DNA from: an uncultured Spirochaetota bacterium | GTDB taxonomy: Bacteria > Spirochaetota > Brevinematia > Brevinematales > JAOACQ01 | Direction: 5' to 3' | Length of the DNA stretch: 64,000 bases | Assembly: GCA_963783575.1 (NCBI GenBank) | Contig: CAWAOD010000004.1 | Coordinates: forward strand, 258,056 to 322,055 | Shown: one piece after another, positions 1-64,000 of the stretch | Layout of the letters: every line of letters starts with the position of its first letter | Numbering within the stretch: position 1 is the stretch's first letter | Program-made: the position numbers and the translations under genes | Notes under the pieces: model-generated | What the model was told of the DNA's origin: nothing | The model's database searches: none | The model's input: the letters and a program-made list of their open reading frames with translations, nothing else

Positions 1-371
1 AAAACAATTATAATAACCCAGGGTTCTTTAATAAATAAACCGGTTAACACCATGCAGAACCATGACAATGCATGGATCCTGCTTGTAATTATGCTCAGTG
101 TCTTTCTCTTTTTAAACCGGTTGATAAATTTAGCTCCTATGAGCTGTGGAAATCCTATTCCGAGCTGATACAAACCCTGCAGAATGCCGATCTGGAATAC
201 CGAAGCCCCGAATAAAAGTGCAAACGGGACAATGTAATTTTCGGAAAAACCGAACATTACCGCCCATAAAATAGCGTCAAATATGGAATACATCAGCCCT
301 TTTTCAACATTCTTATCCGTAATCCTGCTAAAAAATTTATTATAAAAGAATCTTTTCAAAATATTTTTCAC
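1..371 (-). CDS. MFS transporter, N-terminal part (runs off the window start)
   Basis: Manual translation from GTG at 371 (AGGAG RBS upstream): MKNILKRFFYNK...GLMYSIFDAILWAVMFGFSENYIVPFALLFGASVFQIGILQGLYQLGIGFPQLIGA..., hydrophobic MFS-like helices. Confidence 0.7.
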   Translation of the reverse strand, partial: MKNILKRFFYNKFFSRITDKNVEKGLMYSIFDAILWAVMFGFSENYIVPFALLFGASVFQIGILQGLYQLGIGFPQLIGAKFINRFKKRKTLSIITSRIHALSWFCMVLTGLFIKEPWVIIIV

Positions 372-533
372 AAATACTCCTGATCTTCTATATTCAGTAT
401 AAAGCAAAATACAGCAGTTTTCAAGAGAGCTGCGCCGAAACACTCAGGATGGTTTTTAGTCAGTCATAAATTGACATAATTCAGGCTGCTTTTTAGCATA
501 TTATACTTTTATAAATGTTATAATATTAAGGAG

Positions 534-1400
534 ATGATCATGTTAAACATACAATCATTAATTCTCGGTATTATTCAGGGATTAACCGAATTTATTCCGA
601 TATCCAGCTCAGCGCATTTGATAATAGTCCCATGGCTTTTTAATTGGAGCGATCCGGCTTTAAACAGTCTTTCGTTTGATGTTGCGCTGCACCTGGGAAC
701 GCTGCTCGCTTTAATCGTTTATTTCGCTTCGGATTGGATTAAATTAATCAGGGCTGGAATTGATAGTATTATCGAGAAAAAGATAGGCGGTGATATGAAC
801 CGCCGTCTCGCCTGGTTCCTTGTAATAGGATGCATACCCGGCGGAATTGCCGGGTATCTTTTTGAAAGCAAAATTGATGAGATATTTCACTCGGATCCGA
901 TACAGCCTTCTTATATGATTGTACTGGGTATTATTATTGTTATTATGGGAGCGCTGCTCTTTTTAGCGGAACGGGTTGGGCGCCGCATAAGGAAAATGGA
1001 GAACTTATCCCTTCAGGATTCGATATTGATAGGATTTTCACAGGCTTTTTCAGTTTTTCCGGGAGTATCCCGTTCCGGGGCAACAATTACCGCCGGCCTT
1101 TTTCTCGGCCTTGAAAGGGAAGCAGCGGCCCGCTTCTCTTTTCTTCTTTCAGCTCCTATTATAGCGGGTGCGGGGCTTAAAAGCCTTTTGAAAATTTTTA
1201 AAGGCATACATTCGGGGCATATCAAGCATAATGAAATTATGATGTTTCCGATCGGTTTCCTGGCAGCCGCAGTGAGCGGTTATTTATGCATCAAATTCCT
1301 ACTCAGGTTTCTGCAGAAGAATAAGGTTGATATTTTCGTATATTACCGGTTTATCCTTGCTATAATTGTCATAATAATTGCCTTTCTTCGAATCAAATAA
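534..1400 (+). CDS. uppP: undecaprenyl-diphosphate phosphatase (BacA/UppP)
   Basis: Motifs QGLTEFIPISSSAH, LHLGT and PGVSRSGATI. Confidence 0.96.
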   Translation: MIMLNIQSLILGIIQGLTEFIPISSSAHLIIVPWLFNWSDPALNSLSFDVALHLGTLLALIVYFASDWIKLIRAGIDSIIEKKIGGDMNRRLAWFLVIGCIPGGIAGYLFESKIDEIFHSDPIQPSYMIVLGIIIVIMGALLFLAERVGRRIRKMENLSLQDSILIGFSQAFSVFPGVSRSGATITAGLFLGLEREAAARFSFLLSAPIIAGAGLKSLLKIFKGIHSGHIKHNEIMMFPIGFLAAAVSGYLCIKFLLRFLQKNKVDIFVYYRFILAIIVIIIAFLRIK

Positions 1401-1523
1401 AAGGGCAAAATACTTTAAGTGAAAACCATATCAATTCAATTGTCTTTCCTTGCAATATTTTATCTCTGTCTTATAATAAATACGGATTAAAAATTCTTTA
1501 TTAAAAGGAATACTAATCAGGTT

Positions 1524-2840
1524 ATGTTTAAAGATATTTTTAAAAACATCTCACCGGCTTTCATTATCATACCGCTTCTTTTGTCCGTTATTGGGCTGGT
1601 ATTTATATACAGTTCAAGCATTAACCCGGATGGCAGCAATTCCGGCCAGTTTGTCAAACAGCTGATCTGGATCATTCTGGGGTGTGCAGTCGCATTATTT
1701 ATTCTCAATATCGATTATTTCCGTCTTGTTGAAACATCTAATTATTTTTATATCACCGGGATTGTCCTGCTTATTATTGTGATTATTTTCGGGAAAAATA
1801 TTAGAGGGCATAAAAGCTGGATGGGGATTGGAGGATTGGGAATCCAGTTTTCCGAGATTATGAAGGTGGCATATATACTTTTTTTTGCCAAATATCTGGC
1901 CAATGCTCCTATAATCGAAAAGAAAATTCAGGTATTTTTCGTTTCCGTTTTAATTCTTGCCGCTCCTGTCGTTTTTATATTGCTTCAGCCGGATTTCGGA
2001 TCAACGCTTGTTTACCTGGCAATTTTTCTGGTCATGTCCTATCTTGGAATGGCGGATGATAAATTTATCAAATATGTGATATTCAGCGGCATATTTAGTT
2101 TATTGATGCTGTTCGCTGTAGGTTATTATAAATACTACCTTCGAAACGGAGGAACGACCGTTGAAATACTGGAAATACTTCTCAGTTTTAATACTTTTTT
2201 TATAATATCGCTGACAATGTTTTTATACAGTGCTTTTGCAATTATCATCGACTTTTTCAGGCCAGTCCGGATTGTGAAGACAATATTACCCTATACGCTA
2301 TGTACCGGAATCACATTTTTAGTATCGTCAATAGCGCTTAAAATATTCAAGCCTTATATGTGGAACAGAATTCTCGTAATGATTAGCCCTGAATTTGATA
2401 AAAGCGGCGCCGGTTACAACATTATCCAATCCAAAATCGCCATAGGCTCCGGAGGTTTTTTGGGAAAGGGGCTTTTCCGCGGAACTCAAAATATCCTGGG
2501 CTTTTTACCGGAAAAAAATACCGATTTTATTTTTTCAATAATTGGCGAGGAATTGGGGTTTATTGGAAGCAGTTTGATTGTGGCGATTTTTGTTGCTTAT
2601 TTCTTTATTATTACCCGTACAATCCAGAACGCCAAGGATAAGGAAGGAATGCTTGTCGCTAGCGGAATACTGGCACTTTTCTTTATGCATTTATTCATCA
2701 ACCTTGGAATGACTCTCGGAATAACGCCCGCTACTGGCGTTCCTCTGCCGTTTATCAGTTACGGCGGCTCTTCTTATATAACCTTCATCTGCGCCGCTGC
2801 ACTGGTCTGCAATATTTATTCCCGGCGTTTCGTTCATTAA
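1524..2840 (+). CDS. rodA: rod shape-determining SEDS peptidoglycan glycosyltransferase RodA
   Basis: LQPDFG, GYNIIQSKIAIGSGG, FLPEKNTDFIFS and TGVPLPFISYGGSS motifs; extra central TM segments. Confidence 0.9.
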   Translation: MFKDIFKNISPAFIIIPLLLSVIGLVFIYSSSINPDGSNSGQFVKQLIWIILGCAVALFILNIDYFRLVETSNYFYITGIVLLIIVIIFGKNIRGHKSWMGIGGLGIQFSEIMKVAYILFFAKYLANAPIIEKKIQVFFVSVLILAAPVVFILLQPDFGSTLVYLAIFLVMSYLGMADDKFIKYVIFSGIFSLLMLFAVGYYKYYLRNGGTTVEILEILLSFNTFFIISLTMFLYSAFAIIIDFFRPVRIVKTILPYTLCTGITFLVSSIALKIFKPYMWNRILVMISPEFDKSGAGYNIIQSKIAIGSGGFLGKGLFRGTQNILGFLPEKNTDFIFSIIGEELGFIGSSLIVAIFVAYFFIITRTIQNAKDKEGMLVASGILALFFMHLFINLGMTLGITPATGVPLPFISYGGSSYITFICAAALVCNIYSRRFVH

Positions 2841-2856
2841 GGAATATTCTTTTGAA

Positions 2857-3531
2857 ATGATTAACAAGGAGATTAAATTTATGAGTATTAACAATGAGGC
2901 AAACAAAATTCTTGACAACATTATAGAGAAACGCAGAACCGTCAGATCATTTAAAACAGATATTCCCGGGAAGGAAATGATTGAAGCGGTCATACATGCC
3001 GGTCTATGGGCTCCATATGCAGGATTGGCAGTAACAGGAGATCAGGATTTCCGTAAATTTTTTGTTATTCAAAACGGAAGTCCCTTATTAACGAAGATAA
3101 ATCAGCTTCTTAAGCATCAGTCCGTGATTTCGCTTGAACAAATGGGAAAGGGCTTCAAAGAAAATTCTTTTCTCAGGGAAAAATCAATACGCTTCTTAGA
3201 CCGGTTGTCTTCTATTGCAGAAAATGGGTTTCCGGAACTTGTGAATGCGCCATGTTTAATTATTATTGCGGAGCGAAAAGGTATACCGCCTTCAGAAAAG
3301 CAGAGCCTTGCGCATGTTGTTCAAAACATGTGGTTAAAAGCGACGGTTCTTGGACTCGGGTTAAGGTTGATTTCGATTATAGAAAGTCTTACTGAAAATA
3401 TGGATTTTTGCAGTCTTCTGGGATTAAAATTAGGTGAATTTGCTTTTAACGGCTGTATGCTAGGCTACGCTGACCAGGAATCGCAAGCGGGTAAACGTCC
3501 CGATGATAAAGAAGTCACAAAATGGCTTTAA
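2857..3531 (+). CDS. nitroreductase family protein
   Basis: RRTVRSF...AGLWAP N-terminal motif and QNMWLKATVLGLG. Confidence 0.85.
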   Translation: MINKEIKFMSINNEANKILDNIIEKRRTVRSFKTDIPGKEMIEAVIHAGLWAPYAGLAVTGDQDFRKFFVIQNGSPLLTKINQLLKHQSVISLEQMGKGFKENSFLREKSIRFLDRLSSIAENGFPELVNAPCLIIIAERKGIPPSEKQSLAHVVQNMWLKATVLGLGLRLISIIESLTENMDFCSLLGLKLGEFAFNGCMLGYADQESQAGKRPDDKEVTKWL

Positions 3532-3600
3532 AAAAAAGTGTACTGCTAAGAATTGAGCAGCGGGGAATTAACATAGGTCAAGTAGCCTGCCCTGAGCCTG

Positions 3601-5291
3601 CAGACTGTGTGAAAACTCAGTAAAATTTTATAGTAAAATCGATTAATTATACAAAAACTCCATTTTTTGATATATTTTTCAAGCTAAAAAAATCTTAGTT
3701 TAAAAAATCTATCCGAATACGATAAACGATGGTTTATTAGCATCAAACCAGAGTCATAAGTCTCTTTATTCCCAATATATTCAATACTTTTATTAAATTA
3801 TGAATGAATCCTGCCAAACTGGATTCCGTCAGAACGCCATCCTTTCCCTTCATTAAAAAATAACTGTAACCCATATTCCTTTTTATCGATCCAAATGGAT
3901 GTTCACATATCTCTTTCCTTTTCTCTATGATCTTTTTCCCGGCTTCAGAACGAATTTTCCTCTTGAAGTTCTCAATTTCTTCTTTTCTAACTGGTACTTT
4001 GATACTTCGTCCTTCCACGCTTTCAGTACACTTATTTCTTACTTCACATTGGCTGCATAAGCCGCACTTGTACCTGACTATCTCTTTTCCTCCATTGACC
4101 TTCTCTACTTTTTTCCCATTTCTCACTAATGGGTTTCCCTCCGGACAATAATAAACATTTTGTCCCGGATCATATTTGAATTTATCAACCTGGTATTCTT
4201 CAGCAGGTACTCCTTTATTATCTTCTTTGCCTCGAATCCTTGCCTTATGTCCGTCATCCGGATTCGGCATATATACGTTATGTCCCTTATCTATACATTC
4301 CAGTATCTGCGGTTCGCTGTAATAACCGGCATCCGATACTTTGACCGTTTCAGTCTCTACCTTAAGCTCGTCCTTTATTTCTTCTACTCGGTCACACATT
4401 CCTGCCATCTGTTTGATATCATTGTTTTCATTCGTCACATCAATCACCACAATCAGTTTATTAGCATCATCTACTGCCATCTGCAGATTATATGCAATGT
4501 CGGATTTCCCTTTATCATTCATAAACCGGCTTTCCGGGTCATTTGAATAATATTTCTCCATTTCAGGATTTCCCTCAAAAATCTTTTTAATAGCCTCAAC
4601 TTTATCCTTTTTTGTTTTCATTTTCTTTAAACGTTCCGCTATCTTTCCGGAAAGAAATTCAAATTCATTCTTTTCTTCCTTATCGTTCTTATCCATCTCA
4701 TTCAAATATTCTTCGATCTTTTGATCTATTCTATGTATGATTTCTTCTATGTTTTTCCTATGATAAACATTGTTATTGTGGTTTTGCGCACTGATCTTGG
4801 TTCCATCAATTCCAACAACGTCAAATGATAAAAGCCCGGCTTTATGACATATCTTCAAAAATTCTCTGAATATCGACTGTATTCCCTTCTTATTATCTTT
4901 CCTGAAGTCGGCAATCGTCTTGAAATCCGGCGCTAGTCGTCCAGTCAGCCACATCAACTCTGTGTTTCTTCGGCACTCTCTCTCTAATTTCCTGCTTGTC
5001 CTGATTTTATTCAAATATCCGTAAATATAGATTTTTAAAAGTATTTCGGATTTATATGAACTTCTGCCGGTTGATGCTTCTTTTACTTTAAAACCAACTC
5101 CTTTCATATTTAGCTTATCAACAAAAATATCTATAAACCTTACCGGATCTTCTTCTCCTAACAGATCTTCCAGTGTTTCATTGAACAGAACTATCTGATC
5201 CCTTGATTCTCCCTCAATATGCTTCATCTTTTACTCCGATTATTTTTGTTCTAATAATTATAGCATATTTACTGTGTTTTCACACAGTCTG
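3601..5291 (-). mobile_element. IS1182-family insertion sequence (about 1.69 kb)
   Basis: 24-bp terminal inverted repeats: CAGACTGTGTGAAAACTCAGTAAA (3601-3624) vs the reverse complement of 5268-5291 (1 mismatch), flanking the transposase. Confidence 0.9.
3743..5227 (-). CDS. IS1182-family DDE transposase
   Basis: LLKIYIYGYLNKIRTSRKLE, PDFKTIADFRKDN, IDGTK, DAGYYS, YYCPEG and EHPFGSIKR motifs. Confidence 0.95.
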   Translation of the reverse strand: MKHIEGESRDQIVLFNETLEDLLGEEDPVRFIDIFVDKLNMKGVGFKVKEASTGRSSYKSEILLKIYIYGYLNKIRTSRKLERECRRNTELMWLTGRLAPDFKTIADFRKDNKKGIQSIFREFLKICHKAGLLSFDVVGIDGTKISAQNHNNNVYHRKNIEEIIHRIDQKIEEYLNEMDKNDKEEKNEFEFLSGKIAERLKKMKTKKDKVEAIKKIFEGNPEMEKYYSNDPESRFMNDKGKSDIAYNLQMAVDDANKLIVVIDVTNENNDIKQMAGMCDRVEEIKDELKVETETVKVSDAGYYSEPQILECIDKGHNVYMPNPDDGHKARIRGKEDNKGVPAEEYQVDKFKYDPGQNVYYCPEGNPLVRNGKKVEKVNGGKEIVRYKCGLCSQCEVRNKCTESVEGRSIKVPVRKEEIENFKRKIRSEAGKKIIEKRKEICEHPFGSIKRNMGYSYFLMKGKDGVLTESSLAGFIHNLIKVLNILGIKRLMTLV

Positions 5292-5311
5292 ACGACGAAG
5301 GGGCACGCTTG

Positions 5312-6485
5312 TTAAAATTCTAAACCGGCAAAGAATCCTGGCCAGAACTGATTCTTGTCATTGCCCATCGGGAACTTATAGCCGGTAATAGGATTAATCG
5401 TATTCTGCCGGCCATAGTTTGCCATATAATTGAATGAAATGCCGGCTATTAATGATAAATGTTCATAAATCGGATATCCGGCAGCTATTCGTATGCTGGA
5501 AAGCATTCCGCAGAAATTTGTCGGTGAAGGTGTTGTCAGACCTATTGAACTTATAGTACCGTCTATATTCATATATAAATTTTTAAAATCTATGTGGCCG
5601 CCCAAACCCCAGGTTACTTTAAAGTACTTATAAGAAGTATCCAAACCTACTCCATAGATGTTATAAATATTTTTTGTTCCATGCCTGACGCCGGCATTCA
5701 CAAAACCCGATTCATCATACCAGGAAAAGCCGTGGGTAAAACCGTCTTTAACTATGCTGACAAGGCCGATCGGTCCCGTCAATGTCCTGAGAATAATTTA
5801 CCAAACCCAGCTGTAAACCGCTTGATTTGCCCGCCGACACATTAACTAACCCTGCCTGAATTCCGTCAAAATGATTCGCTATATTGACCTCGCCAGCCTG
5901 TATGCCTTCCATATCAAATAATAAATTAACTACACCGGTTTGTATATAGTTTACATTACTGGCGATATTGATAACGCCAGCCTGCGCCCATGCCGAGTTG
6001 AGTGAAAAATTGATTACGCCGAACTGAGCCCCTTCAATCCCGCCGGTATAATTAAGGGTTCCTGCTTGAACCCCTTTCATATTTTTAAGTGTCACATTGG
6101 CAACGCCGGATCCCTGAAAGCCGTATGTATTTCCGCCCGAAAAGTTAAGAATATGAGCGCCCTGGAAACCGATAACCTCTTCTCTTTCAATATTAATCAT
6201 CCCGGCTTCAAATCCCTGAAGTTTTGCCGAATATCCCGCAAGAATATTTATTGAAATAATTTTTATCATATTTCCTTCCGGCATACCGGAAGTACTGATA
6301 ATTGGAATGAATGAAATATCAAATGGTACGATGATGTAATCTTGCGTTTTTTTGCTGTCAGCATTTGTATGATTATCATTCTTTGACAGATTGCTGTTAG
6401 TTAAAGCAGAAGAGTCCTCAGGCCAGATAATTGCTGAAACACCTGCCTGGAATAAAACAATCATTAATACAATGAATCTATTCAT
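5312..6485 (-). pseudogene. secreted LA_2272-like surface repeat protein, frameshifted near 5775 (ORFs 5748-6485 and 5312-5782)
   Basis: Signal peptide, tandem GxQxGxxN repeats, and a C-terminal beta-strand region ending in F. The DG.PIGLVSIVKDG junction is split between two frames. Confidence 0.7.
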
Positions 6486-6509
6486 ATAAAAACTCCTTAT
6501 AATTTTAAT

Positions 6510-6525
6510 TGCATATAATGTGCCA
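6510..6525 (-). promoter_or_regulatory. putative sigma-54 (-24/-12) promoter
   Basis: Minus strand reads TGGCACATTATATGCA (GG and GC correctly spaced) just upstream of the AGGAG RBS and ATG at 6485. Confidence 0.55.
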
Positions 6526-6744
6526 CATAAATTCGATTTATTATTTTAAATTATTAGCATACAGTGGAAATATGGTAATTCATTGATATTAAAATAAATA
6601 TAAATTTAATAAAATCATGATTATTATGAATCACAATGAAGACAAGAAAAGATTAATAGAAATTTCATCAATAATGATATATCAACAGAGATTGGAAATT
6701 AATTTCCGATCCTTGAAGTGTTTTATTGAGGTGAATTTGAAAGT

Positions 6745-7695
6745 TCATGAAATGGATTTGTTTATTGGTCCGGTCATATGTTTTTTCGCATGAGGTTTTG
6801 ACACTTTTTGCATTAATATCAAATCCACGGCTTTTTCAGCGGCTTTTTTCACTTCCGGGCTTGGGTCATCAATCATTTTCTGAAGGATTAACATTACCGC
6901 CGGAAGGGTTTTGCTTATATGAGAAGCTGTAAGTCCAAGGCTTCTGGCGGCTTCCCATCTTACTGCGTCCGAATAATCCGATCCGGTCTTAAGAATCTTT
7001 ATTATTAAAAATGCCGCTTCTGTCATTTTAAAACCGGAAAGGGATCTGATTATCCTCCATATCATTAAATCATTGGCTATAAACCTGCCTGCAGCCTTTT
7101 TCAGGGCCTGGAAACCCGAATAGTTCCCTGTCCTTGATGTTAAGCTGCCCAGGGCATCGATTGCATGGGGGATTTTTAATAATTCATTTGAGTCTATTAC
7201 TTCAATTAAAGCGTTTATTGCGGTAAAAGAGGCTCGCTTATCGATACCGGCAATAGTTCTCGCGGCAAAATCCCTTATTAGCGGATAACCGGTTTTATTG
7301 AAACATTTTTCCGGCAGCCTGTTTTCCTGATTATCACCTATTTTACCGAGCAGATTTATCAAGTATGGAACCGCCGGTTCTCCTATATTTTGAAGGGCTT
7401 TCGATTGCGCTATACGGCAGTACAAAGATTTCTCATGCTTCATTGCCTCGCTAAGGGCGGGGATGGATTCCGGGGTTTTCAAACTTCCGAGAATCGCCGC
7501 CGCGGCCGTCCTGTGCGGCGCGTATTCATCAGTCAGCAGTTCAATCAACCGGTTTAAAGTCATTTTCCTGAACGGTCCTAAATCAATATTCTCAGGTGAA
7601 CCTCGTTCTATTCTTTTTTTCAGCTTTTTTCCGTCCGAATTATTCATACTATTTATGAAATTATGAATTTGGGTATAATCACCGGTAATTCTCAA
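6745..7695 (-). CDS. HEAT repeat (PBS lyase-like) protein
   Basis: Repeats such as RTAAAAILGSL, VRWEAARSLG and DPSPEVKKAAEKA. Confidence 0.8.
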   Translation of the reverse strand: MRITGDYTQIHNFINSMNNSDGKKLKKRIERGSPENIDLGPFRKMTLNRLIELLTDEYAPHRTAAAAILGSLKTPESIPALSEAMKHEKSLYCRIAQSKALQNIGEPAVPYLINLLGKIGDNQENRLPEKCFNKTGYPLIRDFAARTIAGIDKRASFTAINALIEVIDSNELLKIPHAIDALGSLTSRTGNYSGFQALKKAAGRFIANDLMIWRIIRSLSGFKMTEAAFLIIKILKTGSDYSDAVRWEAARSLGLTASHISKTLPAVMLILQKMIDDPSPEVKKAAEKAVDLILMQKVSKPHAKKHMTGPINKSIS

Positions 7696-7696
7696 A

Positions 7697-8053
7697 TTAA
7701 ATATTTAATTTCAGGCTTTTCTGAATTTCATCAAGAACAGCCTTTGCAGAAGGGACATTGTTTATAATAAAAGCGACCTTGGCGCATGGGTAATCGGCGC
7801 AGTAAGCGCAGTTTGCATATCCGTTTTTTATGCCGCATTTTCTAACCTCGCATATCCTGCAATGGCTGAAAAGAGTGCCGCTGTTTGATGTGCATCCCAT
7901 ACAGTTGATGTCCTCAGGTTTAAAAACATGATTAAACTGCTTTGTCCACAGTAAGGCCACTTTTTCCCTTTCGTTCTCATCGTTTTTCATTGTCGCCAGA
8001 TATGTCAAGCATTCGGCGCAGTTTAATCCGCAAAAAGCCGTCATTCTTTCCAC
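7697..8053 (-). CDS. DUF3795-family Cys-rich protein
   Basis: CGLNCAEC, CMGC, CRICEVRKC and CAYCADYPC pattern. Confidence 0.8.
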   Translation of the reverse strand: MERMTAFCGLNCAECLTYLATMKNDENEREKVALLWTKQFNHVFKPEDINCMGCTSNSGTLFSHCRICEVRKCGIKNGYANCAYCADYPCAKVAFIINNVPSAKAVLDEIQKSLKLNI

Positions 8054-8145
8054 ATTTATCCTCCGATTTCCATATTTTTGTTTTTTCCGGGAATTCCCAG
8101 AAGAATTGCTGCACTCATATCTTTTTCCATAATTTTATACAGATT

Positions 8146-8182
8146 ATTATAATTTGATAATCCTGACAGCAGTATGTCAGGA
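8146..8182 (-). promoter_or_regulatory. palindromic operator TCCTGACA-N6-TGTCAGGA plus -10 TATAAT for the DUF3795/HEAT operon
   Basis: Palindrome at 8161-8182; TATAAT (8146-8151, minus strand) lies 11 bp from the TGTCAG half-site. Confidence 0.65.
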
Positions 8183-8251
8183 ATCATAAATTGCAAATTA
8201 ATAAATTATAAGATAAAATGATTAATATAAATTCGATTTAAGGAATAGAAT

Positions 8252-10597
8252 ATGGAATTTAACAACCTTAACAATCAAAACAAAAATAATAAAAAAACAA
8301 TTGGTTTTATTATAAATGCATTCTCCGGATTCTCCAGTTATGAAAATCAATTATGGAATGGAGTCTATGAAGCGGCCGTGAGAAGAGATGTGAATCTGCT
8401 TTGTTATACCGGGGATAGAATAATATTAAATCCCGATAAAAAATATCAAAGCCTAAAAAACATAATCTATGAATTTATTGATAGAGAAACAATAGACGGT
8501 CTTTTATTGGCTACCAGCGCCGTGGCCAACCATATTTCACCGGAAGACTTTGCCGTGTACTGCGATCGATTTATACATAAAATGCTGGTAGTAAGTATCG
8601 GGGGAACAGAATTAAATATCCCGAAATGCCTGGTTGACAACAAAAAGGGAATGCATGACATAATCGCCCATATGATCGAGAAGCATCAAAAGCGGAAAAT
8701 ACTTTTTATCCGGGGACCTGAAGGCAGTGACGATGCTAAACAGAGATTTGAGGTTTATCAGGATGTCCTTAAAGAATACGGGATTCCATATGATCCTCAG
8801 CTCGTAATGATAGGGAATTTTGTCGATACAAGCGGATTTGAATTGACTAATGAAATGATCCTGAAGAAAAAAGCTGAATTTGATTGTATTGTCGCGTCGA
8901 ATGATGGTATGGCTATGGGAGCCATCCAGGCTTTGGTAAAAAACAATATCAGGGTACCTTACGATATTCCGGTCGTAGGTTTTGACGATATAGAAACCGC
9001 GGCATACCATAATCCCCCATTATCAACCGTACGCCAGCCGATCTTTAACCAGGCTAAAAATGCCGCCGAAATGCTGATCGATTTGATTGAAGGAAAAAAC
9101 GGCGACAATACCTTTTACCTTCCGACAGAAATAGTAATAAGGCAGTCCTGCGGGTGTTTTCCCGAATCAATTATTAAAGCCAAAGCCGCATTTAAAGAAA
9201 ACACGCAGGTAAATCCGCTAAAAACAGATCATATCATTATTTTTGAGCAGAGGATGAGAGAAATAATAGAAGAAATGAAAAAGATAGTTTTATCATCTGC
9301 ATATTCAAATGAAATGGAAATAGAAAAGTCTCTATCCGATCTGTATAAATCATTTTATAAGGAAGCATCCGGTAACAAGGATGCAAATATTCTTCAAACT
9401 CTTGATGAAATATTGGTCAAAGTAATTTCACAGGATGGCGATCTTTCAGTCTGGCAGGATGTTATCACGGTTTTACGGAATAAAAGTTATGAGATCATTT
9501 TTGATGAACAGATCAAATTAAATTCGGAAAACTTAATCCAGCAGGCAAGGATTCTATTGAGTGATTTTTCTCTTAGAGGCCATACCATAAAAAAGAATAA
9601 GGAGGACAGGGAAAGTTTTTATCTTCGGGAAGTATTACAGACTATAAGTACTAATTTTGAATTGCATGACCTTCTTCTTGTCGTTACCGGTGAACTTTCA
9701 AGGCTTAATATACCAGGCTGTTATATCTGTGAATTCGATGATAACGAATATATACCGCAGAGTGCAAAATTGCTTCTTGCTTACGATAAAAAAGACCAGA
9801 TAAACGAACTGTCTGGAAAAAACATTACAAGTTACAAATTTTCAACAATGGTACTTATTCCGAAAGATATTTTTCCAAAACATACTTTCAGGATGGTTAT
9901 TCAGCCGTTGATTTACAAGCAGAATAAAATCGGGTACGCATTATTTGAAATAGGCACAATGACCGGATATATCTATGAGTCAATCGGCGCCCAATTGAGC
10001 AGCTCGCTTCAAGGAGCTCATATTCTGAAAAAATCGGAACAGGCTGAAGAATATCTTAAGGCAAGGAATCTTCAAATCCAGTCTCTGGTTGTCCCTATGA
10101 TTGATTCCATAAAACGTATTTCGGAATTAACCCAGGAAAAGATGAAATCAATTCTTGATATTACCGATATGACGCGGAAGAGCTTCCGGGAAATTGCTGA
10201 AACAAATTCAATAATAGATAAGGTCGCGGAAAACATCAATAAGATGGCTGAAATAATAAATATTATCAACGAAATATCATCCACAGTCAATGTTGTCGCC
10301 CTGAACGCTTCAATTGAATCCACTCATGCCGGACAATATGGAAGCGGGTTTGCGATAATCGCAAAAGAGATTAAGAAACTGTCAGACAATACAAAAAAGA
10401 ATTCCGAAGAGATATCTAAAACATTGAAAGATGTAATCCAGAAAATCAAAGATTCCATATTAAAAAGTAATGATAGCATGAAAACATTCAAGGCTCAGGA
10501 AACGGGCGTTAATGAAATCCTGGATTCACTGAAAATAATATCATCAAATATGGAAGAACTTTCCAGCAGCAGCAAAGAAATTTTGAACCTGATGTAG
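8252..10597 (+). CDS. soluble chemoreceptor: LacI/GalR-type ligand-binding domain fused to an MCP signalling domain
   Basis: N-terminal NDGMAMG...VVGFDD...PLSTVRQP...IRQSCGC (LacI sensor); C-terminal VALNASIESTHAGQYGSGFAIIAKEIKKLS MCP hairpin; no obvious TM helix or HTH. Confidence 0.85.
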   Translation: MEFNNLNNQNKNNKKTIGFIINAFSGFSSYENQLWNGVYEAAVRRDVNLLCYTGDRIILNPDKKYQSLKNIIYEFIDRETIDGLLLATSAVANHISPEDFAVYCDRFIHKMLVVSIGGTELNIPKCLVDNKKGMHDIIAHMIEKHQKRKILFIRGPEGSDDAKQRFEVYQDVLKEYGIPYDPQLVMIGNFVDTSGFELTNEMILKKKAEFDCIVASNDGMAMGAIQALVKNNIRVPYDIPVVGFDDIETAAYHNPPLSTVRQPIFNQAKNAAEMLIDLIEGKNGDNTFYLPTEIVIRQSCGCFPESIIKAKAAFKENTQVNPLKTDHIIIFEQRMREIIEEMKKIVLSSAYSNEMEIEKSLSDLYKSFYKEASGNKDANILQTLDEILVKVISQDGDLSVWQDVITVLRNKSYEIIFDEQIKLNSENLIQQARILLSDFSLRGHTIKKNKEDRESFYLREVLQTISTNFELHDLLLVVTGELSRLNIPGCYICEFDDNEYIPQSAKLLLAYDKKDQINELSGKNITSYKFSTMVLIPKDIFPKHTFRMVIQPLIYKQNKIGYALFEIGTMTGYIYESIGAQLSSSLQGAHILKKSEQAEEYLKARNLQIQSLVVPMIDSIKRISELTQEKMKSILDITDMTRKSFREIAETNSIIDKVAENINKMAEIINIINEISSTVNVVALNASIESTHAGQYGSGFAIIAKEIKKLSDNTKKNSEEISKTLKDVIQKIKDSILKSNDSMKTFKAQETGVNEILDSLKIISSNMEELSSSSKEILNLM

Positions 10598-10645
10598 GCT
10601 TCATGGCGGGCTTAACAGATAATTTAATAATGAAAGAAGGCTTTT

Positions 10646-11269
10646 ATGTTTACGGGGATTATAAGGTATACAGGTGAAATTGCATCCGTTAAAAGCGCGG
10701 GGCAGGGAAAAAGGTTCCAGATCCGCACGGAGAGAGAATTTATCTCGCGGCTAGAAAAAGGAATAACAAGCGTATCGATCGACGGAGCCTGTCATACTGC
10801 CGAAGATACCAGTCCTGATAGTTTTACAACTTTTTCAAGCTTTGAGACAATCCGCAAAACCACAACAGGCCTCTTAAAAGGCGGCAATTATGTTAACCTT
10901 GAACTGCCGCTTACACCTGAAAGCCTTCTTGATGGGCATTTAGTCCAGGGTCATGTTGATGGAATAGGGACAATATCTTCTTTTAGAAAAAAAGGCGAAG
11001 CCTTTCTTTTCCGTTTTACGGCGGATCATAGTATAATAAAATACCTTGTGGAGAAGGATTCCATTGCCGTTGATGGAATCAGTCTAACATTATTTAATGT
11101 CGATGAATCTTCATTTCAGACCGCCATTATACCTGAAACAATACAAAAAACCACTCTTAATTGGAAAAGAGAGGGAAGCGCCGTAAATATTGAAATCAAT
11201 ATTTTTGCCAAATATGCTGAGAAGATCCTGAAAAACGGCAACAGTAAAATTGAGGACTTTGCCGGATAG
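10646..11269 (+). CDS. ribE: riboflavin synthase (alpha chain)
   Basis: MFTGII N-terminus, GHLVQGHVDG, SIAVDGISLT and VNIE motifs. Confidence 0.95.
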   Translation: MFTGIIRYTGEIASVKSAGQGKRFQIRTEREFISRLEKGITSVSIDGACHTAEDTSPDSFTTFSSFETIRKTTTGLLKGGNYVNLELPLTPESLLDGHLVQGHVDGIGTISSFRKKGEAFLFRFTADHSIIKYLVEKDSIAVDGISLTLFNVDESSFQTAIIPETIQKTTLNWKREGSAVNIEINIFAKYAEKILKNGNSKIEDFAG

Positions 11270-11340
11270 TTATGACATAATTTTCAAATTGACGGATCAA
11301 ATTATAAGATAAAATTCATTCAGTTCAAATTTATATTCAT

Positions 11341-11859
11341 TCAGCCGGAAACTTTATTCAAGCAATAAATAATCTCTCCAACATACATTCTATGATAATC
11401 CTTATCCGGGTAATTTTTGTTTATATTTTTGTCCAGAAATTTAGACGGATCGATATCCTGGTAATAGATTTTTTTGCATCCCAGAATAAGCATAGCTTCA
11501 TTAAAGTACAAGGTTTCTTTCATATCAAAAGCCGGGTTTAATTCTTCAACAGCCATTTTGTTGACATTCCTGCCGGAATTTATACCGCAGTATTCAAGGG
11601 TTTTTCTATATGATTCATCAAAGAAATTTAAAGTAAAATAGCTTGATTTTTCAACAAATTCATACGTATACCTTCCGGGACGGATAAAACAGAAGCAAAC
11701 TTTTTTGCCCCAGAGAACCCCCATTCCTCCCCAGCTTGCGCACATCATATTATATGAATCGATATTACCGGACGCAATCAGCATCCATTTTGTCCCTATC
11801 ATATCAAAAACATTTCCGCCGATGGATTCAGGATTTTTTTTCAAAAATATCTTATTCAT
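11341..11859 (-). CDS. flavin reductase-like protein (flavoredoxin type)
   Basis: NMMCASWGGMGVLW, RPGRYTYEF, SGRNVNK and HRMYVGEI motifs. Confidence 0.85.
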   Translation of the reverse strand: MNKIFLKKNPESIGGNVFDMIGTKWMLIASGNIDSYNMMCASWGGMGVLWGKKVCFCFIRPGRYTYEFVEKSSYFTLNFFDESYRKTLEYCGINSGRNVNKMAVEELNPAFDMKETLYFNEAMLILGCKKIYYQDIDPSKFLDKNINKNYPDKDYHRMYVGEIIYCLNKVSG

Positions 11860-11943
11860 AGAAACTCATCCTTATTATAATGAATTTAGACAATGTCTCA
11901 ATTACCATTTTAACAATGAATTAAGAACATATTTAGGTCAATT

Positions 11944-13080
11944 TTATAATGATTTCTGTTCATTGTCAACTATTAACTTTCCTTTTTCATAAAAAAGTTT
12001 GCCGTCGGCATATATCTTTCCTTCATCGCGCATATCGCAGAGCATATCCCAGTGTATTACAGAACGGTTCATGCCCCCGGCTTCGATCATCGAATCTCCA
12101 AGAGCCAGGTGCACAGTACCACCGATTTTCTCATCGAAAAGCATATTCCGTGTGAATTTTTTTATTTTATAGTTTGTGCCGATAGCCACTTCACCGAAAA
12201 ACTTTGCCCCTTCATCTGTTTCCAGAAGGGTTTTTAAGAGGTCTTCACCTTTTTCAGCAGCGGCTTTTATTACTTTACCCGACTTTACTTCTAGATAAAT
12301 TCCCTCTATCATTCTATCCATATAAATTCCCGGAAAACTGAATGTAATATGTCCATCGATCCCGTTTTCAACGGGCGACGTAAATACCTCGCCATCGGGA
12401 AAATTCTCGGTTCCGCTGCAGTTTATCCATTTCCTGCCCTCAATGTTTACCGTCAGATCTGTGTTTTCCGATACTATGCGAAGGGATTTTTTTGAATCAA
12501 GATACTCAACATATTTATCCTGGTTCCTTCTAATTTTAATCCATTCAGCGATAGGATCGTCCAGGTCGAGGTATCCCGATCCGTAAACAAAATCCTGGTA
12601 TTCGGATAAACTCATTTCGGATTCCTGTGCATCCGCCTGAGTGGGGTACTGAGTTCCGCACCATCGCAATGAACCGTTCCCAACCCTCTCGGTATAGATT
12701 TTCCGCCATTCTGCCGCACCTTTCATTGAAAGCTGCAGCTTTCCGGGATTGATATTCGTTTTTGCCCTTGTATTCTTTGATGCCCAGGCAGTCAGCCAGA
12801 CATCGGCTTTTTCAACGGCGTATTTTTGTATTAATCTGTCATGAACCAATTGCTCATCACTTCCATATTTCAATAAATTCTCAGATACTTCCGGCTGATC
12901 AACAAGTGTTTCGACATGAGCGCCTGCCTTGATTGCTTCGGCCGCAACGGCCTCAATCCACTCAAGAGCCGCGTCTTCGGCCTGGACAACAACAAAATCT
13001 CCCGGTTTCACTTTTGCGGAATAATTCACAAGAACACCGGCTAATTTTTTTAATCTCGGATCGGTCATAATATTCTCCAT
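11944..13080 (-). CDS. aminopeptidase, peptidase M29 (AmpS/AmpT type)
   Basis: NFPDGEVFTSP, GEVAIGTN, LFDEKIGGTVHLALG and HWDM motifs. Confidence 0.92.
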   Translation of the reverse strand: MENIMTDPRLKKLAGVLVNYSAKVKPGDFVVVQAEDAALEWIEAVAAEAIKAGAHVETLVDQPEVSENLLKYGSDEQLVHDRLIQKYAVEKADVWLTAWASKNTRAKTNINPGKLQLSMKGAAEWRKIYTERVGNGSLRWCGTQYPTQADAQESEMSLSEYQDFVYGSGYLDLDDPIAEWIKIRRNQDKYVEYLDSKKSLRIVSENTDLTVNIEGRKWINCSGTENFPDGEVFTSPVENGIDGHITFSFPGIYMDRMIEGIYLEVKSGKVIKAAAEKGEDLLKTLLETDEGAKFFGEVAIGTNYKIKKFTRNMLFDEKIGGTVHLALGDSMIEAGGMNRSVIHWDMLCDMRDEGKIYADGKLFYEKGKLIVDNEQKSL

Positions 13081-13231
13081 AAGTTTTTACTAAATTAAGC
13101 GGTTCTTTACTCTTACATTAAAAAGATTTAGTCGATTCTTATAAGAGAATTTTAATAAAAATCGCTCACTTCAAGTTATATTAGCATAGATTTTAAAAAT
13201 AAATCCTAAAAACAGCAAAAATTTTTATAAC

Positions 13232-13266
13232 CTGACATAGTATTGTCAGTGAAAGTAAGTTATAAT
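13232..13266 (+). promoter_or_regulatory. palindromic operator CTGACA-N6-TGTCAG plus -10 TATAAT
   Basis: CTGACATAGTATTGTCAG at 13232-13249, then TATAAT at 13261-13266 (11-bp spacing, same as at 8146-8182). Confidence 0.65.
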
Positions 13267-13337
13267 TAGTCGAAAGTCATTTAGTTAAATAGTCAGCTAG
13301 TCAAATTCGACTTTCGACTGATGTTTTGGAGGCATTT

Positions 13338-13757
13338 ATGGCATACGGCGCCTTAACGGATAAAAACTTAAAGCCGGATGATGAATCAGTTCATAACTGC
13401 CTGGCTTCAGCTGAGGTATATTGGAATTCACTGGTTCAAAACATTACCGATAATTATAAAGCCGGCGGGGAATGGAAATATTACGGTAAGAATTACGGTT
13501 GGGCTCTCGGGTTTAAAAAATCCGGAAAGGCTTTAATTTCACTTTTCCCGGCAAAAGATTACTTTACTGCACTTATAATTTTAAATAGCAAACAGGCGGA
13601 AAATTCTCTGAAAGAAGGATTAAATCCAAATACATTAAAGCTCATTGAAAAAACACCGCGGATTTATGAAGGCCGGTGGATTTTCCTTCCTGTAAAATGT
13701 GAAGAAGACATTGCTGATATTAGAATATTATTAAAAATCAGAACTTTAAAAATATAA
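13338..13757 (+). CDS. DUF3788-family protein
   Basis: EWKYYGKNYGW...EGRW...IKIR-like pattern; ATG at 13338 follows a GGAGG RBS (ORF track starts at 13326). Confidence 0.75.
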   Translation: MAYGALTDKNLKPDDESVHNCLASAEVYWNSLVQNITDNYKAGGEWKYYGKNYGWALGFKKSGKALISLFPAKDYFTALIILNSKQAENSLKEGLNPNTLKLIEKTPRIYEGRWIFLPVKCEEDIADIRILLKIRTLKI

Positions 13758-13769
13758 TGGAGGGCATTT

Positions 13770-14396
13770 ATGTCCGTACTTGAAAAAATCGCATATTATC
13801 AAAACCGCAGGGACGAAGTCCCTAACCAGGAACTTGCAAAAGAACTGGCTTCTAAAGGAGACATTAAAGGGATCAAGGAAATAGCCCAAAATCTCTGGAA
13901 CAAAGACAAAAATATCCAGAGCGATTGCCTGAAAGTTCTTTACGAGACCGGTTATATCCGTCCCAATCTTATTGCCGAATATTACCTGGATTTTATAAAG
14001 CTTTTAAAAAGCAAAAATAACCGCATGGTCTGGGGCGCTATGATCGCTTTGTCAACGATAGCCGGCATAAAAGCGAATGAAATCTGGCCGTTTATAGATG
14101 ATATTATTGAAACAATGGAAGAAGGATCTGTCATTACAATCGACAACGCAGTTAAAACCATCTCGAAAATTGCTTCGACTTCAGGTGAGTACAGGCAAAA
14201 GCTATTTCCCATACTTATCAACTGCCTTAAAACCTGCATACCCCGAGATGTTCCGCGTCATGCCGAGAGCATTATTCTTGCCGTTGATGAGAACAATAAA
14301 GATGAATTCATCGATACAATCGAATCAAGGATGGCTGAATTCAAACCGGCCCAGCTCCCGAGGATTAAAAAGATATTTATAGCGCTTAAAATGTAA
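13770..14396 (+). CDS. conserved alpha-helical (HEAT/ARM-like) hypothetical protein
   Basis: RRDEVPNQELA, SDCLKVLYE and NNRMVWGAMIAL conserved-looking segments; GGAGG RBS. Confidence 0.7.
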   Translation: MSVLEKIAYYQNRRDEVPNQELAKELASKGDIKGIKEIAQNLWNKDKNIQSDCLKVLYETGYIRPNLIAEYYLDFIKLLKSKNNRMVWGAMIALSTIAGIKANEIWPFIDDIIETMEEGSVITIDNAVKTISKIASTSGEYRQKLFPILINCLKTCIPRDVPRHAESIILAVDENNKDEFIDTIESRMAEFKPAQLPRIKKIFIALKM

Positions 14397-14474
14397 TAAC
14401 ATTGTTTAAAAATAAAATTGATAATCTTATGAAATAGCGGTATATTTAGTAAAATTATCTTATTGGGGCGTAAT

Positions 14475-15122
14475 ATGAGTTCTTTTATTTCCGGAAATAT
14501 GTTAATTCGCCTGGGCGGTTTATCCTTCATCACTTCCTGTATCGGCTTTATATTGTTCCTTGTTCTCTATGGTATTTTTTTACCGGTTAATACTGATAAT
14601 TCCAACTATACCGGTCTATTGCTAAATAGAAACTGGATATGGGTAAATTTAATTCAATTATTCGCCATTATTACCGGAATATTCGGTACATTTGGATTGG
14701 TCGTTGGTTTAATTGAGAATTTACAGTGGTTAGGATTGGTTGGGTTGATTATTACGGTTTCCGGATATGTTTTCATGACCGGTACTTCATTTACGGAAAC
14801 ATTCGCATGGTCAACTCTTGCGCAGTTCATAACTCCCGAACAAATTATGCAGCCAGCCGGACAAACTTTGAAAAATACTCCATTCATTACTGCCTCAATG
14901 GTTGGTTTTCATTTGTTTGCGATTGGATATTTTCTGATTGGTTTGGGGTTGTTTCTTAATACTACCTCCCCAAAATGGTTGCCATTATGCCTGATGGCAG
15001 GAAGTTTTTTGTTTTCATTAAGTTTTATTATTGGAGGTACAATCCGGTATAAATTGAATCCGCTTGCAGCATTAATAATGTTAGGAGGGCTCATTCCTTT
15101 AGGAATTAAGTTGCTCAAATAA
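14475..15122 (+). CDS. hypothetical integral membrane protein
   Basis: About 6 hydrophobic segments; ATG at 14475 (ORF track starts at 14463). Confidence 0.65.
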   Translation: MSSFISGNMLIRLGGLSFITSCIGFILFLVLYGIFLPVNTDNSNYTGLLLNRNWIWVNLIQLFAIITGIFGTFGLVVGLIENLQWLGLVGLIITVSGYVFMTGTSFTETFAWSTLAQFITPEQIMQPAGQTLKNTPFITASMVGFHLFAIGYFLIGLGLFLNTTSPKWLPLCLMAGSFLFSLSFIIGGTIRYKLNPLAALIMLGGLIPLGIKLLK

Positions 15123-15145
15123 CAATTCAAAAAATAAGCGGTATA

Positions 15146-15541
15146 TTATTTGTCGGGATCAATTCCTTTTTCAATCCAATCCAATGCAATCTGTTCCCAA
15201 TTTGGACTAGATGAAGAATCAATATAACGTGCTTTATCATATGTCCCAAACTCTTTTGCACGACGAATCATTTGCAATTTCATGAGTGAAGTTGGGACTA
15301 TGTTGACTGAACGTATCAATCCCTTTTGAACAACCGCTTTATAACAATTGTTAACTGCTCCTTGAGATTCAGCTGGCATTGGCTTTCCATTTATTAGATT
15401 AATCAATATACTAATACTGCCATCAAAACTATCAAGAACCTTCATAAAATCCACTGCAAACTTCTTTGCTATTTCTTCGTTCATCATTCCATCAAAAGAT
15501 AACATTATACCGTAAGGTTTCTTTTCGATTGCGTAAACCAT
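15146..15541 (-). CDS. hypothetical protein (possibly STAS/SpoIIAA-like fold)
   Basis: 131-aa ORF with GGGG-rich RBS; alternating alpha/beta pattern. Confidence 0.6.
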   Translation of the reverse strand: MVYAIEKKPYGIMLSFDGMMNEEIAKKFAVDFMKVLDSFDGSISILINLINGKPMPAESQGAVNNCYKAVVQKGLIRSVNIVPTSLMKLQMIRRAKEFGTYDKARYIDSSSSPNWEQIALDWIEKGIDPDK

Positions 15542-15975
15542 TACATCCCCCTTTCTTAATCGTATTTGTCAATGTAAAACTTTAATAAAACCACATAATC
15601 CGTTGTTATTCCAGGATATTTTCCGGAATTAAAAGCTGTTTGCATACTTTTACATAACTCGAGAGACTGTCGTAAAAGTAGATTTCTAAAATATTTTTAT
15701 TGGATAATATAGAGCTAAAACGGTAATTTACGAAATTGCATGAAGTTATTTATTGTAATTTTTTGAAAAAGAAAAGTCAAGGCATATTATATTAAAATAA
15801 AATGTTTCTTAACTTAGAGTGAGGAGAAAAGCATGAAAGGTGGAGTCAAAGTATGGGGTAATTAAATAAAAACTCGTCTGAATATGAATCACAAATTTAC
15901 ATAGGAGGTACAATTTGGTATAAGAATCCGATTGCAGCATTAATAATACCCGCATTTAACAATCATTATATTTGC

Positions 15976-16362
15976 TTATCTTGCTAATTTGATAAAAGAA
16001 GTCCAAGTAATATAACCACCCATAACAATAACAAATAAACCGAATGCAAATCTTAAATAAGCGGTATTGATTTTTAAAGCAATTTTTGAGCATATCCATG
16101 CTGAGATAAGAAGTGAAATAGCAATGATTACAGCAGCTTTAATGTCAACATGACCGTTACGATAGTATTCAAAAGCAGAAGCAATGCTGACAGGCAATAT
16201 AAGAACAAAAAGGTTAGTCCCTACAGCCGTTTGCTGGGAAAAACCAACAAGATATACCAGAGCCGGGATAATAATTAATCCCCCCGCAAGACCGAAGAAA
16301 CCAGTTGTAGCGCCTGAAGCTATGCCAATTAAAATTAATAAGATATATTGATAATAATTCAT
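15976..16362 (-). CDS. TauE/SafE (sulfite exporter) family, half-size protein
   Basis: GFFGLAGGLIIIPALV...QQTAVGTNL motif. Confidence 0.85.
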   Translation of the reverse strand: MNYYQYILLILIGIASGATTGFFGLAGGLIIIPALVYLVGFSQQTAVGTNLFVLILPVSIASAFEYYRNGHVDIKAAVIIAISLLISAWICSKIALKINTAYLRFAFGLFVIVMGGYITWTSFIKLAR

Positions 16363-16509
16363 AAATTCTCCTTATGAAAAGTCCCTTTTTTTGAATAGAA
16401 TTAAAATCTTCAAATATTTACATAATCTAGGGAGTGGTAAATCAATATACTCAATCAATTAATCACCATTCCTATAAATTTATAAAAAATTTATTTACCG
16501 GTATATCCA

Positions 16510-16671
16510 TCAGGTTTTGAGAGGTTCATTAAATGACTCATAAGCAGTATAAAGCATAGTATTCCCGTCATAAGGATGTTCTTTTATTTTTCCATGACAT
16601 TCCACAACTTGTTTTTCACTGCATTCTTCATTTTCAAGCCTGCAGTTACAATCACAATTACTTTTATCCAT
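16510..16671 (-). CDS. small Cys/His-rich protein (53 aa), possible metal-binding peptide
   Basis: Manual translation MDKSNCDCNCRLENEECSEKQVVECHGKIKEHPYDG...; GGAGG RBS; directly downstream of arsR. Confidence 0.6.
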   Translation of the reverse strand: MDKSNCDCNCRLENEECSEKQVVECHGKIKEHPYDGNTMLYTAYESFNEPLKT

Positions 16672-16723
16672 TTTTTCCCTCCTTTTTTTGACAAGATTTA
16701 ATTTCGTCTTCTGAACAACTACC

Positions 16724-17011
16724 TTAACAATGACGTATTTGGGATGCGATGTTTATGATTTTATTCGCAGTGTCTTTTAACATTTCCTTATCTGCATAAT
16801 AATGTGTAAAATATCCTCTTTTCTCACCTTTTATGACACCTGCTTTTCTTAATACCTGAAGATGCTGAGAAACAGCAGCTTCTGAAATACCAATATTTCT
16901 TGCCAAGGCTCCTACACAAAAATCATTCGTCAATAAAAGAGTTAAAATTTTCATCCGCGTTTCATCAGCCAGAGCTTTTAAAACTTTAAGTAATTGATTC
17001 ATTATATACAC
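16724..17011 (-). CDS. ArsR/SmtB-family transcriptional regulator
   Basis: KALADETRMKIL...CVGALA...AVSQHLQVLRKAG wHTH; possible true start at ATG 17002. Confidence 0.92.
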   Translation of the reverse strand: MYIMNQLLKVLKALADETRMKILTLLLTNDFCVGALARNIGISEAAVSQHLQVLRKAGVIKGEKRGYFTHYYADKEMLKDTANKIINIASQIRHC

Positions 17012-17020
17012 ACCATTTAA

Positions 17021-17069
17021 TTAAGTATATACTTAAATATATAATATCATACTTAATTAATTTTGTCAA
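17021..17069 (-). promoter_or_regulatory. sigma70 promoter (TTGACA-N17-TATTAT) and perfect palindrome TTAAGTATATACTTAA, a likely ArsR autoregulatory operator
   Basis: -35 at 17064-17069, -10 at 17041-17046, 16-bp palindrome at 17021-17036. Confidence 0.7.
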
Positions 17070-17285
17070 TAGTGTTATATTAAAATTTTTGAAGTATCAA
17101 AATTCATTTTAAAAATGAAAATTCTTGTATATTAAAATTTTATTATCTGTTTCCGGTAATCATAAATTTCCAGCATAATATAGATTATAAGCCGTAACTC
17201 ATCAAAATTAGCAAAATTTTAATTATTGATTTAGAATATACAAAATAAAATCCCAAAGTTGAAATAAAAACCCTGGAGCAAAACA

Positions 17286-18317
17286 ATGATTCCAAAAGGA
17301 ACGTTTACAGCTATCGGCAGTTTTCCGCATACTAATATTAATAAAATTACTTCAATCATAATTGATGCTTTCACGGACATGCCCGTATGGCCTCAATTGC
17401 CGAAGACCGGGTTCATGGAAAACATGTATGTCCAGTTCAGCGAGGGCCTTCCATGCATAAAAATCGATGAGAATAATCAAAAAATTCATTTTGATACATC
17501 GAATAATATATTCGAAGCAATCCAGCCGGTGTATGAAAACTTCCTTGCCGAAAACTATGATCACTTTGCGGTCACGGAAAAATACGCGATCGGATTGTAT
17601 CATTTCAGGGACCGGATGGAGAAAAAGGGGAAAGCTCCTTTTGTAAAGGGCCAGATTTTGGGACCTGTCAGCATGGGGCTTACGCTCACGGATGAAAACA
17701 AAAAATTGATAATCTATAATGAACAGATCACCGACGCCATAGTAAAAACACTGGTCTGCAAGGCGGTCTGGCAGGCCCGGTTCCTCCAGAAATATGGTGA
17801 AAAACCCGTGATTTTTATCGACGAGCCCTATCTTGTGTCGTTCGGCTCGGCTTATATAAACCTGTCACGCGAACAGGTAATAACTATGCTTAATGAAATC
17901 ATCGACCCCCTTCACAAAATTGGTGTTGTCACCGGCATTCATTGCTGCGGTAATACAGACTGGTCGATTCTTACCGATACGAACGTCGACATTATAAATT
18001 TCGACGCTTACGATTATTCCGACGGTATCATGCTTTATCCGGAAAAAATAAACGGATTTTTAAAATCCGGAAAATATCTTGCCTGGGGAATCGTGCCGAC
18101 TTCCGAAGAAAAGATAGGCAAAGAAACCGCAAACAGCCTGCTTGAGAATCTTGTTAAAAAACAGGAGAAGCTTGCTACGCTCGGTGTTGAAAAGGATAAA
18201 ATCACAAATAACATCATACTGACGCCGTCCTGCGGAACCGGGTCGCTTTCCGAGACTGCTTCGGAAAAAATAGTGAAGGTTTTAAAAGAACTATCTGAAT
18301 TATATAAAGAAAACTAA
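17286..18317 (+). CDS. folate-independent 'core' methionine synthase (methylcorrinoid:homocysteine methyltransferase, MesB-like)
   Basis: Single MetE C-terminal-like barrel of 343 aa with TAIGSFPH, WPQLP, KGQILGP, FIDEP, IHCCG and TPSCG (Zn ligands). Confidence 0.8.
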   Translation: MIPKGTFTAIGSFPHTNINKITSIIIDAFTDMPVWPQLPKTGFMENMYVQFSEGLPCIKIDENNQKIHFDTSNNIFEAIQPVYENFLAENYDHFAVTEKYAIGLYHFRDRMEKKGKAPFVKGQILGPVSMGLTLTDENKKLIIYNEQITDAIVKTLVCKAVWQARFLQKYGEKPVIFIDEPYLVSFGSAYINLSREQVITMLNEIIDPLHKIGVVTGIHCCGNTDWSILTDTNVDIINFDAYDYSDGIMLYPEKINGFLKSGKYLAWGIVPTSEEKIGKETANSLLENLVKKQEKLATLGVEKDKITNNIILTPSCGTGSLSETASEKIVKVLKELSELYKEN

Positions 18318-18327
18318 GGAAACAAAA

Positions 18328-19101
18328 TTGTCAAAGTTGATAGGCTTCATAGGTAAAGGCGGAACGGGAAAATCCACAATATCAGCGCTGGTCTTAAAGC
18401 ATGCCCTTAATTCCGGCGTTAAGCCCATCCTGGTAATCGACTCCGATCCGAACAGCTGCCTTGGAGAGCTCCTCGCGCTCAGGGTAGAATCGACAATCGG
18501 CAATATTAAGCAGGATTTAATTAAAATGAAGAACGATGCAAGCGGTACTTCCATATCGAAATACGATTATTGCGAATATGCACTGAACAATTCCGTTATA
18601 GAATCAAACGGTTTCGATATGGTTGTAATGGGAAAACCGGCGGGTTCCGGATGCTATTGTATGATCAATAATGTCGTCCAGATTATGATAGAAAAACTTA
18701 AAAAGAACTACCGGGCGGTCATCGTCGATTGTGAGGCAGGTCTTGAGCACCTCAGCAGAAAGACGCTTGGAAATATCGATACCGCATTTATTATATCCGA
18801 CCTATCCAGAAAGGGTGTAGCCACAGGCATCAAGCAGGCCTGTATGATGAAGGAGCTTGATATCAAAACCGGAAAAAATTATCTGATTATAAATAATGTC
18901 ATGGAAAAGCCCGCTGAAGGATCTTACGAAGGACTGACAGGCGGTCTAAATAATACCGACCTTGAATTTGCCGGGTTTGTCAGGAATGATAAGAATATCG
19001 CGGAATTTGAAATGGCCGGGAAATCATTGCTGAATTTGCCGGGCAAGTGTATTGCGCTTAATGATATTGAGACAATTCTGGAAAAAGTTTCGGTTATTTA
19101 A
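18328..19101 (+). CDS. cooC: CODH/ACS nickel-insertion ATPase (CooC/AcsF)
   Basis: GKGGTGKST, IDSDPN, GCYC and DCEAGLEHLSR motifs. Confidence 0.92.
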   Translation: MSKLIGFIGKGGTGKSTISALVLKHALNSGVKPILVIDSDPNSCLGELLALRVESTIGNIKQDLIKMKNDASGTSISKYDYCEYALNNSVIESNGFDMVVMGKPAGSGCYCMINNVVQIMIEKLKKNYRAVIVDCEAGLEHLSRKTLGNIDTAFIISDLSRKGVATGIKQACMMKELDIKTGKNYLIINNVMEKPAEGSYEGLTGGLNNTDLEFAGFVRNDKNIAEFEMAGKSLLNLPGKCIALNDIETILEKVSVI

Positions 19102-19118
19102 TTATAAAAGAAGGTTAT

Positions 19119-21011
19119 ATGGAAAGAAAATTAAGCATCGACCCCGCATCCGAAAAAATGATAGGCAGGGCTAAAAGTGAAAATATAGAAATTGTCTGGG
19201 ACAGATTGAAAAAAATGACTCCACAGTGCGGATTTGGAACGCTCGGGATATGCTGCAGTATCTGCAATATGGGGCCATGCAACATTGATCCTTTCGAGGA
19301 GGATAAAAAGAAAGGAGTTTGCGGAGCGGACATCGATCTTATTGCGGCGAGGAACCTGGCTCGGAAAGTAGCGGCTGGTTCCGCGGCTCATTCCGACCAT
19401 GGCAGGGACATCGCGGAGGCTTTTTTTGAAATCGCGGAGGATAAAACCGCCGATTTTCATGTGATAGATGAAGAGAAACTTATCAAATTGGCGCTTGAGT
19501 TTGATGTTATTTCCGATAAAAAAACGGTCCGCGATATAGTCAAAGAACTTGCGCCGAAAATGATCTCGGAGTTCGGAAAATACGACGGCACTATAACAAT
19601 GATAAAACGTTCGCCGTCAAAGCAGAAAGAAATATGGGAAAAGCAGAATATGCTCCCCAGGAATATAGACAGGGAAGTTGTTGAAATCATGCACAGGACA
19701 AATATGGGGGTCGACAATAATTATAAGTCTATCCTTATCGGCGCTATGAAATGCGCGCTTTCCGACGGCTGGGGCGGCTCAATGATCTCATCCGAATTGA
19801 CCGACACAATCCTTGGTTCTCCGAAGCCAGTCAGGGCTGTTGTAAATCTGGGAGTTTTAAAAAAAGAAATGGTAAATATAGTTGTTCATGGGCATGAGCC
19901 GCTTCTTACCGAAGCGGTTTACCGGGTTGTAAAAGACGGCGAATTTACGGAAGAGGCAAAAAAAGCCGGTGCGGAAGGAATAAACATAGCCGGTATATGC
20001 TGTACGGCCAATGAAATCCTGATGAGGCATGGAATCCCTGTGGCTGGCAATTTTCTTCAGCAGGAACTCGCTCTTCTGACTGGCGCGGTTGAAGTTATGA
20101 TGGTGGATGTTCAGTGCATCATGCCTTCAATATCCGACGTGGCAAGATGCTTTCACACAAAGGTTATCACAACATCGATCAAGGCAAAATTCCCGGAAAT
20201 CGTAAAACACATTCAATTCGAGCCCAAAAAGGCGCTGGAAACCGCCAGGGAAATCATAAAAATCGGGATAGATAATTTTAAAAACAGGGAAAAAAGCAGG
20301 GTTATGATACCTGAAGAAACAATGAACCTTGTCGCCGGATTTACCGCGGAAAATGTTAAAACCATCCTGGGAGGGACATTCAGAAAATCATACCGGCCGC
20401 TAAACGAAGCGATTGTTTCCGGTAAAATCAGGGGAATCGCAGGCGTCATCGGATGCAACAATCCTAAACTCACGCACGATTTTCATCATATTGCGCTTGT
20501 AAAGGAACTTATTAAAAATGATGTCCTCGTTCTTCAAACCGGTTGTTCGGCGATCGCTTGCGCCAAGGGCGGCCTACTGAAGCCCGAAGCCGCAAAAGAA
20601 CTCGCGGGTCCCGGCCTTTACGAGATATGCGAAGCTGTTGGAATACCTCCTGTTCTGCATTTCGGTTCATGCGTGGACAACAGCAGGATACTGAATGCCG
20701 CGGTCGAATTGATCAACGAGGGAAGGATCGGTAAAAGTTTTGACGAACTGCCGGTCGCGGGAAGTGCCCCCGAATGCTGGATGAGTGAAAAATCGATCGC
20801 TATCGGATTCTATTTTGTCGCGTCCGGTATTTACACCGTGCTGGGAATGCCGCTTCCGATGATGGGAAGCAGGAATGTAGAGAATTTTCTCTGTTCCGAA
20901 GTTGAGGAGATTACCGGCGGTAAATTCGCTTTTGAGGAAGACCCGGTCAAAGCGGCGCATTTGATGATCGATCATATTGAGGGAAAACGGAAAAAACTGG
21001 GGTTGAAATAG
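19119..21011 (+). CDS. cooS: anaerobic Ni-CO dehydrogenase catalytic subunit (CooS/AcsA)
   Basis: CGFGTLGICCSICNMGPC, HSDH, HGHEP, ICCTANE, GCNN, TGCS and GSCVDNSR motifs. Confidence 0.97.
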   Translation: MERKLSIDPASEKMIGRAKSENIEIVWDRLKKMTPQCGFGTLGICCSICNMGPCNIDPFEEDKKKGVCGADIDLIAARNLARKVAAGSAAHSDHGRDIAEAFFEIAEDKTADFHVIDEEKLIKLALEFDVISDKKTVRDIVKELAPKMISEFGKYDGTITMIKRSPSKQKEIWEKQNMLPRNIDREVVEIMHRTNMGVDNNYKSILIGAMKCALSDGWGGSMISSELTDTILGSPKPVRAVVNLGVLKKEMVNIVVHGHEPLLTEAVYRVVKDGEFTEEAKKAGAEGINIAGICCTANEILMRHGIPVAGNFLQQELALLTGAVEVMMVDVQCIMPSISDVARCFHTKVITTSIKAKFPEIVKHIQFEPKKALETAREIIKIGIDNFKNREKSRVMIPEETMNLVAGFTAENVKTILGGTFRKSYRPLNEAIVSGKIRGIAGVIGCNNPKLTHDFHHIALVKELIKNDVLVLQTGCSAIACAKGGLLKPEAAKELAGPGLYEICEAVGIPPVLHFGSCVDNSRILNAAVELINEGRIGKSFDELPVAGSAPECWMSEKSIAIGFYFVASGIYTVLGMPLPMMGSRNVENFLCSEVEEITGGKFAFEEDPVKAAHLMIDHIEGKRKKLGLK

Positions 21012-21434
21012 ATGAAAAAAATATACTGCGACATTCATAAATGCCTGAACTGCAGAAGATGCGAATTTGCCTGTTATATCAAGAACGCGGGTGTTAATAA
21101 TGTCTTCGAGGCTGTAAAAGCCGGTACTGCGCCCGTAAAGAACATCGATCTATTAAGGATCGGGGAAGAATCATTTCCCTTCAACTGCAGGCAGTGCGAT
21201 GAGCCGTTCTGCGTTGAAGCATGCATTTCGGGAGCGCTCTTTATCAATGAATCCAACGGAAGAATTTCATTCAACATCGATAAATGCGTGGGATGCTGGT
21301 CCTGCATTATGAAATGCCCGTACGGCTCTGTAAAAATGCTGAAGGGAAAAGCCTCAAGGTGTGACCTTTGTTCCGGCAGGGAAATACCGGAATGCGTAAA
21401 CGCCTGCCCGACAAGGGCGCTTGTGATTGAATAA
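21012..21434 (+). CDS. cooF: CooF-like multi-[4Fe-4S] electron transfer protein
   Basis: CLNCRRCEFAC, CRQCDEPFCVEAC, CVGCWSCIMKCP and CDLC...CVNACPT motifs. Confidence 0.85.
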   Translation: MKKIYCDIHKCLNCRRCEFACYIKNAGVNNVFEAVKAGTAPVKNIDLLRIGEESFPFNCRQCDEPFCVEACISGALFINESNGRISFNIDKCVGCWSCIMKCPYGSVKMLKGKASRCDLCSGREIPECVNACPTRALVIE

Positions 21435-21457
21435 ACCATATTTTCAGGAATAATAAA

Positions 21458-22765
21458 ATGAAAAGTTTTGTCATAATCGGAAACAGCGCTGCCGGGATCG
21501 CCTGCGCTGAAGAGATAAGAAAAAGCGATAAAAGCTCATCAATTACGATTATTACCGATGAAAAAGGCGCGGCGTACTCCAGATGTCTTTTATCATATTT
21601 TATTTCAGGCCAGATCGGCGGAAATGAAATGCTTTATAAAAATGATGATTTCTATGAATTAAACAATATTAAGCTGATGGACGGTACAAAGGCGGTATCG
21701 ATCGATCCTTCAGGCAAAAAAGTCAATATCGGCGGAGGATCGGTTTCTTACGACAAACTTCTCATATCTACCGGGGCGAATCCAAATAACCAGTATACTA
21801 TACCTGCAGGCTGCGAAGGAATACATACCCTGCGTTATATTGACGATGCCCTGAAAATCAACGAAAAGCTTAACGGTGTTAAAAACGCCGTTGTTCTGGG
21901 ATCGGGGTTAATAGGAATGAAAATAGCCTACGCTGTTTATAAAAAAGGAATTAACGTAACAATCATAGCAAAATCCGGCCATATTTTACCGCAGATGCTG
22001 GACAAAGAATCCTCAAGTTTTCTGAACTCAATTATAAGTTCTAAAAATAATTCAGGATCAAGCGGCCTGGGGGGTGCGCTTGTCAAAATAATTACAAAAT
22101 TGGACGCCGACGGTTTTATTTTCAAAAACAATATGGTTTGCGGAGTAAAATTAAAAAACGGTGAAACCATTAACTGCGATATGGTCATTGTCGGGAAAGG
22201 TGTTAAGCCGAATATCGAACTCGGGATAACCTGCGGGCTTGAAGCGAATTACGGCATAATTACCGATAGTAAAATGAAAACCAGCGATAATGATATTTAT
22301 GCGGCAGGCGATGCCGCTGAAACAGTTGATTTGATAACCGGTGAAAGAGGAATAAAGGCATTGTGGACCGCGGCAGTGGAACAGGGCAAAATAGCGGGAA
22401 AAAACATGCTGGGGATTAATGCGGATTACCTTGGTTCCACTTTGATGAATTCAGTCGAATGTTTCGGTATTCCCTGCATTTCATCGGGAAGTTTGAATGC
22501 AAATGATTCCGAGATTTATGATTACAGGCCGGAAAATAAAACCTCCCTCAGGAGAATATTTGTAAATGGTGGAAGAATTCGCGGTTTTATCACTATCGGT
22601 GATATTGCTTTTTCCGGCATACTGAACGGCCTTTTAAAAGATAAAAAAAACGTTTCGGAAATCAAGGGTATGTTTGGTTCCGGAAGATTGAGCCGGAGCG
22701 ATCTTTTGAGCTGTTCCGGCGAGGAAACGATTATTTCTTTGATGAGTAATAGATTTGATGAGTAA
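21458..22765 (+). CDS. FAD-dependent NAD(P) oxidoreductase (FNOR type)
   Basis: IIGNSAAG, YSRC, GSGLIG and IYAAGD motifs. Confidence 0.88.
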   Translation: MKSFVIIGNSAAGIACAEEIRKSDKSSSITIITDEKGAAYSRCLLSYFISGQIGGNEMLYKNDDFYELNNIKLMDGTKAVSIDPSGKKVNIGGGSVSYDKLLISTGANPNNQYTIPAGCEGIHTLRYIDDALKINEKLNGVKNAVVLGSGLIGMKIAYAVYKKGINVTIIAKSGHILPQMLDKESSSFLNSIISSKNNSGSSGLGGALVKIITKLDADGFIFKNNMVCGVKLKNGETINCDMVIVGKGVKPNIELGITCGLEANYGIITDSKMKTSDNDIYAAGDAAETVDLITGERGIKALWTAAVEQGKIAGKNMLGINADYLGSTLMNSVECFGIPCISSGSLNANDSEIYDYRPENKTSLRRIFVNGGRIRGFITIGDIAFSGILNGLLKDKKNVSEIKGMFGSGRLSRSDLLSCSGEETIISLMSNRFDE

Positions 22766-22786
22766 TAGAAAGGAAGGATATAGCCT

Positions 22787-24964
22787 ATGTCAAAAATAGT
22801 CGCGAGTTCGGTTATAAAAGGCACATCGGAATTATTAAACAGTGTAAAGGAAAAATACAGCATGGTTGCCGCGGCTAAATCACCCGGGCATCCGGCCGTT
22901 TTTCCCGGAACAGCATACTACGCACCGATAATTTTCACAATGACCGGATATAAGATTGAAAACCTCAAGCAGATCGGGGATTTTTTCCCTGTTCTTGAAA
23001 AATTTATATCTCCTTTACCTTTTGATGACAACTGGCTGCCCTACCTCAGCCAGGCCCTGGACGGCGGTATTGCAGCTCTGATGCTTGAAGAAATACTTAT
23101 GCTGCTTAGATACGCGGAGGGTTTTGAGCCCGCGAACGGATACGAAGGATTTCTCTCCGACACAAGGATGAGGACTCTCGGCGTTCAGCTAGTCGACGGC
23201 AGGATTCCCGGGTTCGCGGCCATTATCGGCGCTCCTGCGGACAGCAAAACCGCTGTAAAAATAGTCCGTGAGCTTCAGGAAAGGAGCATCCTTATATTTT
23301 TAAGCGGTAAATCAAATAATATAGCCATGAAAGATCAGCTTGAGTCCGAGGGTGTGGAAATGGGATGGGACTCCTATATTGTTCCGCTTGGCGAGGATAC
23401 GGAGTCCACCATCTTTGCCCTGAACTGGGCGATCCGGGCCGCTTTGACATTCGGCGGACTTCAGGGCGGCGACGCTCAAAAATGCCTCGAATACTGCAGG
23501 GACAGGGTTTTTGCTTTCGGGCTCGGACTCGGCGGAATCGACGATCTGAAATACGCGACGGGTGCAGGAGCAATAGCTATGGGTTTCCCTGTTATCTCAG
23601 ATACTGACATTCCTGAAATCCTGGCAACAGGAGTCTGCACATACGAAGCTCTTGTCAAAGAAAAGGATTACGGTAAAATCGTTCAGAAGGCGATAGAGAT
23701 CAGGGGCATCAAAGTAAAGCTTTCAAAGCCCCCAATCCCGGTATTATATAGTTCCGCTTTCGAAGGCGAGAGGATCAGGAAAGAGGATTTATATATCGAG
23801 TTCGGCGGAAAAGGCGGAACCGGGTTTGAGCTCCTCATTTCAAAAGATTTAAACGAACTTGAAAATAAAAAAATAACAGTCACTGGAAAAGAGATAGATA
23901 ACTGCGTTGCGGGTGAAAAACTTGACCTCGCGATCCTGGTTAAAGTCGCCGGCAGGAATATGCAGAAGGATTTCGAGCCGATTCTGGAAAGGCAGTTCCA
24001 CAGGATTATGAATTACGCGATGGGTGTTATGCATATCGGCCAGCGTAATTTTGTCTGGATAAGGATAGGCAAAAACGCGAAGGAGCAGGGTTTTAAATTC
24101 CGGCATCTCGGCGAAATCATATACACAATGATAATGAACGAATACGGAAAACTTGTAGATAAAATCGAAGTTGAGATAATAACCGATTCTAATGAGGTAA
24201 TGAAGCATCTTCCCGAAGCAAAATCCGTTTACGAGGAAAGGGACAAGAGGATTGGGGAAATGACGGATGAAAGCGTTAATGTTTTTTATTCATGCCTCCT
24301 TTGCCAGTCTTTCGCGCCCAATCATGTATGCATTATCACACCCGAAAGACTCGGATTGTGCGGCGCATATAACTGGCTCGACGGAAAAGCCGCGTACCAG
24401 ATAGAGCCGACAGGCCCGAACCAGCCTGTAGAAAAAGGCGAAGCAATCGATTTAAGGCTCGGCCAGTGGAAAGGAATAAACGAGTTCGTTCATAAATACT
24501 CAAATAAATCGATCGACAGTTTCAGCGCGTATTCCATAATCAGTGATCCTATGACTTCCTGCGGCTGTTTTGAGTGTATTGTTGCCATTCTGCCGGGCAC
24601 ATGCGGAGTGATGATCGTCGACAGGAATTACCCGGGAATGACGCCTTCGGGAATGACTTTTTCCACCCTCGCAGGCGTTGTCGGCGGCGGCCGTCAGAAC
24701 CCCGGGTTTTTAGGCATCGGCATAAATTACATAATAAGCGATAAATTCATCAGTGCAGAGGGCGGATTGAGACGAGTCGTCTGGATGCCTTCGGATTTAA
24801 AGGAGAGATTAAAACCCGAACTGGAACGAATATCGGTAAAAATAGGAACACCGGGCCTGCCCGATAAAATCGCAGATGAAACCGTCACAACTGATTTGAT
24901 GGAGCTCGCCGCGTTCCTTACGGATAAAAAGCACCCGGCCCTTGAAATGGGAGAACTTTTCTAG
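22787..24964 (+). CDS. acsB: acetyl-CoA synthase (bacterial type)
   Basis: YSCLLCQSFAPNHVC, PERLGLCGA and DPMTSCGCFE A-cluster motifs. Confidence 0.97.
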   Translation: MSKIVASSVIKGTSELLNSVKEKYSMVAAAKSPGHPAVFPGTAYYAPIIFTMTGYKIENLKQIGDFFPVLEKFISPLPFDDNWLPYLSQALDGGIAALMLEEILMLLRYAEGFEPANGYEGFLSDTRMRTLGVQLVDGRIPGFAAIIGAPADSKTAVKIVRELQERSILIFLSGKSNNIAMKDQLESEGVEMGWDSYIVPLGEDTESTIFALNWAIRAALTFGGLQGGDAQKCLEYCRDRVFAFGLGLGGIDDLKYATGAGAIAMGFPVISDTDIPEILATGVCTYEALVKEKDYGKIVQKAIEIRGIKVKLSKPPIPVLYSSAFEGERIRKEDLYIEFGGKGGTGFELLISKDLNELENKKITVTGKEIDNCVAGEKLDLAILVKVAGRNMQKDFEPILERQFHRIMNYAMGVMHIGQRNFVWIRIGKNAKEQGFKFRHLGEIIYTMIMNEYGKLVDKIEVEIITDSNEVMKHLPEAKSVYEERDKRIGEMTDESVNVFYSCLLCQSFAPNHVCIITPERLGLCGAYNWLDGKAAYQIEPTGPNQPVEKGEAIDLRLGQWKGINEFVHKYSNKSIDSFSAYSIISDPMTSCGCFECIVAILPGTCGVMIVDRNYPGMTPSGMTFSTLAGVVGGGRQNPGFLGIGINYIISDKFISAEGGLRRVVWMPSDLKERLKPELERISVKIGTPGLPDKIADETVTTDLMELAAFLTDKKHPALEMGELF

Positions 24965-25253
24965 GCGGCATCGTGTCGCACGCCGAACTGGTGTTCGGCG
25001 GCCTTATTGTTGTTTGAAAAGTTATCATGGCACATCAGTGTGCCCTATACAGCTTGTGTTGGGCGAACTGCGCTAAGTCTTGCAAAGAAACGTTCACCGA
25101 GTATATTGCTTCTTTGTACAGCAGCATCATGAGGGGGACATTTTAATTAGAAGATATCTGGTCGCTATTGAATAGTTCCCTCGTAGTACTGCAAAGCAGG
25201 AAATGATAGACTCGGGAACCAGAACATTGCTTAAAGGTTAACAAGGAGTCTCT

Positions 25254-26183
25254 ATGAAGGAAGAATTAAAAGAAAAATGGAATGGAAAAGTAAACGAGGT
25301 AAAATTATCCGAAAAAACAGCAATCGGTGGAGAAACGGCTTTTTCATATTCATTGTTTGAGGGAAGTTTCCCGAACAGGCCGAAGATCGCGATGGAAATA
25401 AATGATATATACCCGGCGAACTGGCCGGAGCATTTGAGGGAATCCATAGGAGACAGTCATTTAAAAACCTCTTCATTATGGGCAAAAAGAATATCGGAAG
25501 AATTCAAGCCTGATCTGATAATGTTCGATATGACCGGTACCCATCAGGATAAAGAGAACATTTCACCGGAAACTGCCGTTGATAACCTTAATTCCGTCCT
25601 GGATGTAACTGACTTACCCGTCATATTAAGGTCGGCCGGTAATTTCGAAAAACAGAACAGTGTAATGTCAAAATGCGCCGAAAAAGCAAAAAGACAGGTT
25701 ATTCTGGGTTCAGCATCACAGGACAATTACCGGACAATAACCGCTTCCGCTCTGGCGTTCAACCATTATCTGATCGCCGAATCCCCCATCGATGTTAACA
25801 TCGCGAAACAGTTGAATATCCTCATAACACAGCTGAACTTCCCTTTAAACAGGGTAATAATGGACCCTTTGACCGGGGCTCTGGGTTACGGCCTGGAATA
25901 CAGTTATTCCGTGATGGAAAGGATCCGTTTGCAAACACTCAACGATGATAAAATGATGACTACGCCGATGGTCTGTTTTGTGGGACAGGAAATCTGGAAA
26001 ATTAAAGAAACTCGTCTGGAGGATAACAACCTCGGAGAACGTTCACGCCGAAGTATCAATTGGGAGACCTCAACTGCGGTTACACTTATTCTTTCCGGCG
26101 CAAATATAGTATCCGTGAGGCATCCCGAATCTTTGAAACAGATAAAAGGTTTTATAAATTCATTATTTAACGGGGGGAATTAA
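25254..26183 (+). CDS. acsD: corrinoid iron-sulfur protein small subunit
   Basis: SPIDVNIAKQLN, MDPLTGALGYGLEYSYSVMER and RHPES motifs. Confidence 0.95.
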   Translation: MKEELKEKWNGKVNEVKLSEKTAIGGETAFSYSLFEGSFPNRPKIAMEINDIYPANWPEHLRESIGDSHLKTSSLWAKRISEEFKPDLIMFDMTGTHQDKENISPETAVDNLNSVLDVTDLPVILRSAGNFEKQNSVMSKCAEKAKRQVILGSASQDNYRTITASALAFNHYLIAESPIDVNIAKQLNILITQLNFPLNRVIMDPLTGALGYGLEYSYSVMERIRLQTLNDDKMMTTPMVCFVGQEIWKIKETRLEDNNLGERSRRSINWETSTAVTLILSGANIVSVRHPESLKQIKGFINSLFNGGN

Positions 26184-26184
26184 A

Positions 26185-27510
26185 ATGGCATTAACAGGAC
26201 TTGAGATTTTTAAATTACTGCCTAATAAGAACTGCAGGGAATGCGGAGTGCCGACCTGCCTTGCTTTCGCTATGAAGCTCGCGGCCAAGTCCGCAGACCC
26301 GGCTTTATGCCCATATATTTCAAAAGAATCGATTGAGATTCTCGGTTCTTCCCAATCCCCGCCGATTAAAAAACTGGTTTTCAAAGCTGGCGGAAGCGCC
26401 TTTGAAACCGGTTCCGAAACGGTAATGTACAGGCATGAAAAAACATTCGTCAACAAAACGCTTATAGCTCTTGAAGTAAGCGATTCATTGCCGGAAAGCG
26501 AATTCAAATCAAGAGTTGAAAATATAAAATCGGCCGTATTTGAAAGGGTCGGTGAAAAGCTTTTCCCCGAAGGTATATCGCTTGTTTTCGAGTCGGGCAT
26601 AAAAGAGACATACTTAAAATGTTATAAAGAACTTCAAAGTCTTGATAAAATAATAGTGCTCTCCGGAATTACACCGGAAATACTGAAAGAAATAATTTCC
26701 ATCGAGAGTAATTTTTCCCGTCTGGCCGTTAACTCCTTAAGGATGGAAACACTTGATAATTTCAAGGATTATCTTGTTAATAAAGACATAAAAGTTGTCC
26801 TGGAGGCTGATGATGCGGACAAACTTTTCGAGCTTGTCATTAAAGCGGAAGGCTCGGGTTTAAAGAATCTTATTTTGAAGCTGAAATCCGGATCAATTGC
26901 AGGTCTACTGGAAAATAATATATCATTGAGACGGCTTGCATTAAAGAAGGGCTTCAAACCGGCGGGATACCCTGTGATCAGCGAATGCGCCGACGAATTA
27001 TTCACAGCAATAACAGGCATCTGCAAATATTCATCAATACTCATTCTGAAAAAATACGATGCCTCTTCACTATTCCCGCTTCTAACCTTAAGGCAGAACA
27101 TTTATACCGATCCTCAAAAGCCTCTTCAGATCCAGCCGGGGATTTACAATATCGGTGAGCCTTCTGGGGCGTCGCCGCTGCTTGTCTCCACGAATTTTTC
27201 TTTGACCTATTTTATCGTTTCAGGAGAAGTCGAAAATTCTCCTTACAGCGCGAGGCTTCTTGTTACTGATTCCGAAGGAATGTCGGTTTTAACAGCCTGG
27301 TCCGCAAATAAATTTTCCGCAGATTTGATCGCGAAGGGAATTGCCGGTTCAAACATTGAGGATATCATCAGCCATAGAAAACTGATTATCCCGGGTTTTA
27401 CTGCGATTCTGAAGGGGGACCTGGAGGATAAATTAAAAGGCTGGGAAATTATGGTCGGGCCCCAGGAAGCTTCCGATATTCCGCAATACCTGAAAGAAGT
27501 CTGGAAATAA
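26185..27510 (+). CDS. acsC: corrinoid iron-sulfur protein large subunit
   Basis: NCRECGVPTCLAFA, RQNIYTDPQKP, STNFSLTYF and GMSVLTAW motifs. Confidence 0.96.
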   Translation: MALTGLEIFKLLPNKNCRECGVPTCLAFAMKLAAKSADPALCPYISKESIEILGSSQSPPIKKLVFKAGGSAFETGSETVMYRHEKTFVNKTLIALEVSDSLPESEFKSRVENIKSAVFERVGEKLFPEGISLVFESGIKETYLKCYKELQSLDKIIVLSGITPEILKEIISIESNFSRLAVNSLRMETLDNFKDYLVNKDIKVVLEADDADKLFELVIKAEGSGLKNLILKLKSGSIAGLLENNISLRRLALKKGFKPAGYPVISECADELFTAITGICKYSSILILKKYDASSLFPLLTLRQNIYTDPQKPLQIQPGIYNIGEPSGASPLLVSTNFSLTYFIVSGEVENSPYSARLLVTDSEGMSVLTAWSANKFSADLIAKGIAGSNIEDIISHRKLIIPGFTAILKGDLEDKLKGWEIMVGPQEASDIPQYLKEVWK

Positions 27511-27516
27511 AACACT

Positions 27517-29277
27517 ATGGCAAATATAAGGCTCATCTCAGGTAATACTGAAAAAACCGTCCGAACAGAAAAGGGAACAAGCCTTCTGTCACTGATCCGC
27601 GACAATGGCTTTTTTATAGAAGCCCTTTGCAGCGGCGAGGGTAAATGCGGAAAATGCACTGTTAATATAAACGGTAATCCTCAACTCGCCTGCAAAAAAA
27701 TGATTGATGCCGATATTTCCGTCATCATTCCGGATAGTGAGAATATTTTTCAGGATAATAAAATAGCCGCTCCTTCCGGATACGGGAATTTAAATCCAAT
27801 TATTAAAAAAATAATTCTGGATATTAATAAAGATGAAAGAGAACCATATTTGTCCGACTTTGAATTTATCGGCCGTTTGTTAAGAAAGCAGGGAATAACT
27901 GTATCCGGACCGGATAATATTCCTTTAATAGCTGAAATATCAAGGATTTCCCATTTGGATAAAAAAGCAGCAATATTTCTAACAGAGAAAAATCAAAGTT
28001 ACGAAATTATAGACATTTCGGAAAATTATGATGAGAAAAATGTGGGGCTGGCAATAGACATAGGAACAACAACGGTTTCCATCACATTGATCGATCTGGA
28101 AAACGGCAGACTGGCCAATTCCATTTCTTTTTATAATCCCCAGATTATTTACGGCGCTGATATAATCCACAGAATTATCTTCGCCCAGAAAAATGAAAAT
28201 CACAAACTGCTTAAAGACAGGCTAATTGATGAAATTCAAATGGCTATAAGACATTTCTTTGTATGGAATCAGGTTCAGCCTGATGAAATAAAAGCTGTGG
28301 CAGTTTCCGGTAATACTACGATGATCCATTTTTTCCTGGGCCTTCCTTCAAGGTTCATCAGGGAAGAGCCTTACAGTCCCGCAGCAAGGTCATTCCCACC
28401 TCTTAAAGCATTTTCAACTCTTAATTTATTGAATAAAAGCAGGCTATTCATTTTGCCATGCCCTGCGAATTACCTCGGCGGAGACCTTGTGTCCGGAGTC
28501 ATAGCCGCGTGTTTTCACAAAAATGACGGCATATCGGTCCTGCTTGATCTGGGTACTAACGGCGAAATCATCATCGGAAACAAAGACTGGCTGATAGGCT
28601 GCGCGTGTTCGGCAGGACCGGCATTCGAAGGCATGGGGCTTTCCTGCGGGACTAGGTATAAAAAAGGCGCTATAACGGATGTTTATGCCAAAGACGGTAG
28701 TTTTGAATATTCGGCAGCCGGAGGTGAAAAACCATGCGGCATATGCGGCTCCGGTATAATCAGCCTTGTAAAATGCCTCAAGGATGAAAACTTCATCGAC
28801 AACAGGGGAAAGTTTACAGAAAAAGTTAAGGATAAAATTAACGGTAAAAAAGTATTTATACTTTTTAATAAAGATACAACAATGAACCTTGAAGACATTT
28901 ATGTTACTGAAACCGATATCGGAAATATTCTCAGGGCAAAAGCCGCAATCTACGCTGGAATGAGGCTGATCTTTAAAAAACTTTCCCTCGATTTTTCAAT
29001 GGTTGATACCCTTTACATATCCGGCGGCATAGGCAATTCACTCAATATACAGAACGCTCTTGATATCGGCCTCTTCCCTGACCTGGATCCCGGAAAAATT
29101 AAATTCATAGGCAACTCGTCCCTCAATGGGGCAATTGCTTTCCTTCTCTCAAAGGAAGCCAGGGATGATTCTGACGAAATCTTTAAGAAAATAACCTACA
29201 TCGACTTGAGCAGCGAGCCGGATTTTATGGACGAATTTACGGCCGCGTTATTTATCCCGCATACTGATTATGCTTGA
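27517..29277 (+). CDS. acsV: corrinoid reductive activator (RACo/AcsV; 2Fe-2S plus ASKHA ATPase)
   Basis: CSGEGKCGKC, DIGTTT, DLGTNGE, ACSAGPAFEG and GICGSG motifs. Confidence 0.9.
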   Translation: MANIRLISGNTEKTVRTEKGTSLLSLIRDNGFFIEALCSGEGKCGKCTVNINGNPQLACKKMIDADISVIIPDSENIFQDNKIAAPSGYGNLNPIIKKIILDINKDEREPYLSDFEFIGRLLRKQGITVSGPDNIPLIAEISRISHLDKKAAIFLTEKNQSYEIIDISENYDEKNVGLAIDIGTTTVSITLIDLENGRLANSISFYNPQIIYGADIIHRIIFAQKNENHKLLKDRLIDEIQMAIRHFFVWNQVQPDEIKAVAVSGNTTMIHFFLGLPSRFIREEPYSPAARSFPPLKAFSTLNLLNKSRLFILPCPANYLGGDLVSGVIAACFHKNDGISVLLDLGTNGEIIIGNKDWLIGCACSAGPAFEGMGLSCGTRYKKGAITDVYAKDGSFEYSAAGGEKPCGICGSGIISLVKCLKDENFIDNRGKFTEKVKDKINGKKVFILFNKDTTMNLEDIYVTETDIGNILRAKAAIYAGMRLIFKKLSLDFSMVDTLYISGGIGNSLNIQNALDIGLFPDLDPGKIKFIGNSSLNGAIAFLLSKEARDDSDEIFKKITYIDLSSEPDFMDEFTAALFIPHTDYA

Positions 29278-30957
29278 TCTGCCATTCCCCTCTGGCTGAA
29301 TGGCGGCATTAACTCTTCGAAAAAGGTCTTCCCTGTCCCAATTAGAACCACGGTATGCTATTTTTGGATTATTGACCGGCATGGAAAGTAAATCCCGCCC
29401 GTCAGTGTGATATTCCAGTTTATTTCCGGATTCTAAAAGGACAGTCGGCGCAAAATCAACCATTGATGCGGCTTGTTGGTTTTCTTTGTAAACTTTACGG
29501 CCGGGTGTCAAAATAAACAATGGAATAAACTCAAAGTAAAGATTATTATAGGAATATGAACTCTGCTTAAAATTCCCCAATTTGATTTCGGGACAATGGT
29601 CGCCATAGATAAAAATTATTGTGTTGGACAAATTCCCAAGCTCTGAAATAAATCCTTTAATAGACTGATCCACATAAGCCATAGAATTAAAGTAATTTCT
29701 TTTTGTTTCATCATTTATATCCGAAAAATCGGAATTGGTATAATAATTCAGGGCATTAATAAATGGACCATGGCTTGTCATTGTGATAATATGATAAAAA
29801 AACTGCCCTCTTTGAGTTTTAATAAAATTCAAAACATAATTAAATACATCATTATCCGCCGCTCCCCAGCCTTTTTCCCTCAGCTTCATTTTATATATAT
29901 CATTGAAGGCATCAAATCCCATCTGTTTAAACGCAAACGCCCGGTTCCAGAAAGAACCCTCATTTCCATGGAAAGCAAAAGCCTGGTAATTGCAATTCTT
30001 AAGTACTTTAACCATTGAGTTTTCATAATTATAATTATTCATTTTGATGGTAGGATAATTGTCAAGAGGCTCAATACTGTTCAATATCGAAACCTCAACA
30101 TCTGAAGTTCCGCCTCCTTTATGGTAGCTCAGAACATATGGATAATAAACTGAATTTGTTGTAAGCGAGAAAAGATAAGGCATAACAAGCCTGCCATTAT
30201 GCAAGGTTGATATAATATGGGACTCCATGGATTCTACCTGGATAAAAATAAAATTTGATTTCTTATTACTGCCCGGGGATTTTACTATCCTTATGCTGGG
30301 CTTCAATTGATTGGTCAGAGACTGCATTTTATCTCCATTACTCGATAAATAATCTTTTATCTGGTAATATAGAAGCCCGTATTCAAAAACAACTTTTGAT
30401 TCTCCGCCAAATTGTATACTGGTCCGTTTTGAACGAAACTGGAAAATATAAAACAAAGAAAAACTTATGATTAGAATGACTATTAACGACAACAAAGCTT
30501 TTACAATGTTAAAACCAGAGAATAATATCCTGCTTTTAAGTAAAAAAAACAATGCGGGAACATCAATAAAAAGTACAAACAATTGTAACTCAAAAGGAAT
30601 AGCCCATTTTTTCAACAGTAGAAACACATCACCGGATAAGGAACTTGCCGTATGAACATTTAAATATTGTTTAAAATAAAAGAAATAAGTCATATTGACT
30701 AAAATATAAATAAACTGGACTGAATAGATTAGTATGAAATATCTTCTTTTCTCCATATTAACAAAAAACCAGAAATAGATTAAAACAAAAAGAAAAGTTA
30801 AAACTGAATGAAACAATAAATTTGTAAAACTCACTTCGTAATTTATTAGATTCATATAGAAAAAAAGGATTTTTATTGTATTGAAAAACAAAAAAATAAT
30901 AAAAAGCGCATATCCGGTAAAAGGTACATTTTTGAAATAATATTTTTCGTCTGCCAT
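29248..30957 (-). CDS. LTA synthase/sulfatase-family membrane phosphotransferase
   Basis: N-terminal TM helices; IQVES, GTSDVE, TMTSHGPF and YGDH motifs. Confidence 0.85.
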   Translation of the reverse strand: MADEKYYFKNVPFTGYALFIIFLFFNTIKILFFYMNLINYEVSFTNLLFHSVLTFLFVLIYFWFFVNMEKRRYFILIYSVQFIYILVNMTYFFYFKQYLNVHTASSLSGDVFLLLKKWAIPFELQLFVLFIDVPALFFLLKSRILFSGFNIVKALLSLIVILIISFSLFYIFQFRSKRTSIQFGGESKVVFEYGLLYYQIKDYLSSNGDKMQSLTNQLKPSIRIVKSPGSNKKSNFIFIQVESMESHIISTLHNGRLVMPYLFSLTTNSVYYPYVLSYHKGGGTSDVEVSILNSIEPLDNYPTIKMNNYNYENSMVKVLKNCNYQAFAFHGNEGSFWNRAFAFKQMGFDAFNDIYKMKLREKGWGAADNDVFNYVLNFIKTQRGQFFYHIITMTSHGPFINALNYYTNSDFSDINDETKRNYFNSMAYVDQSIKGFISELGNLSNTIIFIYGDHCPEIKLGNFKQSSYSYNNLYFEFIPLFILTPGRKVYKENQQAASMVDFAPTVLLESGNKLEYHTDGRDLLSMPVNNPKIAYRGSNWDREDLFRRVNAAIQPEGNGRSSIISMRDK

Positions 30958-31154
30958 TTAATATCTCCGGGTTAAATTAAATCTTATTTAATATTTCTTA
31001 ATAAACATTTACAAGTAATAATCAAGAATTTAATTAAAAAGATGCAAATTTTTTATAATTAAAAATAAATAATCAGGAATGAGGCAGGTAAATAATTGAT
31101 AATTCTTTCATAGAATAAAAGATTTTAAAAATTTAAATAAACTGATAAAAATAC

Positions 31155-31183
31155 TTGACAAAATATTGTTTAGTAGCTAAACT
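31155..31183 (+). promoter_or_regulatory. sigma70 promoter TTGACA-N17-TAAACT overlapped by the palindrome GTTTAG-N3-CTAAAC (likely MarR operator)
   Basis: -35 at 31155-31160, -10 at 31178-31183, palindrome at 31168-31182; ATG at 31190. Confidence 0.7.
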
Positions 31184-31189
31184 ATTTTT

Positions 31190-31657
31190 ATGGAAGAAAA
31201 AAATTATGATCTGATTATTAATCAGATTTTCGGCTGGTTCAACCGCATTTTTATGAAGTATGATATTATGGAAAAAAAGCCCGTTAAAATTGAGAACGGG
31301 GAAAAGCTTTACGCATCCGAAATCCATATGATTGAGGCTGTTGGGAAGGAATTTGGCCATACAGTTACAGGGTTAAGCGAATATTTTATGATCACAAAGG
31401 GAGCGGTGTCTCAGATAATTACCAAGCTATATAATAAGGGATATGTCGAAAAAACAACTCTGAAAGGCAATGAGAAGGAAATTATTCTTAAATTAACGGA
31501 AAAAGGCTGGAAGGCATTTGATTACCACGAAAAACTGGGTGAATCGATTATGGGTAAAATTTTACAGATAAAAAACAAATACAGTGAAGATGAAGCAGAG
31601 ATATTCTTGAAAATTCTTACTGATATCGACCGGTTATTTACTGATTTTGGTTTTTAA
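31190..31657 (+). CDS. MarR-family transcriptional regulator
   Basis: EIHMIEAVG...TKGAVSQIITKL...LTEKG wHTH. Confidence 0.9.
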   Translation: MEEKNYDLIINQIFGWFNRIFMKYDIMEKKPVKIENGEKLYASEIHMIEAVGKEFGHTVTGLSEYFMITKGAVSQIITKLYNKGYVEKTTLKGNEKEIILKLTEKGWKAFDYHEKLGESIMGKILQIKNKYSEDEAEIFLKILTDIDRLFTDFGF

Positions 31658-31702
31658 TAATTTTGATAAAAAGGTAAAAAGTAATATATTAGGAGATAGA
31701 TT

Positions 31703-32542
31703 ATGGAAAGAAGAAAATTATATCTTTTTTTGATTCAAGCGCTGTCAATATTCATGTTTGTTCTCATCGCCGGGTGTTCGGGATCGTTTAAAAGTTCTGT
31801 ACCGATTAAAATAAAGGCCTTAAGCATTCCGGATGGGGAATTTTTAAAATACTCAAAATATGTAAACGGCGAGAAAACATCTACATCTTATTTTGTAGGC
31901 AGAATAGGCCCCGGCAGGCATGATTTTACCGAATATATTGAAATGGTGACGGCGGGCGCGGAATCGAATATACCGGCAAATTATACAAATTATCATTATT
32001 TCATAAAAATGTCTCTGGATACAGGTTCTCTGATAGAACAATATTCCGACTACCATGATCTTCCTCAGGAATTAAAACTAAAAGCGCCAGATTTTATCGA
32101 TCTGAAGATCGATTATGAAAACCACCTGGCGTCTTATGTCATGAAAATCAGGGATAAGGAAGAAGAAAGAGTCACTTATAGCAAAGTAAAACTAAAACCC
32201 GGTTTCCCTGTCTGGAATATGACGTCACTTTTGTTCGCGGGTCCAAGATTACTGGATATTAAAAGTAAAGGATTGCTCTATGTCATAGAACCGTTTTATG
32301 TCAAGGAACCGGTGCCCGGAACTTTTAAAATAATAGGAAAGGAGGTTTTAGAAACACCGGCAGGAAGATTCGATACCTTAAAGGTCGGATTCTCATCGGC
32401 TGACCCTTTCCTCGGTAAACTCCTCGAAACATATACTCAAAGTCTTTTCTTCTGGATAGAAGATTCGCCAAGAGGTTTAATCGTGAAAACCCAAGGTGAC
32501 AATAACATCAATATCCTGGATGAGGTTTCAGTCTGGAAATAG
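31703..32542 (+). CDS. lipoprotein (DUF3108-like C-terminus)
   Basis: Lipobox LIAGC; KEVLETPAGRFDT motif. Confidence 0.7.
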   Translation: MERRKLYLFLIQALSIFMFVLIAGCSGSFKSSVPIKIKALSIPDGEFLKYSKYVNGEKTSTSYFVGRIGPGRHDFTEYIEMVTAGAESNIPANYTNYHYFIKMSLDTGSLIEQYSDYHDLPQELKLKAPDFIDLKIDYENHLASYVMKIRDKEEERVTYSKVKLKPGFPVWNMTSLLFAGPRLLDIKSKGLLYVIEPFYVKEPVPGTFKIIGKEVLETPAGRFDTLKVGFSSADPFLGKLLETYTQSLFFWIEDSPRGLIVKTQGDNNINILDEVSVWK

Positions 32543-32841
32543 TAAAATCTTTTTTTCATGGCAAAATTTTACCCCGCAGCACAGATAGCTCTACCTCACA
32601 TCCAGCATCGTAATAATTAATTTAATAAATGACCTCACAGCAAAGTGGGGCTGGTATGGAAGAAATTTATTTGAAAAGTTTGAATATTTGTGTTTATGAT
32701 TATAAAATCTATAAATAGATATTTAAGTTCATTAGCAGGATGATCCAATAAAAAATCCAACATTGGATGGAAGCAAGTATTTTAATCATGATATATGAAA
32801 TTGATATAAGCAGAATATTAAAATATAGGAGCATAAAACCA

Positions 32842-34080
32842 ATGAAATCTTTACTAGATGATAATCAATTCGATTTGATTATAACTGGAATCGGTATTAC
32901 TTCAGCAATTGGCCAGGGAAAAGATGCTTTTACCTCCGCTTTACTGGAAGGCCGTCACTCTTTTAATATTATGCAGCGTCCGGGAAGGCAAAACGGGACC
33001 TCTTTTATAGGCGCAGAGATTTCTTCATTGTCCTATCCGGATGAGTTTTCAAAGCGTATTATACGGACAGGGTCTTTGACCGAACAAGCTGCAATGGTTA
33101 CACTTCATGAAGCCTGGAAAGAAGCAAAATTAGATAATGTCGAGCCCGAAAGGATCGGGCTTATTATCGGCGGATCTAACCTTCAACAGCGAAATTCAAT
33201 CCTAATTTTTGAACATTACAGAGACCAATCTTTTTTTATAAATCCAACCTATGGATTTTCCTTTATGGATAGTGACTTATGTGGATTATGTACTGAACAG
33301 TTTGGAATAAAAGGATTGGCTTATACTGTTGGAGGGGCTTCTGCAAGCGGTCAATTAGCTATTTTACAGGCTATTCAAGCCATTCAAGTGGATCAGGTAG
33401 ATATTTGCATCGCTTTAGGAGGACTGATGGACCTTTCATTTTGGGAATGCCAGGCTTTACGTTCTTTAGGAGCTATGGGAACCGATCATTATGCCAATGA
33501 ACCGGAAAAGGCATGCCGCCCCTTCGATAAAAACCGGGATGGGTTCATTTATGGCGAATCCTGTGGGGCAATCGTGATCGAAAAATCTAACGGGACTATA
33601 AATCGTCAATTAAAACCTTATGCGGCTATATCAGGTTGGGCAATAGGCATGGACGGGAACCGTAATCCGAATCCATCCTATGAAGGAGAACTCCGTGTAA
33701 TAAATAAGGCTCTGAAACAAGCTCGATTGAAGCCAAGTGAGATAGATTATATCAATCCACATGGCACTGGTTCAGTAATCGGAGATGAAATTGAACTGAA
33801 AGCTATCCGCGACAGCCAGTTATCCCATGCTTATATCAATGCAACCAAATCCATAACAGGTCATGGATTGAGCGCTGCAGGAACTGTGGAAATTATAGCC
33901 ACTTTACTGCAAATGAAATCTTCACAGCTCCATCCTACAAGAAATTTAGAGGACCCAATTGATTCAAACTATAATTGGGTGCGAAATCAACCCGTTTCTC
34001 ATATCATTAAAAATGCATTGAGTCTGAGTATGGGATTTGGTGGAATCAATACCGCAATATGTTTAAACAATGTAGTTTAA
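32842..34080 (+). CDS. pksF: stand-alone decarboxylating ketosynthase of a beta-branching cassette (PksF-like)
   Basis: GGASASG (active-site Cys replaced by Ser), NPHGTGS, KSITGHG and GFGGIN motifs; ATG at 32842 with AGGAG RBS. Confidence 0.88.
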   Translation: MKSLLDDNQFDLIITGIGITSAIGQGKDAFTSALLEGRHSFNIMQRPGRQNGTSFIGAEISSLSYPDEFSKRIIRTGSLTEQAAMVTLHEAWKEAKLDNVEPERIGLIIGGSNLQQRNSILIFEHYRDQSFFINPTYGFSFMDSDLCGLCTEQFGIKGLAYTVGGASASGQLAILQAIQAIQVDQVDICIALGGLMDLSFWECQALRSLGAMGTDHYANEPEKACRPFDKNRDGFIYGESCGAIVIEKSNGTINRQLKPYAAISGWAIGMDGNRNPNPSYEGELRVINKALKQARLKPSEIDYINPHGTGSVIGDEIELKAIRDSQLSHAYINATKSITGHGLSAAGTVEIIATLLQMKSSQLHPTRNLEDPIDSNYNWVRNQPVSHIIKNALSLSMGFGGINTAICLNNVV

Positions 34081-34154
34081 TAAAATATTATTAAAGAAAT
34101 GTGGATAAAGTTATGGTTTCTGCCGGCATACAATAATTGACCTTGCATCATAAA

Positions 34155-34931
34155 TTAACTCTCCCAGGGATATTTTCCCTTTTCTACAAATTGAAATATT
34201 TTATTGATAATTTCTTTATCTGAAAAAATCTCACGGTTGGCCGATACGGCCAATGTCTTTGATTTGAATATCATATCATTCAAATCACTCATATAATGTT
34301 TATAACGTAAAATTCCGGCTTTTGGCAGATTCTTAAGGCGTAGTATATGCTGTCTCAGTAAATCTTCACTCTTGTCAAGATAAGCGTCAACGAGTCCCCA
34401 TGAATAAGCTTGTTGTACTGAAACAGGTTTAGTCATTACTGTTAAATAATGGGCTTTTTGGAACCCAACTCTTCGAATTAAGAATGGTAAAACCATAGCC
34501 GGAAATAATCCGAATAATAATTCAGATAAACTGAATTGTGCAGTCTCATCGGCAAGAACAATATCGCTGGCGGCAACAAAACCTACACCTCCCGCATTAG
34601 CTTTCCCACGAACGTGAGATATAGTTATGTATGGCCCTGTAGTTAATTTCAACCACAAATTGTATAATTTCTCCGGATCATCCGCGCCCTGTTTTCCACT
34701 TTTTAATTGTGTATGTATACCTTGAAAGTCGGCACCATAACAAAACACTTCGGGCAAACCTTCAAATATAACGACATTGACTTTTTCATCACAAAGTGTA
34801 AGAGTTTTATTACACTCTTCAATCAATAAATCATTAATCGTGTTATTCGCTTCCGGGCGATTAAATTGTATAAAGCAGACTGTTTCCTGAAATCTAACAT
34901 TTATTGTTTGCCAATTCATATAATCCATCAT
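34155..34931 (-). CDS. pksH: enoyl-CoA hydratase-like dehydratase of a beta-branching cassette (PksH/ECH1-like)
   Basis: GLPEVFCYGADF, ANAGGVGFVAASD and SELLFGLFPA motifs; C-terminal PWE. Confidence 0.85.
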   Translation of the reverse strand: MMDYMNWQTINVRFQETVCFIQFNRPEANNTINDLLIEECNKTLTLCDEKVNVVIFEGLPEVFCYGADFQGIHTQLKSGKQGADDPEKLYNLWLKLTTGPYITISHVRGKANAGGVGFVAASDIVLADETAQFSLSELLFGLFPAMVLPFLIRRVGFQKAHYLTVMTKPVSVQQAYSWGLVDAYLDKSEDLLRQHILRLKNLPKAGILRYKHYMSDLNDMIFKSKTLAVSANREIFSDKEIINKIFQFVEKGKYPWES

Positions 34932-35191
34932 ATTATTTAGGTTTTTAATAATCTATGAAAATTATGCCTGAATGAAAATTCAAATTTTACAATCATTGAT
35001 TTTTAAATATAATGAAATAGGATACAATTATGCTAGCACAAAATATGAAAATTAAAAAATATTTTCCCCATATTGAATATGATAGAAATAGGTTGGAATG
35101 CCCTGATTGTGATTGTGAAAAAAAAATTGGGCGCCGTTAGTTATGACATGAAGCCCCAGAATTCAAGCTATATGAGGGCATATCCATCTAT

Positions 35192-36049
35192 CTAATATTG
35201 GTAAAAACCTTTTCCCGATTTCTTTCCCAATAGTCCTGCATCAACCATTTTTCTAAGTAATGGACAACATCTGAATTTTGAATCTTGATAACTCTCATAT
35301 AAAACATCCAATGATCGAACCACTGTATCTAATCCAATTAAATCGGCGGTTTCTAAAGGCCCCATTTTATGGCCATAACCTTGTTTAAAAATGGTATCGA
35401 CCTGGGCAGGGGTTGCGACTTGATCTTGAATCAGAAAAGCTGCTTCATTCATGAACAGGTGGGATAATCTGTTAGAAACAAAACCGGGATAATCATTTAT
35501 AATAACCGCGTTTTTACCAAGCGTCTTTAAAAATGCAGCTATTTCATTTTCTGTTTCTACTGAAGTGTGAAAACCTCTAATCACTTCTACCATTTTTTTT
35601 AATGGGACTGGATTCATAAAATGAGTGCCAATAACATTCGAAGGTTCAGGTAAATATGACGCAATTTTTGTTATTGAAATGCAACTGGAGTTAATAGCAA
35701 AAACAACTCCCTTCTTACAATATTTAACTAAATTTGCGTACTCCTTTTGTTTTTCGTCCCAGTCCTCAACTATATTTTCAATGATTAGATCTGCCTGATC
35801 AAAATCATTATAATCTGTTTGAAATTGAATTCTAGATATTACATCTTGAAGATTTACCCCATTCAATTCTTTCTTCATCATCTTTGCCATTTTAAAATCT
35901 TGTTCAATTCTCTTTTTTGCCAAATCTAAAGAATCATGATTTAAATCTTTCAGGATGACTTGATAACCGTAACAAGCTATATCAAGTGCCGTATCACTTC
36001 CCATTACACCCGCACCTACAATAGATACAGCTTTAAATGCCATGTTCAC
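35192..36049 (-). CDS. 3-hydroxyacyl-CoA dehydrogenase-like protein (FkbK/ZmaG type, glyceryl-ACP oxidation)
   Basis: GAGVMG, NSSCISIT, HFMNP and MGPLETADLIGLDT motifs; cluster context with fkbH. Confidence 0.8.
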   Translation of the reverse strand: MNMAFKAVSIVGAGVMGSDTALDIACYGYQVILKDLNHDSLDLAKKRIEQDFKMAKMMKKELNGVNLQDVISRIQFQTDYNDFDQADLIIENIVEDWDEKQKEYANLVKYCKKGVVFAINSSCISITKIASYLPEPSNVIGTHFMNPVPLKKMVEVIRGFHTSVETENEIAAFLKTLGKNAVIINDYPGFVSNRLSHLFMNEAAFLIQDQVATPAQVDTIFKQGYGHKMGPLETADLIGLDTVVRSLDVLYESYQDSKFRCCPLLRKMVDAGLLGKKSGKGFYQY

Positions 36050-36144
36050 CTCTATAATTTCCTTTCTTATTAATATTAATTATTACTTATTCTAAATTCA
36101 TAGGTTAATTTTAAATCAAACATGGAATAGTCATCTAATTTTAA

Positions 36145-36993
36145 TCAGGATTCCATCTTTATTTTTCTGAGTAATCCTGTTAGGACATTTCCAGGGCCAA
36201 CCTCTTCAATTTCAGCAACGCCTTTATTTATTATATAACGTATTGATTCAACCCATTGTACGGAACTAATAATTTGCTTATAAAGATTCTCTTTAATGGT
36301 TTTCTTTTCATATGGCTGAGCATTAACATTAGCGATTACTTTGATTTGAGGTTCTGCAAATTCAAATTGATTGATAAAAGACTTGAACTTGTCCCCGGCT
36401 TCCTGCATATAGCGGGAGTGGAATGCGCCGCTAACATTCAATGGAATATACATCATAGCGCCCGATTTCTCAAATATTGGCTGCGCGGAGGTAATATCTT
36501 GTTTTAAGCCTGAAATCACTATTTGCGATGGGGAATTGAAATTGGCAATATCTATTGATGTGAGTGAATTATCTTTCAAAATCTTCGTAATCTGATCCTC
36601 TTTTAATCCGATAACAGCGGCCATAGCGCCGTTCTTTGCCTCAGACATCAATTGGCTTCTGTATTTTACTATCTTTAACGCAGTTTCAAAATCAAAGACA
36701 TTAGCGGCAAACAAAGCACTATATTCGCCAACACTATGTCCCGCAACATAATCGGGTTTTTTACCTGTATCCTTTATTTTCTTTAAATAGGTTAATACGC
36801 TGACAACAAATAACGCCGGTTGAGTATATTGAGTTTGACTTAATTGGTTTTTTGGATCATTCAAGCATAAATCTTTAATAGAATATTCCAGAATCTTATC
36901 CGCCTGAGAGGTTAAATCTTTGTAATCATCAAAAAGCGCTCCTCCCATTCCTTTGCTTTGTGAACCTTGCCCGGGAAAAATAAATGCCGTCAT
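36145..36993 (-). CDS. trans-acting malonyl acyltransferase (PksC/FabD type)
   Basis: FPGQGSQ, GHSVGE and GAFHS motifs. Confidence 0.92.
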   Translation of the reverse strand: MTAFIFPGQGSQSKGMGGALFDDYKDLTSQADKILEYSIKDLCLNDPKNQLSQTQYTQPALFVVSVLTYLKKIKDTGKKPDYVAGHSVGEYSALFAANVFDFETALKIVKYRSQLMSEAKNGAMAAVIGLKEDQITKILKDNSLTSIDIANFNSPSQIVISGLKQDITSAQPIFEKSGAMMYIPLNVSGAFHSRYMQEAGDKFKSFINQFEFAEPQIKVIANVNAQPYEKKTIKENLYKQIISSVQWVESIRYIINKGVAEIEEVGPGNVLTGLLRKIKMES

Positions 36994-37138
36994 TATTTTC
37001 TCCTATGATAAATATCATTAATTATTGTCAATTCATCAAAAAATTATATATAAAAAAATTATTTATGTCAATTTAATGAATTGCAATTGTCCCACAAATC
37101 GAGACAGGATATAAGTTCTGTCATATTATAACGACTAA

Positions 37139-38405
37139 TTATATCCATTCATACTCTCGATGGAATTCCTTAATTTCATTTAAATATAAACGCTTTGTTC
37201 CTGATTGATTCTTCATCGTTTGTGAAAGGAAATTCCAGTCCAGTTTTACATTCTTTGTCCCAAATTTAACCGCATTGCTTCCAAATAGTAATTGCTGGTA
37301 TTCATCCATATTTAATTTATACCTGCAGCTTAAATTCTCTTCAAAATTAAAACTCTTAACAATTTGTTGCGATGCATCGCTTGCCAAACCGCTAAAAAAC
37401 TCGGAACAGCATCCCGAACCATAAGAGAAACAACCCAGTCGTTTTGGCGAAATAAAATCTCCATTTGCTATTGTACTGAACAGTGATAATGCGGTTGTGC
37501 CTCCCATAATATTTCCAACCCTCTGGCAATATGTTAAGCCAGGCATTACCCTTTTTGTAAAGTCCGCTTCGATTTCTTCTGTATCTGATTTATATATTTT
37601 TCGCATCATATTACGGTGGGCGCCTTTTATCATCCCTCCGAATGGCGTATGAAAAACCAGGTATTGAAAAGTATCCTTATAATCAATACCTTCGACTCTT
37701 TTTTGATATTCTGCAAATGCATTTTCGCAGCAATCAAGGTAAGATAATAACGACAAGATCTGCATCGCCCGCTTCACTATCTGGAATAGGCCTGCATGTA
37801 TCCATAACTTCATAACCATAGTAACCGTTCGCACCGATATCAGCCTGAAATACTTTTGGGTTTTCACTTACCAGCATGGCAACGGCTCCCGCTCCGCTGC
37901 TTGGTTCGGCAAAGGACCATTCTGCCGCCGAGATTTTGCTTCCTTTTTCCACCATAAAACGGGCAATATCGGTTGCGATTACCAAAGCCTTTGCTCCGGG
38001 AGATGCCTGAGACAAAACAAAACTTATTGCCATTTGTAAACCTGCAACTCCGGAATAACAAGCGTTCTTTAACTCGAATAGACGGCAATTCCTGTTTAAA
38101 CCCAGATAGTGATGAAAATAGGTGCTCATGGATTTACCAAAATCAAAAGAAGACTCCGTGCTGGTGATAACTAATTCAATCCTATCCTTCTCCTGCTGAT
38201 TCAATCTATCGACTACCGGTTTTGCCGCATTTACCCCAAAAGTAATGGGATCTTCATAAGGCAGGGCGACTGTTTTTTCTTTCATCAAAAGATTCGTAAA
38301 ACGCTGTGAATCAAGCTTACGGTATATAGCCAATTCATTTACATCTAAAAAAGCGCTTCCTGAAAAAGCGTTCATTGCTTCAATTCCAATGGCTTTCATT
38401 ATCAT
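37139..38405 (-). pseudogene. pksG: HMG-ACP synthase (PksG-like), split by a +1 frameshift near 37756
   Basis: KNACYSG in the upstream ORF, FHTPFGGMIKGAHR and SYGSGCCSEF in the downstream ORF; conserved GDADLSLLSYLDCCE spans both frames. Confidence 0.88.
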
Positions 38406-38517
38406 TCTCCCTCAAACAATACAGAATAATCCGGCAATTCAATTTATTCAATTACAGACCGGGTTAAAAAATATCCGTTGTTATAATCATATATTATTAT
38501 ATTTGGGTATCACATGA

Positions 38518-38766
38518 TTATTTTGATATTGTTTTGTTATAAAATATTGTCACTAAATCATTGATATTTTTTGCGCCGAATAATTCAACTCTTGGGATTT
38601 CCAGCTTTAATGTCTCCATCATCATTGTTAGAATCTCAGCTCTATCAACGGAATTGGCCCCTAATTCTCTTAAGCTATCCGTTATTAAAAAATTATGCTG
38701 TTCCAATTCCGGAACAACTGTTTTTGTATGTATGACAATTTGTTTAAATATCTCATCTTTTGTCAT
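38518..38766 (-). CDS. acpK: donor acyl carrier protein of a beta-branching cassette (AcpK-like)
   Basis: LGANSVDRAEI motif; adjacent to HMG-ACP synthase. Confidence 0.88.
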   Translation of the reverse strand: MTKDEIFKQIVIHTKTVVPELEQHNFLITDSLRELGANSVDRAEILTMMMETLKLEIPRVELFGAKNINDLVTIFYNKTISK

Positions 38767-38963
38767 TACAGCCTTCCTTATAAATTATTATTTTTCCCTT
38801 TACACTTTCCTAATTCGTTCAGTTGATCAATAAGCTCCTGGATATTTTAAAAACTTCGTTCAATAGAATTATATGATTTGAAAATTAATATTAAATAAAT
38901 ACCGGGATTGGTTTTGTGACAGGGAAACTGCTATTTATCCATGGAATTTTTATAAGAGGTGTT

Positions 38964-39782
38964 CTATAATGCAGTTAATCCGCCGTCTGCTGCAACCGAT
39001 TGCCCTGTAATATAAGATGCTGAATCCGAACATAACCAGAGCGCTACATTGGCAATTTCTTCCGCTGTTGCCATTCGGCCTATCGGCGTACTAGCCTCAA
39101 GGAAGTTTTTAATGTTTGGAAAATATTTTATAATCGGCTCTGTCATTCCTGATACAGTCAAAGAAGGACAGACCGCGTTTACTCGAATATTCTTTTTTAT
39201 AAATTCCGTGCCCGCGACTTTAGTTAGTCCGACAATACCGTGCTTACTTGCTATATAACTTGCCTGGCCTATTCCAACCAGCCCGGCGATTGAAGAGGTA
39301 TTGACAATAGCCCCTTTCCCTGCCTTTATCATTTCAGGGATTTGATATTTCATACAAAGCCAAATACCTTTAAGATTTATATTGATAACTTTATCCCATT
39401 GCTCTTCGGTGGATTCCAGCAAATATGAATTGTTTTGCAATGACTCCGGATTATCTTCCGTAAAATTTACGGCAGATCCCCCTTCAATACCGGCATTATT
39501 ATGCGCATAATCAAGCCTTCCATACTTCTTTATCGTGAAATCAACTAATTTTTTAACATTTTTCTCGATGGAAACATCCGTTTTAAAAAAACAAGCTTCT
39601 TTTCCGGAATTTTTGATTAATGAAACGGTTTCTTTGGCTCCGTCATTATTTATATCGGCAATAACAACTTTAGCATCATAATTCGAAAAGAGCACTGCCG
39701 ATGCCCTGCCAATGCCTGATGCCCCCCCCGTTACAATTGCCACTTTATTCTTAAATTCATTGTACATTTTTCGGTTCTCCAT
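38964..39782 (-). CDS. short-chain dehydrogenase/reductase
   Basis: TGGASGIG, NNAG, YIASK and DGG motifs. Confidence 0.92.
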   Translation of the reverse strand: MENRKMYNEFKNKVAIVTGGASGIGRASAVLFSNYDAKVVIADINNDGAKETVSLIKNSGKEACFFKTDVSIEKNVKKLVDFTIKKYGRLDYAHNNAGIEGGSAVNFTEDNPESLQNNSYLLESTEEQWDKVININLKGIWLCMKYQIPEMIKAGKGAIVNTSSIAGLVGIGQASYIASKHGIVGLTKVAGTEFIKKNIRVNAVCPSLTVSGMTEPIIKYFPNIKNFLEASTPIGRMATAEEIANVALWLCSDSASYITGQSVAADGGLTAL

Positions 39783-39956
39783 TGTAATCTAAAAGTTTAT
39801 TCCATTGGATATAAACAGAACTGAAAATCATTCCGGTATTAATCAGGTTCATGTTATCACAAAGATAATAATCATTACTGTTATCCCGAATTTTATTCTA
39901 AAAGAAAATTGAATTTTTGTCAAGCTGGCTGGCTGAGCTAGACCAAATTCCCAATA

Positions 39957-41665
39957 CCCAAACTGAGCGATTTTTTAATAAATACCAAAAACAGGTTTAT
40001 AAAAGCCAAAATTTATAAAAATTTGGATATATTTTTTTGTCACCGGTTAATTTGCCGAATTTATGCGTTTGAAAGCACTAAAATCATCAATCTCTGAGAT
40101 ATTTTCAATTTTTGGCGCAATACCCCCTTATTAATCCATGAAAACAGAGCGCATCTTTAAATCGGGGTAACCGTTCCGCATTTCTCCCACAAATCTAACA
40201 ATTTAAACCTGTCAACTACTTCTTCCCTGAATTTTAAAATAGCCCGCCCGCCTGTTTTAACAATCTTTCCCGCAATATCAATAAATATTCGCCTGACCGT
40301 ATCCGGATAACTTTCCACTGGTATTTCCGGTATATCCATATCCGCCTGATAAGCCGACAGCAGATTATACGCTATTATCGATAAAAAATAATATACACCG
40401 TTTGATACAAAACTCTTAAACGGCAGTGTTTCATCCACGAATTCTTTTATTCCACGGTTCACCAGTTCATCTTTTGCCCTCAGATGATAGAGCCTCACTA
40501 TTTCCTCTGCCGTCATATATTTCACAAGCCCCTTTTCTTTCAATACTTCCGCTTCTTCAAGATTTGTATAAATAATATTTTCAGGCCTGTCGAACGCTAA
40601 TCTGAAAACCCCGTCTTCACATTCATATTTGGTATAAATGGCACGGTATCCCTTTTCCCAGCTATCCCGTCTGTCCCGAAAGTCCAGGTATTCAATTACA
40701 TCTCCTTTTTTCTCAAACCTTCTCCATTCTTCCGGCAATCGCTTCATCAAATCGAGTTTGATTGAATCCAGTATTCTCCCGCCGCATATAAAGAACAGTT
40801 TCAGGTCTTCCAGCTTCTTAAAATACTTTTGGTCAAAAAACCCGCTATCAGACACAACGATAATCGGCACCTCTTTGTCATAGCATTTCCGGATTTCCTT
40901 CACTGTTTCTTCCAGCATTGTAAACAGATCGTCACCGTGATTCGGGGATTCGCTTCCTTCGTGGAACGCCAGGTTCACGATAAAACCATTCCAATACATA
41001 TGCAGCGGATGATACCCGTTAACCTTTTTGTGGGTATAAGTCACGCCGTTTCGCTTTTTAGCGTCATCATTATTCAGTACCATCGTATCAAGTCCGAGAA
41101 TAATAACTTTCGGGTTCTTTATCTTGAGACGCCAGACAAAAAGCTTAATTAGAATCTTTTGAAGCTCTTTAAACATTGTCTTTTTTACCACTGAAAAAAA
41201 TCTCTTTATCACATGGGATGAGCACATATTGTCTTTGCTGCATTCAATGGCCTTTCTGTGCCCGATATCATTTGCCAATTCATCAAACCGGGTCATGGTA
41301 AATTTGCTTCCATCTATGAAAAACAGCATCAATTGAGAAATAATTTTTTCTATATCTTTACCTTTGCGGCTCTTGCGAATTCCCTGAAATACTTCGCTGA
41401 TCAGGGGAATAACTTTAATATTCTTGAGATATCTCAGGACAAACGTAAGCCCGCCGCGGCTGGTAAGACAATCTTTCGTTATGCCGATTTTTTGAATCTC
41501 ATTTCCCTGAATTTTGCGATTTTTATTTTTTTCAGTCATAATTTACCTGCTTTTGCACCCAATGGGTGTTATTCCGGGGTAAGGATGGCTGTAACCATTT
41601 CCTTACCCCATTTTATTTTAGCATGGTTTTATTTTTATGGATAGTTAAGAATCGCTCAGTTTAGG
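39957..41665 (-). mobile_element. IS1380-family insertion sequence with a 5-bp target duplication
   Basis: IRs CCCAAACTGAGCGATT (39957-39972) and CCTAAACTGAGCGATT (reverse complement of 41650-41665); CAATA direct repeats at 39952-39956 and 41666-41670. Confidence 0.9.
40157..41539 (-). CDS. IS1380-family transposase
   Basis: LTSRGGL, LDT, GYHPL, DSGF and YHLRAKDE...KE motifs; RRIFIDIAGKIVKTGGR. Confidence 0.9.
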   Translation of the reverse strand: MTEKNKNRKIQGNEIQKIGITKDCLTSRGGLTFVLRYLKNIKVIPLISEVFQGIRKSRKGKDIEKIISQLMLFFIDGSKFTMTRFDELANDIGHRKAIECSKDNMCSSHVIKRFFSVVKKTMFKELQKILIKLFVWRLKIKNPKVIILGLDTMVLNNDDAKKRNGVTYTHKKVNGYHPLHMYWNGFIVNLAFHEGSESPNHGDDLFTMLEETVKEIRKCYDKEVPIIVVSDSGFFDQKYFKKLEDLKLFFICGGRILDSIKLDLMKRLPEEWRRFEKKGDVIEYLDFRDRRDSWEKGYRAIYTKYECEDGVFRLAFDRPENIIYTNLEEAEVLKEKGLVKYMTAEEIVRLYHLRAKDELVNRGIKEFVDETLPFKSFVSNGVYYFLSIIAYNLLSAYQADMDIPEIPVESYPDTVRRIFIDIAGKIVKTGGRAILKFREEVVDRFKLLDLWEKCGTVTPI

Positions 41666-41688
41666 CAATAAACTGTTGAGGGTAGTTT

Positions 41689-42981
41689 TTAGACCGGCCC
41701 TTCTTTTATTTCTTTTAAGTTTATCGCCCATAAGTTAAGAATAAACATTAATAATGCAATCCCAATAAAAAGTAAACTGATCCATACATATTGAACTAAA
41801 AATCCGCCGGCAAGATAGCCAACAGGCATAATAAAAGCGCCAATGGATCGCTGAAGGCCCCAAAATCTTCCCCTATACTCATCTGAAGTATAATTTTGAA
41901 ATATTACATTGGTAGAAATCATAAAAAAGGTTACTCCAATACTAAGGAACATACCCCCAATTGCAAAAAACACGGTCATGCTCCAGTTATTAATGTGCGG
42001 CTGTATCTGCGGTAATAATATCGGTGCTCCAATTATAAAACAAATGCTGTAGACCAGCAATCCCCAAAATATGGAATTTCTAAGCTTTAAACGGCTTATA
42101 AAAATGGGCGCTATTATTGAACCGAAAATAAGCCCGATCCAGCCGCCGCTTTGAGTTATGGCTAATTGAAAAGGAGTCGCTTTAAGAATTACGTTAAACA
42201 GATAGGGGCTAAAAACCATTATGACAGGATAAACTATTAATAAAAACATGGCGTTCAGCAATGTCAGATTAAAAATCAGGCTGTTTTTTTTAACATAGAG
42301 AAAACCTTCATATAATTCATTAATTACTTTATTGAACTCATGGATAAAGGATATGTTTTTTATATAATTGATCGGCTTATTATAGGGCAGATTGATACAG
42401 CTTTCCAAAAATCCGGAAATTAAATATGAAACTGCGTTTATCAAAAATATGACAAAAACCCCAATTAAATTATAAAGAATACCGCTGATTAATAGCCCGG
42501 CCGCGGCACAAAAGCTGAATACGAACTGATCTAATGATGTAGCTTCCGTTAATTGATCCTTATCTACAATATTTGGTATGATGGCGCTTGATGCTGGTGA
42601 AAATATTGCTCCGCATGTTCCTAAAAATACTGCGCTTACATATATCATCCAGATTTGAAGCATATGGTTATATAGTAGAACAGCTGATAATATAACAACT
42701 ATTCCGCGTATTGTATCCATCCAAACCATTATATATTTTCTGTTTAATCGGTCTGCTATGAGACCGCCAAACAGAGAAACAATTGCAACCACTGATGTAT
42801 CAATTACCAAAAATGATGCCATTTGTATTCCCGATTTTGTGACTTCGAGTATATACCAGCTTAAAGCAAATGTATATATTTGATCTCCCAGTTGAGATAT
42901 GATTTTACCGGAAAAAAGAAGACTGTAATTCCGGATGAATAATACACTTTTTTGCTTTGTTTTTACTGATTCCGGCTTCAT
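41689..42981 (-). CDS. MFS efflux transporter (DHA3/Mef-like), candidate product exporter
   Basis: GKIISQLGDQIY, GLIADRLNRK and EYRGRFWG motifs; 12-TM pattern. Confidence 0.88.
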   Translation of the reverse strand: MKPESVKTKQKSVLFIRNYSLLFSGKIISQLGDQIYTFALSWYILEVTKSGIQMASFLVIDTSVVAIVSLFGGLIADRLNRKYIMVWMDTIRGIVVILSAVLLYNHMLQIWMIYVSAVFLGTCGAIFSPASSAIIPNIVDKDQLTEATSLDQFVFSFCAAAGLLISGILYNLIGVFVIFLINAVSYLISGFLESCINLPYNKPINYIKNISFIHEFNKVINELYEGFLYVKKNSLIFNLTLLNAMFLLIVYPVIMVFSPYLFNVILKATPFQLAITQSGGWIGLIFGSIIAPIFISRLKLRNSIFWGLLVYSICFIIGAPILLPQIQPHINNWSMTVFFAIGGMFLSIGVTFFMISTNVIFQNYTSDEYRGRFWGLQRSIGAFIMPVGYLAGGFLVQYVWISLLFIGIALLMFILNLWAINLKEIKEGPV

Positions 42982-43030
42982 ATAAAAACTCCCGGTAACA
43001 ATCGATCTGTAATATCCATTAAGGATAAAG

Positions 43031-44540
43031 TTAAATTTCTAATAAACGCTTATTTAATATCTCTGCCGTTTCATTCAACAATTTCTCGGCAATTTCATCA
43101 GACATGCCTCATTTTCCAGCTTTCTAACTTTGTCCCCTTTACCCATTGGTTAAATGCCCCTAGAGCTGGACCGCAATGAACCTGAAAATCCACTACTTTT
43201 TCTTTGTCTCCCTCTAAAGCCAGCAATGTTGAATAATGGAAATACCACTTAAATATTAAGCTCATCTTATGCTTAGGATTTTTTTCCGCTTCATTGATTT
43301 CATCTTCAGGATAAAATGCTTTGCAATCATCATATACACTCTGAAAGGATCGTTTAAACCACTTGTCCTGAATGCGTCTTTTATCCTGCTCGCTAATTTC
43401 ATCCAAAGAATTATAAAACCGGTATAAATCGTAAAGCTTATTCGCCCTGGCTGGAAATAACACCCCCTTTTTAATCACCTGCACCCTCGCTCCCAATTCA
43501 AACATATCGCCGGCAGGCGCATACTCGGTGTCCTGTATATTTATCGTTTCCAATAGATCTTTTACTTCGCTGCTTGTTTTTGCTTCCACCGTGCACTGGT
43601 TGATAGAGCCTGTCACAATAAAGTCCGCACCTAAAATAAAGGCCGCCGCCGCTGCGTCAGGAGTTCCGATTCCGCCTGCAGCCCCTACTCTTACATTGGT
43701 CTTATATCTATATTTTTCCATTATTCTGTCTCTTATGCCAATAATTGACGGAATCAGTACAAAAGCGACGCCTTGGTCCGTATGCCCCCCGGAATCCGCC
43801 TCCACGCAAAGATCGCTTACAACAGGGACATATTTTGATAAATCCGCCTGCTCTTTGGTGATTTCTCCATTTTCCAGTAACCTGGTAATGATTTTTTCAG
43901 GCGCGGGACTTAATAACGCCTCGGCGACTTCCGGCCTTGAGATTTTTCCGATTATTCTGTTTTTTGCCGATATTATTCCATTATTATCTATGCTCAATCC
44001 CTTGGCCCTGAACTTGACCAGAGGTAAAGTCACATTAAAATATGCTGCGGCTTCGATATTTTTAACATTGTATTTCAAAAATAGATCTATTATACCGTTT
44101 TCAATCTCTTCATAAACCGGGTTTAATATATTCATCCCAAATGCCTGATGATCAGTAATATTACTTTGAATACGGCAAATCGCCTCTTCAATTTCCCTTT
44201 GGGTTAAGCCGCCGGTTCCAAAAAATCCCATCATTCCGGCCTTTGCCATTCTTATTACCATTTCTTCCGAAGCTACGCCTTTATACATTCCCCCGGTTGC
44301 ATATGAATATTTAACATTATATTCTTTCCTAAATTCCCCGCTTCCCAGAGTGCCTGCCGTTTTTTCCCCATATTTTTTTATTTGACTTACATCTTTCATT
44401 TCACCATTTAAAATATCCTCATTTATGCTCTTTGTATGATTGATTCCTTTATTTTTACCTGATGGAATTGAATTTTTGTTTTTAGATTTTTTCATCCCTT
44501 TTTCTTGTGACGTCTGCCTTGGGGTTACATAGGCTTTCAT
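43031..44540 (-). CDS. PfaD/PksE-type trans-acting FMN enoyl reductase; a +1 frameshift near 43100 removes the last ~22 aa
   Basis: EADSGGHTD, GAAGGIGTP, APAGDMFE and QVHCGPALGAFNQW motifs; the tail DEIAEKLLNETAEILNKRLLEI* continues in another frame to 43031. Confidence 0.88.
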
Positions 44541-44561
44541 TTTTTCTCCTTAAAAATTTTA

Positions 44562-45527
44562 TTAAAACATAATATTTGATAAATATTTTTGAATTTTTTC
44601 CAAATTTTGCAATTCATTCCCAAATGGGGTTATAATTTCAAAGGCTTTTGATTTTGAGCTTACGGATAGGTTTTTCCTGACAAAATTGGACAAGGTTCCC
44701 GACGGCCCTAAATCCAGGTAAATAAAGCTGCCTTTTTTCTCATTTTCAAAAATCGCTTCCGGAAAAAACATCTTTTCGCTGATTACATCCCAATAATATT
44801 TATAATTTACTTCATTTATTTCTTTTCCTTTTAAACATGAAATATAAGGCATTACAGGTTTTTTAAACTCCATCTTTTGTAAAAATTCCTGATATGCCGA
44901 TCTTGAAGGTTCTAATAATCTTGTATGAAAAGGAAAGGATACCGGCAATACCTGATTTAAAATTTCCCGCTTCTTTAAAAAATCCAGGATTATTCCAAGT
45001 TTTTCCCTTTCTCCTGAAATTACAAAATGTGAATCGAAGTTCCTGGAAACAAATTCGCTATTCTCATTTAATATTGGCGTATTAATAAATAAATCCGGGC
45101 TGTCAATTATGGCAAGCATAAATCCTTCCCGGCATTTTTCCTCAAGAATTTCCGCTTGTTTTATAACCGCTTTTAGTATTTCCTCATAGCCGCAAGTTTC
45201 TGCGATTACCGAGGCCGTAAACTCGCCAAGACTTGAACCGAGAACAATATCCGGCTTTATTCCTATATCCATAAGCAATTTTGCCATGGAGTATTCAACC
45301 ATAAAAATGGCAGGATGAGAAAATAGCAAGCGATTAAACACCTCGCTTTTACTTTTCTTCTCATCATACATATGATTGATTATTGAAGTTCCAATAATAC
45401 CATAAACAATCTCATCAAGCTTTATCATCCATGTTTTAAATGTTCTATTATTATCAAATATGATTCTGCCCATTTGATAATATTGGGATCCCTGCCCTGA
45501 AAACATAAAAACCAAAGAATTACGCAT
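44562..45527 (-). CDS. acyltransferase-like proofreading acyl hydrolase (PksD type)
   Basis: VFMFSGQGSQYYQMG, SHPAIFMVEY, GSSLGE and YLDLGPSGTL motifs. Confidence 0.8.
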   Translation of the reverse strand: MRNSLVFMFSGQGSQYYQMGRIIFDNNRTFKTWMIKLDEIVYGIIGTSIINHMYDEKKSKSEVFNRLLFSHPAIFMVEYSMAKLLMDIGIKPDIVLGSSLGEFTASVIAETCGYEEILKAVIKQAEILEEKCREGFMLAIIDSPDLFINTPILNENSEFVSRNFDSHFVISGEREKLGIILDFLKKREILNQVLPVSFPFHTRLLEPSRSAYQEFLQKMEFKKPVMPYISCLKGKEINEVNYKYYWDVISEKMFFPEAIFENEKKGSFIYLDLGPSGTLSNFVRKNLSVSSKSKAFEIITPFGNELQNLEKIQKYLSNIMF

Positions 45528-45573
45528 AAATACTCCTAGGCAATATCGTAAAAACCGTTTAATTTTGATTTTA

Positions 45574-46722
45574 CTACCGGGTGTCTTTATTAAAATATCT
45601 TGTTAACCCAAACCTGGATATCATTTCCTGCTGTATTTGCGATGTGCCTTCAATTATCTCCAATACCTTAGCCTCTCTGAACAAGCGTTCAACAGGATAG
45701 CCGCTGCAGCAGCCGTTTCCTCCATGCACCTGAACGGCATCAATGGTCACTTCCATCGCAACTTTCGAGGTAAAATATTTTGCGATGGTCGTTTCCATTA
45801 TCGCATCGGGATGATTGTTTTTTCGCATTTCCGCGGCTTTCAGGCAAATGGCGCGGGCGGCATGAACCTTTGTTACGGCGTCGCCGATCATTCCCTGAAT
45901 CAGCTGATAGGTGCGGATCTTCTGCCCGAATTGGGACCGTTTCCTTGAATAGGTCACCATAGCCTCTAACGCCGCCTGCGCTATTGAAACTCCGGCCCAG
46001 GCAATGCTGTACCGTCCATGATCCAGAGCGGTATTTGCGATATAATTAAATCCGCTATTCAACTTGCCTACCAGGTTTTCCTTTGGAACTTTAACGTCTT
46101 TTAATTCTATTTCGGCTACCTGAGCGGCGCGGCTTGCTAGCAGCCCCTTGATCGGCCAAGTGGAAATCCCTTCAAATTCCCTTTCTACTAAAAAAGCGCT
46201 GATTCCATTGTCATCCGCCGCCATAACCAGAAGCAGATCGGCGGTATTACCGAACGTGATCCATTTTTTGCGGCCATTTATTATGTAATATCCGTTTTCC
46301 TCTCTAAATCTTGTTTGTATTCCTTTAGCGTCAGATCCGACTTCAGGTTCGGAAAGAGCAAAGGCCGCGATTTTTTTACCCGATGCCATTAAAGGGATCC
46401 ATTTCTCCTTCTGAGATTTGCTTCCCCACTTAAGAAGCGTTTCTCCAACAAGGGAGGTATGAACTGTTAAAAGGGCCCGGGTTGAGCAGCAAGCCTTCCC
46501 TATTTCTTCCGTAAACCTGCCGTAGTATTCGGGATCCAGTCCTAGCCCTCCCTGTTCTATGGGGAAAGACGCCGCCAAATAACCCTTTGCGGCCATCTTA
46601 GCGATCATTCCACTGTCGATTACACCTTTCTCATCGAAATCGGCAGCATATGGCCGAATCTCCTTGGCGGCAAATTCCCTCACCTCATCCAATATTTTTT
46701 CCTGATATTCTTTTTCGGCCAT
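45574..46722 (-). CDS. acyl-CoA dehydrogenase (FkbI/ZmaE type)
   Basis: FALSEPEVGSD, KKWITFG, LDHGRYSIAW and EIIEGTSQIQ motifs; adjacent to ACP and fkbH. Confidence 0.88.
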   Translation of the reverse strand: MAEKEYQEKILDEVREFAAKEIRPYAADFDEKGVIDSGMIAKMAAKGYLAASFPIEQGGLGLDPEYYGRFTEEIGKACCSTRALLTVHTSLVGETLLKWGSKSQKEKWIPLMASGKKIAAFALSEPEVGSDAKGIQTRFREENGYYIINGRKKWITFGNTADLLLVMAADDNGISAFLVEREFEGISTWPIKGLLASRAAQVAEIELKDVKVPKENLVGKLNSGFNYIANTALDHGRYSIAWAGVSIAQAALEAMVTYSRKRSQFGQKIRTYQLIQGMIGDAVTKVHAARAICLKAAEMRKNNHPDAIMETTIAKYFTSKVAMEVTIDAVQVHGGNGCCSGYPVERLFREAKVLEIIEGTSQIQQEMISRFGLTRYFNKDTR

Positions 46723-46734
46723 ATTACACCTCGT

Positions 46735-46983
46735 TTAATTTTTTTGCATCTTATTAACATATGAGACAATTTTATTTACGGAATTGAAATTGTTGATATC
46801 CAGATCCTTATCCGGCACGGATATATTGTATTGCGATTCAATAAAATTTATTATTTTCATCGCAAACATTGAATTTACGAAGCCCATTTTAAAAAAGTTA
46901 TCGTCGTTGCCGAATACTGCCTCATCGTCAAAAACATCCAGATTACTTTCAATCAGATTTCTTATTTCATCTACCATACTCAT
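46735..46983 (-). CDS. acyl carrier protein (FkbJ/ZmaD type)
   Basis: GFVNSMFAMK motif. Confidence 0.88.
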   Translation of the reverse strand: MSMVDEIRNLIESNLDVFDDEAVFGNDDNFFKMGFVNSMFAMKIINFIESQYNISVPDKDLDINNFNSVNKIVSYVNKMQKN

Positions 46984-46993
46984 GATACCCTCT

Positions 46994-48037
46994 CTATTTA
47001 CAGTTTATTTTTAGTTTAATATATGGCGGAAAATCCTGAATCGATGAAAGATCGTTTTCAAATAATATATTGCCGCCTTCATCCGAACTGACTTCCTGAA
47101 AATTTGAAAACTTATATGAAACAAGCATCATACGATTCTTTGAGGTTTTTTTAAAGTCCGCATGCAGTTTCTTGCCGTGTTTTTTGGTTTCCTTCATAAT
47201 AAAGGACATAAGGACCGTACCGACACCCCTTGAAATCACTCTGCAGGACATCAGCAGAAGCTTTAAGTGCCAGTATTCATCGCTAATCTCCACCAAGGCA
47301 AGGCCTATTTTGCCATACGAGCCGTATTTATCCTTTAATTCGCAGATATAAAGCTTATGGCTATCGCTGGTTCTGAACCTATTCAATTCACTATAGTCGT
47401 ATGTTACTCCCGTGGAATTCAGCTGATTGGTTCTGACCGTTAGCTCCTCAGCCCTTTGAAGGTCTTGCTCTTGGGCGTCGGAAATCTCAAATTCCATTTC
47501 AAGAGACGCCAGAAAGTTTTCATTGGGGCCTTCAAATGCTTCCTCCATTTTTTTTCTTAGTATGTCGGTTTTGTACATTCCGCGCCGCTTACTCGAATCC
47601 GGGGTTATAAACCTTGGATTCAGGCAGGGAGCATTGAGCAAGTCCATATATTCCGCAGCATCAACGCAAACAACTTCATTATGAACGCTCTTAACTTCAT
47701 CCCGCTCAAAGGCCTGGTCATCGACAAATAATATTGTGTCGAAACCGATATTAATATTTTTTTGAATCCTTTCAACCGAGGAAGACTTTGTGTTCCAATG
47801 AATTTCAGAATACAAAAAATAATCATCCAGCTTAAACTCTTTCAATTTTGCAGTTGCATCGTTAAAGTCGTTTTTACTGGCAATAGACTGCAGAATCCCG
47901 CGCGAATCAAGAGTTTTTATTATTTCCATAATGCCGGGTTTCAAGGTTACGTTTTTTGATTCAAGTAAAATTCCATCCCATATTGTATTATCAAGATCCC
48001 AGATGACACACTTAATTTCCTTTGACGCTTCAACCAT
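46994..48037 (-). CDS. fkbH: FkbH-family glyceryl-ACP synthase (HAD-IIIC)
   Basis: KCVIWDLDNTIWDG, ASKND, FVDDQAFE, RTNQLN and LLMSCRV motifs. Confidence 0.93.
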   Translation of the reverse strand: MVEASKEIKCVIWDLDNTIWDGILLESKNVTLKPGIMEIIKTLDSRGILQSIASKNDFNDATAKLKEFKLDDYFLYSEIHWNTKSSSVERIQKNINIGFDTILFVDDQAFERDEVKSVHNEVVCVDAAEYMDLLNAPCLNPRFITPDSSKRRGMYKTDILRKKMEEAFEGPNENFLASLEMEFEISDAQEQDLQRAEELTVRTNQLNSTGVTYDYSELNRFRTSDSHKLYICELKDKYGSYGKIGLALVEISDEYWHLKLLLMSCRVISRGVGTVLMSFIMKETKKHGKKLHADFKKTSKNRMMLVSYKFSNFQEVSSDEGGNILFENDLSSIQDFPPYIKLKINCK

Positions 48038-48219
48038 CTATTCCTCCTTTGAAAGTTTATTTAAAGGCAGTTCTTTCTCCATATAAATACTTTTGTAATG
48101 AATATTATTTTAATGTAAACCTATGAATATTTCATTTTATTGTAATATTTTATTCGTTTTTAAGCATATCCCATTTTTTGGTTTTTGATATGCCGAATCG
48201 CTGTAATCTACTATCATAT

Positions 48220-51200
48220 TTATTTAAACAGTTCAAATTGTCTCAGGCAATTATCCCACCATTTTTCGCCAATCTCCGTAAATTTAATTTTTGTGCCCTG
48301 CAGCATCCTACTGATATTTTCATGCTTCATGCCGCTTTTTATAAAATAAAATTCAAAAAAACTCATATTGTTCGAATCATTTCTCTGGAAGCTGTTTATC
48401 AATACCTTTTTCATATAAGTCTCGGGCAGACTTTTGACATATTGCAAACAATGATCGGTCCATTCATCAAAATTTACTTTCAATAACGAGGGGTTTTTCC
48501 CTTTCAGGAAATTAAAAAAGGTTTCTACAGGTAAAGGATCGGGATTCGTCAAATGATATATTTTTCCATAGCAGTCCTCTTTTTGGCTCACGGCGGCAAT
48601 TGCCCGCACGACATAATCGACCGGCACAAGATCGATTACCCCGCTTTTCCATTCAGGAACGCTTCCCACCTCATTAAACACTTTCAGAAAGTTATGTATC
48701 AGACTGCTTTCAACAACACCGTATCCTGTTTCCGAATCTCCGGTAATATTTCCGGCGCGAAAGACCGTTACTGGAACGCCTTCTCTCTGCGCCTGAAACA
48801 GATGGTGCTCGCTAACCCATTTTGACTGACCGTAGCCGTTTATTAATCCTTTTCCGCTTTCTATCAGCTCCTCGGATTGATGAAATAATATTGAATTCCC
48901 TGCCAGGTAGCAGCAGACTCCGCTTGATGAAATAAAATGAACCGGCTTTATATTTTTACTTGCCGCAAACTCTATTATCGATATTGTTCCGTCTACATTT
49001 ACCGGCTTATGAGACTGGTAATTCAGTATATGATTGACATAAGCCCCGCAATGATAGATCATCTCAATGGAGCCGCATAATTCATCATAGGCTTTTTTAG
49101 CCATTCCCAGCCGCCGTTTCGATAAATCCCCTAAAACCGGAATGATACGGGATTGGTACCCGGGATTCCATAATCTGTATTTTTCAAAGTTATTTTGAAT
49201 CCGCTTCAGAGCCTGTGACGAAGTCTTTTCTCTCACCAGGCAAAACAGCATTTTTGAGTTGTCCTTTAATATCTCATTGGCCAAATAAGCTCCAACAAGT
49301 CCCGTTACGCCTGTCAGGAATATTTTTCCCGGCCGGCTATTATGTATAAAAGCCTTTAATTCTTTATTCGGGAATATTCCGGCCGGTAATTCCCTGTCTT
49401 TCTCCCAGGGAGATATGGATTCATCGATTTTATCGGAATATGCTTGAGGTTTTGATGGATCCAATTGATTTAAAATACCCTGGATTGTGAATTCAGAATA
49501 AAACCGCATTTGATCCAATTCCACTCCGAATTTCTCCTTTATCTTACCCAGGAATTCAACTCCGGCAATGGAATCCATTCCATATTCCAGCAGCTGCTTT
49601 CCGGAATTGATCTCAAAATCAGGAGATAAGCCTAAAAATTCTTTAAGAAGATCGGTTAAGAGACTTAATGTATCCTTAACAATATTCTTCGGTCTATCCG
49701 CTTTATTATCCTGCTCTTTTGCCCCGCTTCCTCTTTCCGCAGCGGAATTGCGCGCTTCCTGAACTGGCGCGGCCCAATACCTCTCTTTCTGAAAAGGATA
49801 TGTCGGCAAAGAAATCCGTTTTGCTTCAATATTATTATTGAGCGTTTCCCAGGGAATATCGCCGCCCTGTGTCCAATAATATGCGATCTTTTCATAATTA
49901 TTTCTTTCGAGGATCAATTTTTCTTCATTTCCCTCCAAGAAAAACGGACCGATGTTCCGGTTATCTTTTTCAATATCGCCTTCATAAATCTTCATATTCT
50001 CTTTAATGGCTTGATTTCCGTCAATTGATCGCAGATAAGACTGCATCGCGCCGGAAAGCTCGTTCAGGCTTTTCACTACAAACGCCGCCCGGAACCGCAT
50101 CTTCTCCCGCCCGATCTGAAGGGTATACGCCAGATCCACAAGGTCAATATGATGTTTTTTTTGAACGAAATCAAGCATATTCTCAATGATAGCCCTCAAA
50201 CTATCCTTGTTTTTAGCGGAAAATATTATTATCCGGGGTAAATCGGCAGGCTCATGACAAGCATCAGAAGGACGGTATTCCTCAATGACCGCATGCGCGT
50301 TTGTTCCACTATTACCGGTTGCAGTTATTGCGCATAATTTCAACCTGTTTCCCTCGGTCTCCCATTTTTGATTTTCATTATCGACTATAAAAGGGCTATC
50401 CTTGATATTGATAAACTCATTGGCGTTTTCAAAATTCCTTGTACCGGGAATAACGTGATGCTGCATTGCCAATAAAAGCCCGATAATTCCGACTATGCCT
50501 GAAGCCGCAAATGTATGTCCGATCAACGGCTTAATCGACCCTATCCTGCAAAATCCTTTCTTATCCGTATATTTTTTAAAAGCGTTCGTTAGCGCCTGGA
50601 TTTCAATTGAATCGCCTAGCTTTAATCCCAGGCTATGCGCCATAATATATTGAAAATCGGCGGGATTGATATGGAATTTATCGTAAGCGTTTTTAACCAG
50701 CTCTTCCTGGCTGATCGGATTCGGCGCGTTAATTCCGTTTGTCCTTCCGTCATAATTGACCCCGCTGGCTTTTATACACCCATAAATCTGATCATTATCG
50801 GATATTGCCTTTGATAAAGGCTTAAGAAGAACCACTGCCACCGCTTCACCGGGCACCAATCCGTTTGCCTGACGGTCAAAAACACGGCACTTGCCTTCCG
50901 GCGAAAGCATTCCTGCCTGTCCCATTCCTATATATGAAAGCGGCGATATAGCCAGGTTTATTCCGCCTACAAGCGCCATCTCGCAGTCACCGAAGCGAAG
51001 CGCGAGGCATGCCTGATGCAGGGCGACCAGGCCCGACGAGCATGCGGTTGTCAGTGACATATTCGGGCCCTTAAGGTCCAGGAAATAGGCGATACGCGCC
51101 GACAGGGTCGCATTCTGATTGCAGTTAATGTTGCTTTCACCCGTCAGGAACATATATTCACTTTCCTCCACGCCCACATAAACGCCGCATGTTTTCCCCT

Positions 51201-54200
51201 TAATCCGCTCGCCCATATAACCGGCGTCCTCCAGGGCATGCCAAGCCTCCTGCAAAAACAGGCGCTGCTTCGGATCAATAAGCCTGGCCTCTTTCGGCGC
51301 TATTTCAAAAAACAATGGATCAAAACAATCCACATCACTTAAAAAGCCACCCCATTTGGAATTTGTTTTACCCTTCTCTTTCTTCGGATCTCCGTAAAAT
51401 TCCCGCCAATCCCAGCGTTCTACGGGTACTTCCGTAATGCAGTTCCTTCCGTTCTGTATATTTTCCCAGAACTCATTGACGTTTTCCGCTCCGGGAAAAC
51501 GCCCGCTTATGCCGATGATAGCTATCGGTTCGATAGGCCCCATATTTTGAGGGATAATTCCAGCCGGAAGGCAGGATTTCCCGGTCATTCCAAAATGCCT
51601 GCCTTCCGGTACATTTGAAATAATCTCAGGAGTCGCCGCTCTATCTTCATTATAGAATTTATTTATTATATCTTTATGATCGGTCATAAAATATTTTATC
51701 AATTGCCTTATTGTAGGATGGGCAAAAAACAATGCCGGTATTATATCCAGACTATAATAATCCGACAATACCCCCGCGAAATTTCCAAGTGTGATAGAAT
51801 CGAAACCAAAATCGGCCAGATTGGAATTCACATCAATCCTGTCTTGGGGAAGCTTTAGCAGGCCGCTTATGAATCTCTTCAAATCAATCTCAATGCATTT
51901 CTCGGAACTTAATCCCTTCATTTCAGGTAAACGGCCCTTATTTGAATAAATAAGACTTTCTTTTAATTCCGGGGAGGCATTCTCAATTACCGTGTCCGGA
52001 TTCTCCCCCGATCCGTCCCATACCGGCTGATAAAAACTTTCCCAGTCAATATTGACGCCTAGTAATGCCAGCCTGCTCACTCTCTTTATTAGAAAATGAA
52101 GATCGGATACATTTTGGTGGGAGGGCTTTATCGTATTGATGATTCTTTCTTCAGCTCCTTCATTGATGAATCTCTTTACCAAAAGGCCCAAATCATTCCC
52201 CGGGCCGATCTCAATAAAAACCGATTCATTATTATCCTCAAGCAAAGCATTGATCCCATCGGAAAATAATACGGTGTTTTTCAAATGGCTTGACCAGTAC
52301 TTTCTATCCACCGCTTCTTCATCTTTAATCCATGTACCTGTAAGGTTGGAGATAAACGGAATCCTGGGAGGCTGTAAATCAAGCTCGTCGAACTTTTTCT
52401 CGAAAGACTCCGTTATCGGGTTCAGCAGATCCGAATGTATGGCGTAAGGCACCTGCACCGGTACACAAAACAGTCTTTTCTTTTTTAGTATATTCTGCAG
52501 CTCATCAACCGATTCCGGTTTCCCTGAAACGACACATGTAAATCCGTTATCGATGGCCAATTGTACATCCTTATTTAGATATTGCCGTATCTCATTCGCG
52601 GGACAGGGGATGCTTAACATAGCCCCTTTTATTGTGCCCTTTAAAAGCTCTCCCCTGTAAACAATCATTTTTAAAGCATCCCGCAGCGAAAAAACCCCTG
52701 CCAAAGTGGCGGTAATATACTCGCCAAAACTATACCCAATCATAGCATAGGCTTTGATCCCCCATCCTATTAAAAGCTTCGCCATGGAATATTCGACACT
52801 GAAGAGAATCAGCTGTGACGTTTCCACATCCTGAACATCATGAGTAATACCGCCTGAATCCTTTTCCGGATAAAGGAGAGGCTTAATATCCTTTTGGGTA
52901 AGCTCTTTCACCTCGTTAAATACGCTGTCCATTACCTCCCTGAATATGTTCTCTTTTTTATATAATTCCAGCCCCATATTAATGTACTGCGAACCCTGAC
53001 CGGCAATTACAAAAATGACCGGCCTGGATTTTTTTTCGGATATAACAGTGTTTTCCCTGTTCGGCTTTTCCATGCCCAATTCGGATATAACCTGCAGGGC
53101 ATCCTTGCATACGAGCACCCTGCGGTAATTCAAAAGCTCTCTTTTTGCAAGGTTATAAGAGTAATTTGTTAATGAGGCTTTTTTTGTTCCCTTAAGATCT
53201 TCGATAACCTTTCCAGCTATCTTATCCAGTTCTCCCTGGTTTCCACCTGAAAGCAGCAAAATCTTCCACTCTCTTTCGGGGTCATTTTTGATGTTTGAAT
53301 TCAGCGGTTTATCCGGCGTAAAGCCCAAGAAGCGGTATACCCGTGAAGGTTTTCCGGCCAAAACCAGATTTTGAATCTTTTTTTGGGATAATATTCTCTC
53401 AAACAAATCCAATCCCTCTTCGGTTTCCAGAAAACGCTGCCCGCTGGATTTGATATACATTCTCATCGCCTCTTTATCGTCCGCGCCCATTCCCCCGTCT
53501 TTCCATTGAGGCCAATTGATTACAATGCTCTTCCCCGGCTTATTCATCCGGTTTCTGCAATCAGCGTAGGACATTAAAAAACGATTGGCCACCGCATAGT
53601 CGCACCCTCCGAAATCGCCGATAATCGCTGCTAAAGAAGAGAAGTAACAAACAAAATCAAGAGGCTCATCCTTAAAAACATCATCAAGCACAAGCGTGCC
53701 GGTAATCTTGGGAAGAGTAACGGCGTTGTATTCCTCCAGGTCTTTCTCAAAAACAATCTGCCTGCTCATGACGCCTGCGGCATGGATGATTCCGTTGACC
53801 TGGCCGAACGCATTTTTCGCCTTTTTCAGCGCTTTCTGCATTTGGATAGGATCGCTAACCTCGGCTTGCACATAAATGACCTTTGACCCCATTGCCTCAA
53901 TTCCTTTAATACCGGCTTCTTTCTTTTCATCGGGCCGGGACCTGCCGGTTAAAACCAGATTTGCCCTGTATTTTTTCGCAAGATGTCCCGCAAAAATAAG
54001 CCCTAGCCCGCCGGCGCCTCCCGTTATCAAATAAGTTCCTCCCACTTTTAGAGGAATTTCTCCTTTTTCAATATCCGACATTTGAATCCGGCATACAAAT
54101 CTTTCCTTTTCTTTATATAAAACAGTTTTATTTGACGGCACTTGGAGCTCGCCATATAAACACTCGGTCCATAACCGCATTCCGTTATTATTGTCAACGT

Positions 54201-55737
54201 CCTTTTGAAAAATAACAGTAACCCGAGTATTCGGCATAATAATATTCAAGGTACGCTCAAAACCGATCCATGACTCTGCGTAACACTGGTCTATCGGATT
54301 ATCATATTGCCCTGCCAGAAATATGCGGCGGGTCTTAAGCCTTGCCGATGCCATCGCCTGTATTATAAAGACTATATCCGAAGCATCCCGGATTTTGGAT
54401 GGATCCTCGAGCGCATATAAATATAAAATCGCGTCCACCTCTTTATAATCGGTCCCGATGCTCTTTAACACCTCTTCGTATGAATCCCGGTCTTTTGCCT
54501 CGTATTTATTTTTAGAATGCTTTTTATATCCGGTACCTTTTGAAATAAAGATCAGTTCCATTTCAGGGGCAATTTCCTTTAATCTGCCCTTTATGATTTC
54601 CTGGTTATTTATATCAGAGATAAAGCATAGCAATGTGGTTATTTTAACATTGCCTTCTTTTTTCAACGGCTCTTTTGTCCATACTTCCTCAAAGGTCATA
54701 AGTTCGTAGTACTCATCTTTAACCGGAGGGTTTATTTCCTGCATTTTTATTTTTTTAACCGTTTTTTCGGTTAATTCATCCCATGCTTTTGTAACAAAGC
54801 CTCTCATCCGCAGGCAGATATTTCCCTCTTCATCAAAAATATCCACATCCATTTTTTTCTCATTAAGACCCTGAATATCAATATCTAATGATCTGATATA
54901 AACCCATAAATCGGATGGGAAATCTTTAAGAATATCCAGCTTATTCAGGGCAATTGCCTGAAGCATTGAGCTATTGGGGCCGGATAATCCGACGCTTGCC
55001 TGTATTATCCCCTCCATAAGAGAGGGATGTAAAGTAAATTCACCTTTTGTTCCGGTAATGGCATCCGGTAATGATATCCTTGCCAGGACCCGGTTATTTC
55101 CCTTATATACCTCTTTTAGTACCTGGTAGCCTGAATAATAATCTATACCCATGGTTTTGAAACTCTCATAAATGGTTTGAGGGGTAAGAAACTCCAAATT
55201 ACATTCGTTTTTGATGCCCGCCAAATCCGTTTTTGGAATATCCAAAGCCGCAGAAAACATCATGTTCCCCCAAAAATAACTTGTTGGATTATCATTTTGA
55301 TTTTTAAAAGCCTCGAATAAAACGCCGCCGCTTTCGGACCGCAAAACCGCCATATTAAGCTCGACCGGTTCATTCTTCAGCATAACCGGCTGGTTCCAGA
55401 CAATATTGCTTAATGAGATTATTTTCTTTTCTTCCGCATCTTTCCCAATGGAGCTTTTTACAGCGGCATATGCCATTTCAAGAAGCGTCAACTCGGAAAT
55501 TCCCTTCAATCCCCTGATTATCCGATCCTTTATAAAAAATTCCTCCCCGGTAAAAATTGATTTGAACCGCTGTTCTGATAAATCGGATGTATTTTCATGA
55601 AGCAATGGATGCAGTTTGCGGATTTTATTCCCGGTCTCCCGTGTATAGCTTTGTCCCTCGCTGCCGGACGCCCAAATAATGCTCCTGGGCAAATGGATAT
55701 GTAGGCAGAGCGCAGCGTGCCGGTCCGGTTTCCCCAA
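48220..55737 (-). CDS. trans-AT PKS, C-terminal part: DH0-KR-(linker)AT-ACP-KS(0)-ACP-thioester reductase
   Basis: LHPLLH (DH), GGAGGLG (KR), AGQGSQ/GYSFG/YAIH (AT), GFDSI (ACP), TACSS with AHSLG (KS), GMDSI (ACP), TGVTGLVG and YGQSK (R domain). Confidence 0.92.
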   Translation of the reverse strand: MGKPDRHAALCLHIHLPRSIIWASGSEGQSYTRETGNKIRKLHPLLHENTSDLSEQRFKSIFTGEEFFIKDRIIRGLKGISELTLLEMAYAAVKSSIGKDAEEKKIISLSNIVWNQPVMLKNEPVELNMAVLRSESGGVLFEAFKNQNDNPTSYFWGNMMFSAALDIPKTDLAGIKNECNLEFLTPQTIYESFKTMGIDYYSGYQVLKEVYKGNNRVLARISLPDAITGTKGEFTLHPSLMEGIIQASVGLSGPNSSMLQAIALNKLDILKDFPSDLWVYIRSLDIDIQGLNEKKMDVDIFDEEGNICLRMRGFVTKAWDELTEKTVKKIKMQEINPPVKDEYYELMTFEEVWTKEPLKKEGNVKITTLLCFISDINNQEIIKGRLKEIAPEMELIFISKGTGYKKHSKNKYEAKDRDSYEEVLKSIGTDYKEVDAILYLYALEDPSKIRDASDIVFIIQAMASARLKTRRIFLAGQYDNPIDQCYAESWIGFERTLNIIMPNTRVTVIFQKDVDNNNGMRLWTECLYGELQVPSNKTVLYKEKERFVCRIQMSDIEKGEIPLKVGGTYLITGGAGGLGLIFAGHLAKKYRANLVLTGRSRPDEKKEAGIKGIEAMGSKVIYVQAEVSDPIQMQKALKKAKNAFGQVNGIIHAAGVMSRQIVFEKDLEEYNAVTLPKITGTLVLDDVFKDEPLDFVCYFSSLAAIIGDFGGCDYAVANRFLMSYADCRNRMNKPGKSIVINWPQWKDGGMGADDKEAMRMYIKSSGQRFLETEEGLDLFERILSQKKIQNLVLAGKPSRVYRFLGFTPDKPLNSNIKNDPEREWKILLLSGGNQGELDKIAGKVIEDLKGTKKASLTNYSYNLAKRELLNYRRVLVCKDALQVISELGMEKPNRENTVISEKKSRPVIFVIAGQGSQYINMGLELYKKENIFREVMDSVFNEVKELTQKDIKPLLYPEKDSGGITHDVQDVETSQLILFSVEYSMAKLLIGWGIKAYAMIGYSFGEYITATLAGVFSLRDALKMIVYRGELLKGTIKGAMLSIPCPANEIRQYLNKDVQLAIDNGFTCVVSGKPESVDELQNILKKKRLFCVPVQVPYAIHSDLLNPITESFEKKFDELDLQPPRIPFISNLTGTWIKDEEAVDRKYWSSHLKNTVLFSDGINALLEDNNESVFIEIGPGNDLGLLVKRFINEGAEERIINTIKPSHQNVSDLHFLIKRVSRLALLGVNIDWESFYQPVWDGSGENPDTVIENASPELKESLIYSNKGRLPEMKGLSSEKCIEIDLKRFISGLLKLPQDRIDVNSNLADFGFDSITLGNFAGVLSDYYSLDIIPALFFAHPTIRQLIKYFMTDHKDIINKFYNEDRAATPEIISNVPEGRHFGMTGKSCLPAGIIPQNMGPIEPIAIIGISGRFPGAENVNEFWENIQNGRNCITEVPVERWDWREFYGDPKKEKGKTNSKWGGFLSDVDCFDPLFFEIAPKEARLIDPKQRLFLQEAWHALEDAGYMGERIKGKTCGVYVGVEESEYMFLTGESNINCNQNATLSARIAYFLDLKGPNMSLTTACSSGLVALHQACLALRFGDCEMALVGGINLAISPLSYIGMGQAGMLSPEGKCRVFDRQANGLVPGEAVAVVLLKPLSKAISDNDQIYGCIKASGVNYDGRTNGINAPNPISQEELVKNAYDKFHINPADFQYIMAHSLGLKLGDSIEIQALTNAFKKYTDKKGFCRIGSIKPLIGHTFAASGIVGIIGLLLAMQHHVIPGTRNFENANEFINIKDSPFIVDNENQKWETEGNRLKLCAITATGNSGTNAHAVIEEYRPSDACHEPADLPRIIIFSAKNKDSLRAIIENMLDFVQKKHHIDLVDLAYTLQIGREKMRFRAAFVVKSLNELSGAMQSYLRSIDGNQAIKENMKIYEGDIEKDNRNIGPFFLEGNEEKLILERNNYEKIAYYWTQGGDIPWETLNNNIEAKRISLPTYPFQKERYWAAPVQEARNSAAERGSGAKEQDNKADRPKNIVKDTLSLLTDLLKEFLGLSPDFEINSGKQLLEYGMDSIAGVEFLGKIKEKFGVELDQMRFYSEFTIQGILNQLDPSKPQAYSDKIDESISPWEKDRELPAGIFPNKELKAFIHNSRPGKIFLTGVTGLVGAYLANEILKDNSKMLFCLVREKTSSQALKRIQNNFEKYRLWNPGYQSRIIPVLGDLSKRRLGMAKKAYDELCGSIEMIYHCGAYVNHILNYQSHKPVNVDGTISIIEFAASKNIKPVHFISSSGVCCYLAGNSILFHQSEELIESGKGLINGYGQSKWVSEHHLFQAQREGVPVTVFRAGNITGDSETGYGVVESSLIHNFLKVFNEVGSVPEWKSGVIDLVPVDYVVRAIAAVSQKEDCYGKIYHLTNPDPLPVETFFNFLKGKNPSLLKVNFDEWTDHCLQYVKSLPETYMKKVLINSFQRNDSNNMSFFEFYFIKSGMKHENISRMLQGTKIKFTEIGEKWWDNCLRQFELFK

Positions 55738-58700
55738 ATAATGAATCCCATGCTATGCTATATCCCTGGCAATAGAAATCTGCCAGAGCATAAAGATTAT
55801 CCATGTACTGATCCGGCTTGGAATGAAGGGATTTGCCTTCATCAAGCAAATCCTGTATGTATTTCTTAATCGCTTTTTGCCCCTTGAATCCGCGGGGTGT
55901 TTTTCCCCTGAAAACATTGGGCGGTTTGTCTTCGCCGTCAATCTGCCGTAAAAGATAAAGCGCGTCCTCAATTTCATTAACTACAATCGCGCAGCGATAT
56001 TCAAAATGATGCCGGCCTGTCAATAACGTGCGGCTAACCCGCGGGAGACTGTATTCGGACACATCCCTGTTATTTAAAAATTTAACCATATCACTTATTT
56101 TTAATTTCAGGGCGTCCTCCGTTTTAGCGGAAAGCGTTAATATATAATATGGTGCCTTTTCAAAAAAAGCATCGCCTTTTCTTTCATAACTCTCTAAAAC
56201 CATATGCGCGTTCGTACCGCTCATCCCAAAAGCACTCACCGCTCCGGTCAATGACCCACCCTCCCCGGCAAGCCATAACTTTCTGCTTTTATTTACGAAA
56301 AACGGGCTGTTTTTCCAATTGATATAGTCATTTTCCGATTCAATGTTAAGGCTTGCCGGGATGGTCCTATGCCGGAATGCCAGAATTAGGCTTATAAGAT
56401 TCACGATGCCTGAAGCCGCGAAAGTGTGACCGAGGTGGGTCTTTATCGATACAATCGCGCAATACTGCTCTTTGGAGGTATATGCCTTATAGGCATCATT
56501 CAGCGCATTGATCTCAACCGGGTCTCCCAATGCCGTTCCCGTACCATGGGTAAAAACGCATCCGATTTCCTCGGGATTTATTTTGTACCGGTCATAAACC
56601 ATTTTTAACAGGTTGGTTTGTGAAAGCCCATTTGGGGCTGTAATGCCGTTTGTTTTACCGTCATAATTGATTCCGCTTCCCTTAATAACAGCATAAATCG
56701 GGTCTCCGTCAGCCTCCGCTTTTGATAATGTCTTTAGAACTACAGCGGCCACGGCTTCCCCTACGACCATACCGTTAGCGCGCTTATCAAAGGCATAACA
56801 ACGGCCATCCGGCGAAAGCATTCCAGACTGAATCATACCGAGATATATTGTCGGCGTCAGCAATATATTGACTCCCGCCGCTATTGCCGTATCGCACTCC
56901 CCATTCCGCAAGCTCATGCAGGCCTGATGCGCCGCTACCAATCCCGAGGAGCATGCCGTGTTGATCGCCATGTTCGGGCCATGAAGGTCAAGAAAATAGG
57001 CAAGCCGGGCAGCTAAAATTCCCTCATGATTGGAAGTAACGCTGGTATTTCCCCCCGTTATATACTGATAATCCCCGGGTTCTACGCCAACAAACATGCC
57101 GATTTTATACTTATTGATTTGCGCCGGTCCATAACCTGCATCCTCCAGGGCTTTCCAGGATTCCTGCAATAAAAGGCGCTGTCTTGGATCCATGATCTCG
57201 GCTTCACGGGGGGAAATTTGAAAAAACAGCGGGTCAAACTCGTCCACTCTTGAAAGATACCCGCATTTCCAGATATCTTTACCGAAAGCCCAATCGGGGC
57301 TTTCGGTAAATTTACGCCAATCGAACCGTTCGGGCGGAATTTCCCGGACGGCCTCTTTTCCCTCTTCCAATATGTTCCATAATTCATCAACATTGCCAGC
57401 CTGGGGAAACCTTCCGCTCATTCCGATAATCGCTATCGGTTCGTTCTGGCTTTGAACGATGCCTCCCCGCATCATACGGGAAATATTGAATGCCGTCTTT
57501 TTTACTGAAGTGTCTTCAATAGCGGGAGCATCCTTTATTATTATATCTTTTCCATAATATTCCTGAATGAGTGTTTTATGTTCGGCCAGGAAATACTTTG
57601 TCAATTCCTCAATGGTCGGGTATGTGAAAAATAATGCCGGTGTAAAATCGATATCATATAAACTGGATATGTTGTCTGCGAACCTCCCCAGACTGATGGA
57701 ATCAAACCCAAAATCCTTGAAATTGATATCAAGATCGATTTTTTCTTTTGGATATTGAAACAGCTTGCTAATAATCTCCTTAATATTCCATATGATGCAT
57801 TCCTCAAGGCTCAACCCCTTCATTTCAGGCCGCCGCCCTTTGCCCGATGTTTTCACCTGTTTTTTTATACTGGAATCTTCGTTTAATAGCAATTGATCAT
57901 TGGACTCTCTGACCTTTAATAATTTCAGGAAACGGTTCAAGCGGGAGGGGTCCCCTTCCAGTACTATTATTTGATCGGCCTTTAAGGCCAGCCCACGGTT
58001 CAGGGCCTGAATTCCCGTTTCGCTTCTCATGCTGACCATGCCCGATCTTTCCGTAATCCTCTTTTCGGTCCATTCATCCACTCCCATTCCGCCCTCTTTC
58101 CAAAGCGGCCAATTGATTGAAATCGTTTGACCCGAGCGTTCTTTGGCAAGCACCTTTTCATTTCTATATTTTGCGTAAACATCCATAAAATTGTTTGCAG
58201 CCGCGTAATCCGCCTGGCCGGGGTTACCAAAAACAGACGCAATGGATGAAAAAACAATGAAAAAATCAAGCGGCTGGTCTTTTGCAGCAAGATCGATATT
58301 TACAAGCCCCGCGACTTTCGGCGCCATGACTTTATGAACTTCCTCACCGTTTTTTTTAACAATAAAATTATCATGCAAAACACCGGCCGAGTGGATAATA
58401 CCGGTGAGATTCCCAAAATCATTCCCGATGCTCTTTATGAGATCATTAATCTCTTCTGCATCTACGACATCAACTTGTTTATAGATAATTTCAGCATCAA
58501 ATTTTTTTAATCCATTCAATTGATTCTGCTTTTCTTCAGTCAATTCCGATCTGCCCGTTAATACTACAACCGCTTTTTTTACTTTCTGCGCTATTTCCTT
58601 CGCAAATATGAACCCAAGGCCGCCGGCGCCGCCTGTGATCAGATAGACCCCCCCGTCCTTCCATGGAATACCTGCCCCGGTTTGAGAGAGATCCTCCTTC

Positions 58701-61700
58701 CGTAAACCCAATAAATATCTCTTATTATCCTGATAGCGGATATGAAATTCATCGGGGCTAACAACGGTGTCTTTTATTTTTTGAAAAGCCTCTTTAGTAT
58801 CCTCTTCCGGTCCAATTTCTATTAGCTGAGCGACAAGTTTTTGATTTTCCTGGACGGCAGTTTTTAACAGGCCCGCTAGAGCTGAAAAAAGAATCTTTTC
58901 ACCCCGGTCAAACACCACCACCTGGATTAAAAACTTATCTTTCGGATTTCCTTCGAAAAACTTTTTTATATCCTCGAATAACCTGATCGCATAATCTTCA
59001 AAGCGTTTTGATATATCATCAGATTCCGAATGAAATATGATGTATTCATCTTTTAACAAGTATGGAATATCCTTAATGAAGAGATTATCCGGCTCGCAGA
59101 AATAGATCTTATGATTTTTGTATTCGGTGCTTGTCGATTGATTGGTAACTTCCTCCTCTGTCCAATAAGGTTTAATAATAAATTTATCAAGAGGAAATGA
59201 AGTTTCTGATGATGAAATCAAATCCTTTACTATTCCGGTTTTGATCCCAATCATTGAAATGCATATTTTACCGCTTTCATCAATAATATCAATATCCATA
59301 TCCCGTATTTCTCCGGCTTTAATATTTCCGGTGCCATAACGGATATAAGCCCACATTTCCTCGCCGCAACGGCCAAAAACGTTGAACTTTTTCATGGAAA
59401 CGGGAAAATTGATATCCTTTTTCTCTGACTCTATGGACAAAGCGGCGGATGCCTGTAATGCCGCTTCCAGCAGGACCGGCTGCAGTGTAAACTTATCAGA
59501 ATTGGAAGATGAGGAATGCAAAACCAGTTTTGCGAACACCTTGTCTTTTCCTGTAAATATCTCTGCTATCCCCTTATTTTTCTCATTATATTCAATTCCT
59601 TTATCTTTGAAAATTTTATAAAAATCCTCTCCCGAAATCGTTTTTTGCCTGCAATCATCCCTCAAAGCACCTATGTTCATGACCGGTAAATTGTTATTGG
59701 ATAAAAACCCGATATTACCACTATTGAAAGTCTCCTCATTGCCTGAATCCTCTTTTTTACCGTAGATCTCATAATTGACTTCGCCGTTATTTTCGGGAAC
59801 AAGCCTGATGTGAATCTGTTTTGGCTGTTTGTTTAATATGCATGGCTTATTCCAGATAATATTTTTTATGCAGATCCTTGTTTCGTATTCTTCCTGTATT
59901 ATTTCAAAGGCTTCTTTTATAGCGTCATAGGCCATTTCAAGGCATATAAACCCCGGTATGATTTTTTGATCTTTAATAGCATTTTTTAACAGATAAGATT
60001 CATTTCCCTTAATAATAGCCGCGTATCTCTGTTCCGAAATAATAGATGTATTTTCATGCAATAAAGGATGCAAATTGGGTCTATCGTCCTGAAAATCCGA
60101 CTCTATAAATTTCATTTCCGATTCTGGGATCCAGTACCTTTCCCTCGCGAATGGATACGTCGGAAGGCTTACCCGCTTCGGCTTCTCCCCTCCATACAGC
60201 CTGTCCCAGTCAAACTCCAGCCCTTTCACCCACAAATCCAGCAGCTTGCCGTATTTCCCCTTCCCTATCCAGCTATCAACCGCCTTCTGAAGCTCCTCGT
60301 CGGCAGTGAAAACGCTCAAGGCCTCCTTATTCCTCTTCGCCTGTCCCTCGTACAGGTCCTCTATATCCTGTTTTCCATCAATGTATTCCTTCAATTTTCT
60401 TTTCAATTCCTCCGTCGAGCTCACTATCAAGCCCAGCCTCTCCTCCATCGCTTCACGCCCTACCTGCAGCGTGTAGGATATGTTTTCCAGATCCATGTCA
60501 GTGTACTCATTCTCTTCTATGTCCCTCAATAAATTTACCGCCTGCTCCCTCGCCTGCTCTTTGCTCTTAGCCGACAATACGATGATTGACGGATTATTTA
60601 TCCCTTTTTTGTCCTTATTATCTTCTTTTGCCTCGTATTCCTCTATGATCACATGCGCGTTCGCCCCGCCAGCTCCGAACGACGATATCCCCGCTATCCT
60701 CGGGTATTCCTCCGTCTTTCCGTCAATCTCTATCACCGGCCTTTTCCACTCAGTCAGTTCATGCTGGACCGTAAACGGAGTCTTGCTGAAATCTATATTC
60801 GGGTTCAGTACCCCGGAATGAAGCGAAGGCACCAGCTTCCTGTTTTTCATCTGCAGCAATACCTTCGTTACTCCCGAGATCCCCGCCGCGCTCTCGCAAT
60901 GCCCTATATTGCTCTTTACTGACCCTATCGCGCAGAACTGCCTGTCCTGCGTATACTCCGCGAACGCCCTCGTTAGCCCGCTGATCTCTATCGGGTCTCC
61001 CAGCGATGTTCCTGTCCCATGCGCCTCGATGTAACTGATTGTCCTTGGATTGATTCCCGCCTTCTTAAACGCCTTTCCTATCACCTCGGATTGCGCCTTC
61101 GGATTGGGCACCGTATAGCCGTTCGTCTTTCCGCCATGATTCAGCTCCGTCGCCTTTATTATACCGTATATGTGATCCCTGTCCTCTATTGCTTTCGGCA
61201 GCGGCTTCAGCAATACAGCTCCCACTCCCTCACCAGGCACGTACCCGTCTCCGCCCTCCCCGAAGCTTTCGCATCTCCCCTTGCTCGACACGAACTTTCC
61301 CTGCGCAAGCATGAGATACTTGTTCGGATGGATCGATACGTTCACCCCTCCCGCTATCGCCAACCCGCATTCCCCGTTCCTTATCCCGCTGCAGGCCATG
61401 TGCATCGCCGTTAGCGACGATGAGCACATCGTGTCCAGCGCAACGCTGGGTCCATGAAAATTAAAGAAATACGATGCCATGTTCGCTATGGAAGACGGGT
61501 TACCCGGTATCGCCACCGGTCTTCCCTTCGCCGTCAGTTGCGCTCCGTACAGCTGGTACTCCTCGTACATCACCCCTACATATACCCCGACTTCCCCGCC
61601 TATCCCGCCGCCGTTGTCACCCTCCTGCGCTTCACGCCGGTACCCCGCGTCCTCCAGCGTTTCATACACGCATTCCAGAAACAGCCGCTCCTGCGGGTCC

Positions 61701-62347
61701 ATATATGCCGCCTGTACCGGCGGGATGTTGAAAAACAAAGGGTCGAACTTGTCCACATCGTCCAGGAACCCGCCCCACTTCGCGTAGGTCTTGCCCGGCT
61801 TGTTTTTATCTTCATCGAAATACCTGCTGTGGTCCCACCTCTCCTTCGGTACCTCCGTTATGCAATCCACTCCCTGCCTCAAATTATCCCAGAACTCCTT
61901 CAGGTTTTTCGCTTTGGGATACCGCCCAGCAAGCCCTATGATCGCTATATCCAAGTCCTCCTTTTTCGCCGCGGTTTCATGTTTTATCCTACGCCGCGGG
62001 GAATATTTTCGCGTATTAATTGATATTCTTTCATCCTTGATGTTTCCCAGGGCCGCCAGCGGCGCCTTTTCCGCCATGCCCATTATTCTCAGCAGCGCGT
62101 CATAATGGTTTTCTATGAAATATCCCGCCAATTCATTAATATTCTTATATTCAAAAAACAGCGTCTTCGATAACGGCCCGAAATCCTTCTCCAGATTATT
62201 TGTCATCTGTATGACCATGATCGAGTCTATCCCGTATTTCTCAAACGGGTCACGCGGCTCTATTCTATTCGTCGGGATTTTCGTGACCGCGGACAGGTAT
62301 TTTTTGAAATAGCTCTCCGCTTTCTCCAGAACTTCTTCTCGGCTCAC
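55625..62347 (-). CDS. trans-AT PKS, N-terminal part: ACP-KS-DH0-KR-ACP-KS; frameshift near 55675 joins it to the 48220-55737 ORF
   Basis: GIDSI; DTMCSS/HGTGT/KSNIGH; GGAGGLG; GFDSI; TACSS/HGTGT/KTHLGH; no AT after either KS; LPTYPFAQEHY(W) split by an extra T. Confidence 0.92.
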   Translation of the reverse strand: MSREEVLEKAESYFKKYLSAVTKIPTNRIEPRDPFEKYGIDSIMVIQMTNNLEKDFGPLSKTLFFEYKNINELAGYFIENHYDALLRIMGMAEKAPLAALGNIKDERISINTRKYSPRRRIKHETAAKKEDLDIAIIGLAGRYPKAKNLKEFWDNLRQGVDCITEVPKERWDHSRYFDEDKNKPGKTYAKWGGFLDDVDKFDPLFFNIPPVQAAYMDPQERLFLECVYETLEDAGYRREAQEGDNGGGIGGEVGVYVGVMYEEYQLYGAQLTAKGRPVAIPGNPSSIANMASYFFNFHGPSVALDTMCSSSLTAMHMACSGIRNGECGLAIAGGVNVSIHPNKYLMLAQGKFVSSKGRCESFGEGGDGYVPGEGVGAVLLKPLPKAIEDRDHIYGIIKATELNHGGKTNGYTVPNPKAQSEVIGKAFKKAGINPRTISYIEAHGTGTSLGDPIEISGLTRAFAEYTQDRQFCAIGSVKSNIGHCESAAGISGVTKVLLQMKNRKLVPSLHSGVLNPNIDFSKTPFTVQHELTEWKRPVIEIDGKTEEYPRIAGISSFGAGGANAHVIIEEYEAKEDNKDKKGINNPSIIVLSAKSKEQAREQAVNLLRDIEENEYTDMDLENISYTLQVGREAMEERLGLIVSSTEELKRKLKEYIDGKQDIEDLYEGQAKRNKEALSVFTADEELQKAVDSWIGKGKYGKLLDLWVKGLEFDWDRLYGGEKPKRVSLPTYPFARERYWIPESEMKFIESDFQDDRPNLHPLLHENTSIISEQRYAAIIKGNESYLLKNAIKDQKIIPGFICLEMAYDAIKEAFEIIQEEYETRICIKNIIWNKPCILNKQPKQIHIRLVPENNGEVNYEIYGKKEDSGNEETFNSGNIGFLSNNNLPVMNIGALRDDCRQKTISGEDFYKIFKDKGIEYNEKNKGIAEIFTGKDKVFAKLVLHSSSSNSDKFTLQPVLLEAALQASAALSIESEKKDINFPVSMKKFNVFGRCGEEMWAYIRYGTGNIKAGEIRDMDIDIIDESGKICISMIGIKTGIVKDLISSSETSFPLDKFIIKPYWTEEEVTNQSTSTEYKNHKIYFCEPDNLFIKDIPYLLKDEYIIFHSESDDISKRFEDYAIRLFEDIKKFFEGNPKDKFLIQVVVFDRGEKILFSALAGLLKTAVQENQKLVAQLIEIGPEEDTKEAFQKIKDTVVSPDEFHIRYQDNKRYLLGLRKEDLSQTGAGIPWKDGGVYLITGGAGGLGFIFAKEIAQKVKKAVVVLTGRSELTEEKQNQLNGLKKFDAEIIYKQVDVVDAEEINDLIKSIGNDFGNLTGIIHSAGVLHDNFIVKKNGEEVHKVMAPKVAGLVNIDLAAKDQPLDFFIVFSSIASVFGNPGQADYAAANNFMDVYAKYRNEKVLAKERSGQTISINWPLWKEGGMGVDEWTEKRITERSGMVSMRSETGIQALNRGLALKADQIIVLEGDPSRLNRFLKLLKVRESNDQLLLNEDSSIKKQVKTSGKGRRPEMKGLSLEECIIWNIKEIISKLFQYPKEKIDLDINFKDFGFDSISLGRFADNISSLYDIDFTPALFFTYPTIEELTKYFLAEHKTLIQEYYGKDIIIKDAPAIEDTSVKKTAFNISRMMRGGIVQSQNEPIAIIGMSGRFPQAGNVDELWNILEEGKEAVREIPPERFDWRKFTESPDWAFGKDIWKCGYLSRVDEFDPLFFQISPREAEIMDPRQRLLLQESWKALEDAGYGPAQINKYKIGMFVGVEPGDYQYITGGNTSVTSNHEGILAARLAYFLDLHGPNMAINTACSSGLVAAHQACMSLRNGECDTAIAAGVNILLTPTIYLGMIQSGMLSPDGRCYAFDKRANGMVVGEAVAAVVLKTLSKAEADGDPIYAVIKGSGINYDGKTNGITAPNGLSQTNLLKMVYDRYKINPEEIGCVFTHGTGTALGDPVEINALNDAYKAYTSKEQYCAIVSIKTHLGHTFAASGIVNLISLILAFRHRTIPASLNIESENDYINWKNSPFFVNKSRKLWLAGEGGSLTGAVSAFGMSGTNAHMVLESYERKGDAFFEKAPYYILTLSAKTEDALKLKISDMVKFLNNRDVSEYSLPRVSRTLLTGRHHFEYRCAIVVNEIEDALYLLRQIDGEDKPPNVFRGKTPRGFKGQKAIKKYIQDLLDEGKSLHSKPDQYMDNLYALADFYCQGYSIAWDSLFGETGPARCALPTYPFAQEHYLGVRQRGTKLYTGDRE

Positions 62348-62529
62348 CTTAGTACATCTATTTGTCCAGTTCGATTCAATACTTCTTTGCGGTTATTTAT
62401 TTTATTTAACGAAGGTATTATTTCCCCGTCAGATTGACTACTAACCGTTTTCAATAATTCCGCGGCTTCCCTAATATTGATTTTTTTCTCTTTTATCTGA
62501 TTGTATATACTATTTAATTTATTATTCAT
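62344..62529 (-). CDS. probable N-terminal docking segment of the same PKS (frameshifted near 62350)
   Basis: MNNKLNSIYNQIKEKKINIREAAELLK helical docking-like sequence; GGAGG RBS upstream; overlaps the GTG start of the next ORF. Confidence 0.6.
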   Translation of the reverse strand: MNNKLNSIYNQIKEKKINIREAAELLKTVSSQSDGEIIPSLNKINNRKEVLNRTGQIDVLR

Positions 62530-62648
62530 TTTTTAATATTACCTCCGGTAATAATTATTCTAATTATTTCCTGTCATTAATATTTGTTCAATCTTCTCCA
62601 GAGATATTTCGCCATTTAAATATTTTTCTGGAAAGATTTATATAAAAT

Positions 62649-64000
62649 TCAATCGTTATTGCCTTTATTTTTAAAATTATCTTCCGATTGTTCATGCCTG
62701 ATAATATTCGATCTAATAATCTCCCTCAATTTATCCTCATAGCCGTTTATTACCATGACCTGATCTCTATCCCCCGCCAGGCTTTTATAAAACGCCTTTA
62801 TGCCTTCGCTCGCCGGCATCGCCGTCATACCCGAGTTTTGCCTCATAAATTTCTCTTCCCCGGGACTTACCTTCATCCCTCCCTCAGCCCACAACGGCCA
62901 GTTTATGGAAACGGTCTTTCCCTTTCTTTCCTTTTTACCAGCCAGCATGTTCCTGCGCTCCGCGTATCGGTCCATAAACCCGTTCGCAATCGCGTAATCC
63001 GCCTGCCCGACATTCCCCATCACTCCCGCCATTGACGAGAACAGCGCGAAGAAGTCCAATTCCATATCTTTCGCCGCATCATCGATATTCACCAGCCCCC
63101 TTACCTTCGGGCCCAGCACCGATCCTATCTCATCCTCCGTCTTCTTCATGATCAGGCTGTCTTCGATCACTCCGGCCGAATGGATTATCCCGTTTATACC
63201 ACCGTATTCCCCAGCTATCCCCTTTATCATTCCCTCCACGGCTTCTTTATCCGTTACATCCGCCTCTCTATAGCTGACACGGCCTCCCGCTTCACTCAGC
63301 GCCTTTATCGCCTCCATCTTTTCCTTATTTAATTTCGATCTCCCCGTCAGGATCAGCGCCGGGTTCTTCACCTTTCCGCATATCTCCCTCGCGAATATCA
63401 GGCCAAGACCGCCCAGGCCCCCGGTTACCAGGTACACACCGTTATCCTTCCAGGGAAGTTGTTCTGCCGCGTCTTCCGGTATCTTTACCTCTTCCCATTG
63501 CCTTACCTTCCTCTTCCCCCCTTCATACCTGATTTCTTTATCATAATACCTCTTTTTATTACTCTTAAGCTTTTCTGCCAATCCTCCGGCGCTTTCATCC
63601 GCTTCAATCCCGATCACCTGTCCCGATATCTTCGGGTTCTCAAGCTTTCCCGTCTTCAACGCGCCCGATATCCCCTATATGATCCTTCCGTCTTCATCAT
63701 TATTCACTACAAGCTGTATTAATACCCTTCCCTTCGGCTTGCTAACGATCACTTCCCTTAGAATTTTAAATACCTCCATTCTGGATCTTCTCTCATACCT
63801 CTTTTCTATCCCCTCGCCCAGTCCCTCCAGAACATAACATTCCGATCCCCAACCTCTCTCCTCCTTTCTCTCTCTTCCAGGCTCGCACAGCATCACTATA
63901 TGCCTGGAGATATCCGCCTCTCTGTCCCCTGCCTCTATTTCCCTCTCCTCCCACCCCGGCTGAAACCTTAATGTGCCAATCACCGGGGGTTCCTCTCCGG
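62649..64000 (-). CDS. C-terminal KR domain of the upstream trans-AT PKS (partial; in-frame TAG at 63675-63677)
   Basis: TGGLGGLG, HSAGVIED, GQADYAIAN and SINWPLW motifs; ORFs 63675-63983 and 62649-63659 are in the same frame. Confidence 0.85.

Follow-up and report, generated by a model that had tools for sequence, protein, structure and literature searches.

A Brevinematales spirochaete carries a nine-gene cluster that joins CODH/ACS and the corrinoid iron-sulfur protein (CoFeSP) with a MesB-like core methionine synthase and lacks AcsE. This combination probably represents an add-on route from acetyl-CoA to methionine that is coupled to CO oxidation. Since MesB stands where acsE is missing, the methyl group of acetyl-CoA is probably moved straight onto homocysteine. 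Coordinates below refer to the window, i.e., the whole stretch of 64,000 nucleotides that was analysed.

Organization and gene content of the cluster

The nine ORFs, mesB-cooC-cooS-cooF-FNOR-acsB-acsD-acsC-acsV (17286..29277), are co-oriented on the plus strand and are listed here with the flanking regulator and the one long spacer:

16724..17011, minus strand: divergent ArsR/SmtB regulator (NF033788, 81.6 bits, cut-off 55)
17286..18317, plus strand: predicted MesB-type core methionine synthase, 343 aa (fold, motif spacing, named homologues)
18328..19101, plus strand: CooC/AcsF-type nickel-insertion ATPase (MinD/CbiA-type ATPase)
19119..21011, plus strand: CooS/AcsA Ni-CODH (TIGR01702, 655 bits, cut-off 478)
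21012..21434, plus strand: CooF-type ferredoxin (4x[4Fe-4S], four cysteine motifs)
21458..22765, plus strand: FNOR, a FAD/NAD(P) oxidoreductase and predicted electron outlet of CODH (PF07992, Pyr_redox_2; PF18267)
22787..24964, plus strand: AcsB, full-length (NF040764, 950 bits, cut-off 800)
24965..25253: 289-bp spacer between acsB and acsD, with an 8-bp hairpin at 24981-25000
25254..26183, plus strand: AcsD, CoFeSP small subunit (NF003376, 353 bits, cut-off 280)
26185..27510, plus strand: AcsC, CoFeSP large subunit (NF003195, 454 bits, cut-off 306)
27517..29277, plus strand: AcsV/RACo, reductive activator of corrinoid (PF14574, PF17651, Fer2)

The intergenic gaps are, in order, 10, 17, 0, 23, 21, 289, 1, and 6 bp, confirming the gene order, ORF positions, co-orientation, and 0-25 bp gaps with one spacer of about 290 bp that the initial annotation had described, and the genes may be co-transcribed. 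That annotation had also reported neither acsE nor methyl-branch genes in the cluster, and indeed acsE, metF, fhs, and folD are all absent from it. The ArsR/SmtB regulator may control the operon; a sigma-70-like site (11/12) lies near its gene at 17069-17041 on the minus strand. Scans for promoters (39 vs. 26.8 +/- 5.5) and terminators (15 vs. 13.6 +/- 4.5) gave results near chance, and positions 16000-30000 had no Rfam match, hence no sign of a SAM or cobalamin riboswitch. Short partial copies of the spacer occur at other sites in the genome.

The best PDB matches of CooS are 6t7j (679 bits) and the C. autoethanogenum complex (6ytt_B, 624 bits). CooS carries Cys37, 45, 46, 49, 54, and 68 for the D and B clusters and H259, C295, C333, C446, C476, and C518 as C-cluster ligands, roles assigned by motif. 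AcsB has a CODH-docking domain (PF18537) at its N-terminus, with 6ytt_A as best PDB match, and A-cluster cysteines at 503, 506, 515, 525, 592, and 594, while the [4Fe-4S] cysteines of AcsC are at 17, 20, 25, and 42. Every RACo Pfam domain was found in AcsV, but its score on NF040756 (500 bits) falls below the cut-off of 800. The host assembly yielded no CooC-family gene other than 18328..19101. Many related operons carry two, and the single copy counts against an acetyl-CoA-to-methionine route.

The MesB-like protein

The assignment of the 17286 product as a MesB-like enzyme, made in the initial annotation, is supported by its fold, its zinc set, and its spacing relative to DET0516, the MesB of Dehalococcoides mccartyi. 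The structural model (pLDDT 93) is a MetE-type catalytic barrel with no folate domain; MetE structures hold the top Foldseek ranks (TM about 0.6 on the query), led by T. maritima MetE (1t7l, E 1.6e-9). The predicted zinc ligands (H219, C221, D240, C316) and the motif-assigned, predicted homocysteine-binding residues (S12, D179) are all invariant in an alignment of 32 homologues. In DET0516 the zinc ligands are at 214/216/235/311 and the homocysteine binders are S15 and D177 (PMC7857596); the H-D (21) and H-C (97) spacings are identical in the two proteins, whereas the distances to the zinc His from S12 and D179 are 8 and 3 residues longer, respectively, than in DET0516. Six homologues of the 17286 protein share the four DET0516 spacings that were tested.

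By definition, a MesB is a single MetE-type barrel of at most about 386 aa that lacks a folate domain, uses His, Cys, Asp/Glu, and Cys as zinc ligands, methylates homocysteine from methylcobalamin but not from methyl-THF, comes from a genome with AcsC and AcsD, and reaches a score against DET0516 of 173 bits or more (Methods; 130 in Results). The protein has 343 aa, with AcsC and AcsD in the same cluster; in all 15 of the Dehalococcoidia genomes examined, it scores 215-293 bits against the closest-scoring homologue, and it scores 250-291 bits against full-length Dehalococcoidia homologues, none of them identified as DET0516. The protein matched no Pfam family, including PF01717, and PDB sequence searches with the protein or its alignment returned no real match where the fold search succeeded, such that the assignment relies on fold, on motif spacing, and on homologues annotated as methionine synthase. 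The tree of its homologues was a quick version built without bootstrap and without MesA/C/D references. Together, these features support a MesB-like core methionine synthase with predicted activity on homocysteine.

Methionine and methyl-branch genes in the host

None of 40 relatives of the host encodes acsB, and the nine-gene cluster was likely acquired laterally. The host assembly is 89.85% complete, with at least one gene block missing; it yielded no stand-alone acsE (PF00809 matched only DHPS and the MetH pterin domain) and no MetE, metF, or purE. The assembly does encode an 820-aa MetH (C14:510285-512747), a second corrinoid/homocysteine methyltransferase cluster, folD, PFOR-motif proteins, and an fhs that is frameshifted as assembled (two frames); a rough motif scan detected no formate dehydrogenase accessory motif. 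The initial annotation had named acsE plus a full methyl branch elsewhere in the genome, with separate transcription of the MetE-like gene, as evidence against its proposal; acsE is absent from the assembly, whereas much of the branch is present. Given MetH, the second methyltransferase cluster, fhs, and folD, the cluster is not the sole methionine route, and the self-contained methionine module initially envisaged therefore holds as a likely route to methionine but not as the only one in the cell.

MetH and metF were each identified in 11 of 11 family relatives, and within the family the host (G000) alone has ACS and alone shows no metF. In a genome of the same genus (G001), metF shares a block with hisB/hisH/hisA and two hypothetical genes, and the host lacks this whole block yet keeps hisD and hisF. 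In five other relatives, although not in G001, metF precedes paaK; in the host, paaK follows different genes on an unbroken contig. The missing metF is probably an assembly gap because its hisB/H/A neighbours are missing too. Loss of metF after arrival of the operon was considered and rejected as unproven, since the G001 neighbours of metF are also absent from the host. The host thus very probably keeps a folate route via MetH and probably MetF. For a host with these enzymes, 12 kb of Ni/Co/Fe-dependent machinery would be a high price for a function already covered, which counts against the route proposed here.

Recurrence across genomes

The initial annotation had suggested examining whether the gene order is conserved. 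Among 80 related loci, 17 place mesB next to cooS, acsB, or both, so chance does not account for the arrangement, which recurs across phyla. A stand-alone AcsE was identified in 4 (plus 1 unclear) of the 17 genomes concerned vs. 27 (plus 2 broken) of 33 controls, all of these genomes being metagenome assemblies with gaps and several of the operon carriers being kin. Among 12 genomes with a tight operon, a group defined after the loci had been inspected, none has a clear stand-alone AcsE, with one unclear 339-aa protein (180 bits) in G054. A MetH pterin query revealed acsE-type genes in six acs clusters from elsewhere, whereas all 80 mesB loci were negative; in five clusters of AcsE type (L103, L107, L108, L111, and L113) acsE follows acsC, the place that acsV takes in the host. 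Conversely, when 53 metagenome loci were selected through AcsB, many of them short or only distantly related, mesB was seen in a single one, L115, where it closes a cluster that includes folD and metVF.

MetH-sized pterin proteins are encoded by 10 of the 12 tight-operon genomes vs. 4 of 33 controls, and MetF is kept in 10 of the 12; the retention of both counts against the acetyl-CoA-to-methionine route. Fhs was detected in only 7 of the 12, and two showed no MetH, MetF, or Fhs, suggesting that a full methyl branch is not required. At two loci (L008 and L011), a multi-subunit NADH-dehydrogenase-like set, recognized from N-terminal sequence only, replaces FNOR.

Proposed route and alternatives

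In the proposed route, ACS would cleave acetyl-CoA with transfer of the methyl group to CoFeSP, and methyl-CoFeSP would pass it directly to homocysteine on MesB. The released CO would be oxidized by CooS-CooF-FNOR, presumably with NAD(P)+ as final acceptor, pulling acetyl-CoA cleavage forward. [quoted passage not shown] With potentials of -520 mV for CO/CO2 and -320 mV for NAD(P) (PMC4676187), electron transfer from CO to NAD(P) is calculated to yield about -39 kJ/mol, and a plain FNOR could thus accept electrons from CO, whereas it could not power the reduction of CO2. Cleavage of acetyl-CoA with oxidation of CO, as initially proposed, is rated the likeliest direction of flux. A predicted MesB-AcsC complex (0.47 vs. 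0.00 for the best control; at least 66% of contacts shared between runs; pLDDT of the partners 88 or higher) lends weak support to contact between the two proteins. With scores of 0.60 or less, 18 of 157 solved complexes passed the mark, and the only two of 215 mismatches to pass it both had scores in this range.

The cluster might instead operate in the direction of synthesis, which is unlikely. MetH would methylate homocysteine from methyl-THF, MesB in reverse would take the methyl group from methionine and place it on Co(I)FeSP, and ACS would add CO made with reduced ferredoxin; either MetH and MesB would substitute for AcsE, or the cell would dispose of electrons by carbonylating methionine itself to acetyl-CoA. 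The enrichment of MetH-sized proteins and the retention of MetF in tight-operon genomes, the host fhs, folD, MetH, and PFOR-motif proteins, and the NADH-dehydrogenase-like sets of L008 and L011 are compatible with such a shuttle. ACS condensation is strongly downhill and could pull the methyl-transfer step. However, methyl transfer from thioether to cobalt is uphill by about 30 kJ/mol, by analogy with Mtr, 5 of the 12 tight-operon genomes show no Fhs, and D. mccartyi uses the cleavage direction. Moreover, MetH and MetF are ancestral in a host family without ACS, so that they can be explained independently of the module. There is a small chance that MesB takes the place of AcsE in a mobile, folate-decoupled CODH/ACS module, running from methionine to CoFeSP and forming a homocysteine/methionine methyl shuttle with host MetH/MetF. 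This would be an unrecognized acetyl-CoA-forming Wood-Ljungdahl variant in a fermenting spirochaete and in bacteria of several other phyla, with its direction set by the electron module beside cooS.

It is likewise improbable that an ordinary Wood-Ljungdahl pathway operates with MesB as a mere side tap for methionine, acsE lying in unassembled DNA or an AcsE-like MetH pterin domain methylating CoFeSP. The incomplete assembly with its missing block, a score of 250 bits for the host MetH pterin domain on the AcsE model NF005719 (cut-off 259), and AcsE in 4 of the 17 genomes would allow for this, but the lack of a clear AcsE in the tight-operon group, the negative outcome of the rough scan for formate dehydrogenase accessory motifs, and the position of acsV after acsC argue against it. 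Transfer to another thiol, such as sulfide or a small thiol carrier, in a route that disposes of methyl groups or forms methylsulfide and is linked to oxidation of CO or acetyl-CoA, is very unlikely: the fold is common to the MtaA/MtbA thiol methyltransferases (weak NCBIfam matches; 4ay7 in Foldseek) and MetH is already present in the hosts, but MetE structures rank highest and both conserved homocysteine binders named in PMC7857596 are invariant.

Comparison with known systems

The acetyl-CoA-to-methionine shunt put forward in the initial annotation stands as the likeliest reading but is not new, as transfer from acetyl-CoA via methyl-CoFeSP to homocysteine was already proposed for Dehalococcoides (Deobald 2020, PMC7005905; Price 2021, PMC7857596). 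In D. mccartyi, methylcobalamin but not methyl-THF serves the enzyme as methyl donor to homocysteine, and C2 of acetate is the source of the methyl group in methionine (PMC7005905; PMC7857596; both citing Zhuang 2014 on D. mccartyi). Like D. mccartyi MesB (cbdbA481, DET0516), the 343-aa protein is a single barrel with an H-x-C...D...C zinc set of the same spacing, and CoFeSP is present without AcsE. However, mesB lies in a SAM synthetase operon in D. mccartyi and at the head of the acs genes here, and D. mccartyi lacks MetH and MetF, whereas the host keeps MetH and probably MetF. Of the features of the Dehalococcoides-type incomplete Wood-Ljungdahl pathway, the missing AcsE is thus shared, while the absence of CODH and of MetH/MetE is not (cooS and MetH are present); the AcsE that links methyl-THF to CoFeSP in canonical acetogens was found in neither cluster nor assembly as a stand-alone gene. 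Of Fhs, FolD, MetF, and formate dehydrogenase, which also belong to the canonical acetogenic pathway, the assembly shows folD and the fhs split over two frames.

Some methanogens similarly cluster mesB with CoFeSP genes in mesB-acsC-acsD operons, but these are archaeal, and the relevant text names acsC and acsD, not CODH, CooF, or FNOR (PMC7857596, Fig. 3B). Ca. Tritonobacter lacicola, the source of L008, where mesB heads a CODH/ACS cluster, has cooS, cooF, acsB, and acsC/D without a complete methyl branch; the passages concerned read that cluster as CO oxidation or CO2 fixation without mention of mesB and propose a methionine role only for CODH-less relatives (PMC9324843). The cooS-cooF-FNOR order matches a putative CO-oxidation unit, Ni-CODH/CooF/FNOR, described in a paper whose main text contains none of the terms "methionine," "MetE," and "AcsE"; in the host this unit is embedded between mesB and acsB (PMC6344411). 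In uncultured bacteria, cooS with acsBCD should be read as carbon fixation with caution, as mesB-headed clusters usually lack acsE. Price 2021 (PMC7857596) calls for a test of CoFeSP as methyl donor of MesB, and an operon with MesB, CoFeSP, its activator, ACS, and CODH offers a ready set for reconstituting this reaction. What sets the cluster apart from the published proposal is its own CODH-CooF-FNOR within the operon, likely serving as a CO sink: D. mccartyi has no CODH and CO leaves the cell, and if CO is removed by the built-in unit, the problem of CO release seen in Dehalococcoides would be solved.

Identity and organization of the mesB-led cluster

The cluster comprises nine co-oriented ORFs, and the initial description of a CODH/ACS cluster with tight gaps except for one spacer of about 290 bp was confirmed, the gaps being, in order, 10, 17, 0, 23, 21, 289, 1, and 6 bp. 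The relevant features of the window are:

17286-29277, + strand, mesB-cooC-cooS-cooF-FNOR-acsB-acsD-acsC-acsV
17286-18317, + strand, lead gene mesB
32767-63659, polyketide synthase cluster with stand-alone acyltransferases, an HMG-CoA-synthase-like gene, and a free ketosynthase

The 343-aa lead protein matched no Pfam family, and 6717 of 8000 candidates scored were its relatives, many of them named methionine synthase. A structure model built from a 32-row alignment (pLDDT 93) retrieved MetE structures first (1t7l, E 1.6e-9). Residues H219, C221, D240, C316, S12, and D179 are invariant in the alignment, and the His-Asp (21) and His-Cys (97) spacings are those published for the Dehalococcoides MesB DET0516 (PMC7857596). 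Dehalococcoidia homologs scored 215-293 bits with the lead protein, not DET0516 itself, as the reference, the line in PMC7857596 being 173 bits. Fold, invariant residues, and spacing thus bear out the earlier assignment: the lead protein is very probably a MesB and is predicted to act like one.

CooS, AcsB, AcsD, and AcsC all scored above NCBIfam cut-offs, AcsV carries RACo domains and scored below the cut-off of its NCBIfam exception model, and the remaining genes encode CooF, FNOR, and a CooC-type ATPase. Cys and His cluster motifs of CODH, ACS, and CoFeSP were found, their roles being assigned by motif, and CooS and AcsB were also aligned to solved enzymes. AcsB is full length, with the C. 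autoethanogenum CODH/ACS complex 6ytt as its closest solved structure, and the CODH of 6ytt is the second-best match of CooS; this shared template suggests that CooS and AcsB likely form a putative bifunctional complex.

The host's RecA shares 85% identity with a protein labeled 'Brevinematales bacterium'. None of 40 relatives yielded AcsB, and the MesB profile gave only one weak 49-residue match among them. The closest MesB homologs are labeled Fusobacteriaceae, Elusimicrobia, Omnitrophota, and Thermoproteota; lateral acquisition of the module is the simplest reading. The gene set of the downstream polyketide cluster, a rare kind of find in a spirochaete, is typical of beta-branching trans-AT systems.

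Methyl and methionine genes in the host genome

The host assembly (4.9 Mb, 18 contigs, 89.85% complete) contains the following features:

C9:481229-482861, fhs, in two frames
C9:485685-487079 (L151:15686-17080), hgcA and hgcB
C11:451569-453448, second CooF-like/FNOR-like pair, following glutamate-synthase-type genes, without CODH
C11:471943-487402 (partly L006 and L152), FAD-linked oxidoreductases and aromatic-acid transporters surrounding the next cluster
C11:477977-481510, second cluster: corrinoid protein (477977-478647, in two frames), MetH activation domain, homocysteine methyltransferase, and UroD/MtaA-fold protein
C13:162292-163498, acetate kinase, in two frames

Besides DHPS, a PF00809 search matched nothing in this assembly except a pterin domain within an 820-aa MetH, and the assembly therefore lacks a stand-alone acsE, as the initial annotation had claimed for the cluster. 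Neither full-length MetE nor metF was found in it, and folD is intact. Both metF and MetH occur in 11 of 11 family relatives; in a same-genus genome hisB/hisH/hisA adjoin metF, and this entire block is missing from the host assembly, which retains hisD and hisF, so the missing metF more probably reflects a gap in the assembly than gene loss. Since MetH, fhs, and folD are present, the cell probably has a folate route to methionine, to which the module would be an addition. Together with the genes around it, the second cluster on C11 is a candidate pathway leading from methoxylated aromatics to methionine.

The three two-frame readings suggest assembly indel errors. Contigs C7 and C17 have G+C contents of 0.52 and 0.49 versus about 0.37 for the others, possibly reflecting contamination or mobile DNA. 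HgcA and HgcB (NCBIfam 409 and 116 bits, both above cut-off) are encoded some 3 kb away from fhs; the host is therefore predicted to methylate mercury, which would be one of several possible methyl sinks.

Recurrence of the operon

Among the best 80 of at least 579 confirmed mesB-related loci, mesB co-occurs with acsB in 15, with cooS in 16, and with either in 17, counts that are a floor because many loci are short. The order mesB-cooC-cooS-cooF-FNOR-acsB-acsD-acsC recurs in L021, L033, L077, and L084, three of which carry an extra cooC. AcsB-AcsD fusions (1064-1261 aa) occur in four mesB-led operons, both domain sets being confirmed in L042 and L068:

L042:13790-17284
L068:14729-18514
L083:13807-17328
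L043:13772-16966

The 17 genomes with mesB near cooS or acsB were searched together with 33 controls, picked from 63 others because their loci were longer. Stand-alone genes of the AcsE type, matches that could be fragments of a split MetH, were found in 4 of the 17 (G042, G043, G049, and G047, the last cut by a contig end; G054 is ambiguous) and in 27 of the 33 controls at ≥200 bits, with two more broken. The genomes are metagenome assemblies with gaps, and some of the operon carriers are kin. In 12 genomes, grouped after the fact, mesB stands immediately at the head of the acs run. No clear AcsE was seen in any of these, whereas a pterin domain in an 806-1250-aa frame occurs in 10 (MetH shown in G045 and G052, the others inferred by size), MetF in 10, and Fhs in 7. 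Among the 33 controls, a frame of MetH size occurs in just 4.

Proposed mechanism and alternatives

The likeliest route, at moderate confidence, is one in which ACS would cleave acetyl-CoA and pass the methyl group to CoFeSP, MesB would move it onto zinc-bound homocysteine, and AcsV would rescue cobalt once oxidized. Acetyl-CoA cleavage is uphill by about +54 kJ/mol and thiol methylation (about -30 kJ/mol) repays this only in part, so CO must be removed. Given potentials of -520 mV for CO/CO2 and -320 mV for NAD(P) (as listed in PMC4676187), CooS-CooF-FNOR would contribute about -39 kJ/mol as a CO sink and would be unable to work in the opposite direction without bifurcation. A predicted MesB-AcsC complex (score 0.47 versus 0.00 for the best control; contact agreement ≥66%, pLDDT ≥88) weakly supports an interaction; scores in this low range were seen for 18 of 157 solved complexes, and of 215 mismatches 2 passed, both with scores this low.

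Against cleavage count the redundancy of the module with MetH in most hosts, the single CooC found, and one FNOR-linked CODH mutant that, as described in PMC6344411, indicated CO2 reduction. A methionine shuttle running in reverse is an unlikely alternative. An ordinary pathway in which AcsE activity is hidden is similarly improbable, and a thiol acceptor other than homocysteine is very unlikely. The initially proposed acetyl-CoA-to-methionine shunt stands in part, upheld by the MesB-like enzyme and the absence of acsE, with the route itself already a published proposal.

Comparison with known systems

In D. mccartyi, methylcobalamin activity was shown and direct transfer from CoFeSP to homocysteine proposed, and the organism is described as lacking CODH, AcsE, MetF, and MetH (PMC7005905); the window cluster, in contrast, has CODH and its host MetH. 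MesB was defined and tied to CoFeSP in PMC7857596, which also gives mesB-acsC-acsD operons in methanogens and a core synthase, probably MesB (the table column being inferred from page layout), in one Brachyspira proteome. A similar cluster is reported for Ca. Tritonobacter, mesB not being named in that account (PMC9324843). No description of a bacterial operon joining mesB, CODH-CooF-FNOR, and acsBCD was found in the open literature, and the CODH-context supplements of PMC6344411 may list one. What sets the present variant apart from these systems is its own predicted CO sink, its probable lateral spread, and its occurrence alongside MetH.

Follow-up and report, generated by a model that had tools for sequence, protein, structure and literature searches.

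We provide evidence that a trans-AT PKS in a free-living Brevinematia (Spirochaetota) carries, near its downstream end and among AT-less modules, one module with its own ZmaA-type acyltransferase (AT) in the order KR-AT-ACP. With moderate confidence, we favor a scenario in which this module is likely loaded with hydroxymalonyl, the chain is predicted to acquire a vicinal diol, and release is then likely reductive. The embedded AT is the most distinctive feature of the cluster, and KR-AT-ACP in an AT-less line is a new arrangement of known parts, a ZmaA-type AT and a trans-AT PKS.

The window, by which we mean the whole stretch of 64,000 nt that was analysed (GCA_963783575.1, CAWAOD010000004.1:258,056-322,055), sits at the end of contig C4 and contains three KS domains and one further KR. 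Its PKS region, at 32,767-64,000, represents the downstream part of a trans-AT PKS that is truncated by the contig end. Every gene that a sequence-only reading had listed for this region was recovered:

32767..34080, + strand: stand-alone decarboxylating KS, PksF type (Cys to Ser, GGASASG; NCBIfam PRK07103, 629.5 bits, cut-off 445); likely start near 32,842
34155..34931, - strand: enoyl-CoA hydratase, ECH1/PksH type (PDB PksH, E 2.8e-104)
35192..36049, - strand: 3-hydroxyacyl dehydrogenase (3-HCDH), ZmaG-like (Pfam; 52% to the Zma 3-HCDH)
36145..36993, - strand: discrete malonyl AT, FabD type (GHSVG, AFHS; TIGR00128, 371.8 bits, cut-off 260.9)
37139..38405, - strand: HMG-CoA synthase homologue (HMGS), one frame break near 37,770
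38518..38766, - strand: AcpK-type donor ACP (NCBIfam PRK07117, 103.5 bits, cut-off 79)
38964..39782, - strand: stand-alone SDR
39955..41665, - strand: IS1380 element between the MFS and SDR genes
41689..42981, - strand: MFS transporter, DHA3-like, with a likely export role
43098..44540, - strand: PfaD-type trans enoylreductase (ER; TIGR02814, 628 bits, cut-off 449)
44562..45527, - strand: proofreading acyl hydrolase (AH), PksD type (PDB PksD, E 2.3e-89; next match 4.4e-34)
45574..46722, - strand: acyl-ACP dehydrogenase (ACAD), ZmaE-like (54%, 412 bits to ZmaE vs 38%, 262 bits to ZmaI)
46735..46983, - strand: extender-unit ACP of 82 aa, ZmaD-like, GFVNS motif (45%, 69 bits to ZmaD vs 39%, 48 bits to ZmaH)
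46994..48037, - strand: FkbH glyceryl transferase/phosphatase (TIGR01686, 264 bits, cut-off 146.65)
48478..49323, - strand: terminal thioester reductase (R), MxaA type (PDB MxaA, E 4e-59; Pfam NAD_binding_4)
49453..49677, - strand: terminal ACP, GMDSIAGVEF (best PDB match mupirocin ACP didomain, E 2e-8)
50278..51531, - strand: KS3 (Cys/His/His kept; HGTGT to HSLGL)
51691..51882, - strand: ACP of the module, immediately following the embedded AT (Pfam PP-binding)
52027..53274, - strand: embedded ZmaA-type AT with its KS-AT linker, between KR and ACP (PDB 4qbu)
53497..54039, - strand: KR of the trans-AT GDFG.CDY clade (no LDD aspartate; A-type by motif)
54781..55611, - strand: DH with its catalytic His motif lost (predicted inactive)
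55625..62529, - strand: docking region-ACP-KS1-DH0-KR (B-type motif)-ACP-KS2, with breaks near 62,350 and 55,690
62560..64000, - strand: end of the upstream PKS protein (C-terminal KR, docking region), truncated at the contig end

The 55625..62529 ORF and the ORF at 48,220-55,737 are likely one protein. We also considered the gene at 44,562 as a special AT and dismissed this, its PDB match being PksD-like. Rfam returned no match in the window, and the promoter scan overall was not above chance (83 vs 72 +/- 8); a 12/12 sigma-70 consensus lies at 37,071-37,043, just upstream of the discrete AT gene.

The Spirochaetota host that had been suggested from the letters alone agrees with RodA in the window, whose nearest named relatives are Brevinematia. 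A chimeric or mis-binned contig, the scenario set against that host, is excluded by this kinship, by a tetranucleotide correlation of 0.993 for C4, and by the window IS1182 and cluster IS1380, both of which have near-identical counterparts on other contigs. Trans-AT polyketides had been called poorly explored in this phylum, and comparably close trans-AT-type KSs indeed occur in only 1 of 400 other sampled Spirochaetota genomes. The assembly is 89.85% complete, the stretch between the PKS contigs is unsequenced, and no overlap joins these contigs. The upstream half of the C4 line most likely begins on contig C9, with C10 as the alternative; a sister cluster has its cassette on C10 and its line end on C11.

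The modules had been described as AT-less. This holds for KS1, KS3 and all scanned modules of C9, C10 and C11, but not for the KS2 module, which is ordered KS-DH0-KR-AT-ACP, with an in-cis AT between KR and ACP, rather than in the ZmaA-type cis-AT order KS-AT-(DH)-KR-ACP. The trans-AT class itself stands, given the discrete malonyl AT, the trans-AT-like KSs, whose top PDB matches are AT-less KS structures, and the lack of an AT in every module except that of KS2. The embedded AT matches ZmaA best in the PDB (4qbu, E 4.4e-104; runner-up 3.6e-49) and is 43-48% identical to ZmaA-AT vs 26% to ZmaF. Its GYSFG motif and its FCV, a hydrophobic residue set at the RXR site, match the signature of ACP-extender ATs (PMC4207774). 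In our tree, the ATs of the cluster and of the sequences L037 and P0002 form one clade (support 1.0), and the node uniting these three with ZmaA has support of 0.56. The KR preceding the three ATs is a trans-AT KR, not the ZmaA KR, and around the embedded AT both the KR and the downstream KS fall in trans-AT clades. The lid motif is YAIH in the embedded AT and YAVH and YAIH in its two relatives, none of which has the GAAH of ZmaA.

The arrangement recurs. KR-AT-ACP is found in an intact ORF of L037 (G043:C49), whose AT is 55% identical and whose contig also encodes ACAD (74%), ACP (70%), FkbH (73%) and 3-HCDH (58%), and P0002 has the order KS-KR-AT (AT 59%); gene context is known for only two KR-AT cases. 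We checked 624 further AT domains and found the KR-AT unit in none of them. Twelve of 80 loci from genomes were mapped, and a metagenome scan returned 52 loci, at identities of 30% or less. All three checked genomes that hold near cis-AT relatives have a stand-alone FkbH. The GYSFG AT group is large and mostly uncharacterised, and a search of representative sequences was dominated by multi-AT proteins. Our literature searches, in which subscription literature was thinly covered, returned neither a KR-AT-ACP module in a trans-AT PKS nor any paper joining even three of the four features trans-AT PKS, FkbH, acyl-CoA dehydrogenase and reductive release.

Which unit this AT selects is suggested by the neighboring cassette. 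All four genes of the proposed FkbH/ACP/ACAD/3-HCDH set are present, and the hydroxymalonyl extender proposed with them is supported by a cassette closer to ZmaD/E/G than to the aminomalonyl ZmaH/I, amino- and methoxymalonyl being disfavored; these Zma names, except zmaJ, the only one in the zwittermicin record, are presumed from the order of the genes. No adenylation enzyme and no O-methyltransferase occur in the window, which, together with the cassette's kinship to the hydroxymalonyl Zma proteins, rules out aminomalonyl. As a main reading we rejected that FkbH supplies a glyceryl or lactyl starter, since its gene comes together with those for ACAD, 3-HCDH and a ZmaD-like ACP. By its motifs and its cassette, the embedded AT likely loads hydroxymalonyl onto its own module. 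That it instead loads methoxymalonyl, with a C10 methyltransferase, or plain malonyl, while the FkbH cassette supplies the other line, strikes us as highly improbable. Two stand-alone methyltransferases lie on C10, which could be the upstream half in place of C9, and the embedded AT shares a Tyr with the MXW(X)5YASH motif of methoxymalonyl-ACP ATs (PMC4207774). Both this cassette and the matching one of G043 lack a methyltransferase, however, and malonyl loading would repeat what the discrete AT does; moreover, ZmaA-AT rejects CoA substrates (PMC4207774). Pairing C10 with C4 would also leave C9-C11 without any accessory genes, and the starter type at the beginning of P0002 is that of C9.

We read the domain order, AT family, cassette genes, motifs and KR-AT recurrence directly, and we assign roles to the enzymes from known pathways. 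FkbH, 3-HCDH and ACAD would make hydroxymalonyl, bound to the ZmaD-like ACP, from 1,3-bisphosphoglycerate; the remaining modules would receive malonyl from the discrete AT, and AH would clear stalled ACPs. The KS1-DH0-KR module should leave a beta-hydroxyl; KS2 would then extend with hydroxymalonyl and its KR would reduce the ketone, giving R-CH(OH)-CH2-CH(OH)-CH(OH)-CO-S-ACP. KS3 most likely only hands the chain on, and R would release the chain, by two- or four-electron reduction, as an aldehyde that can cyclise to a lactol or as a primary alcohol. Reductive release, also proposed at the outset, gains from the terminal R after the ACP, with MxaA as its best PDB match and its GxxGxxG (NAD(P)H) and YxxxK motifs intact.

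The beta-branching that had been claimed is borne out for the donor ACP, KS0, HMGS and ECH1 but not for the ECH2 decarboxylase; a PF00378 search of the whole assembly recovered a single ECH, of the PksH type. KS3 keeps Cys, both His and Lys, its HGTGT has become HSLGL, and it is predicted to be either a non-elongating KS or the KS of a beta-branch module. In the second case, KS3-ACP would be an active beta-branching module after the same hydroxymalonyl loading: HMGS would add acetate, the single ECH would dehydrate, no decarboxylase would act, and a hydroxyl could close a butenolide before release by R. The closing hydroxyl would be the hydroxymalonyl-derived one adjoining the branch, and the lactone would be five-membered. 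We hold this to be rather unlikely. Beta-branch modules are usually laid out as KS-ACP with no KR, the catalytic residues of KS3 survive, the terminal ACP finds its best PDB match in the mupirocin beta-branching didomain, no Trp-flag ACP occurs in the C9 or C4 modules, and the G043 cassette on C49 likewise has one ECH only. The terminal ACP has Phe at the Trp-flag position, as do virginiamycin beta-branch ACPs (PMC10006238). Phe, however, is the commonest residue there in ordinary ACPs of this set, the terminal ACP falls outside the Trp-ACP group in the tree, and HGTGT of KS3 is degraded. The sister line on C11 closes with KS-ACP-R and a clearly non-elongating KS (QGTGT), and one Trp-ACP lies on C10; the unassembled gap may hide more, or an embedded ECH. 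We consider it unlikely, too, that KR-AT-ACP is a portable plug-in for an O2-free alpha-hydroxyl at one chosen module that here sets up a terminal non-decarboxylating beta-branch, the carboxyl closing onto the hydroxyl to give a butenolide-capped aldehyde or alcohol; our literature searches found no such product by such a route.

The preferred scenario of hydroxymalonyl loading and reductive release also presumes a functional cluster. Frame breaks lie near 37,770 (HMGS), 43,100 (ER, ~20 codons before the expected C-terminus), 55,690, 62,350 and 62,640 (PKS), with an in-frame stop near 63,675, making six; on an intact homologue, the two HMGS frames map to residues 1-218 and 215-419. We assume that these are mostly assembly errors, and the count is compatible with the genome background: 142 orthologues spanning 146 kb carry 16 frame changes, located in 14 of them, a rate by which 3.1 would be expected (P about 0.10). 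That the HMGS, ER and PKS breaks are real, in a decaying relic that makes no product, seems to us quite improbable. Six breaks and one IS1380 within 31 kb, an IS-rich genome, a degenerate KS3 and two dead DHs would suit such decay; FkbH and 3-HCDH relics in the C10 sister cassette attest real decay in this genome, and private indels are rare among IS1182 copies (2 in 57 kb), below the orthologue-based rate. Housekeeping genes, however, show breaks about as often, among them Fhs and a cytochrome oxidase subunit whose catalytic motifs are intact, and the breaks in the cluster shift the frame by a single base, identity being high to either side. IS1380, with 13 genomic copies at 99.7-100%, interrupts no ORF in the cluster. 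Among contigs from one read run, which holds a small share of this genome, none bridges the HMGS, ER, 55,690, 62,350 or 62,640 breaks; one contig, from run X1 at a depth of about 2, has a different base inside the 63,675 stop.

A Wood-Ljungdahl-type operon had been placed next to the cluster, and its CODH/ACS operon does end at 29,277, about 3.5 kb from the PKS region. CODH, ACS, corrinoid protein subunits and AcsV are present; no AcsE is recognisable, leaving the pathway incomplete as assembled. A PF00809 search for AcsE gave no match in the acs operon; its two matches lie outside it, and their frame lengths point to FolP and MetH. Apart from being close neighbors, the acs operon and the PKS showed no connection, and the supposed anaerobic lifestyle is weakened by a heme-copper (cytochrome) oxidase operon in the genome.

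Malonyl is the unit loaded nearly throughout trans-AT lines, and the few exceptions that have been confirmed rely on discrete ATs (PMC6164871, PMC7930024). A special-extender AT fused between KR and ACP in three module contexts shows an insertion point for an AT in an AT-less module and makes module-specific extender choice testable, possibly for use in engineering. If the favored scenario is true, it would also be a way to alpha-hydroxy polyketides that is independent of oxygen, in a phylum whose sampled genomes rarely have such close trans-AT-type KSs.

The closest parallels each share a part of this design. With the zwittermicin A synthase, the cluster has in common the AT family, GYSFG, the ACP/ACAD/3-HCDH orthologues and FkbH (ZmaA-AT, ZmaD/E/G/N); ZmaA, however, has the order KS-AT-KR-ACP in a hybrid NRPS/PKS and a GAAH lid, whereas the cluster AT comes after a KR of trans-AT type, in a line whose other modules are AT-less, and has YAIH. 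Bacillaene-type trans-AT PKSs (PksC/D/F/G/H, AcpK, PksL) share AH, ECH1, KS0, the donor ACP, the discrete AT and ER; the cluster differs in having no detected PksI-type decarboxylase and in having the embedded AT, the FkbH cassette and R, where the bacillaene line ends in a thioesterase. The myxalamid MxaA reductase is the best structural-database match of R, which keeps the catalytic motifs, but it follows an NRPS module, whereas R here follows a PKS KS-ACP. OzmC (oxazolomycin), KirCII (kirromycin) and ZmaF (zwittermicin) likewise bring a special extender to one module of an AT-less line. These are discrete enzymes acting in trans, whereas the cluster AT is fused into its module after the KR (PMC6164871). 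Oocydin and palmerolide arrive at what is predicted here as well, a growing chain that bears an alpha-hydroxyl; oxygenases (a flavin-monooxygenase) are used or proposed for this step, whereas the route in the cluster would need no O2 (PMC8739492).

The window covers positions 258,056-322,055 of contig C4, the final 64 kb of that contig, and its trans-AT polyketide synthase (PKS) cluster is truncated by the contig end. Every gene named in an earlier, sequence-only reading was found there, arranged as follows:

Minus strand, end of the upstream PKS protein: a cut KR and docking region
Minus strand, middle PKS part: ACP-KS1-DH-KR-ACP-KS2
Minus strand, last PKS part: DH-KR-AT-ACP-KS3-ACP-R
Minus strand, accessory genes after the PKS, in order: FkbH, ACP, ACAD, AH, ER, MFS, IS1380, SDR, AcpK, HMGS, AT, 3-HCDH, ECH
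Convergent to the rest, at the far end after ECH: PksF-type KS
17,286-29,277 (operon end at 29,277): CODH/ACS operon with CooC, CooS, CooF, flavin reductase, AcsB, AcsD, AcsC, and AcsV

The modules had been called AT-less, a description that overlooked an AT in the last ORF; together with its linker domain, this AT spans residues 822-1237 and lies between the KR and the ACP. The closest solved structure to it is ZmaA-AT (E 4.4e-104; next match 3.6e-49), the zwittermicin AT specific for hydroxymalonyl-ACP. Compared with one zwittermicin cluster, whose gene names are assigned here by gene order, the window ACP, ACAD, and AT are nearer ZmaD, ZmaE, and ZmaA than ZmaH, ZmaI, and ZmaF. The embedded AT carries GYSFG, the lid motif YAIH, not GAAH, and a hydrophobic FCV at a site that an excerpt of PMC4207774 links to ACP-borne extenders. 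A second AT-like window gene, considered as a further special AT, was rejected; it encodes a PksD-type hydrolase.

The KR-AT-ACP architecture is replicated. A single intact ORF in another genome (locus L037, G043:C49) reads C-A-T-KS-KR-AT-ACP-KS-DH, with an AT 55% identical to that of the window; the same contig encodes ACAD, ACP, FkbH, 3-HCDH, one ECH, HMGS, KS0, AcpK, AH-AT, and ER (46-74% identity), and FlaA has no match in that genome. Protein P0002 ends in KS-KR-AT and a docking-like tail. The three ATs form one clade (support 1.0), each preceded by a trans-AT KR with GDFG.CDY rather than by a KR of the ZmaA type. Among the matches listed the KR-AT order is rare, occurring in 1 of 120 proteins of a first set, 0 of 624 AT domains (266 proteins), 1 of 12 loci in one mapped set, and 0 of 20 in another, counts that are not a census because the sets were picked by AT similarity from those matches only.

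By analogy with zwittermicin, the cassette would make hydroxymalonyl-ACP, and the embedded AT would hand hydroxymalonyl to the adjoining ACP. The catalytic His motif is missing from both window DH domains, and KS2 and KS3 group in a clade that presumably follows hydroxyl-retaining KRs, in keeping with their PksL matches. The predicted chain end is R-CH(OH)-CH2-CH(OH)-CH(OH)-CO-S-ACP. KS3, with its catalytic residues kept and HSLGL in place of HGTGT, is read from these motifs as a transfer KS; the terminal thioester reductase (R) is MxaA-like with intact motifs, and contig C11 encodes an Sfp-type transferase. Substrate and product are what we infer from these features. The line could also end in a carboxyl-retaining beta-branch beside the new hydroxyl, from which a butenolide may form: the top PDB match of the terminal ACP is the mupirocin beta-branching didomain, ECH2 was not found, and Phe at the Trp flag is tolerated in virginiamycin according to part of PMC10006238, but the terminal ACP falls outside the Trp-ACP group.

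Six breaks (near 37,770, 43,100, 55,690, 62,350, 62,640, and a stop at 63,675) interrupt the cluster, which we nonetheless infer to be intact. Of 142 orthologues (146 kb) shared with the sampled 400 kb of a genome from the same family, 14 carry a total of 16 frame changes, or 0.11 per kb. At that rate 3.1 breaks would be expected in the cluster (P about 0.10 for six), and Fhs and oxidase subunit I are split similarly. Real decay is possible because IS copies, at 0.035-0.23 per kb, suggest a lower error rate than the orthologues and because clearly decayed remnants of FkbH and 3-HCDH lie on C10 (54,700-55,300). Contigs of public run X1 are 100% identical to short unique stretches and 97-99% identical to the 60-64 kb part, a difference that may reflect the collapse of repeated modules in the gap; the 63,675 stop is the only one of the six breaks that these contigs span.

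Trans-AT PKS genes lie at four contig ends, starting on C9 and C10 and ending on C11 and C4, both with KS-ACP-R, and no overlap joining these ends was found. Joining C9 to C4 would be the simplest pairing because C9 lacks accessory genes and an ER, an ACAD, and an AT are already encoded on C10. The N-terminal starter of P0002 is of the same KS-plus-insert type as that of C9; in both (L003:4,183-6,324 and P0002 residues 291-900, 36% identical) the starter KS precedes an insert of ~500 residues resembling a degenerate AT. Another trans-AT/NRPS line, larger than this one (C10:1-56,000 and C11:1-36,908; L004-L010), also ends in KS0-ACP-R, has near-identical duplicated modules in its C11 part, and includes a B12 radical SAM gene and a C-FkbH-ACP fusion, and an NRPS/cis-AT PKS cluster (L011, C11:554,113-569,868) holds a ThiF-family domain within an NRPS module.

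The cluster lies in a Brevinematia chromosome, given the nearest named relatives of the window RodA (Brevinematia entries 62-64%, Thermospira aquatica 56%), a C4 tetranucleotide match to the genome of 0.993, and C4 IS copies near-identical to those on other contigs. The suspected Spirochaetota host is thus borne out, also by four FlaA genes, and the C4 composition and IS copies speak against a chimeric or mis-binned contig. C7, C17, and C1 deviate in GC and tetranucleotide use (0.425, 0.72, and 0.89); C7 and C17 do not match the genome and are likely contaminants. An IS1182 at 3,743-5,227 has >30 genome copies at 99.3-100%. The 279-aa protein at 31,703-32,542, with a weak DUF3108 match, is probably exported; its family has >30 paralogues in the genome, one adjoining the C9 PKS start. 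Neither Pfam nor NCBIfam gives a match for the first CODH/ACS ORF (343 aa). The operon had been called Wood-Ljungdahl-type, and CODH/ACS is present, but AcsE was not found. The host had been called an apparent anaerobe; bd oxidase was not found, but C11:115,500-121,000 carries a heme-copper cytochrome oxidase operon (subunit I in several frames, His motifs kept). FkbH and AcsB were each found in none of the 42 other genomes of the class. With four candidates scored per genome, KS matches at E <=1e-100 occur in 6 of 400 other Spirochaetota genomes (one at 64% identity, the rest at 44-45%), in keeping with a rarity of trans-AT KSs in the phylum.

A trans-AT cluster in an anaerobe is not in itself new, since such clusters are reported in portions of PMC3250452 and PMC7930024. 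No paper on KR-AT-ACP was found in the part of the literature covered. In trans-AT lines, alpha-hydroxylation is assigned to oxygenases in an excerpt of PMC8739492, and the only confirmed non-malonyl loaders named in part of PMC6164871 are KirCII, OzmC, and ZmaF, which are discrete, whereas the window AT is embedded between KR and ACP. The hydroxymalonyl step would work as in zwittermicin, but the KR-AT-ACP module is not a ZmaA-type cis-AT module.

Follow-up and report, generated by a model that had tools for sequence, protein, structure and literature searches.

The canonical order of a cis-acyltransferase (cis-AT) polyketide synthase (PKS) module is KS-AT-DH-KR-ACP. The free-standing ATs of trans-AT PKSs are for the most part malonyl-specific, and the few known site-specific exceptions are again separate proteins (PMC6164871, in part). 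Such dedicated free ATs serving one module are KirCII in kirromycin (ethylmalonyl-CoA), OzmC in oxazolomycin (methoxymalonyl-ACP) and ZmaF (aminomalonyl-ACP) (PMC6164871 and PMC9057759, both in part). The closest relative of known structure of the AT analyzed here resides in module 2 of ZmaA, from the zwittermicin A NRPS-PKS of Bacillus cereus (PDB 4QBU; PMC4207774). ZmaA-AT, a hydroxymalonyl-ACP acyltransferase, is marked by a GYSFG motif together with a hydrophobic RXR position and uses neither malonyl-CoA nor methylmalonyl-CoA in vitro (PMC4207774). For the PKS of sorangicin, too, a hydroxymalonyl unit is given as the most likely one (PMC13754210, in part). Mixed cis/trans-AT lines such as those of kirromycin (PMC5818483) and of the clostridial proteins CcelB and CpapD/F (PMC3250452) carry an embedded AT in a mostly AT-less line; in the sections consulted of these two sources, the cis parts are described as cis-AT modules whose KSs stand apart from trans-AT KSs.

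The window analyzed here is a stretch of 64,000 nucleotides from an uncultured Spirochaetota bacterium (assembly GCA_963783575.1, contig CAWAOD010000004.1, positions 258,056 to 322,055), and all cluster features given below lie on its minus strand. It encodes a ZmaA-type cis AT in the KR-ACP linker of an otherwise AT-less module. The AT belongs to a PKS ORF of 2505 aa (48220..55737), for which Pfam gives the order DH0-KR-(linker domain+AT)-ACP-KS-ACP-thioester reductase, with DH, KR (aa 567-747), AT (908-1216), ACP (1286-1349), KS, ACP and reductase in succession. This domain mapping bears out the KR-AT-ACP order claimed in an earlier note on the same DNA, with all motifs in one open frame: GKPSRVYRFL (53326-53355), AGQGSQY (52984-53004), EIGPG (52198-52212) and GYSFG, exactly at the 52723-52737 given before. 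The KR-ACP gap of about 415 aa that the same note reported corresponds to the part homologous to the ZmaA linker and AT (52030-53274, 415 aa), while the full distance from the KR end to the KGRLPEMKGLS motif is 462 aa, as against 28 aa in the preceding module. Two counts show that this arrangement is not due to chance. Across AT-less proteins the KR-to-ACP interval has a median of 93 aa (n=154). In an AT set of 879 rows, biased since it is made of matches to our own queries, 737 ATs follow a KS and five rows, representing three distinct genes with the present one among them, follow a KR. A KR-AT-ACP-type module order was not met in the literature searched (excluding supplements and several key reviews).

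The remainder of the module is of trans-AT type. Its KS (56192..57442; active-site C, HGTGT and second His intact) sits in the upstream ORF (55625..62347; ACP-KS-DH0-KR-ACP-KS), and a T run (55674..55676) between it and the DH0 shifts the frame by one base, likely as an assembly indel; the true N-terminus of the AT-bearing ORF is probably continuous with the upstream ORF. In trees this KS falls in a trans-AT clade that follows KR-ACP modules. The DH0 (54790..55614) lacks the catalytic His (KDRIIRG, compared to HHRING in the DH of the related locus L001 described below), in agreement with its earlier designation. The KR (53326..54705), with structural and catalytic subdomains, has no LDD Asp (GDFGGCDY) and belongs to a trans-AT non-LDD (A-type-like) clade. 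The trans-AT KR-ACP linker motif KGRLPEMKGLS (51907-51939) opens the segment of the module ACP (51685..51939; Ser intact, GFDSI). The best PDB matches are the PksL/PksJ KS and the MlnE/PksJ KR, in line with the trees. None of the KSs in the window or at the start of contig C9 has an intact AT behind it; the first module on C9 contains a degenerate AT-like stretch only. The KR and ACP flanking the AT are ordinary trans-AT partners. Downstream, the last KS (50278..51531) has HSLGL in place of HGTGT. In the tree its neighbors, at a support of 1.0, are three KSs with HSVGS or QSVGS, and the His is lost in one of these. It is likely non-elongating, although it retains all three catalytic residues (Cys-His-His), and the description of the AT-bearing module as the last elongating one is therefore likely right. 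A terminal ACP (49465..49659) and a thioester reductase release domain (48223..49323; TIGR01746 above cut-off) complete the protein. The upstream modules within the window are likewise DH0-KR types.

The inserted unit consists of a KS-AT linker (flanking) domain (53029..53274), which is degenerate (Pfam CurL-like, E 6e-5, under the cut-off), and an AT of the ZmaA/GYSFG lineage (52030..53028) with a post-AT helix ending in DWESFY. ZmaA-AT (4QBU) is the first PDB match both by sequence (350 bits, residues 2-415 aligned; next match 171) and by Foldseek. The AT is 43% identical to ZmaA, compared to 33% to the malonyl AT ZmaK. Over the KS-AT linker, the AT proper and the post-AT helix it is collinear with ZmaA, which marks it as being of cis-AT origin. 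Together with the trans-AT nature of KR and ACP, this supports the earlier proposal of an AT grafted into a trans-AT module linker. The active-site Ser, the His dyad and the Arg are all present, and GYSFG is identical to that of ZmaA-AT. A hydrophobic MXW-type carrier motif, F-C-V, aligns to M-C-M of ZmaA and is followed after five residues by YAIH with the catalytic His (52435..52470). In the AT set gathered here, the third RXR residue is hydrophobic in 84/91 GYSFG ATs, but in only 5/255 GHSIG ATs. In the case of the lid motif, YAIH replaces GAAH of ZmaA and is neither HAFH nor YASH; since this position varies widely across the 91 GYSFG ATs, it does not fix the acyl group. The LPxYxF post-AT segment of ZmaA is lost. 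An IQ-TREE quick tree of 40 of the 121 ATs, addressing the AT phylogeny with ZmaA proposed before, places the AT in a 22-row, all-GYSFG clade that includes ZmaA-AT (SH-aLRT 97) and is apart from malonyl ATs. Within this clade the three KR-following ATs group together (SH-aLRT 100), yet not as sister to ZmaA; the corresponding FastTree supports are 0.79 and 0.999. GYSFG-type motifs point to an ACP-borne donor and not specifically to hydroxymalonyl over methoxymalonyl.

The two other KR-following ATs, 54-60% identical and with all catalytic residues kept, come from two other assemblies. L001 (genome G001, contig C49) has the order NRPS-KS-KR-AT-ACP-KS-DH; the RpoB of its host shows an identity of only 47-55%. 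P0003 is organized as KS-KR-AT with a short C-terminal tail and no ACP on the same chain. Both lack the linker domain, and both have also lost the LPxYxF segment. Protein P0417 was rejected as a further case as an ACP stands between its KR and AT. Wider searches gave no further KR-AT members among 146 new proteins of a representative library, 52 loci of a metagenome contig scan (best identity 30%) or the best 25 of 185 plasmid records, all Bacillus (42-44%). Taken together with word-index searches and with searches of 100 relatives, 400 same-phylum genomes and 200 relatives of G001, they brought up P0003 alone, and L001 was the one case in the best 80 of 123 entries from a GTDB scan with two exact patterns. 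Given multi-domain scoring and the limits of the patterns, additional members may have escaped these searches, of which the representative one alone extended to proteins over 5000 aa.

As the KRs that host the three ATs do not form a monophyletic group, common descent of AT and KR is not supported, nor is the module as a whole shown to have arisen once. The pre-ACP linker motif occurs in 24/65 modules of the present KR clade, compared to 2/93 outside, and both KR and ACP of the AT-bearing module keep it, which indicates insertion rather than fusion and disfavors a fusion of two modules by loss of an ACP and a KS. The likely origin is an insertion of the linker+AT unit from a cis-AT module. The slot would be the KR-ACP interval, which elsewhere in trans-AT lines accommodates C-methyltransferases: among the 154 intervals, the six others that exceed 400 aa all belong to methyltransferase modules (five by motif, one by eye). 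These KR-MT-ACP modules thus also hold an alpha-carbon-modifying domain of about 400 aa in this interval, whereas the inserted domain here is an AT and the host KR comes from a different clade. In an AlphaFold model (13-row alignment, some rows misaligned) the domains fold, with a pTM of 0.50 and pLDDT below 50 at the connections; no confident KR-AT or AT-ACP arrangement was obtained in it.

The cluster also encodes a complete extender-unit cassette. It comprises an FkbH glyceryl transferase/phosphatase (46994..48037; 60% to ZmaN), a stand-alone ACP (46735..46983; 45%, 69 bits to ZmaD vs 39%, 48 bits to ZmaH), an FkbI-type acyl-ACP dehydrogenase (45574..46722; 54% to ZmaE vs 38% to ZmaI) and an FkbK-type 3-hydroxyacyl dehydrogenase (35192..36049; 52% to ZmaG). 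The cassette is thus closest to the zwittermicin hydroxymalonyl genes ZmaN/D/G/E and nearer to ZmaD/E than to the aminomalonyl ZmaH/I; Zma names were assigned by gene order, with ZmaF and ZmaK confirmed via motif positions in the paper. The contig of L001 carries an FkbK-FkbH-ACP-FkbI cassette as well (58-74% identical), so that AT and cassette co-occur in both clusters with a visible neighborhood. The aminomalonyl system (ZmaH/I/J/F) has an adenylation enzyme and a ZmaI-type dehydrogenase; no stand-alone (serine) adenylation enzyme is present among the cluster ORFs or in either cassette. The methoxymalonyl system (FkbG-K, OzmB-G) has an O-methyltransferase, presumably of family PF01596 in the case of FkbG-type enzymes; none was found in the assembled part of the cluster, which is split at the contig end so that one could lie in the gap. 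All four genomes with cis GYSFG ATs encode a stand-alone FkbH (64-68%), and the sole GHSIG-AT genome (57% complete) has none; a cassette gene lies within 10 kb at only one of the five cis GYSFG loci L002-L006. Other cluster genes encode a free malonyl trans-AT (36145..36993; GHSVG, GAFH; TIGR00128 372 bits, cut-off 261), a trans-acting PfaD-family enoyl reductase with its frame broken near the end (43098..44540), an SDR (38964..39782) and a free AT homologue (44562..45527; GSSLG) that groups with AT1 of a tandem AT of G001 and that we take to be a likely acyl hydrolase. A second FkbH-type cassette, on contig C10, has its own ZmaF-like AT and an FkbH remnant only.

We propose, at a probability of about 75%, that the AT provides site-specific hydroxymalonyl loading that leads to an alpha,beta-diol, followed by reductive release. 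FkbH would put glycerate on the stand-alone ACP, and FkbK and FkbI would oxidize it to hydroxymalonyl-ACP. The AT may then bind this ACP by its hydrophobic F-C-V patch and hand the unit on to the module ACP to which it is tethered, where proximity would let it outcompete the free malonyl AT. Condensation by the upstream KS and reduction by the KR would yield an alpha,beta-diol that the dead DH would leave intact, and the likely non-elongating KS would transfer the chain onto the terminal ACP. Release by the reductase could give a 2,3-dihydroxy aldehyde or, if this is reduced further, with the SDR as a candidate enzyme, a 1,2,3-triol end. As an inference, the hydroxymalonyl assignment already made in the earlier note is supported by motifs, tree position, cassette and a second cluster with the same combination.

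A related but unlikely possibility is that the same architecture delivers methoxymalonyl-ACP or a different unit borne by an ACP, such as that of the C10 cassette. The ATs for which hydrophobic RXR motifs were originally defined are those for methoxymalonyl, and ZmaA-AT is tolerant of other acyl groups when its ACP carries them (PMC4207774). The methoxymalonyl version supposes that an O-methyltransferase gene lies in the gap of the assembly or at some other place, and the cluster leaves the end of contig C4 and probably continues on C9, in a genome (G000) with two PF01596 genes. These genes, like the four in G001, lie however outside both clusters, and the G001 cassette, fully flanked on both sides, has no O-methyltransferase beside it; neither cassette includes the adenylation domain for aminomalonyl, and the C10 cassette has its own AT and only a remnant of FkbH. 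It is quite unlikely that the AT acts as a tethered trans-acting enzyme and supplies hydroxymalonyl to several ACPs or, should the last KS still elongate, to the terminal ACP, giving a longer polyol stretch. The C-terminal, ACP-less position of the AT in P0003, the Cys-His-His of the last KS and the DH0-KR type of the upstream modules would fit such a role, but two of the three ATs are directly followed by an ACP with its native KR-ACP linker, the cluster has a separate malonyl trans-AT, and the last KS groups with HSVGS/QSVGS KSs. Use of malonyl-CoA or methylmalonyl-CoA, or an inactive passenger with the free AT serving the module, is very improbable: YAIH starts with Tyr like the methylmalonyl motif YASH (PMC4207774, Table 2) and the linker domain is degenerate, but Gln after the Ser and HAFH are lacking, the carrier motif is hydrophobic, the catalytic residues are conserved in three lineages and the cassette accompanies the AT in both visible clusters.

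Two further explanations concern the integrity of the locus. The architecture may be real but the cluster copy decaying, with genuine frameshifts and no product, which we consider decidedly unlikely. About five frameshifts affect the window's part of the cluster (HMGS, ER end, KS-DH0, near 62350 and near 63665), more occur on C9, and an insertion sequence (IS) lies within the cluster, whereas rpoB and rpoC are intact. Against this, a crude scan of 5180 adjacent gene pairs, false positives included, flagged 275 candidate frameshifts spread over 15 of the 18 contigs; 5 of 11 other full-length IS copies are one A short in an A7 run, be it as an error or a real allele; and the 7.5-kb ORF with the AT is free of in-frame stops and motif decay. 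The probability of an assembly artefact, i.e., a cis-AT fragment joined into a trans-AT gene, is close to negligible. The window lies at a contig end, the assembly contains indels, the junctions are not spanned by reads, and the short contigs of run X1 (share 0.10), some identical to parts of the window, include none over the AT or its junctions. Yet the AT has no second copy in the genome (next best 35% identical), its GC and GC3 match those of the flanking domains and the frame is open through both junctions. Misassembly, which the earlier note had raised as a possible refutation, is countered by the same AT lineage right after a trans-AT KR in two independent assemblies.

With ZmaA module 2 the present module has in common the AT lineage, the GYSFG and hydrophobic carrier motifs, the KS-AT linker and the post-AT helix. 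It departs from the canonical KS-AT-KR-ACP order of ZmaA in that its AT comes after the KR, within a module of trans-AT type. In the parts consulted of their descriptions, KirCII, OzmC and ZmaF address the same problem, a non-malonyl extender for one module of an AT-less line, and the cassette of oxazolomycin is of the same kind, with an O-methyltransferase in addition; these enzymes are separate proteins, whereas selectivity here would come from a covalent in-module tether. Compared to the mixed cis/trans-AT lines, only the AT is imported here, and KS, KR and ACP are of trans-AT type. The same predicted outcome, alpha-hydroxylation then beta-reduction, often with a KS0, is described for the bimodules MupA (mupirocin), OocM (oocydin) and CalD, which use O2-dependent flavin monooxygenases (PMC10952193, in part). 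No luciferase-like monooxygenase (PF00296) was detected in either G000 or G001, both incomplete, with a control positive in 9/14. The window also carries CODH/ACS (Wood-Ljungdahl) genes (19119-27510), and in such a host the proposed pathway would be an O2-independent route to alpha-hydroxylation.

A cis AT in the KR-ACP linker would represent a third solution for extender selection, dependent on tethering. The AT can evidently be kept without its usual KS packing partner and even without the linker domain, and the module supplies natural boundaries for introducing a chosen extender at one module, which is a standing goal of PKS engineering. Tools that sort modules by KS plus AT are likely to misread a KR-AT-ACP module. 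We regard it as an evenly balanced question whether this is a portable plug-in lineage of ZmaA-type ATs that left the KS, entered trans-AT KR-ACP linkers and moves with the hydroxymalonyl cassette between distant bacteria. If so, the three versions found in nature, one with the linker domain, one lacking it and one that breaks off ahead of the ACP, would offer usable junctions for engineering site-specific extenders in trans-AT lines, and a plug-in AT could provide any chosen module with its own extender. It would equally give access to O2-free alpha-hydroxy polyketides in anaerobes, in which this AT suggests a way to install the alpha-hydroxyls that are made by flavin monooxygenases in aerobic trans-AT systems.

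The open reading frame at 48220-55737 on the reverse strand encodes a protein of 2505 aa, for which Pfam and our own domain profiles agree on the order DH, KR, AT, ACP, KS, ACP and reductase. All motifs named in the earlier note lie where it placed them, with GYSFG at 52723-52737. From the KR end to the linker motif KGRLPEMKGLS, the AT-bearing module spans 462 aa compared to 28 aa in the preceding module. The earlier figure of ~415 aa is thus too short for this spacing, but it does fit the ZmaA-like part: 52030-53274 (415 aa) aligns end to end with the crystallised fragment of ZmaA, the zwittermicin NRPS-PKS, and comprises a KS-AT linker domain, the AT and the post-AT helix, in line with the linker-like segment and full AT that had been proposed. 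The LPxYxF segment located C-terminal to the post-AT helix in ZmaA is missing. An AlphaFold model (mean pLDDT 71.8, pTM 0.50) folds each domain, with connections below pLDDT 50, and has the ZmaA AT (PDB 4QBU) as its first structural match. The KS of the module is encoded by the upstream ORF, and a one-base frameshift at the T run 55674-55676 separates it from the DH. The DH lacks its catalytic His, as the DH0 assignment had foreseen, while the KR has the catalytic Tyr, Ser and Lys. Since the LDD Asp is absent, the rule relating KR motif to type (PMC5331325) points to an A-type KR.

The same KR-AT arrangement recurs in two further genes, which speaks against the misassembly that the earlier note had named as refuting; no reads over the junctions of the AT unit were found in the read data examined. 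The JGI protein P0003 (3109 aa; KS-KR-ACP-KS-KR-AT) carries near its C-terminus an AT with GYSFG and YAIH that is 59-60% identical to the window AT. Behind the AT comes a short tail similar to a docking helix, suggesting that the ACP of this module probably sits on the next protein. Locus L001, on a contig of the GTDB MAG G001, encodes C-A-PCP-KS-KR-AT-ACP-KS-DH with an AT (GYSFG, YAVH) 54% identical to that of the window, and shares the pre-ACP linker motif. Its contig also carries FkbK, FkbH, ACP and FkbI (58-74% identical to those of the window) and additionally a beta-branching set, a tandem AT and an ER. The hosts of window and L001 are distant (RpoB 47-55% identical). The PKS upstream of the L001 protein (G001:C49:11329-20691) has, as labelled by eye, a GNAT-like start and a C-methyltransferase-like stretch inside. 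Among 879 AT rows from the 418 proteins and 168 loci collected, a sample biased to the queries used, the AT follows a KS in 737 and a KR in only five, representing these three genes. Further KR-AT members were found neither among 100 relatives, 400 same-phylum genomes and 200 relatives of G001, nor among 146 additional representative proteins. The arrangement is real, given its recurrence, and it is rare.

All three host KRs fall within a single clade of 67 rows, of the non-LDD trans-AT type (support 0.918), where ordinary KR-ACP modules lie between them. Because the pre-ACP motif is typical of this clade (24/65 modules versus 2/93 outside), the KR and ACP seem to have belonged together originally and to have been separated by an insertion. 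This motif and the collinearity with ZmaA uphold the claimed graft into a trans-AT module linker. The KS-AT linker domain and the Trp of the post-AT helix are kept only in the window copy, which may stand closest to the first graft. The KR-ACP interval is an insertion site of known type: across 154 intervals the median length is 93 aa, and the six other intervals longer than 400 aa all contain C-methyltransferases. Module-block recombination is described as common in trans-AT systems, with >150 module architectures cited (PMC7930024). In the window's assembly line and in that of P0003, a long, degenerate AT-like stretch lacking the catalytic Ser comes after the first KS (G000:C9:4183-6432 in the window's genome; P0003 residues ~550-930), and ZmaA module 1 has an AT remnant too.

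In a FastTree phylogeny of 121 ATs, of the kind the earlier note had proposed, the three ATs form one clade (0.999) nested in that of all 78 GYSFG ATs including ZmaA (0.79; P0038, the B. cereus ZmaA cluster). An IQ-TREE quick tree of 40 of these ATs gave 100 for the three and 97 for the GYSFG clade with ZmaA. The window AT is 43% identical to ZmaA versus 33% to ZmaK. PMC4207774 gives GYSFG, GAAH and a hydrophobic M-C-M for the ZmaA AT, and reports that malonyl-CoA and methylmalonyl-CoA are not used while the same acyl groups on ZmaD are used to some extent; the window AT has GYSFG, F-C-V and YAIH. In the collected set, the third carrier residue is hydrophobic in 84/91 GYSFG ATs versus 5/255 GHSIG ATs. 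The Tyr of the motif alone is not diagnostic, since GYSLG ATs mostly keep HAFH and the basic residue. A large clade of cis GYSFG ATs (L002-L006, many of P0121-P0236) has the lid motifs HAIH, RAIH, HALH or HGVH and occurs in Acidobacteriota/Aminicenantes hybrid clusters, where ACP-borne extenders may be common. Stand-alone FkbH was present in 4/4 tested genomes with cis GYSFG ATs of this clade, and a cassette gene lay within the flanks of one of the five loci L002-L006.

The predicted hydroxymalonyl cassette resembles that of one zwittermicin cluster, with Zma names assigned by gene order: the stand-alone ACP is 45% identical to ZmaD versus 39% to ZmaH, FkbI 54% to ZmaE versus 38% to ZmaI, FkbH 60% to ZmaN and FkbK 52% to ZmaG. 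For the G001 ACP the comparison is more even, with ZmaD ahead in score (72 versus 61 bits) and ZmaH in identity (46% versus 42%). No O-methyltransferase (PF01596) was found in the assembled part of either cluster, all matches in G000 and G001 lying outside. We put hydroxymalonyl loading at the AT-bearing module at a probability of about 0.75. Glycerate would be placed on the stand-alone ACP, where two oxidations would turn it into hydroxymalonyl-ACP, the route described for the enzymes of oxazolomycin (PMC9057759). The AT would hand this unit to the ACP tethered 50 residues off, the upstream KS (HGTGT intact) would condense, and KR reduction followed by the dead DH0 would leave an alpha,beta-diol. 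By its nearness the AT would keep malonyl off the tethered ACP, and the GSSLG protein may contribute editing. KS0 domains alter the HGTGT-type motif. The last KS reads HSLGL and retains its catalytic His. It shares a clade (support 1.0) with three KSs, of which two have HSVGS and one has QSVGS, and two of these three occupy terminal KS-ACP positions; the last KS is likely non-elongating. The thioester reductase would then release a 2,3-dihydroxy aldehyde or triol.

The KR-AT-ACP stretch is free of frameshifts, and the window's share of the cluster has about five, all single-base: at 37139-38405 (HMGS), 43098 (ER end) and 55674, ~62350 and ~63665 (PKS genes). Genuine frameshifts would mean that this cluster copy is decaying and yields no product, and rpoB and rpoC are indeed intact in the same genome. 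However, a crude scan gave 275 frameshift candidates among 5180 gene pairs genome-wide, and 5/11 other full-length IS copies are one base short in an A run, which fits indel errors; such decay is unlikely. The IS itself (DDE_Tnp_1_4, 40157-41539) lies inside the PKS accessory region and has 13 near-identical genome copies, several one base off in the A run.

The window lies at the end of its contig, and the upstream modules are probably at the start of C9, across a gap. Downstream are FkbH, the stand-alone ACP, an acyl-CoA dehydrogenase, the AT homologue with GSSLG, a PfaD-type ER and an MFS transporter, and further on the IS, an SDR, a beta-branching set, a free malonyl AT and a 3-hydroxyacyl dehydrogenase; the cluster is of trans-AT type with one embedded AT. 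The beta-branching set is split (32767-34931 and 37139-38766), has its KS on the opposite strand and shows a single enoyl-CoA hydratase, as in the G001 cluster. Elsewhere in G000, another trans-AT cluster (C10:51538-55016) holds a second extender cassette of ZmaF-like free AT, FkbI, ACP, methyltransferase and a broken FkbH remnant near an IS copy. An FkbH domain is fused within a PKS at C10:39446-40402. A third trans-AT PKS stretch (C11:1-37000) has near-identical repeated modules and a terminal reductase 52% identical to the window's.

Wood-Ljungdahl genes adjoin the cluster (18328-29277; CooC-like ATPase, CODH, ACS, two CoFeSP subunits and RACo), which suggests an anaerobic, possibly acetogenic host. 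MupA and OocM are described as reaching alpha-hydroxylation with oxygen (PMC10952193; PMC8739492); no monooxygenase of their family was found in G000 or G001, and the window module would match their outcome. The free proteins KirCII, OzmC and ZmaF serve the same need (PMC6164871) that the window AT would meet from within a module. Mixed cis/trans clusters are known, but in their description cis-AT modules stand next to trans-AT ones (PMC3250452). The working mode would be like that of ZmaA module 2, yet the window module lacks the AT-after-KS order expected of a cis-AT module. The sorangicin PKS, described as most likely using a hydroxymalonyl unit (PMC13754210), is a candidate for comparison. 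Exact and wider searches of mostly open-access literature gave no record of the KR-AT-ACP order. The enzyme class is known, but the architecture of this module is new.
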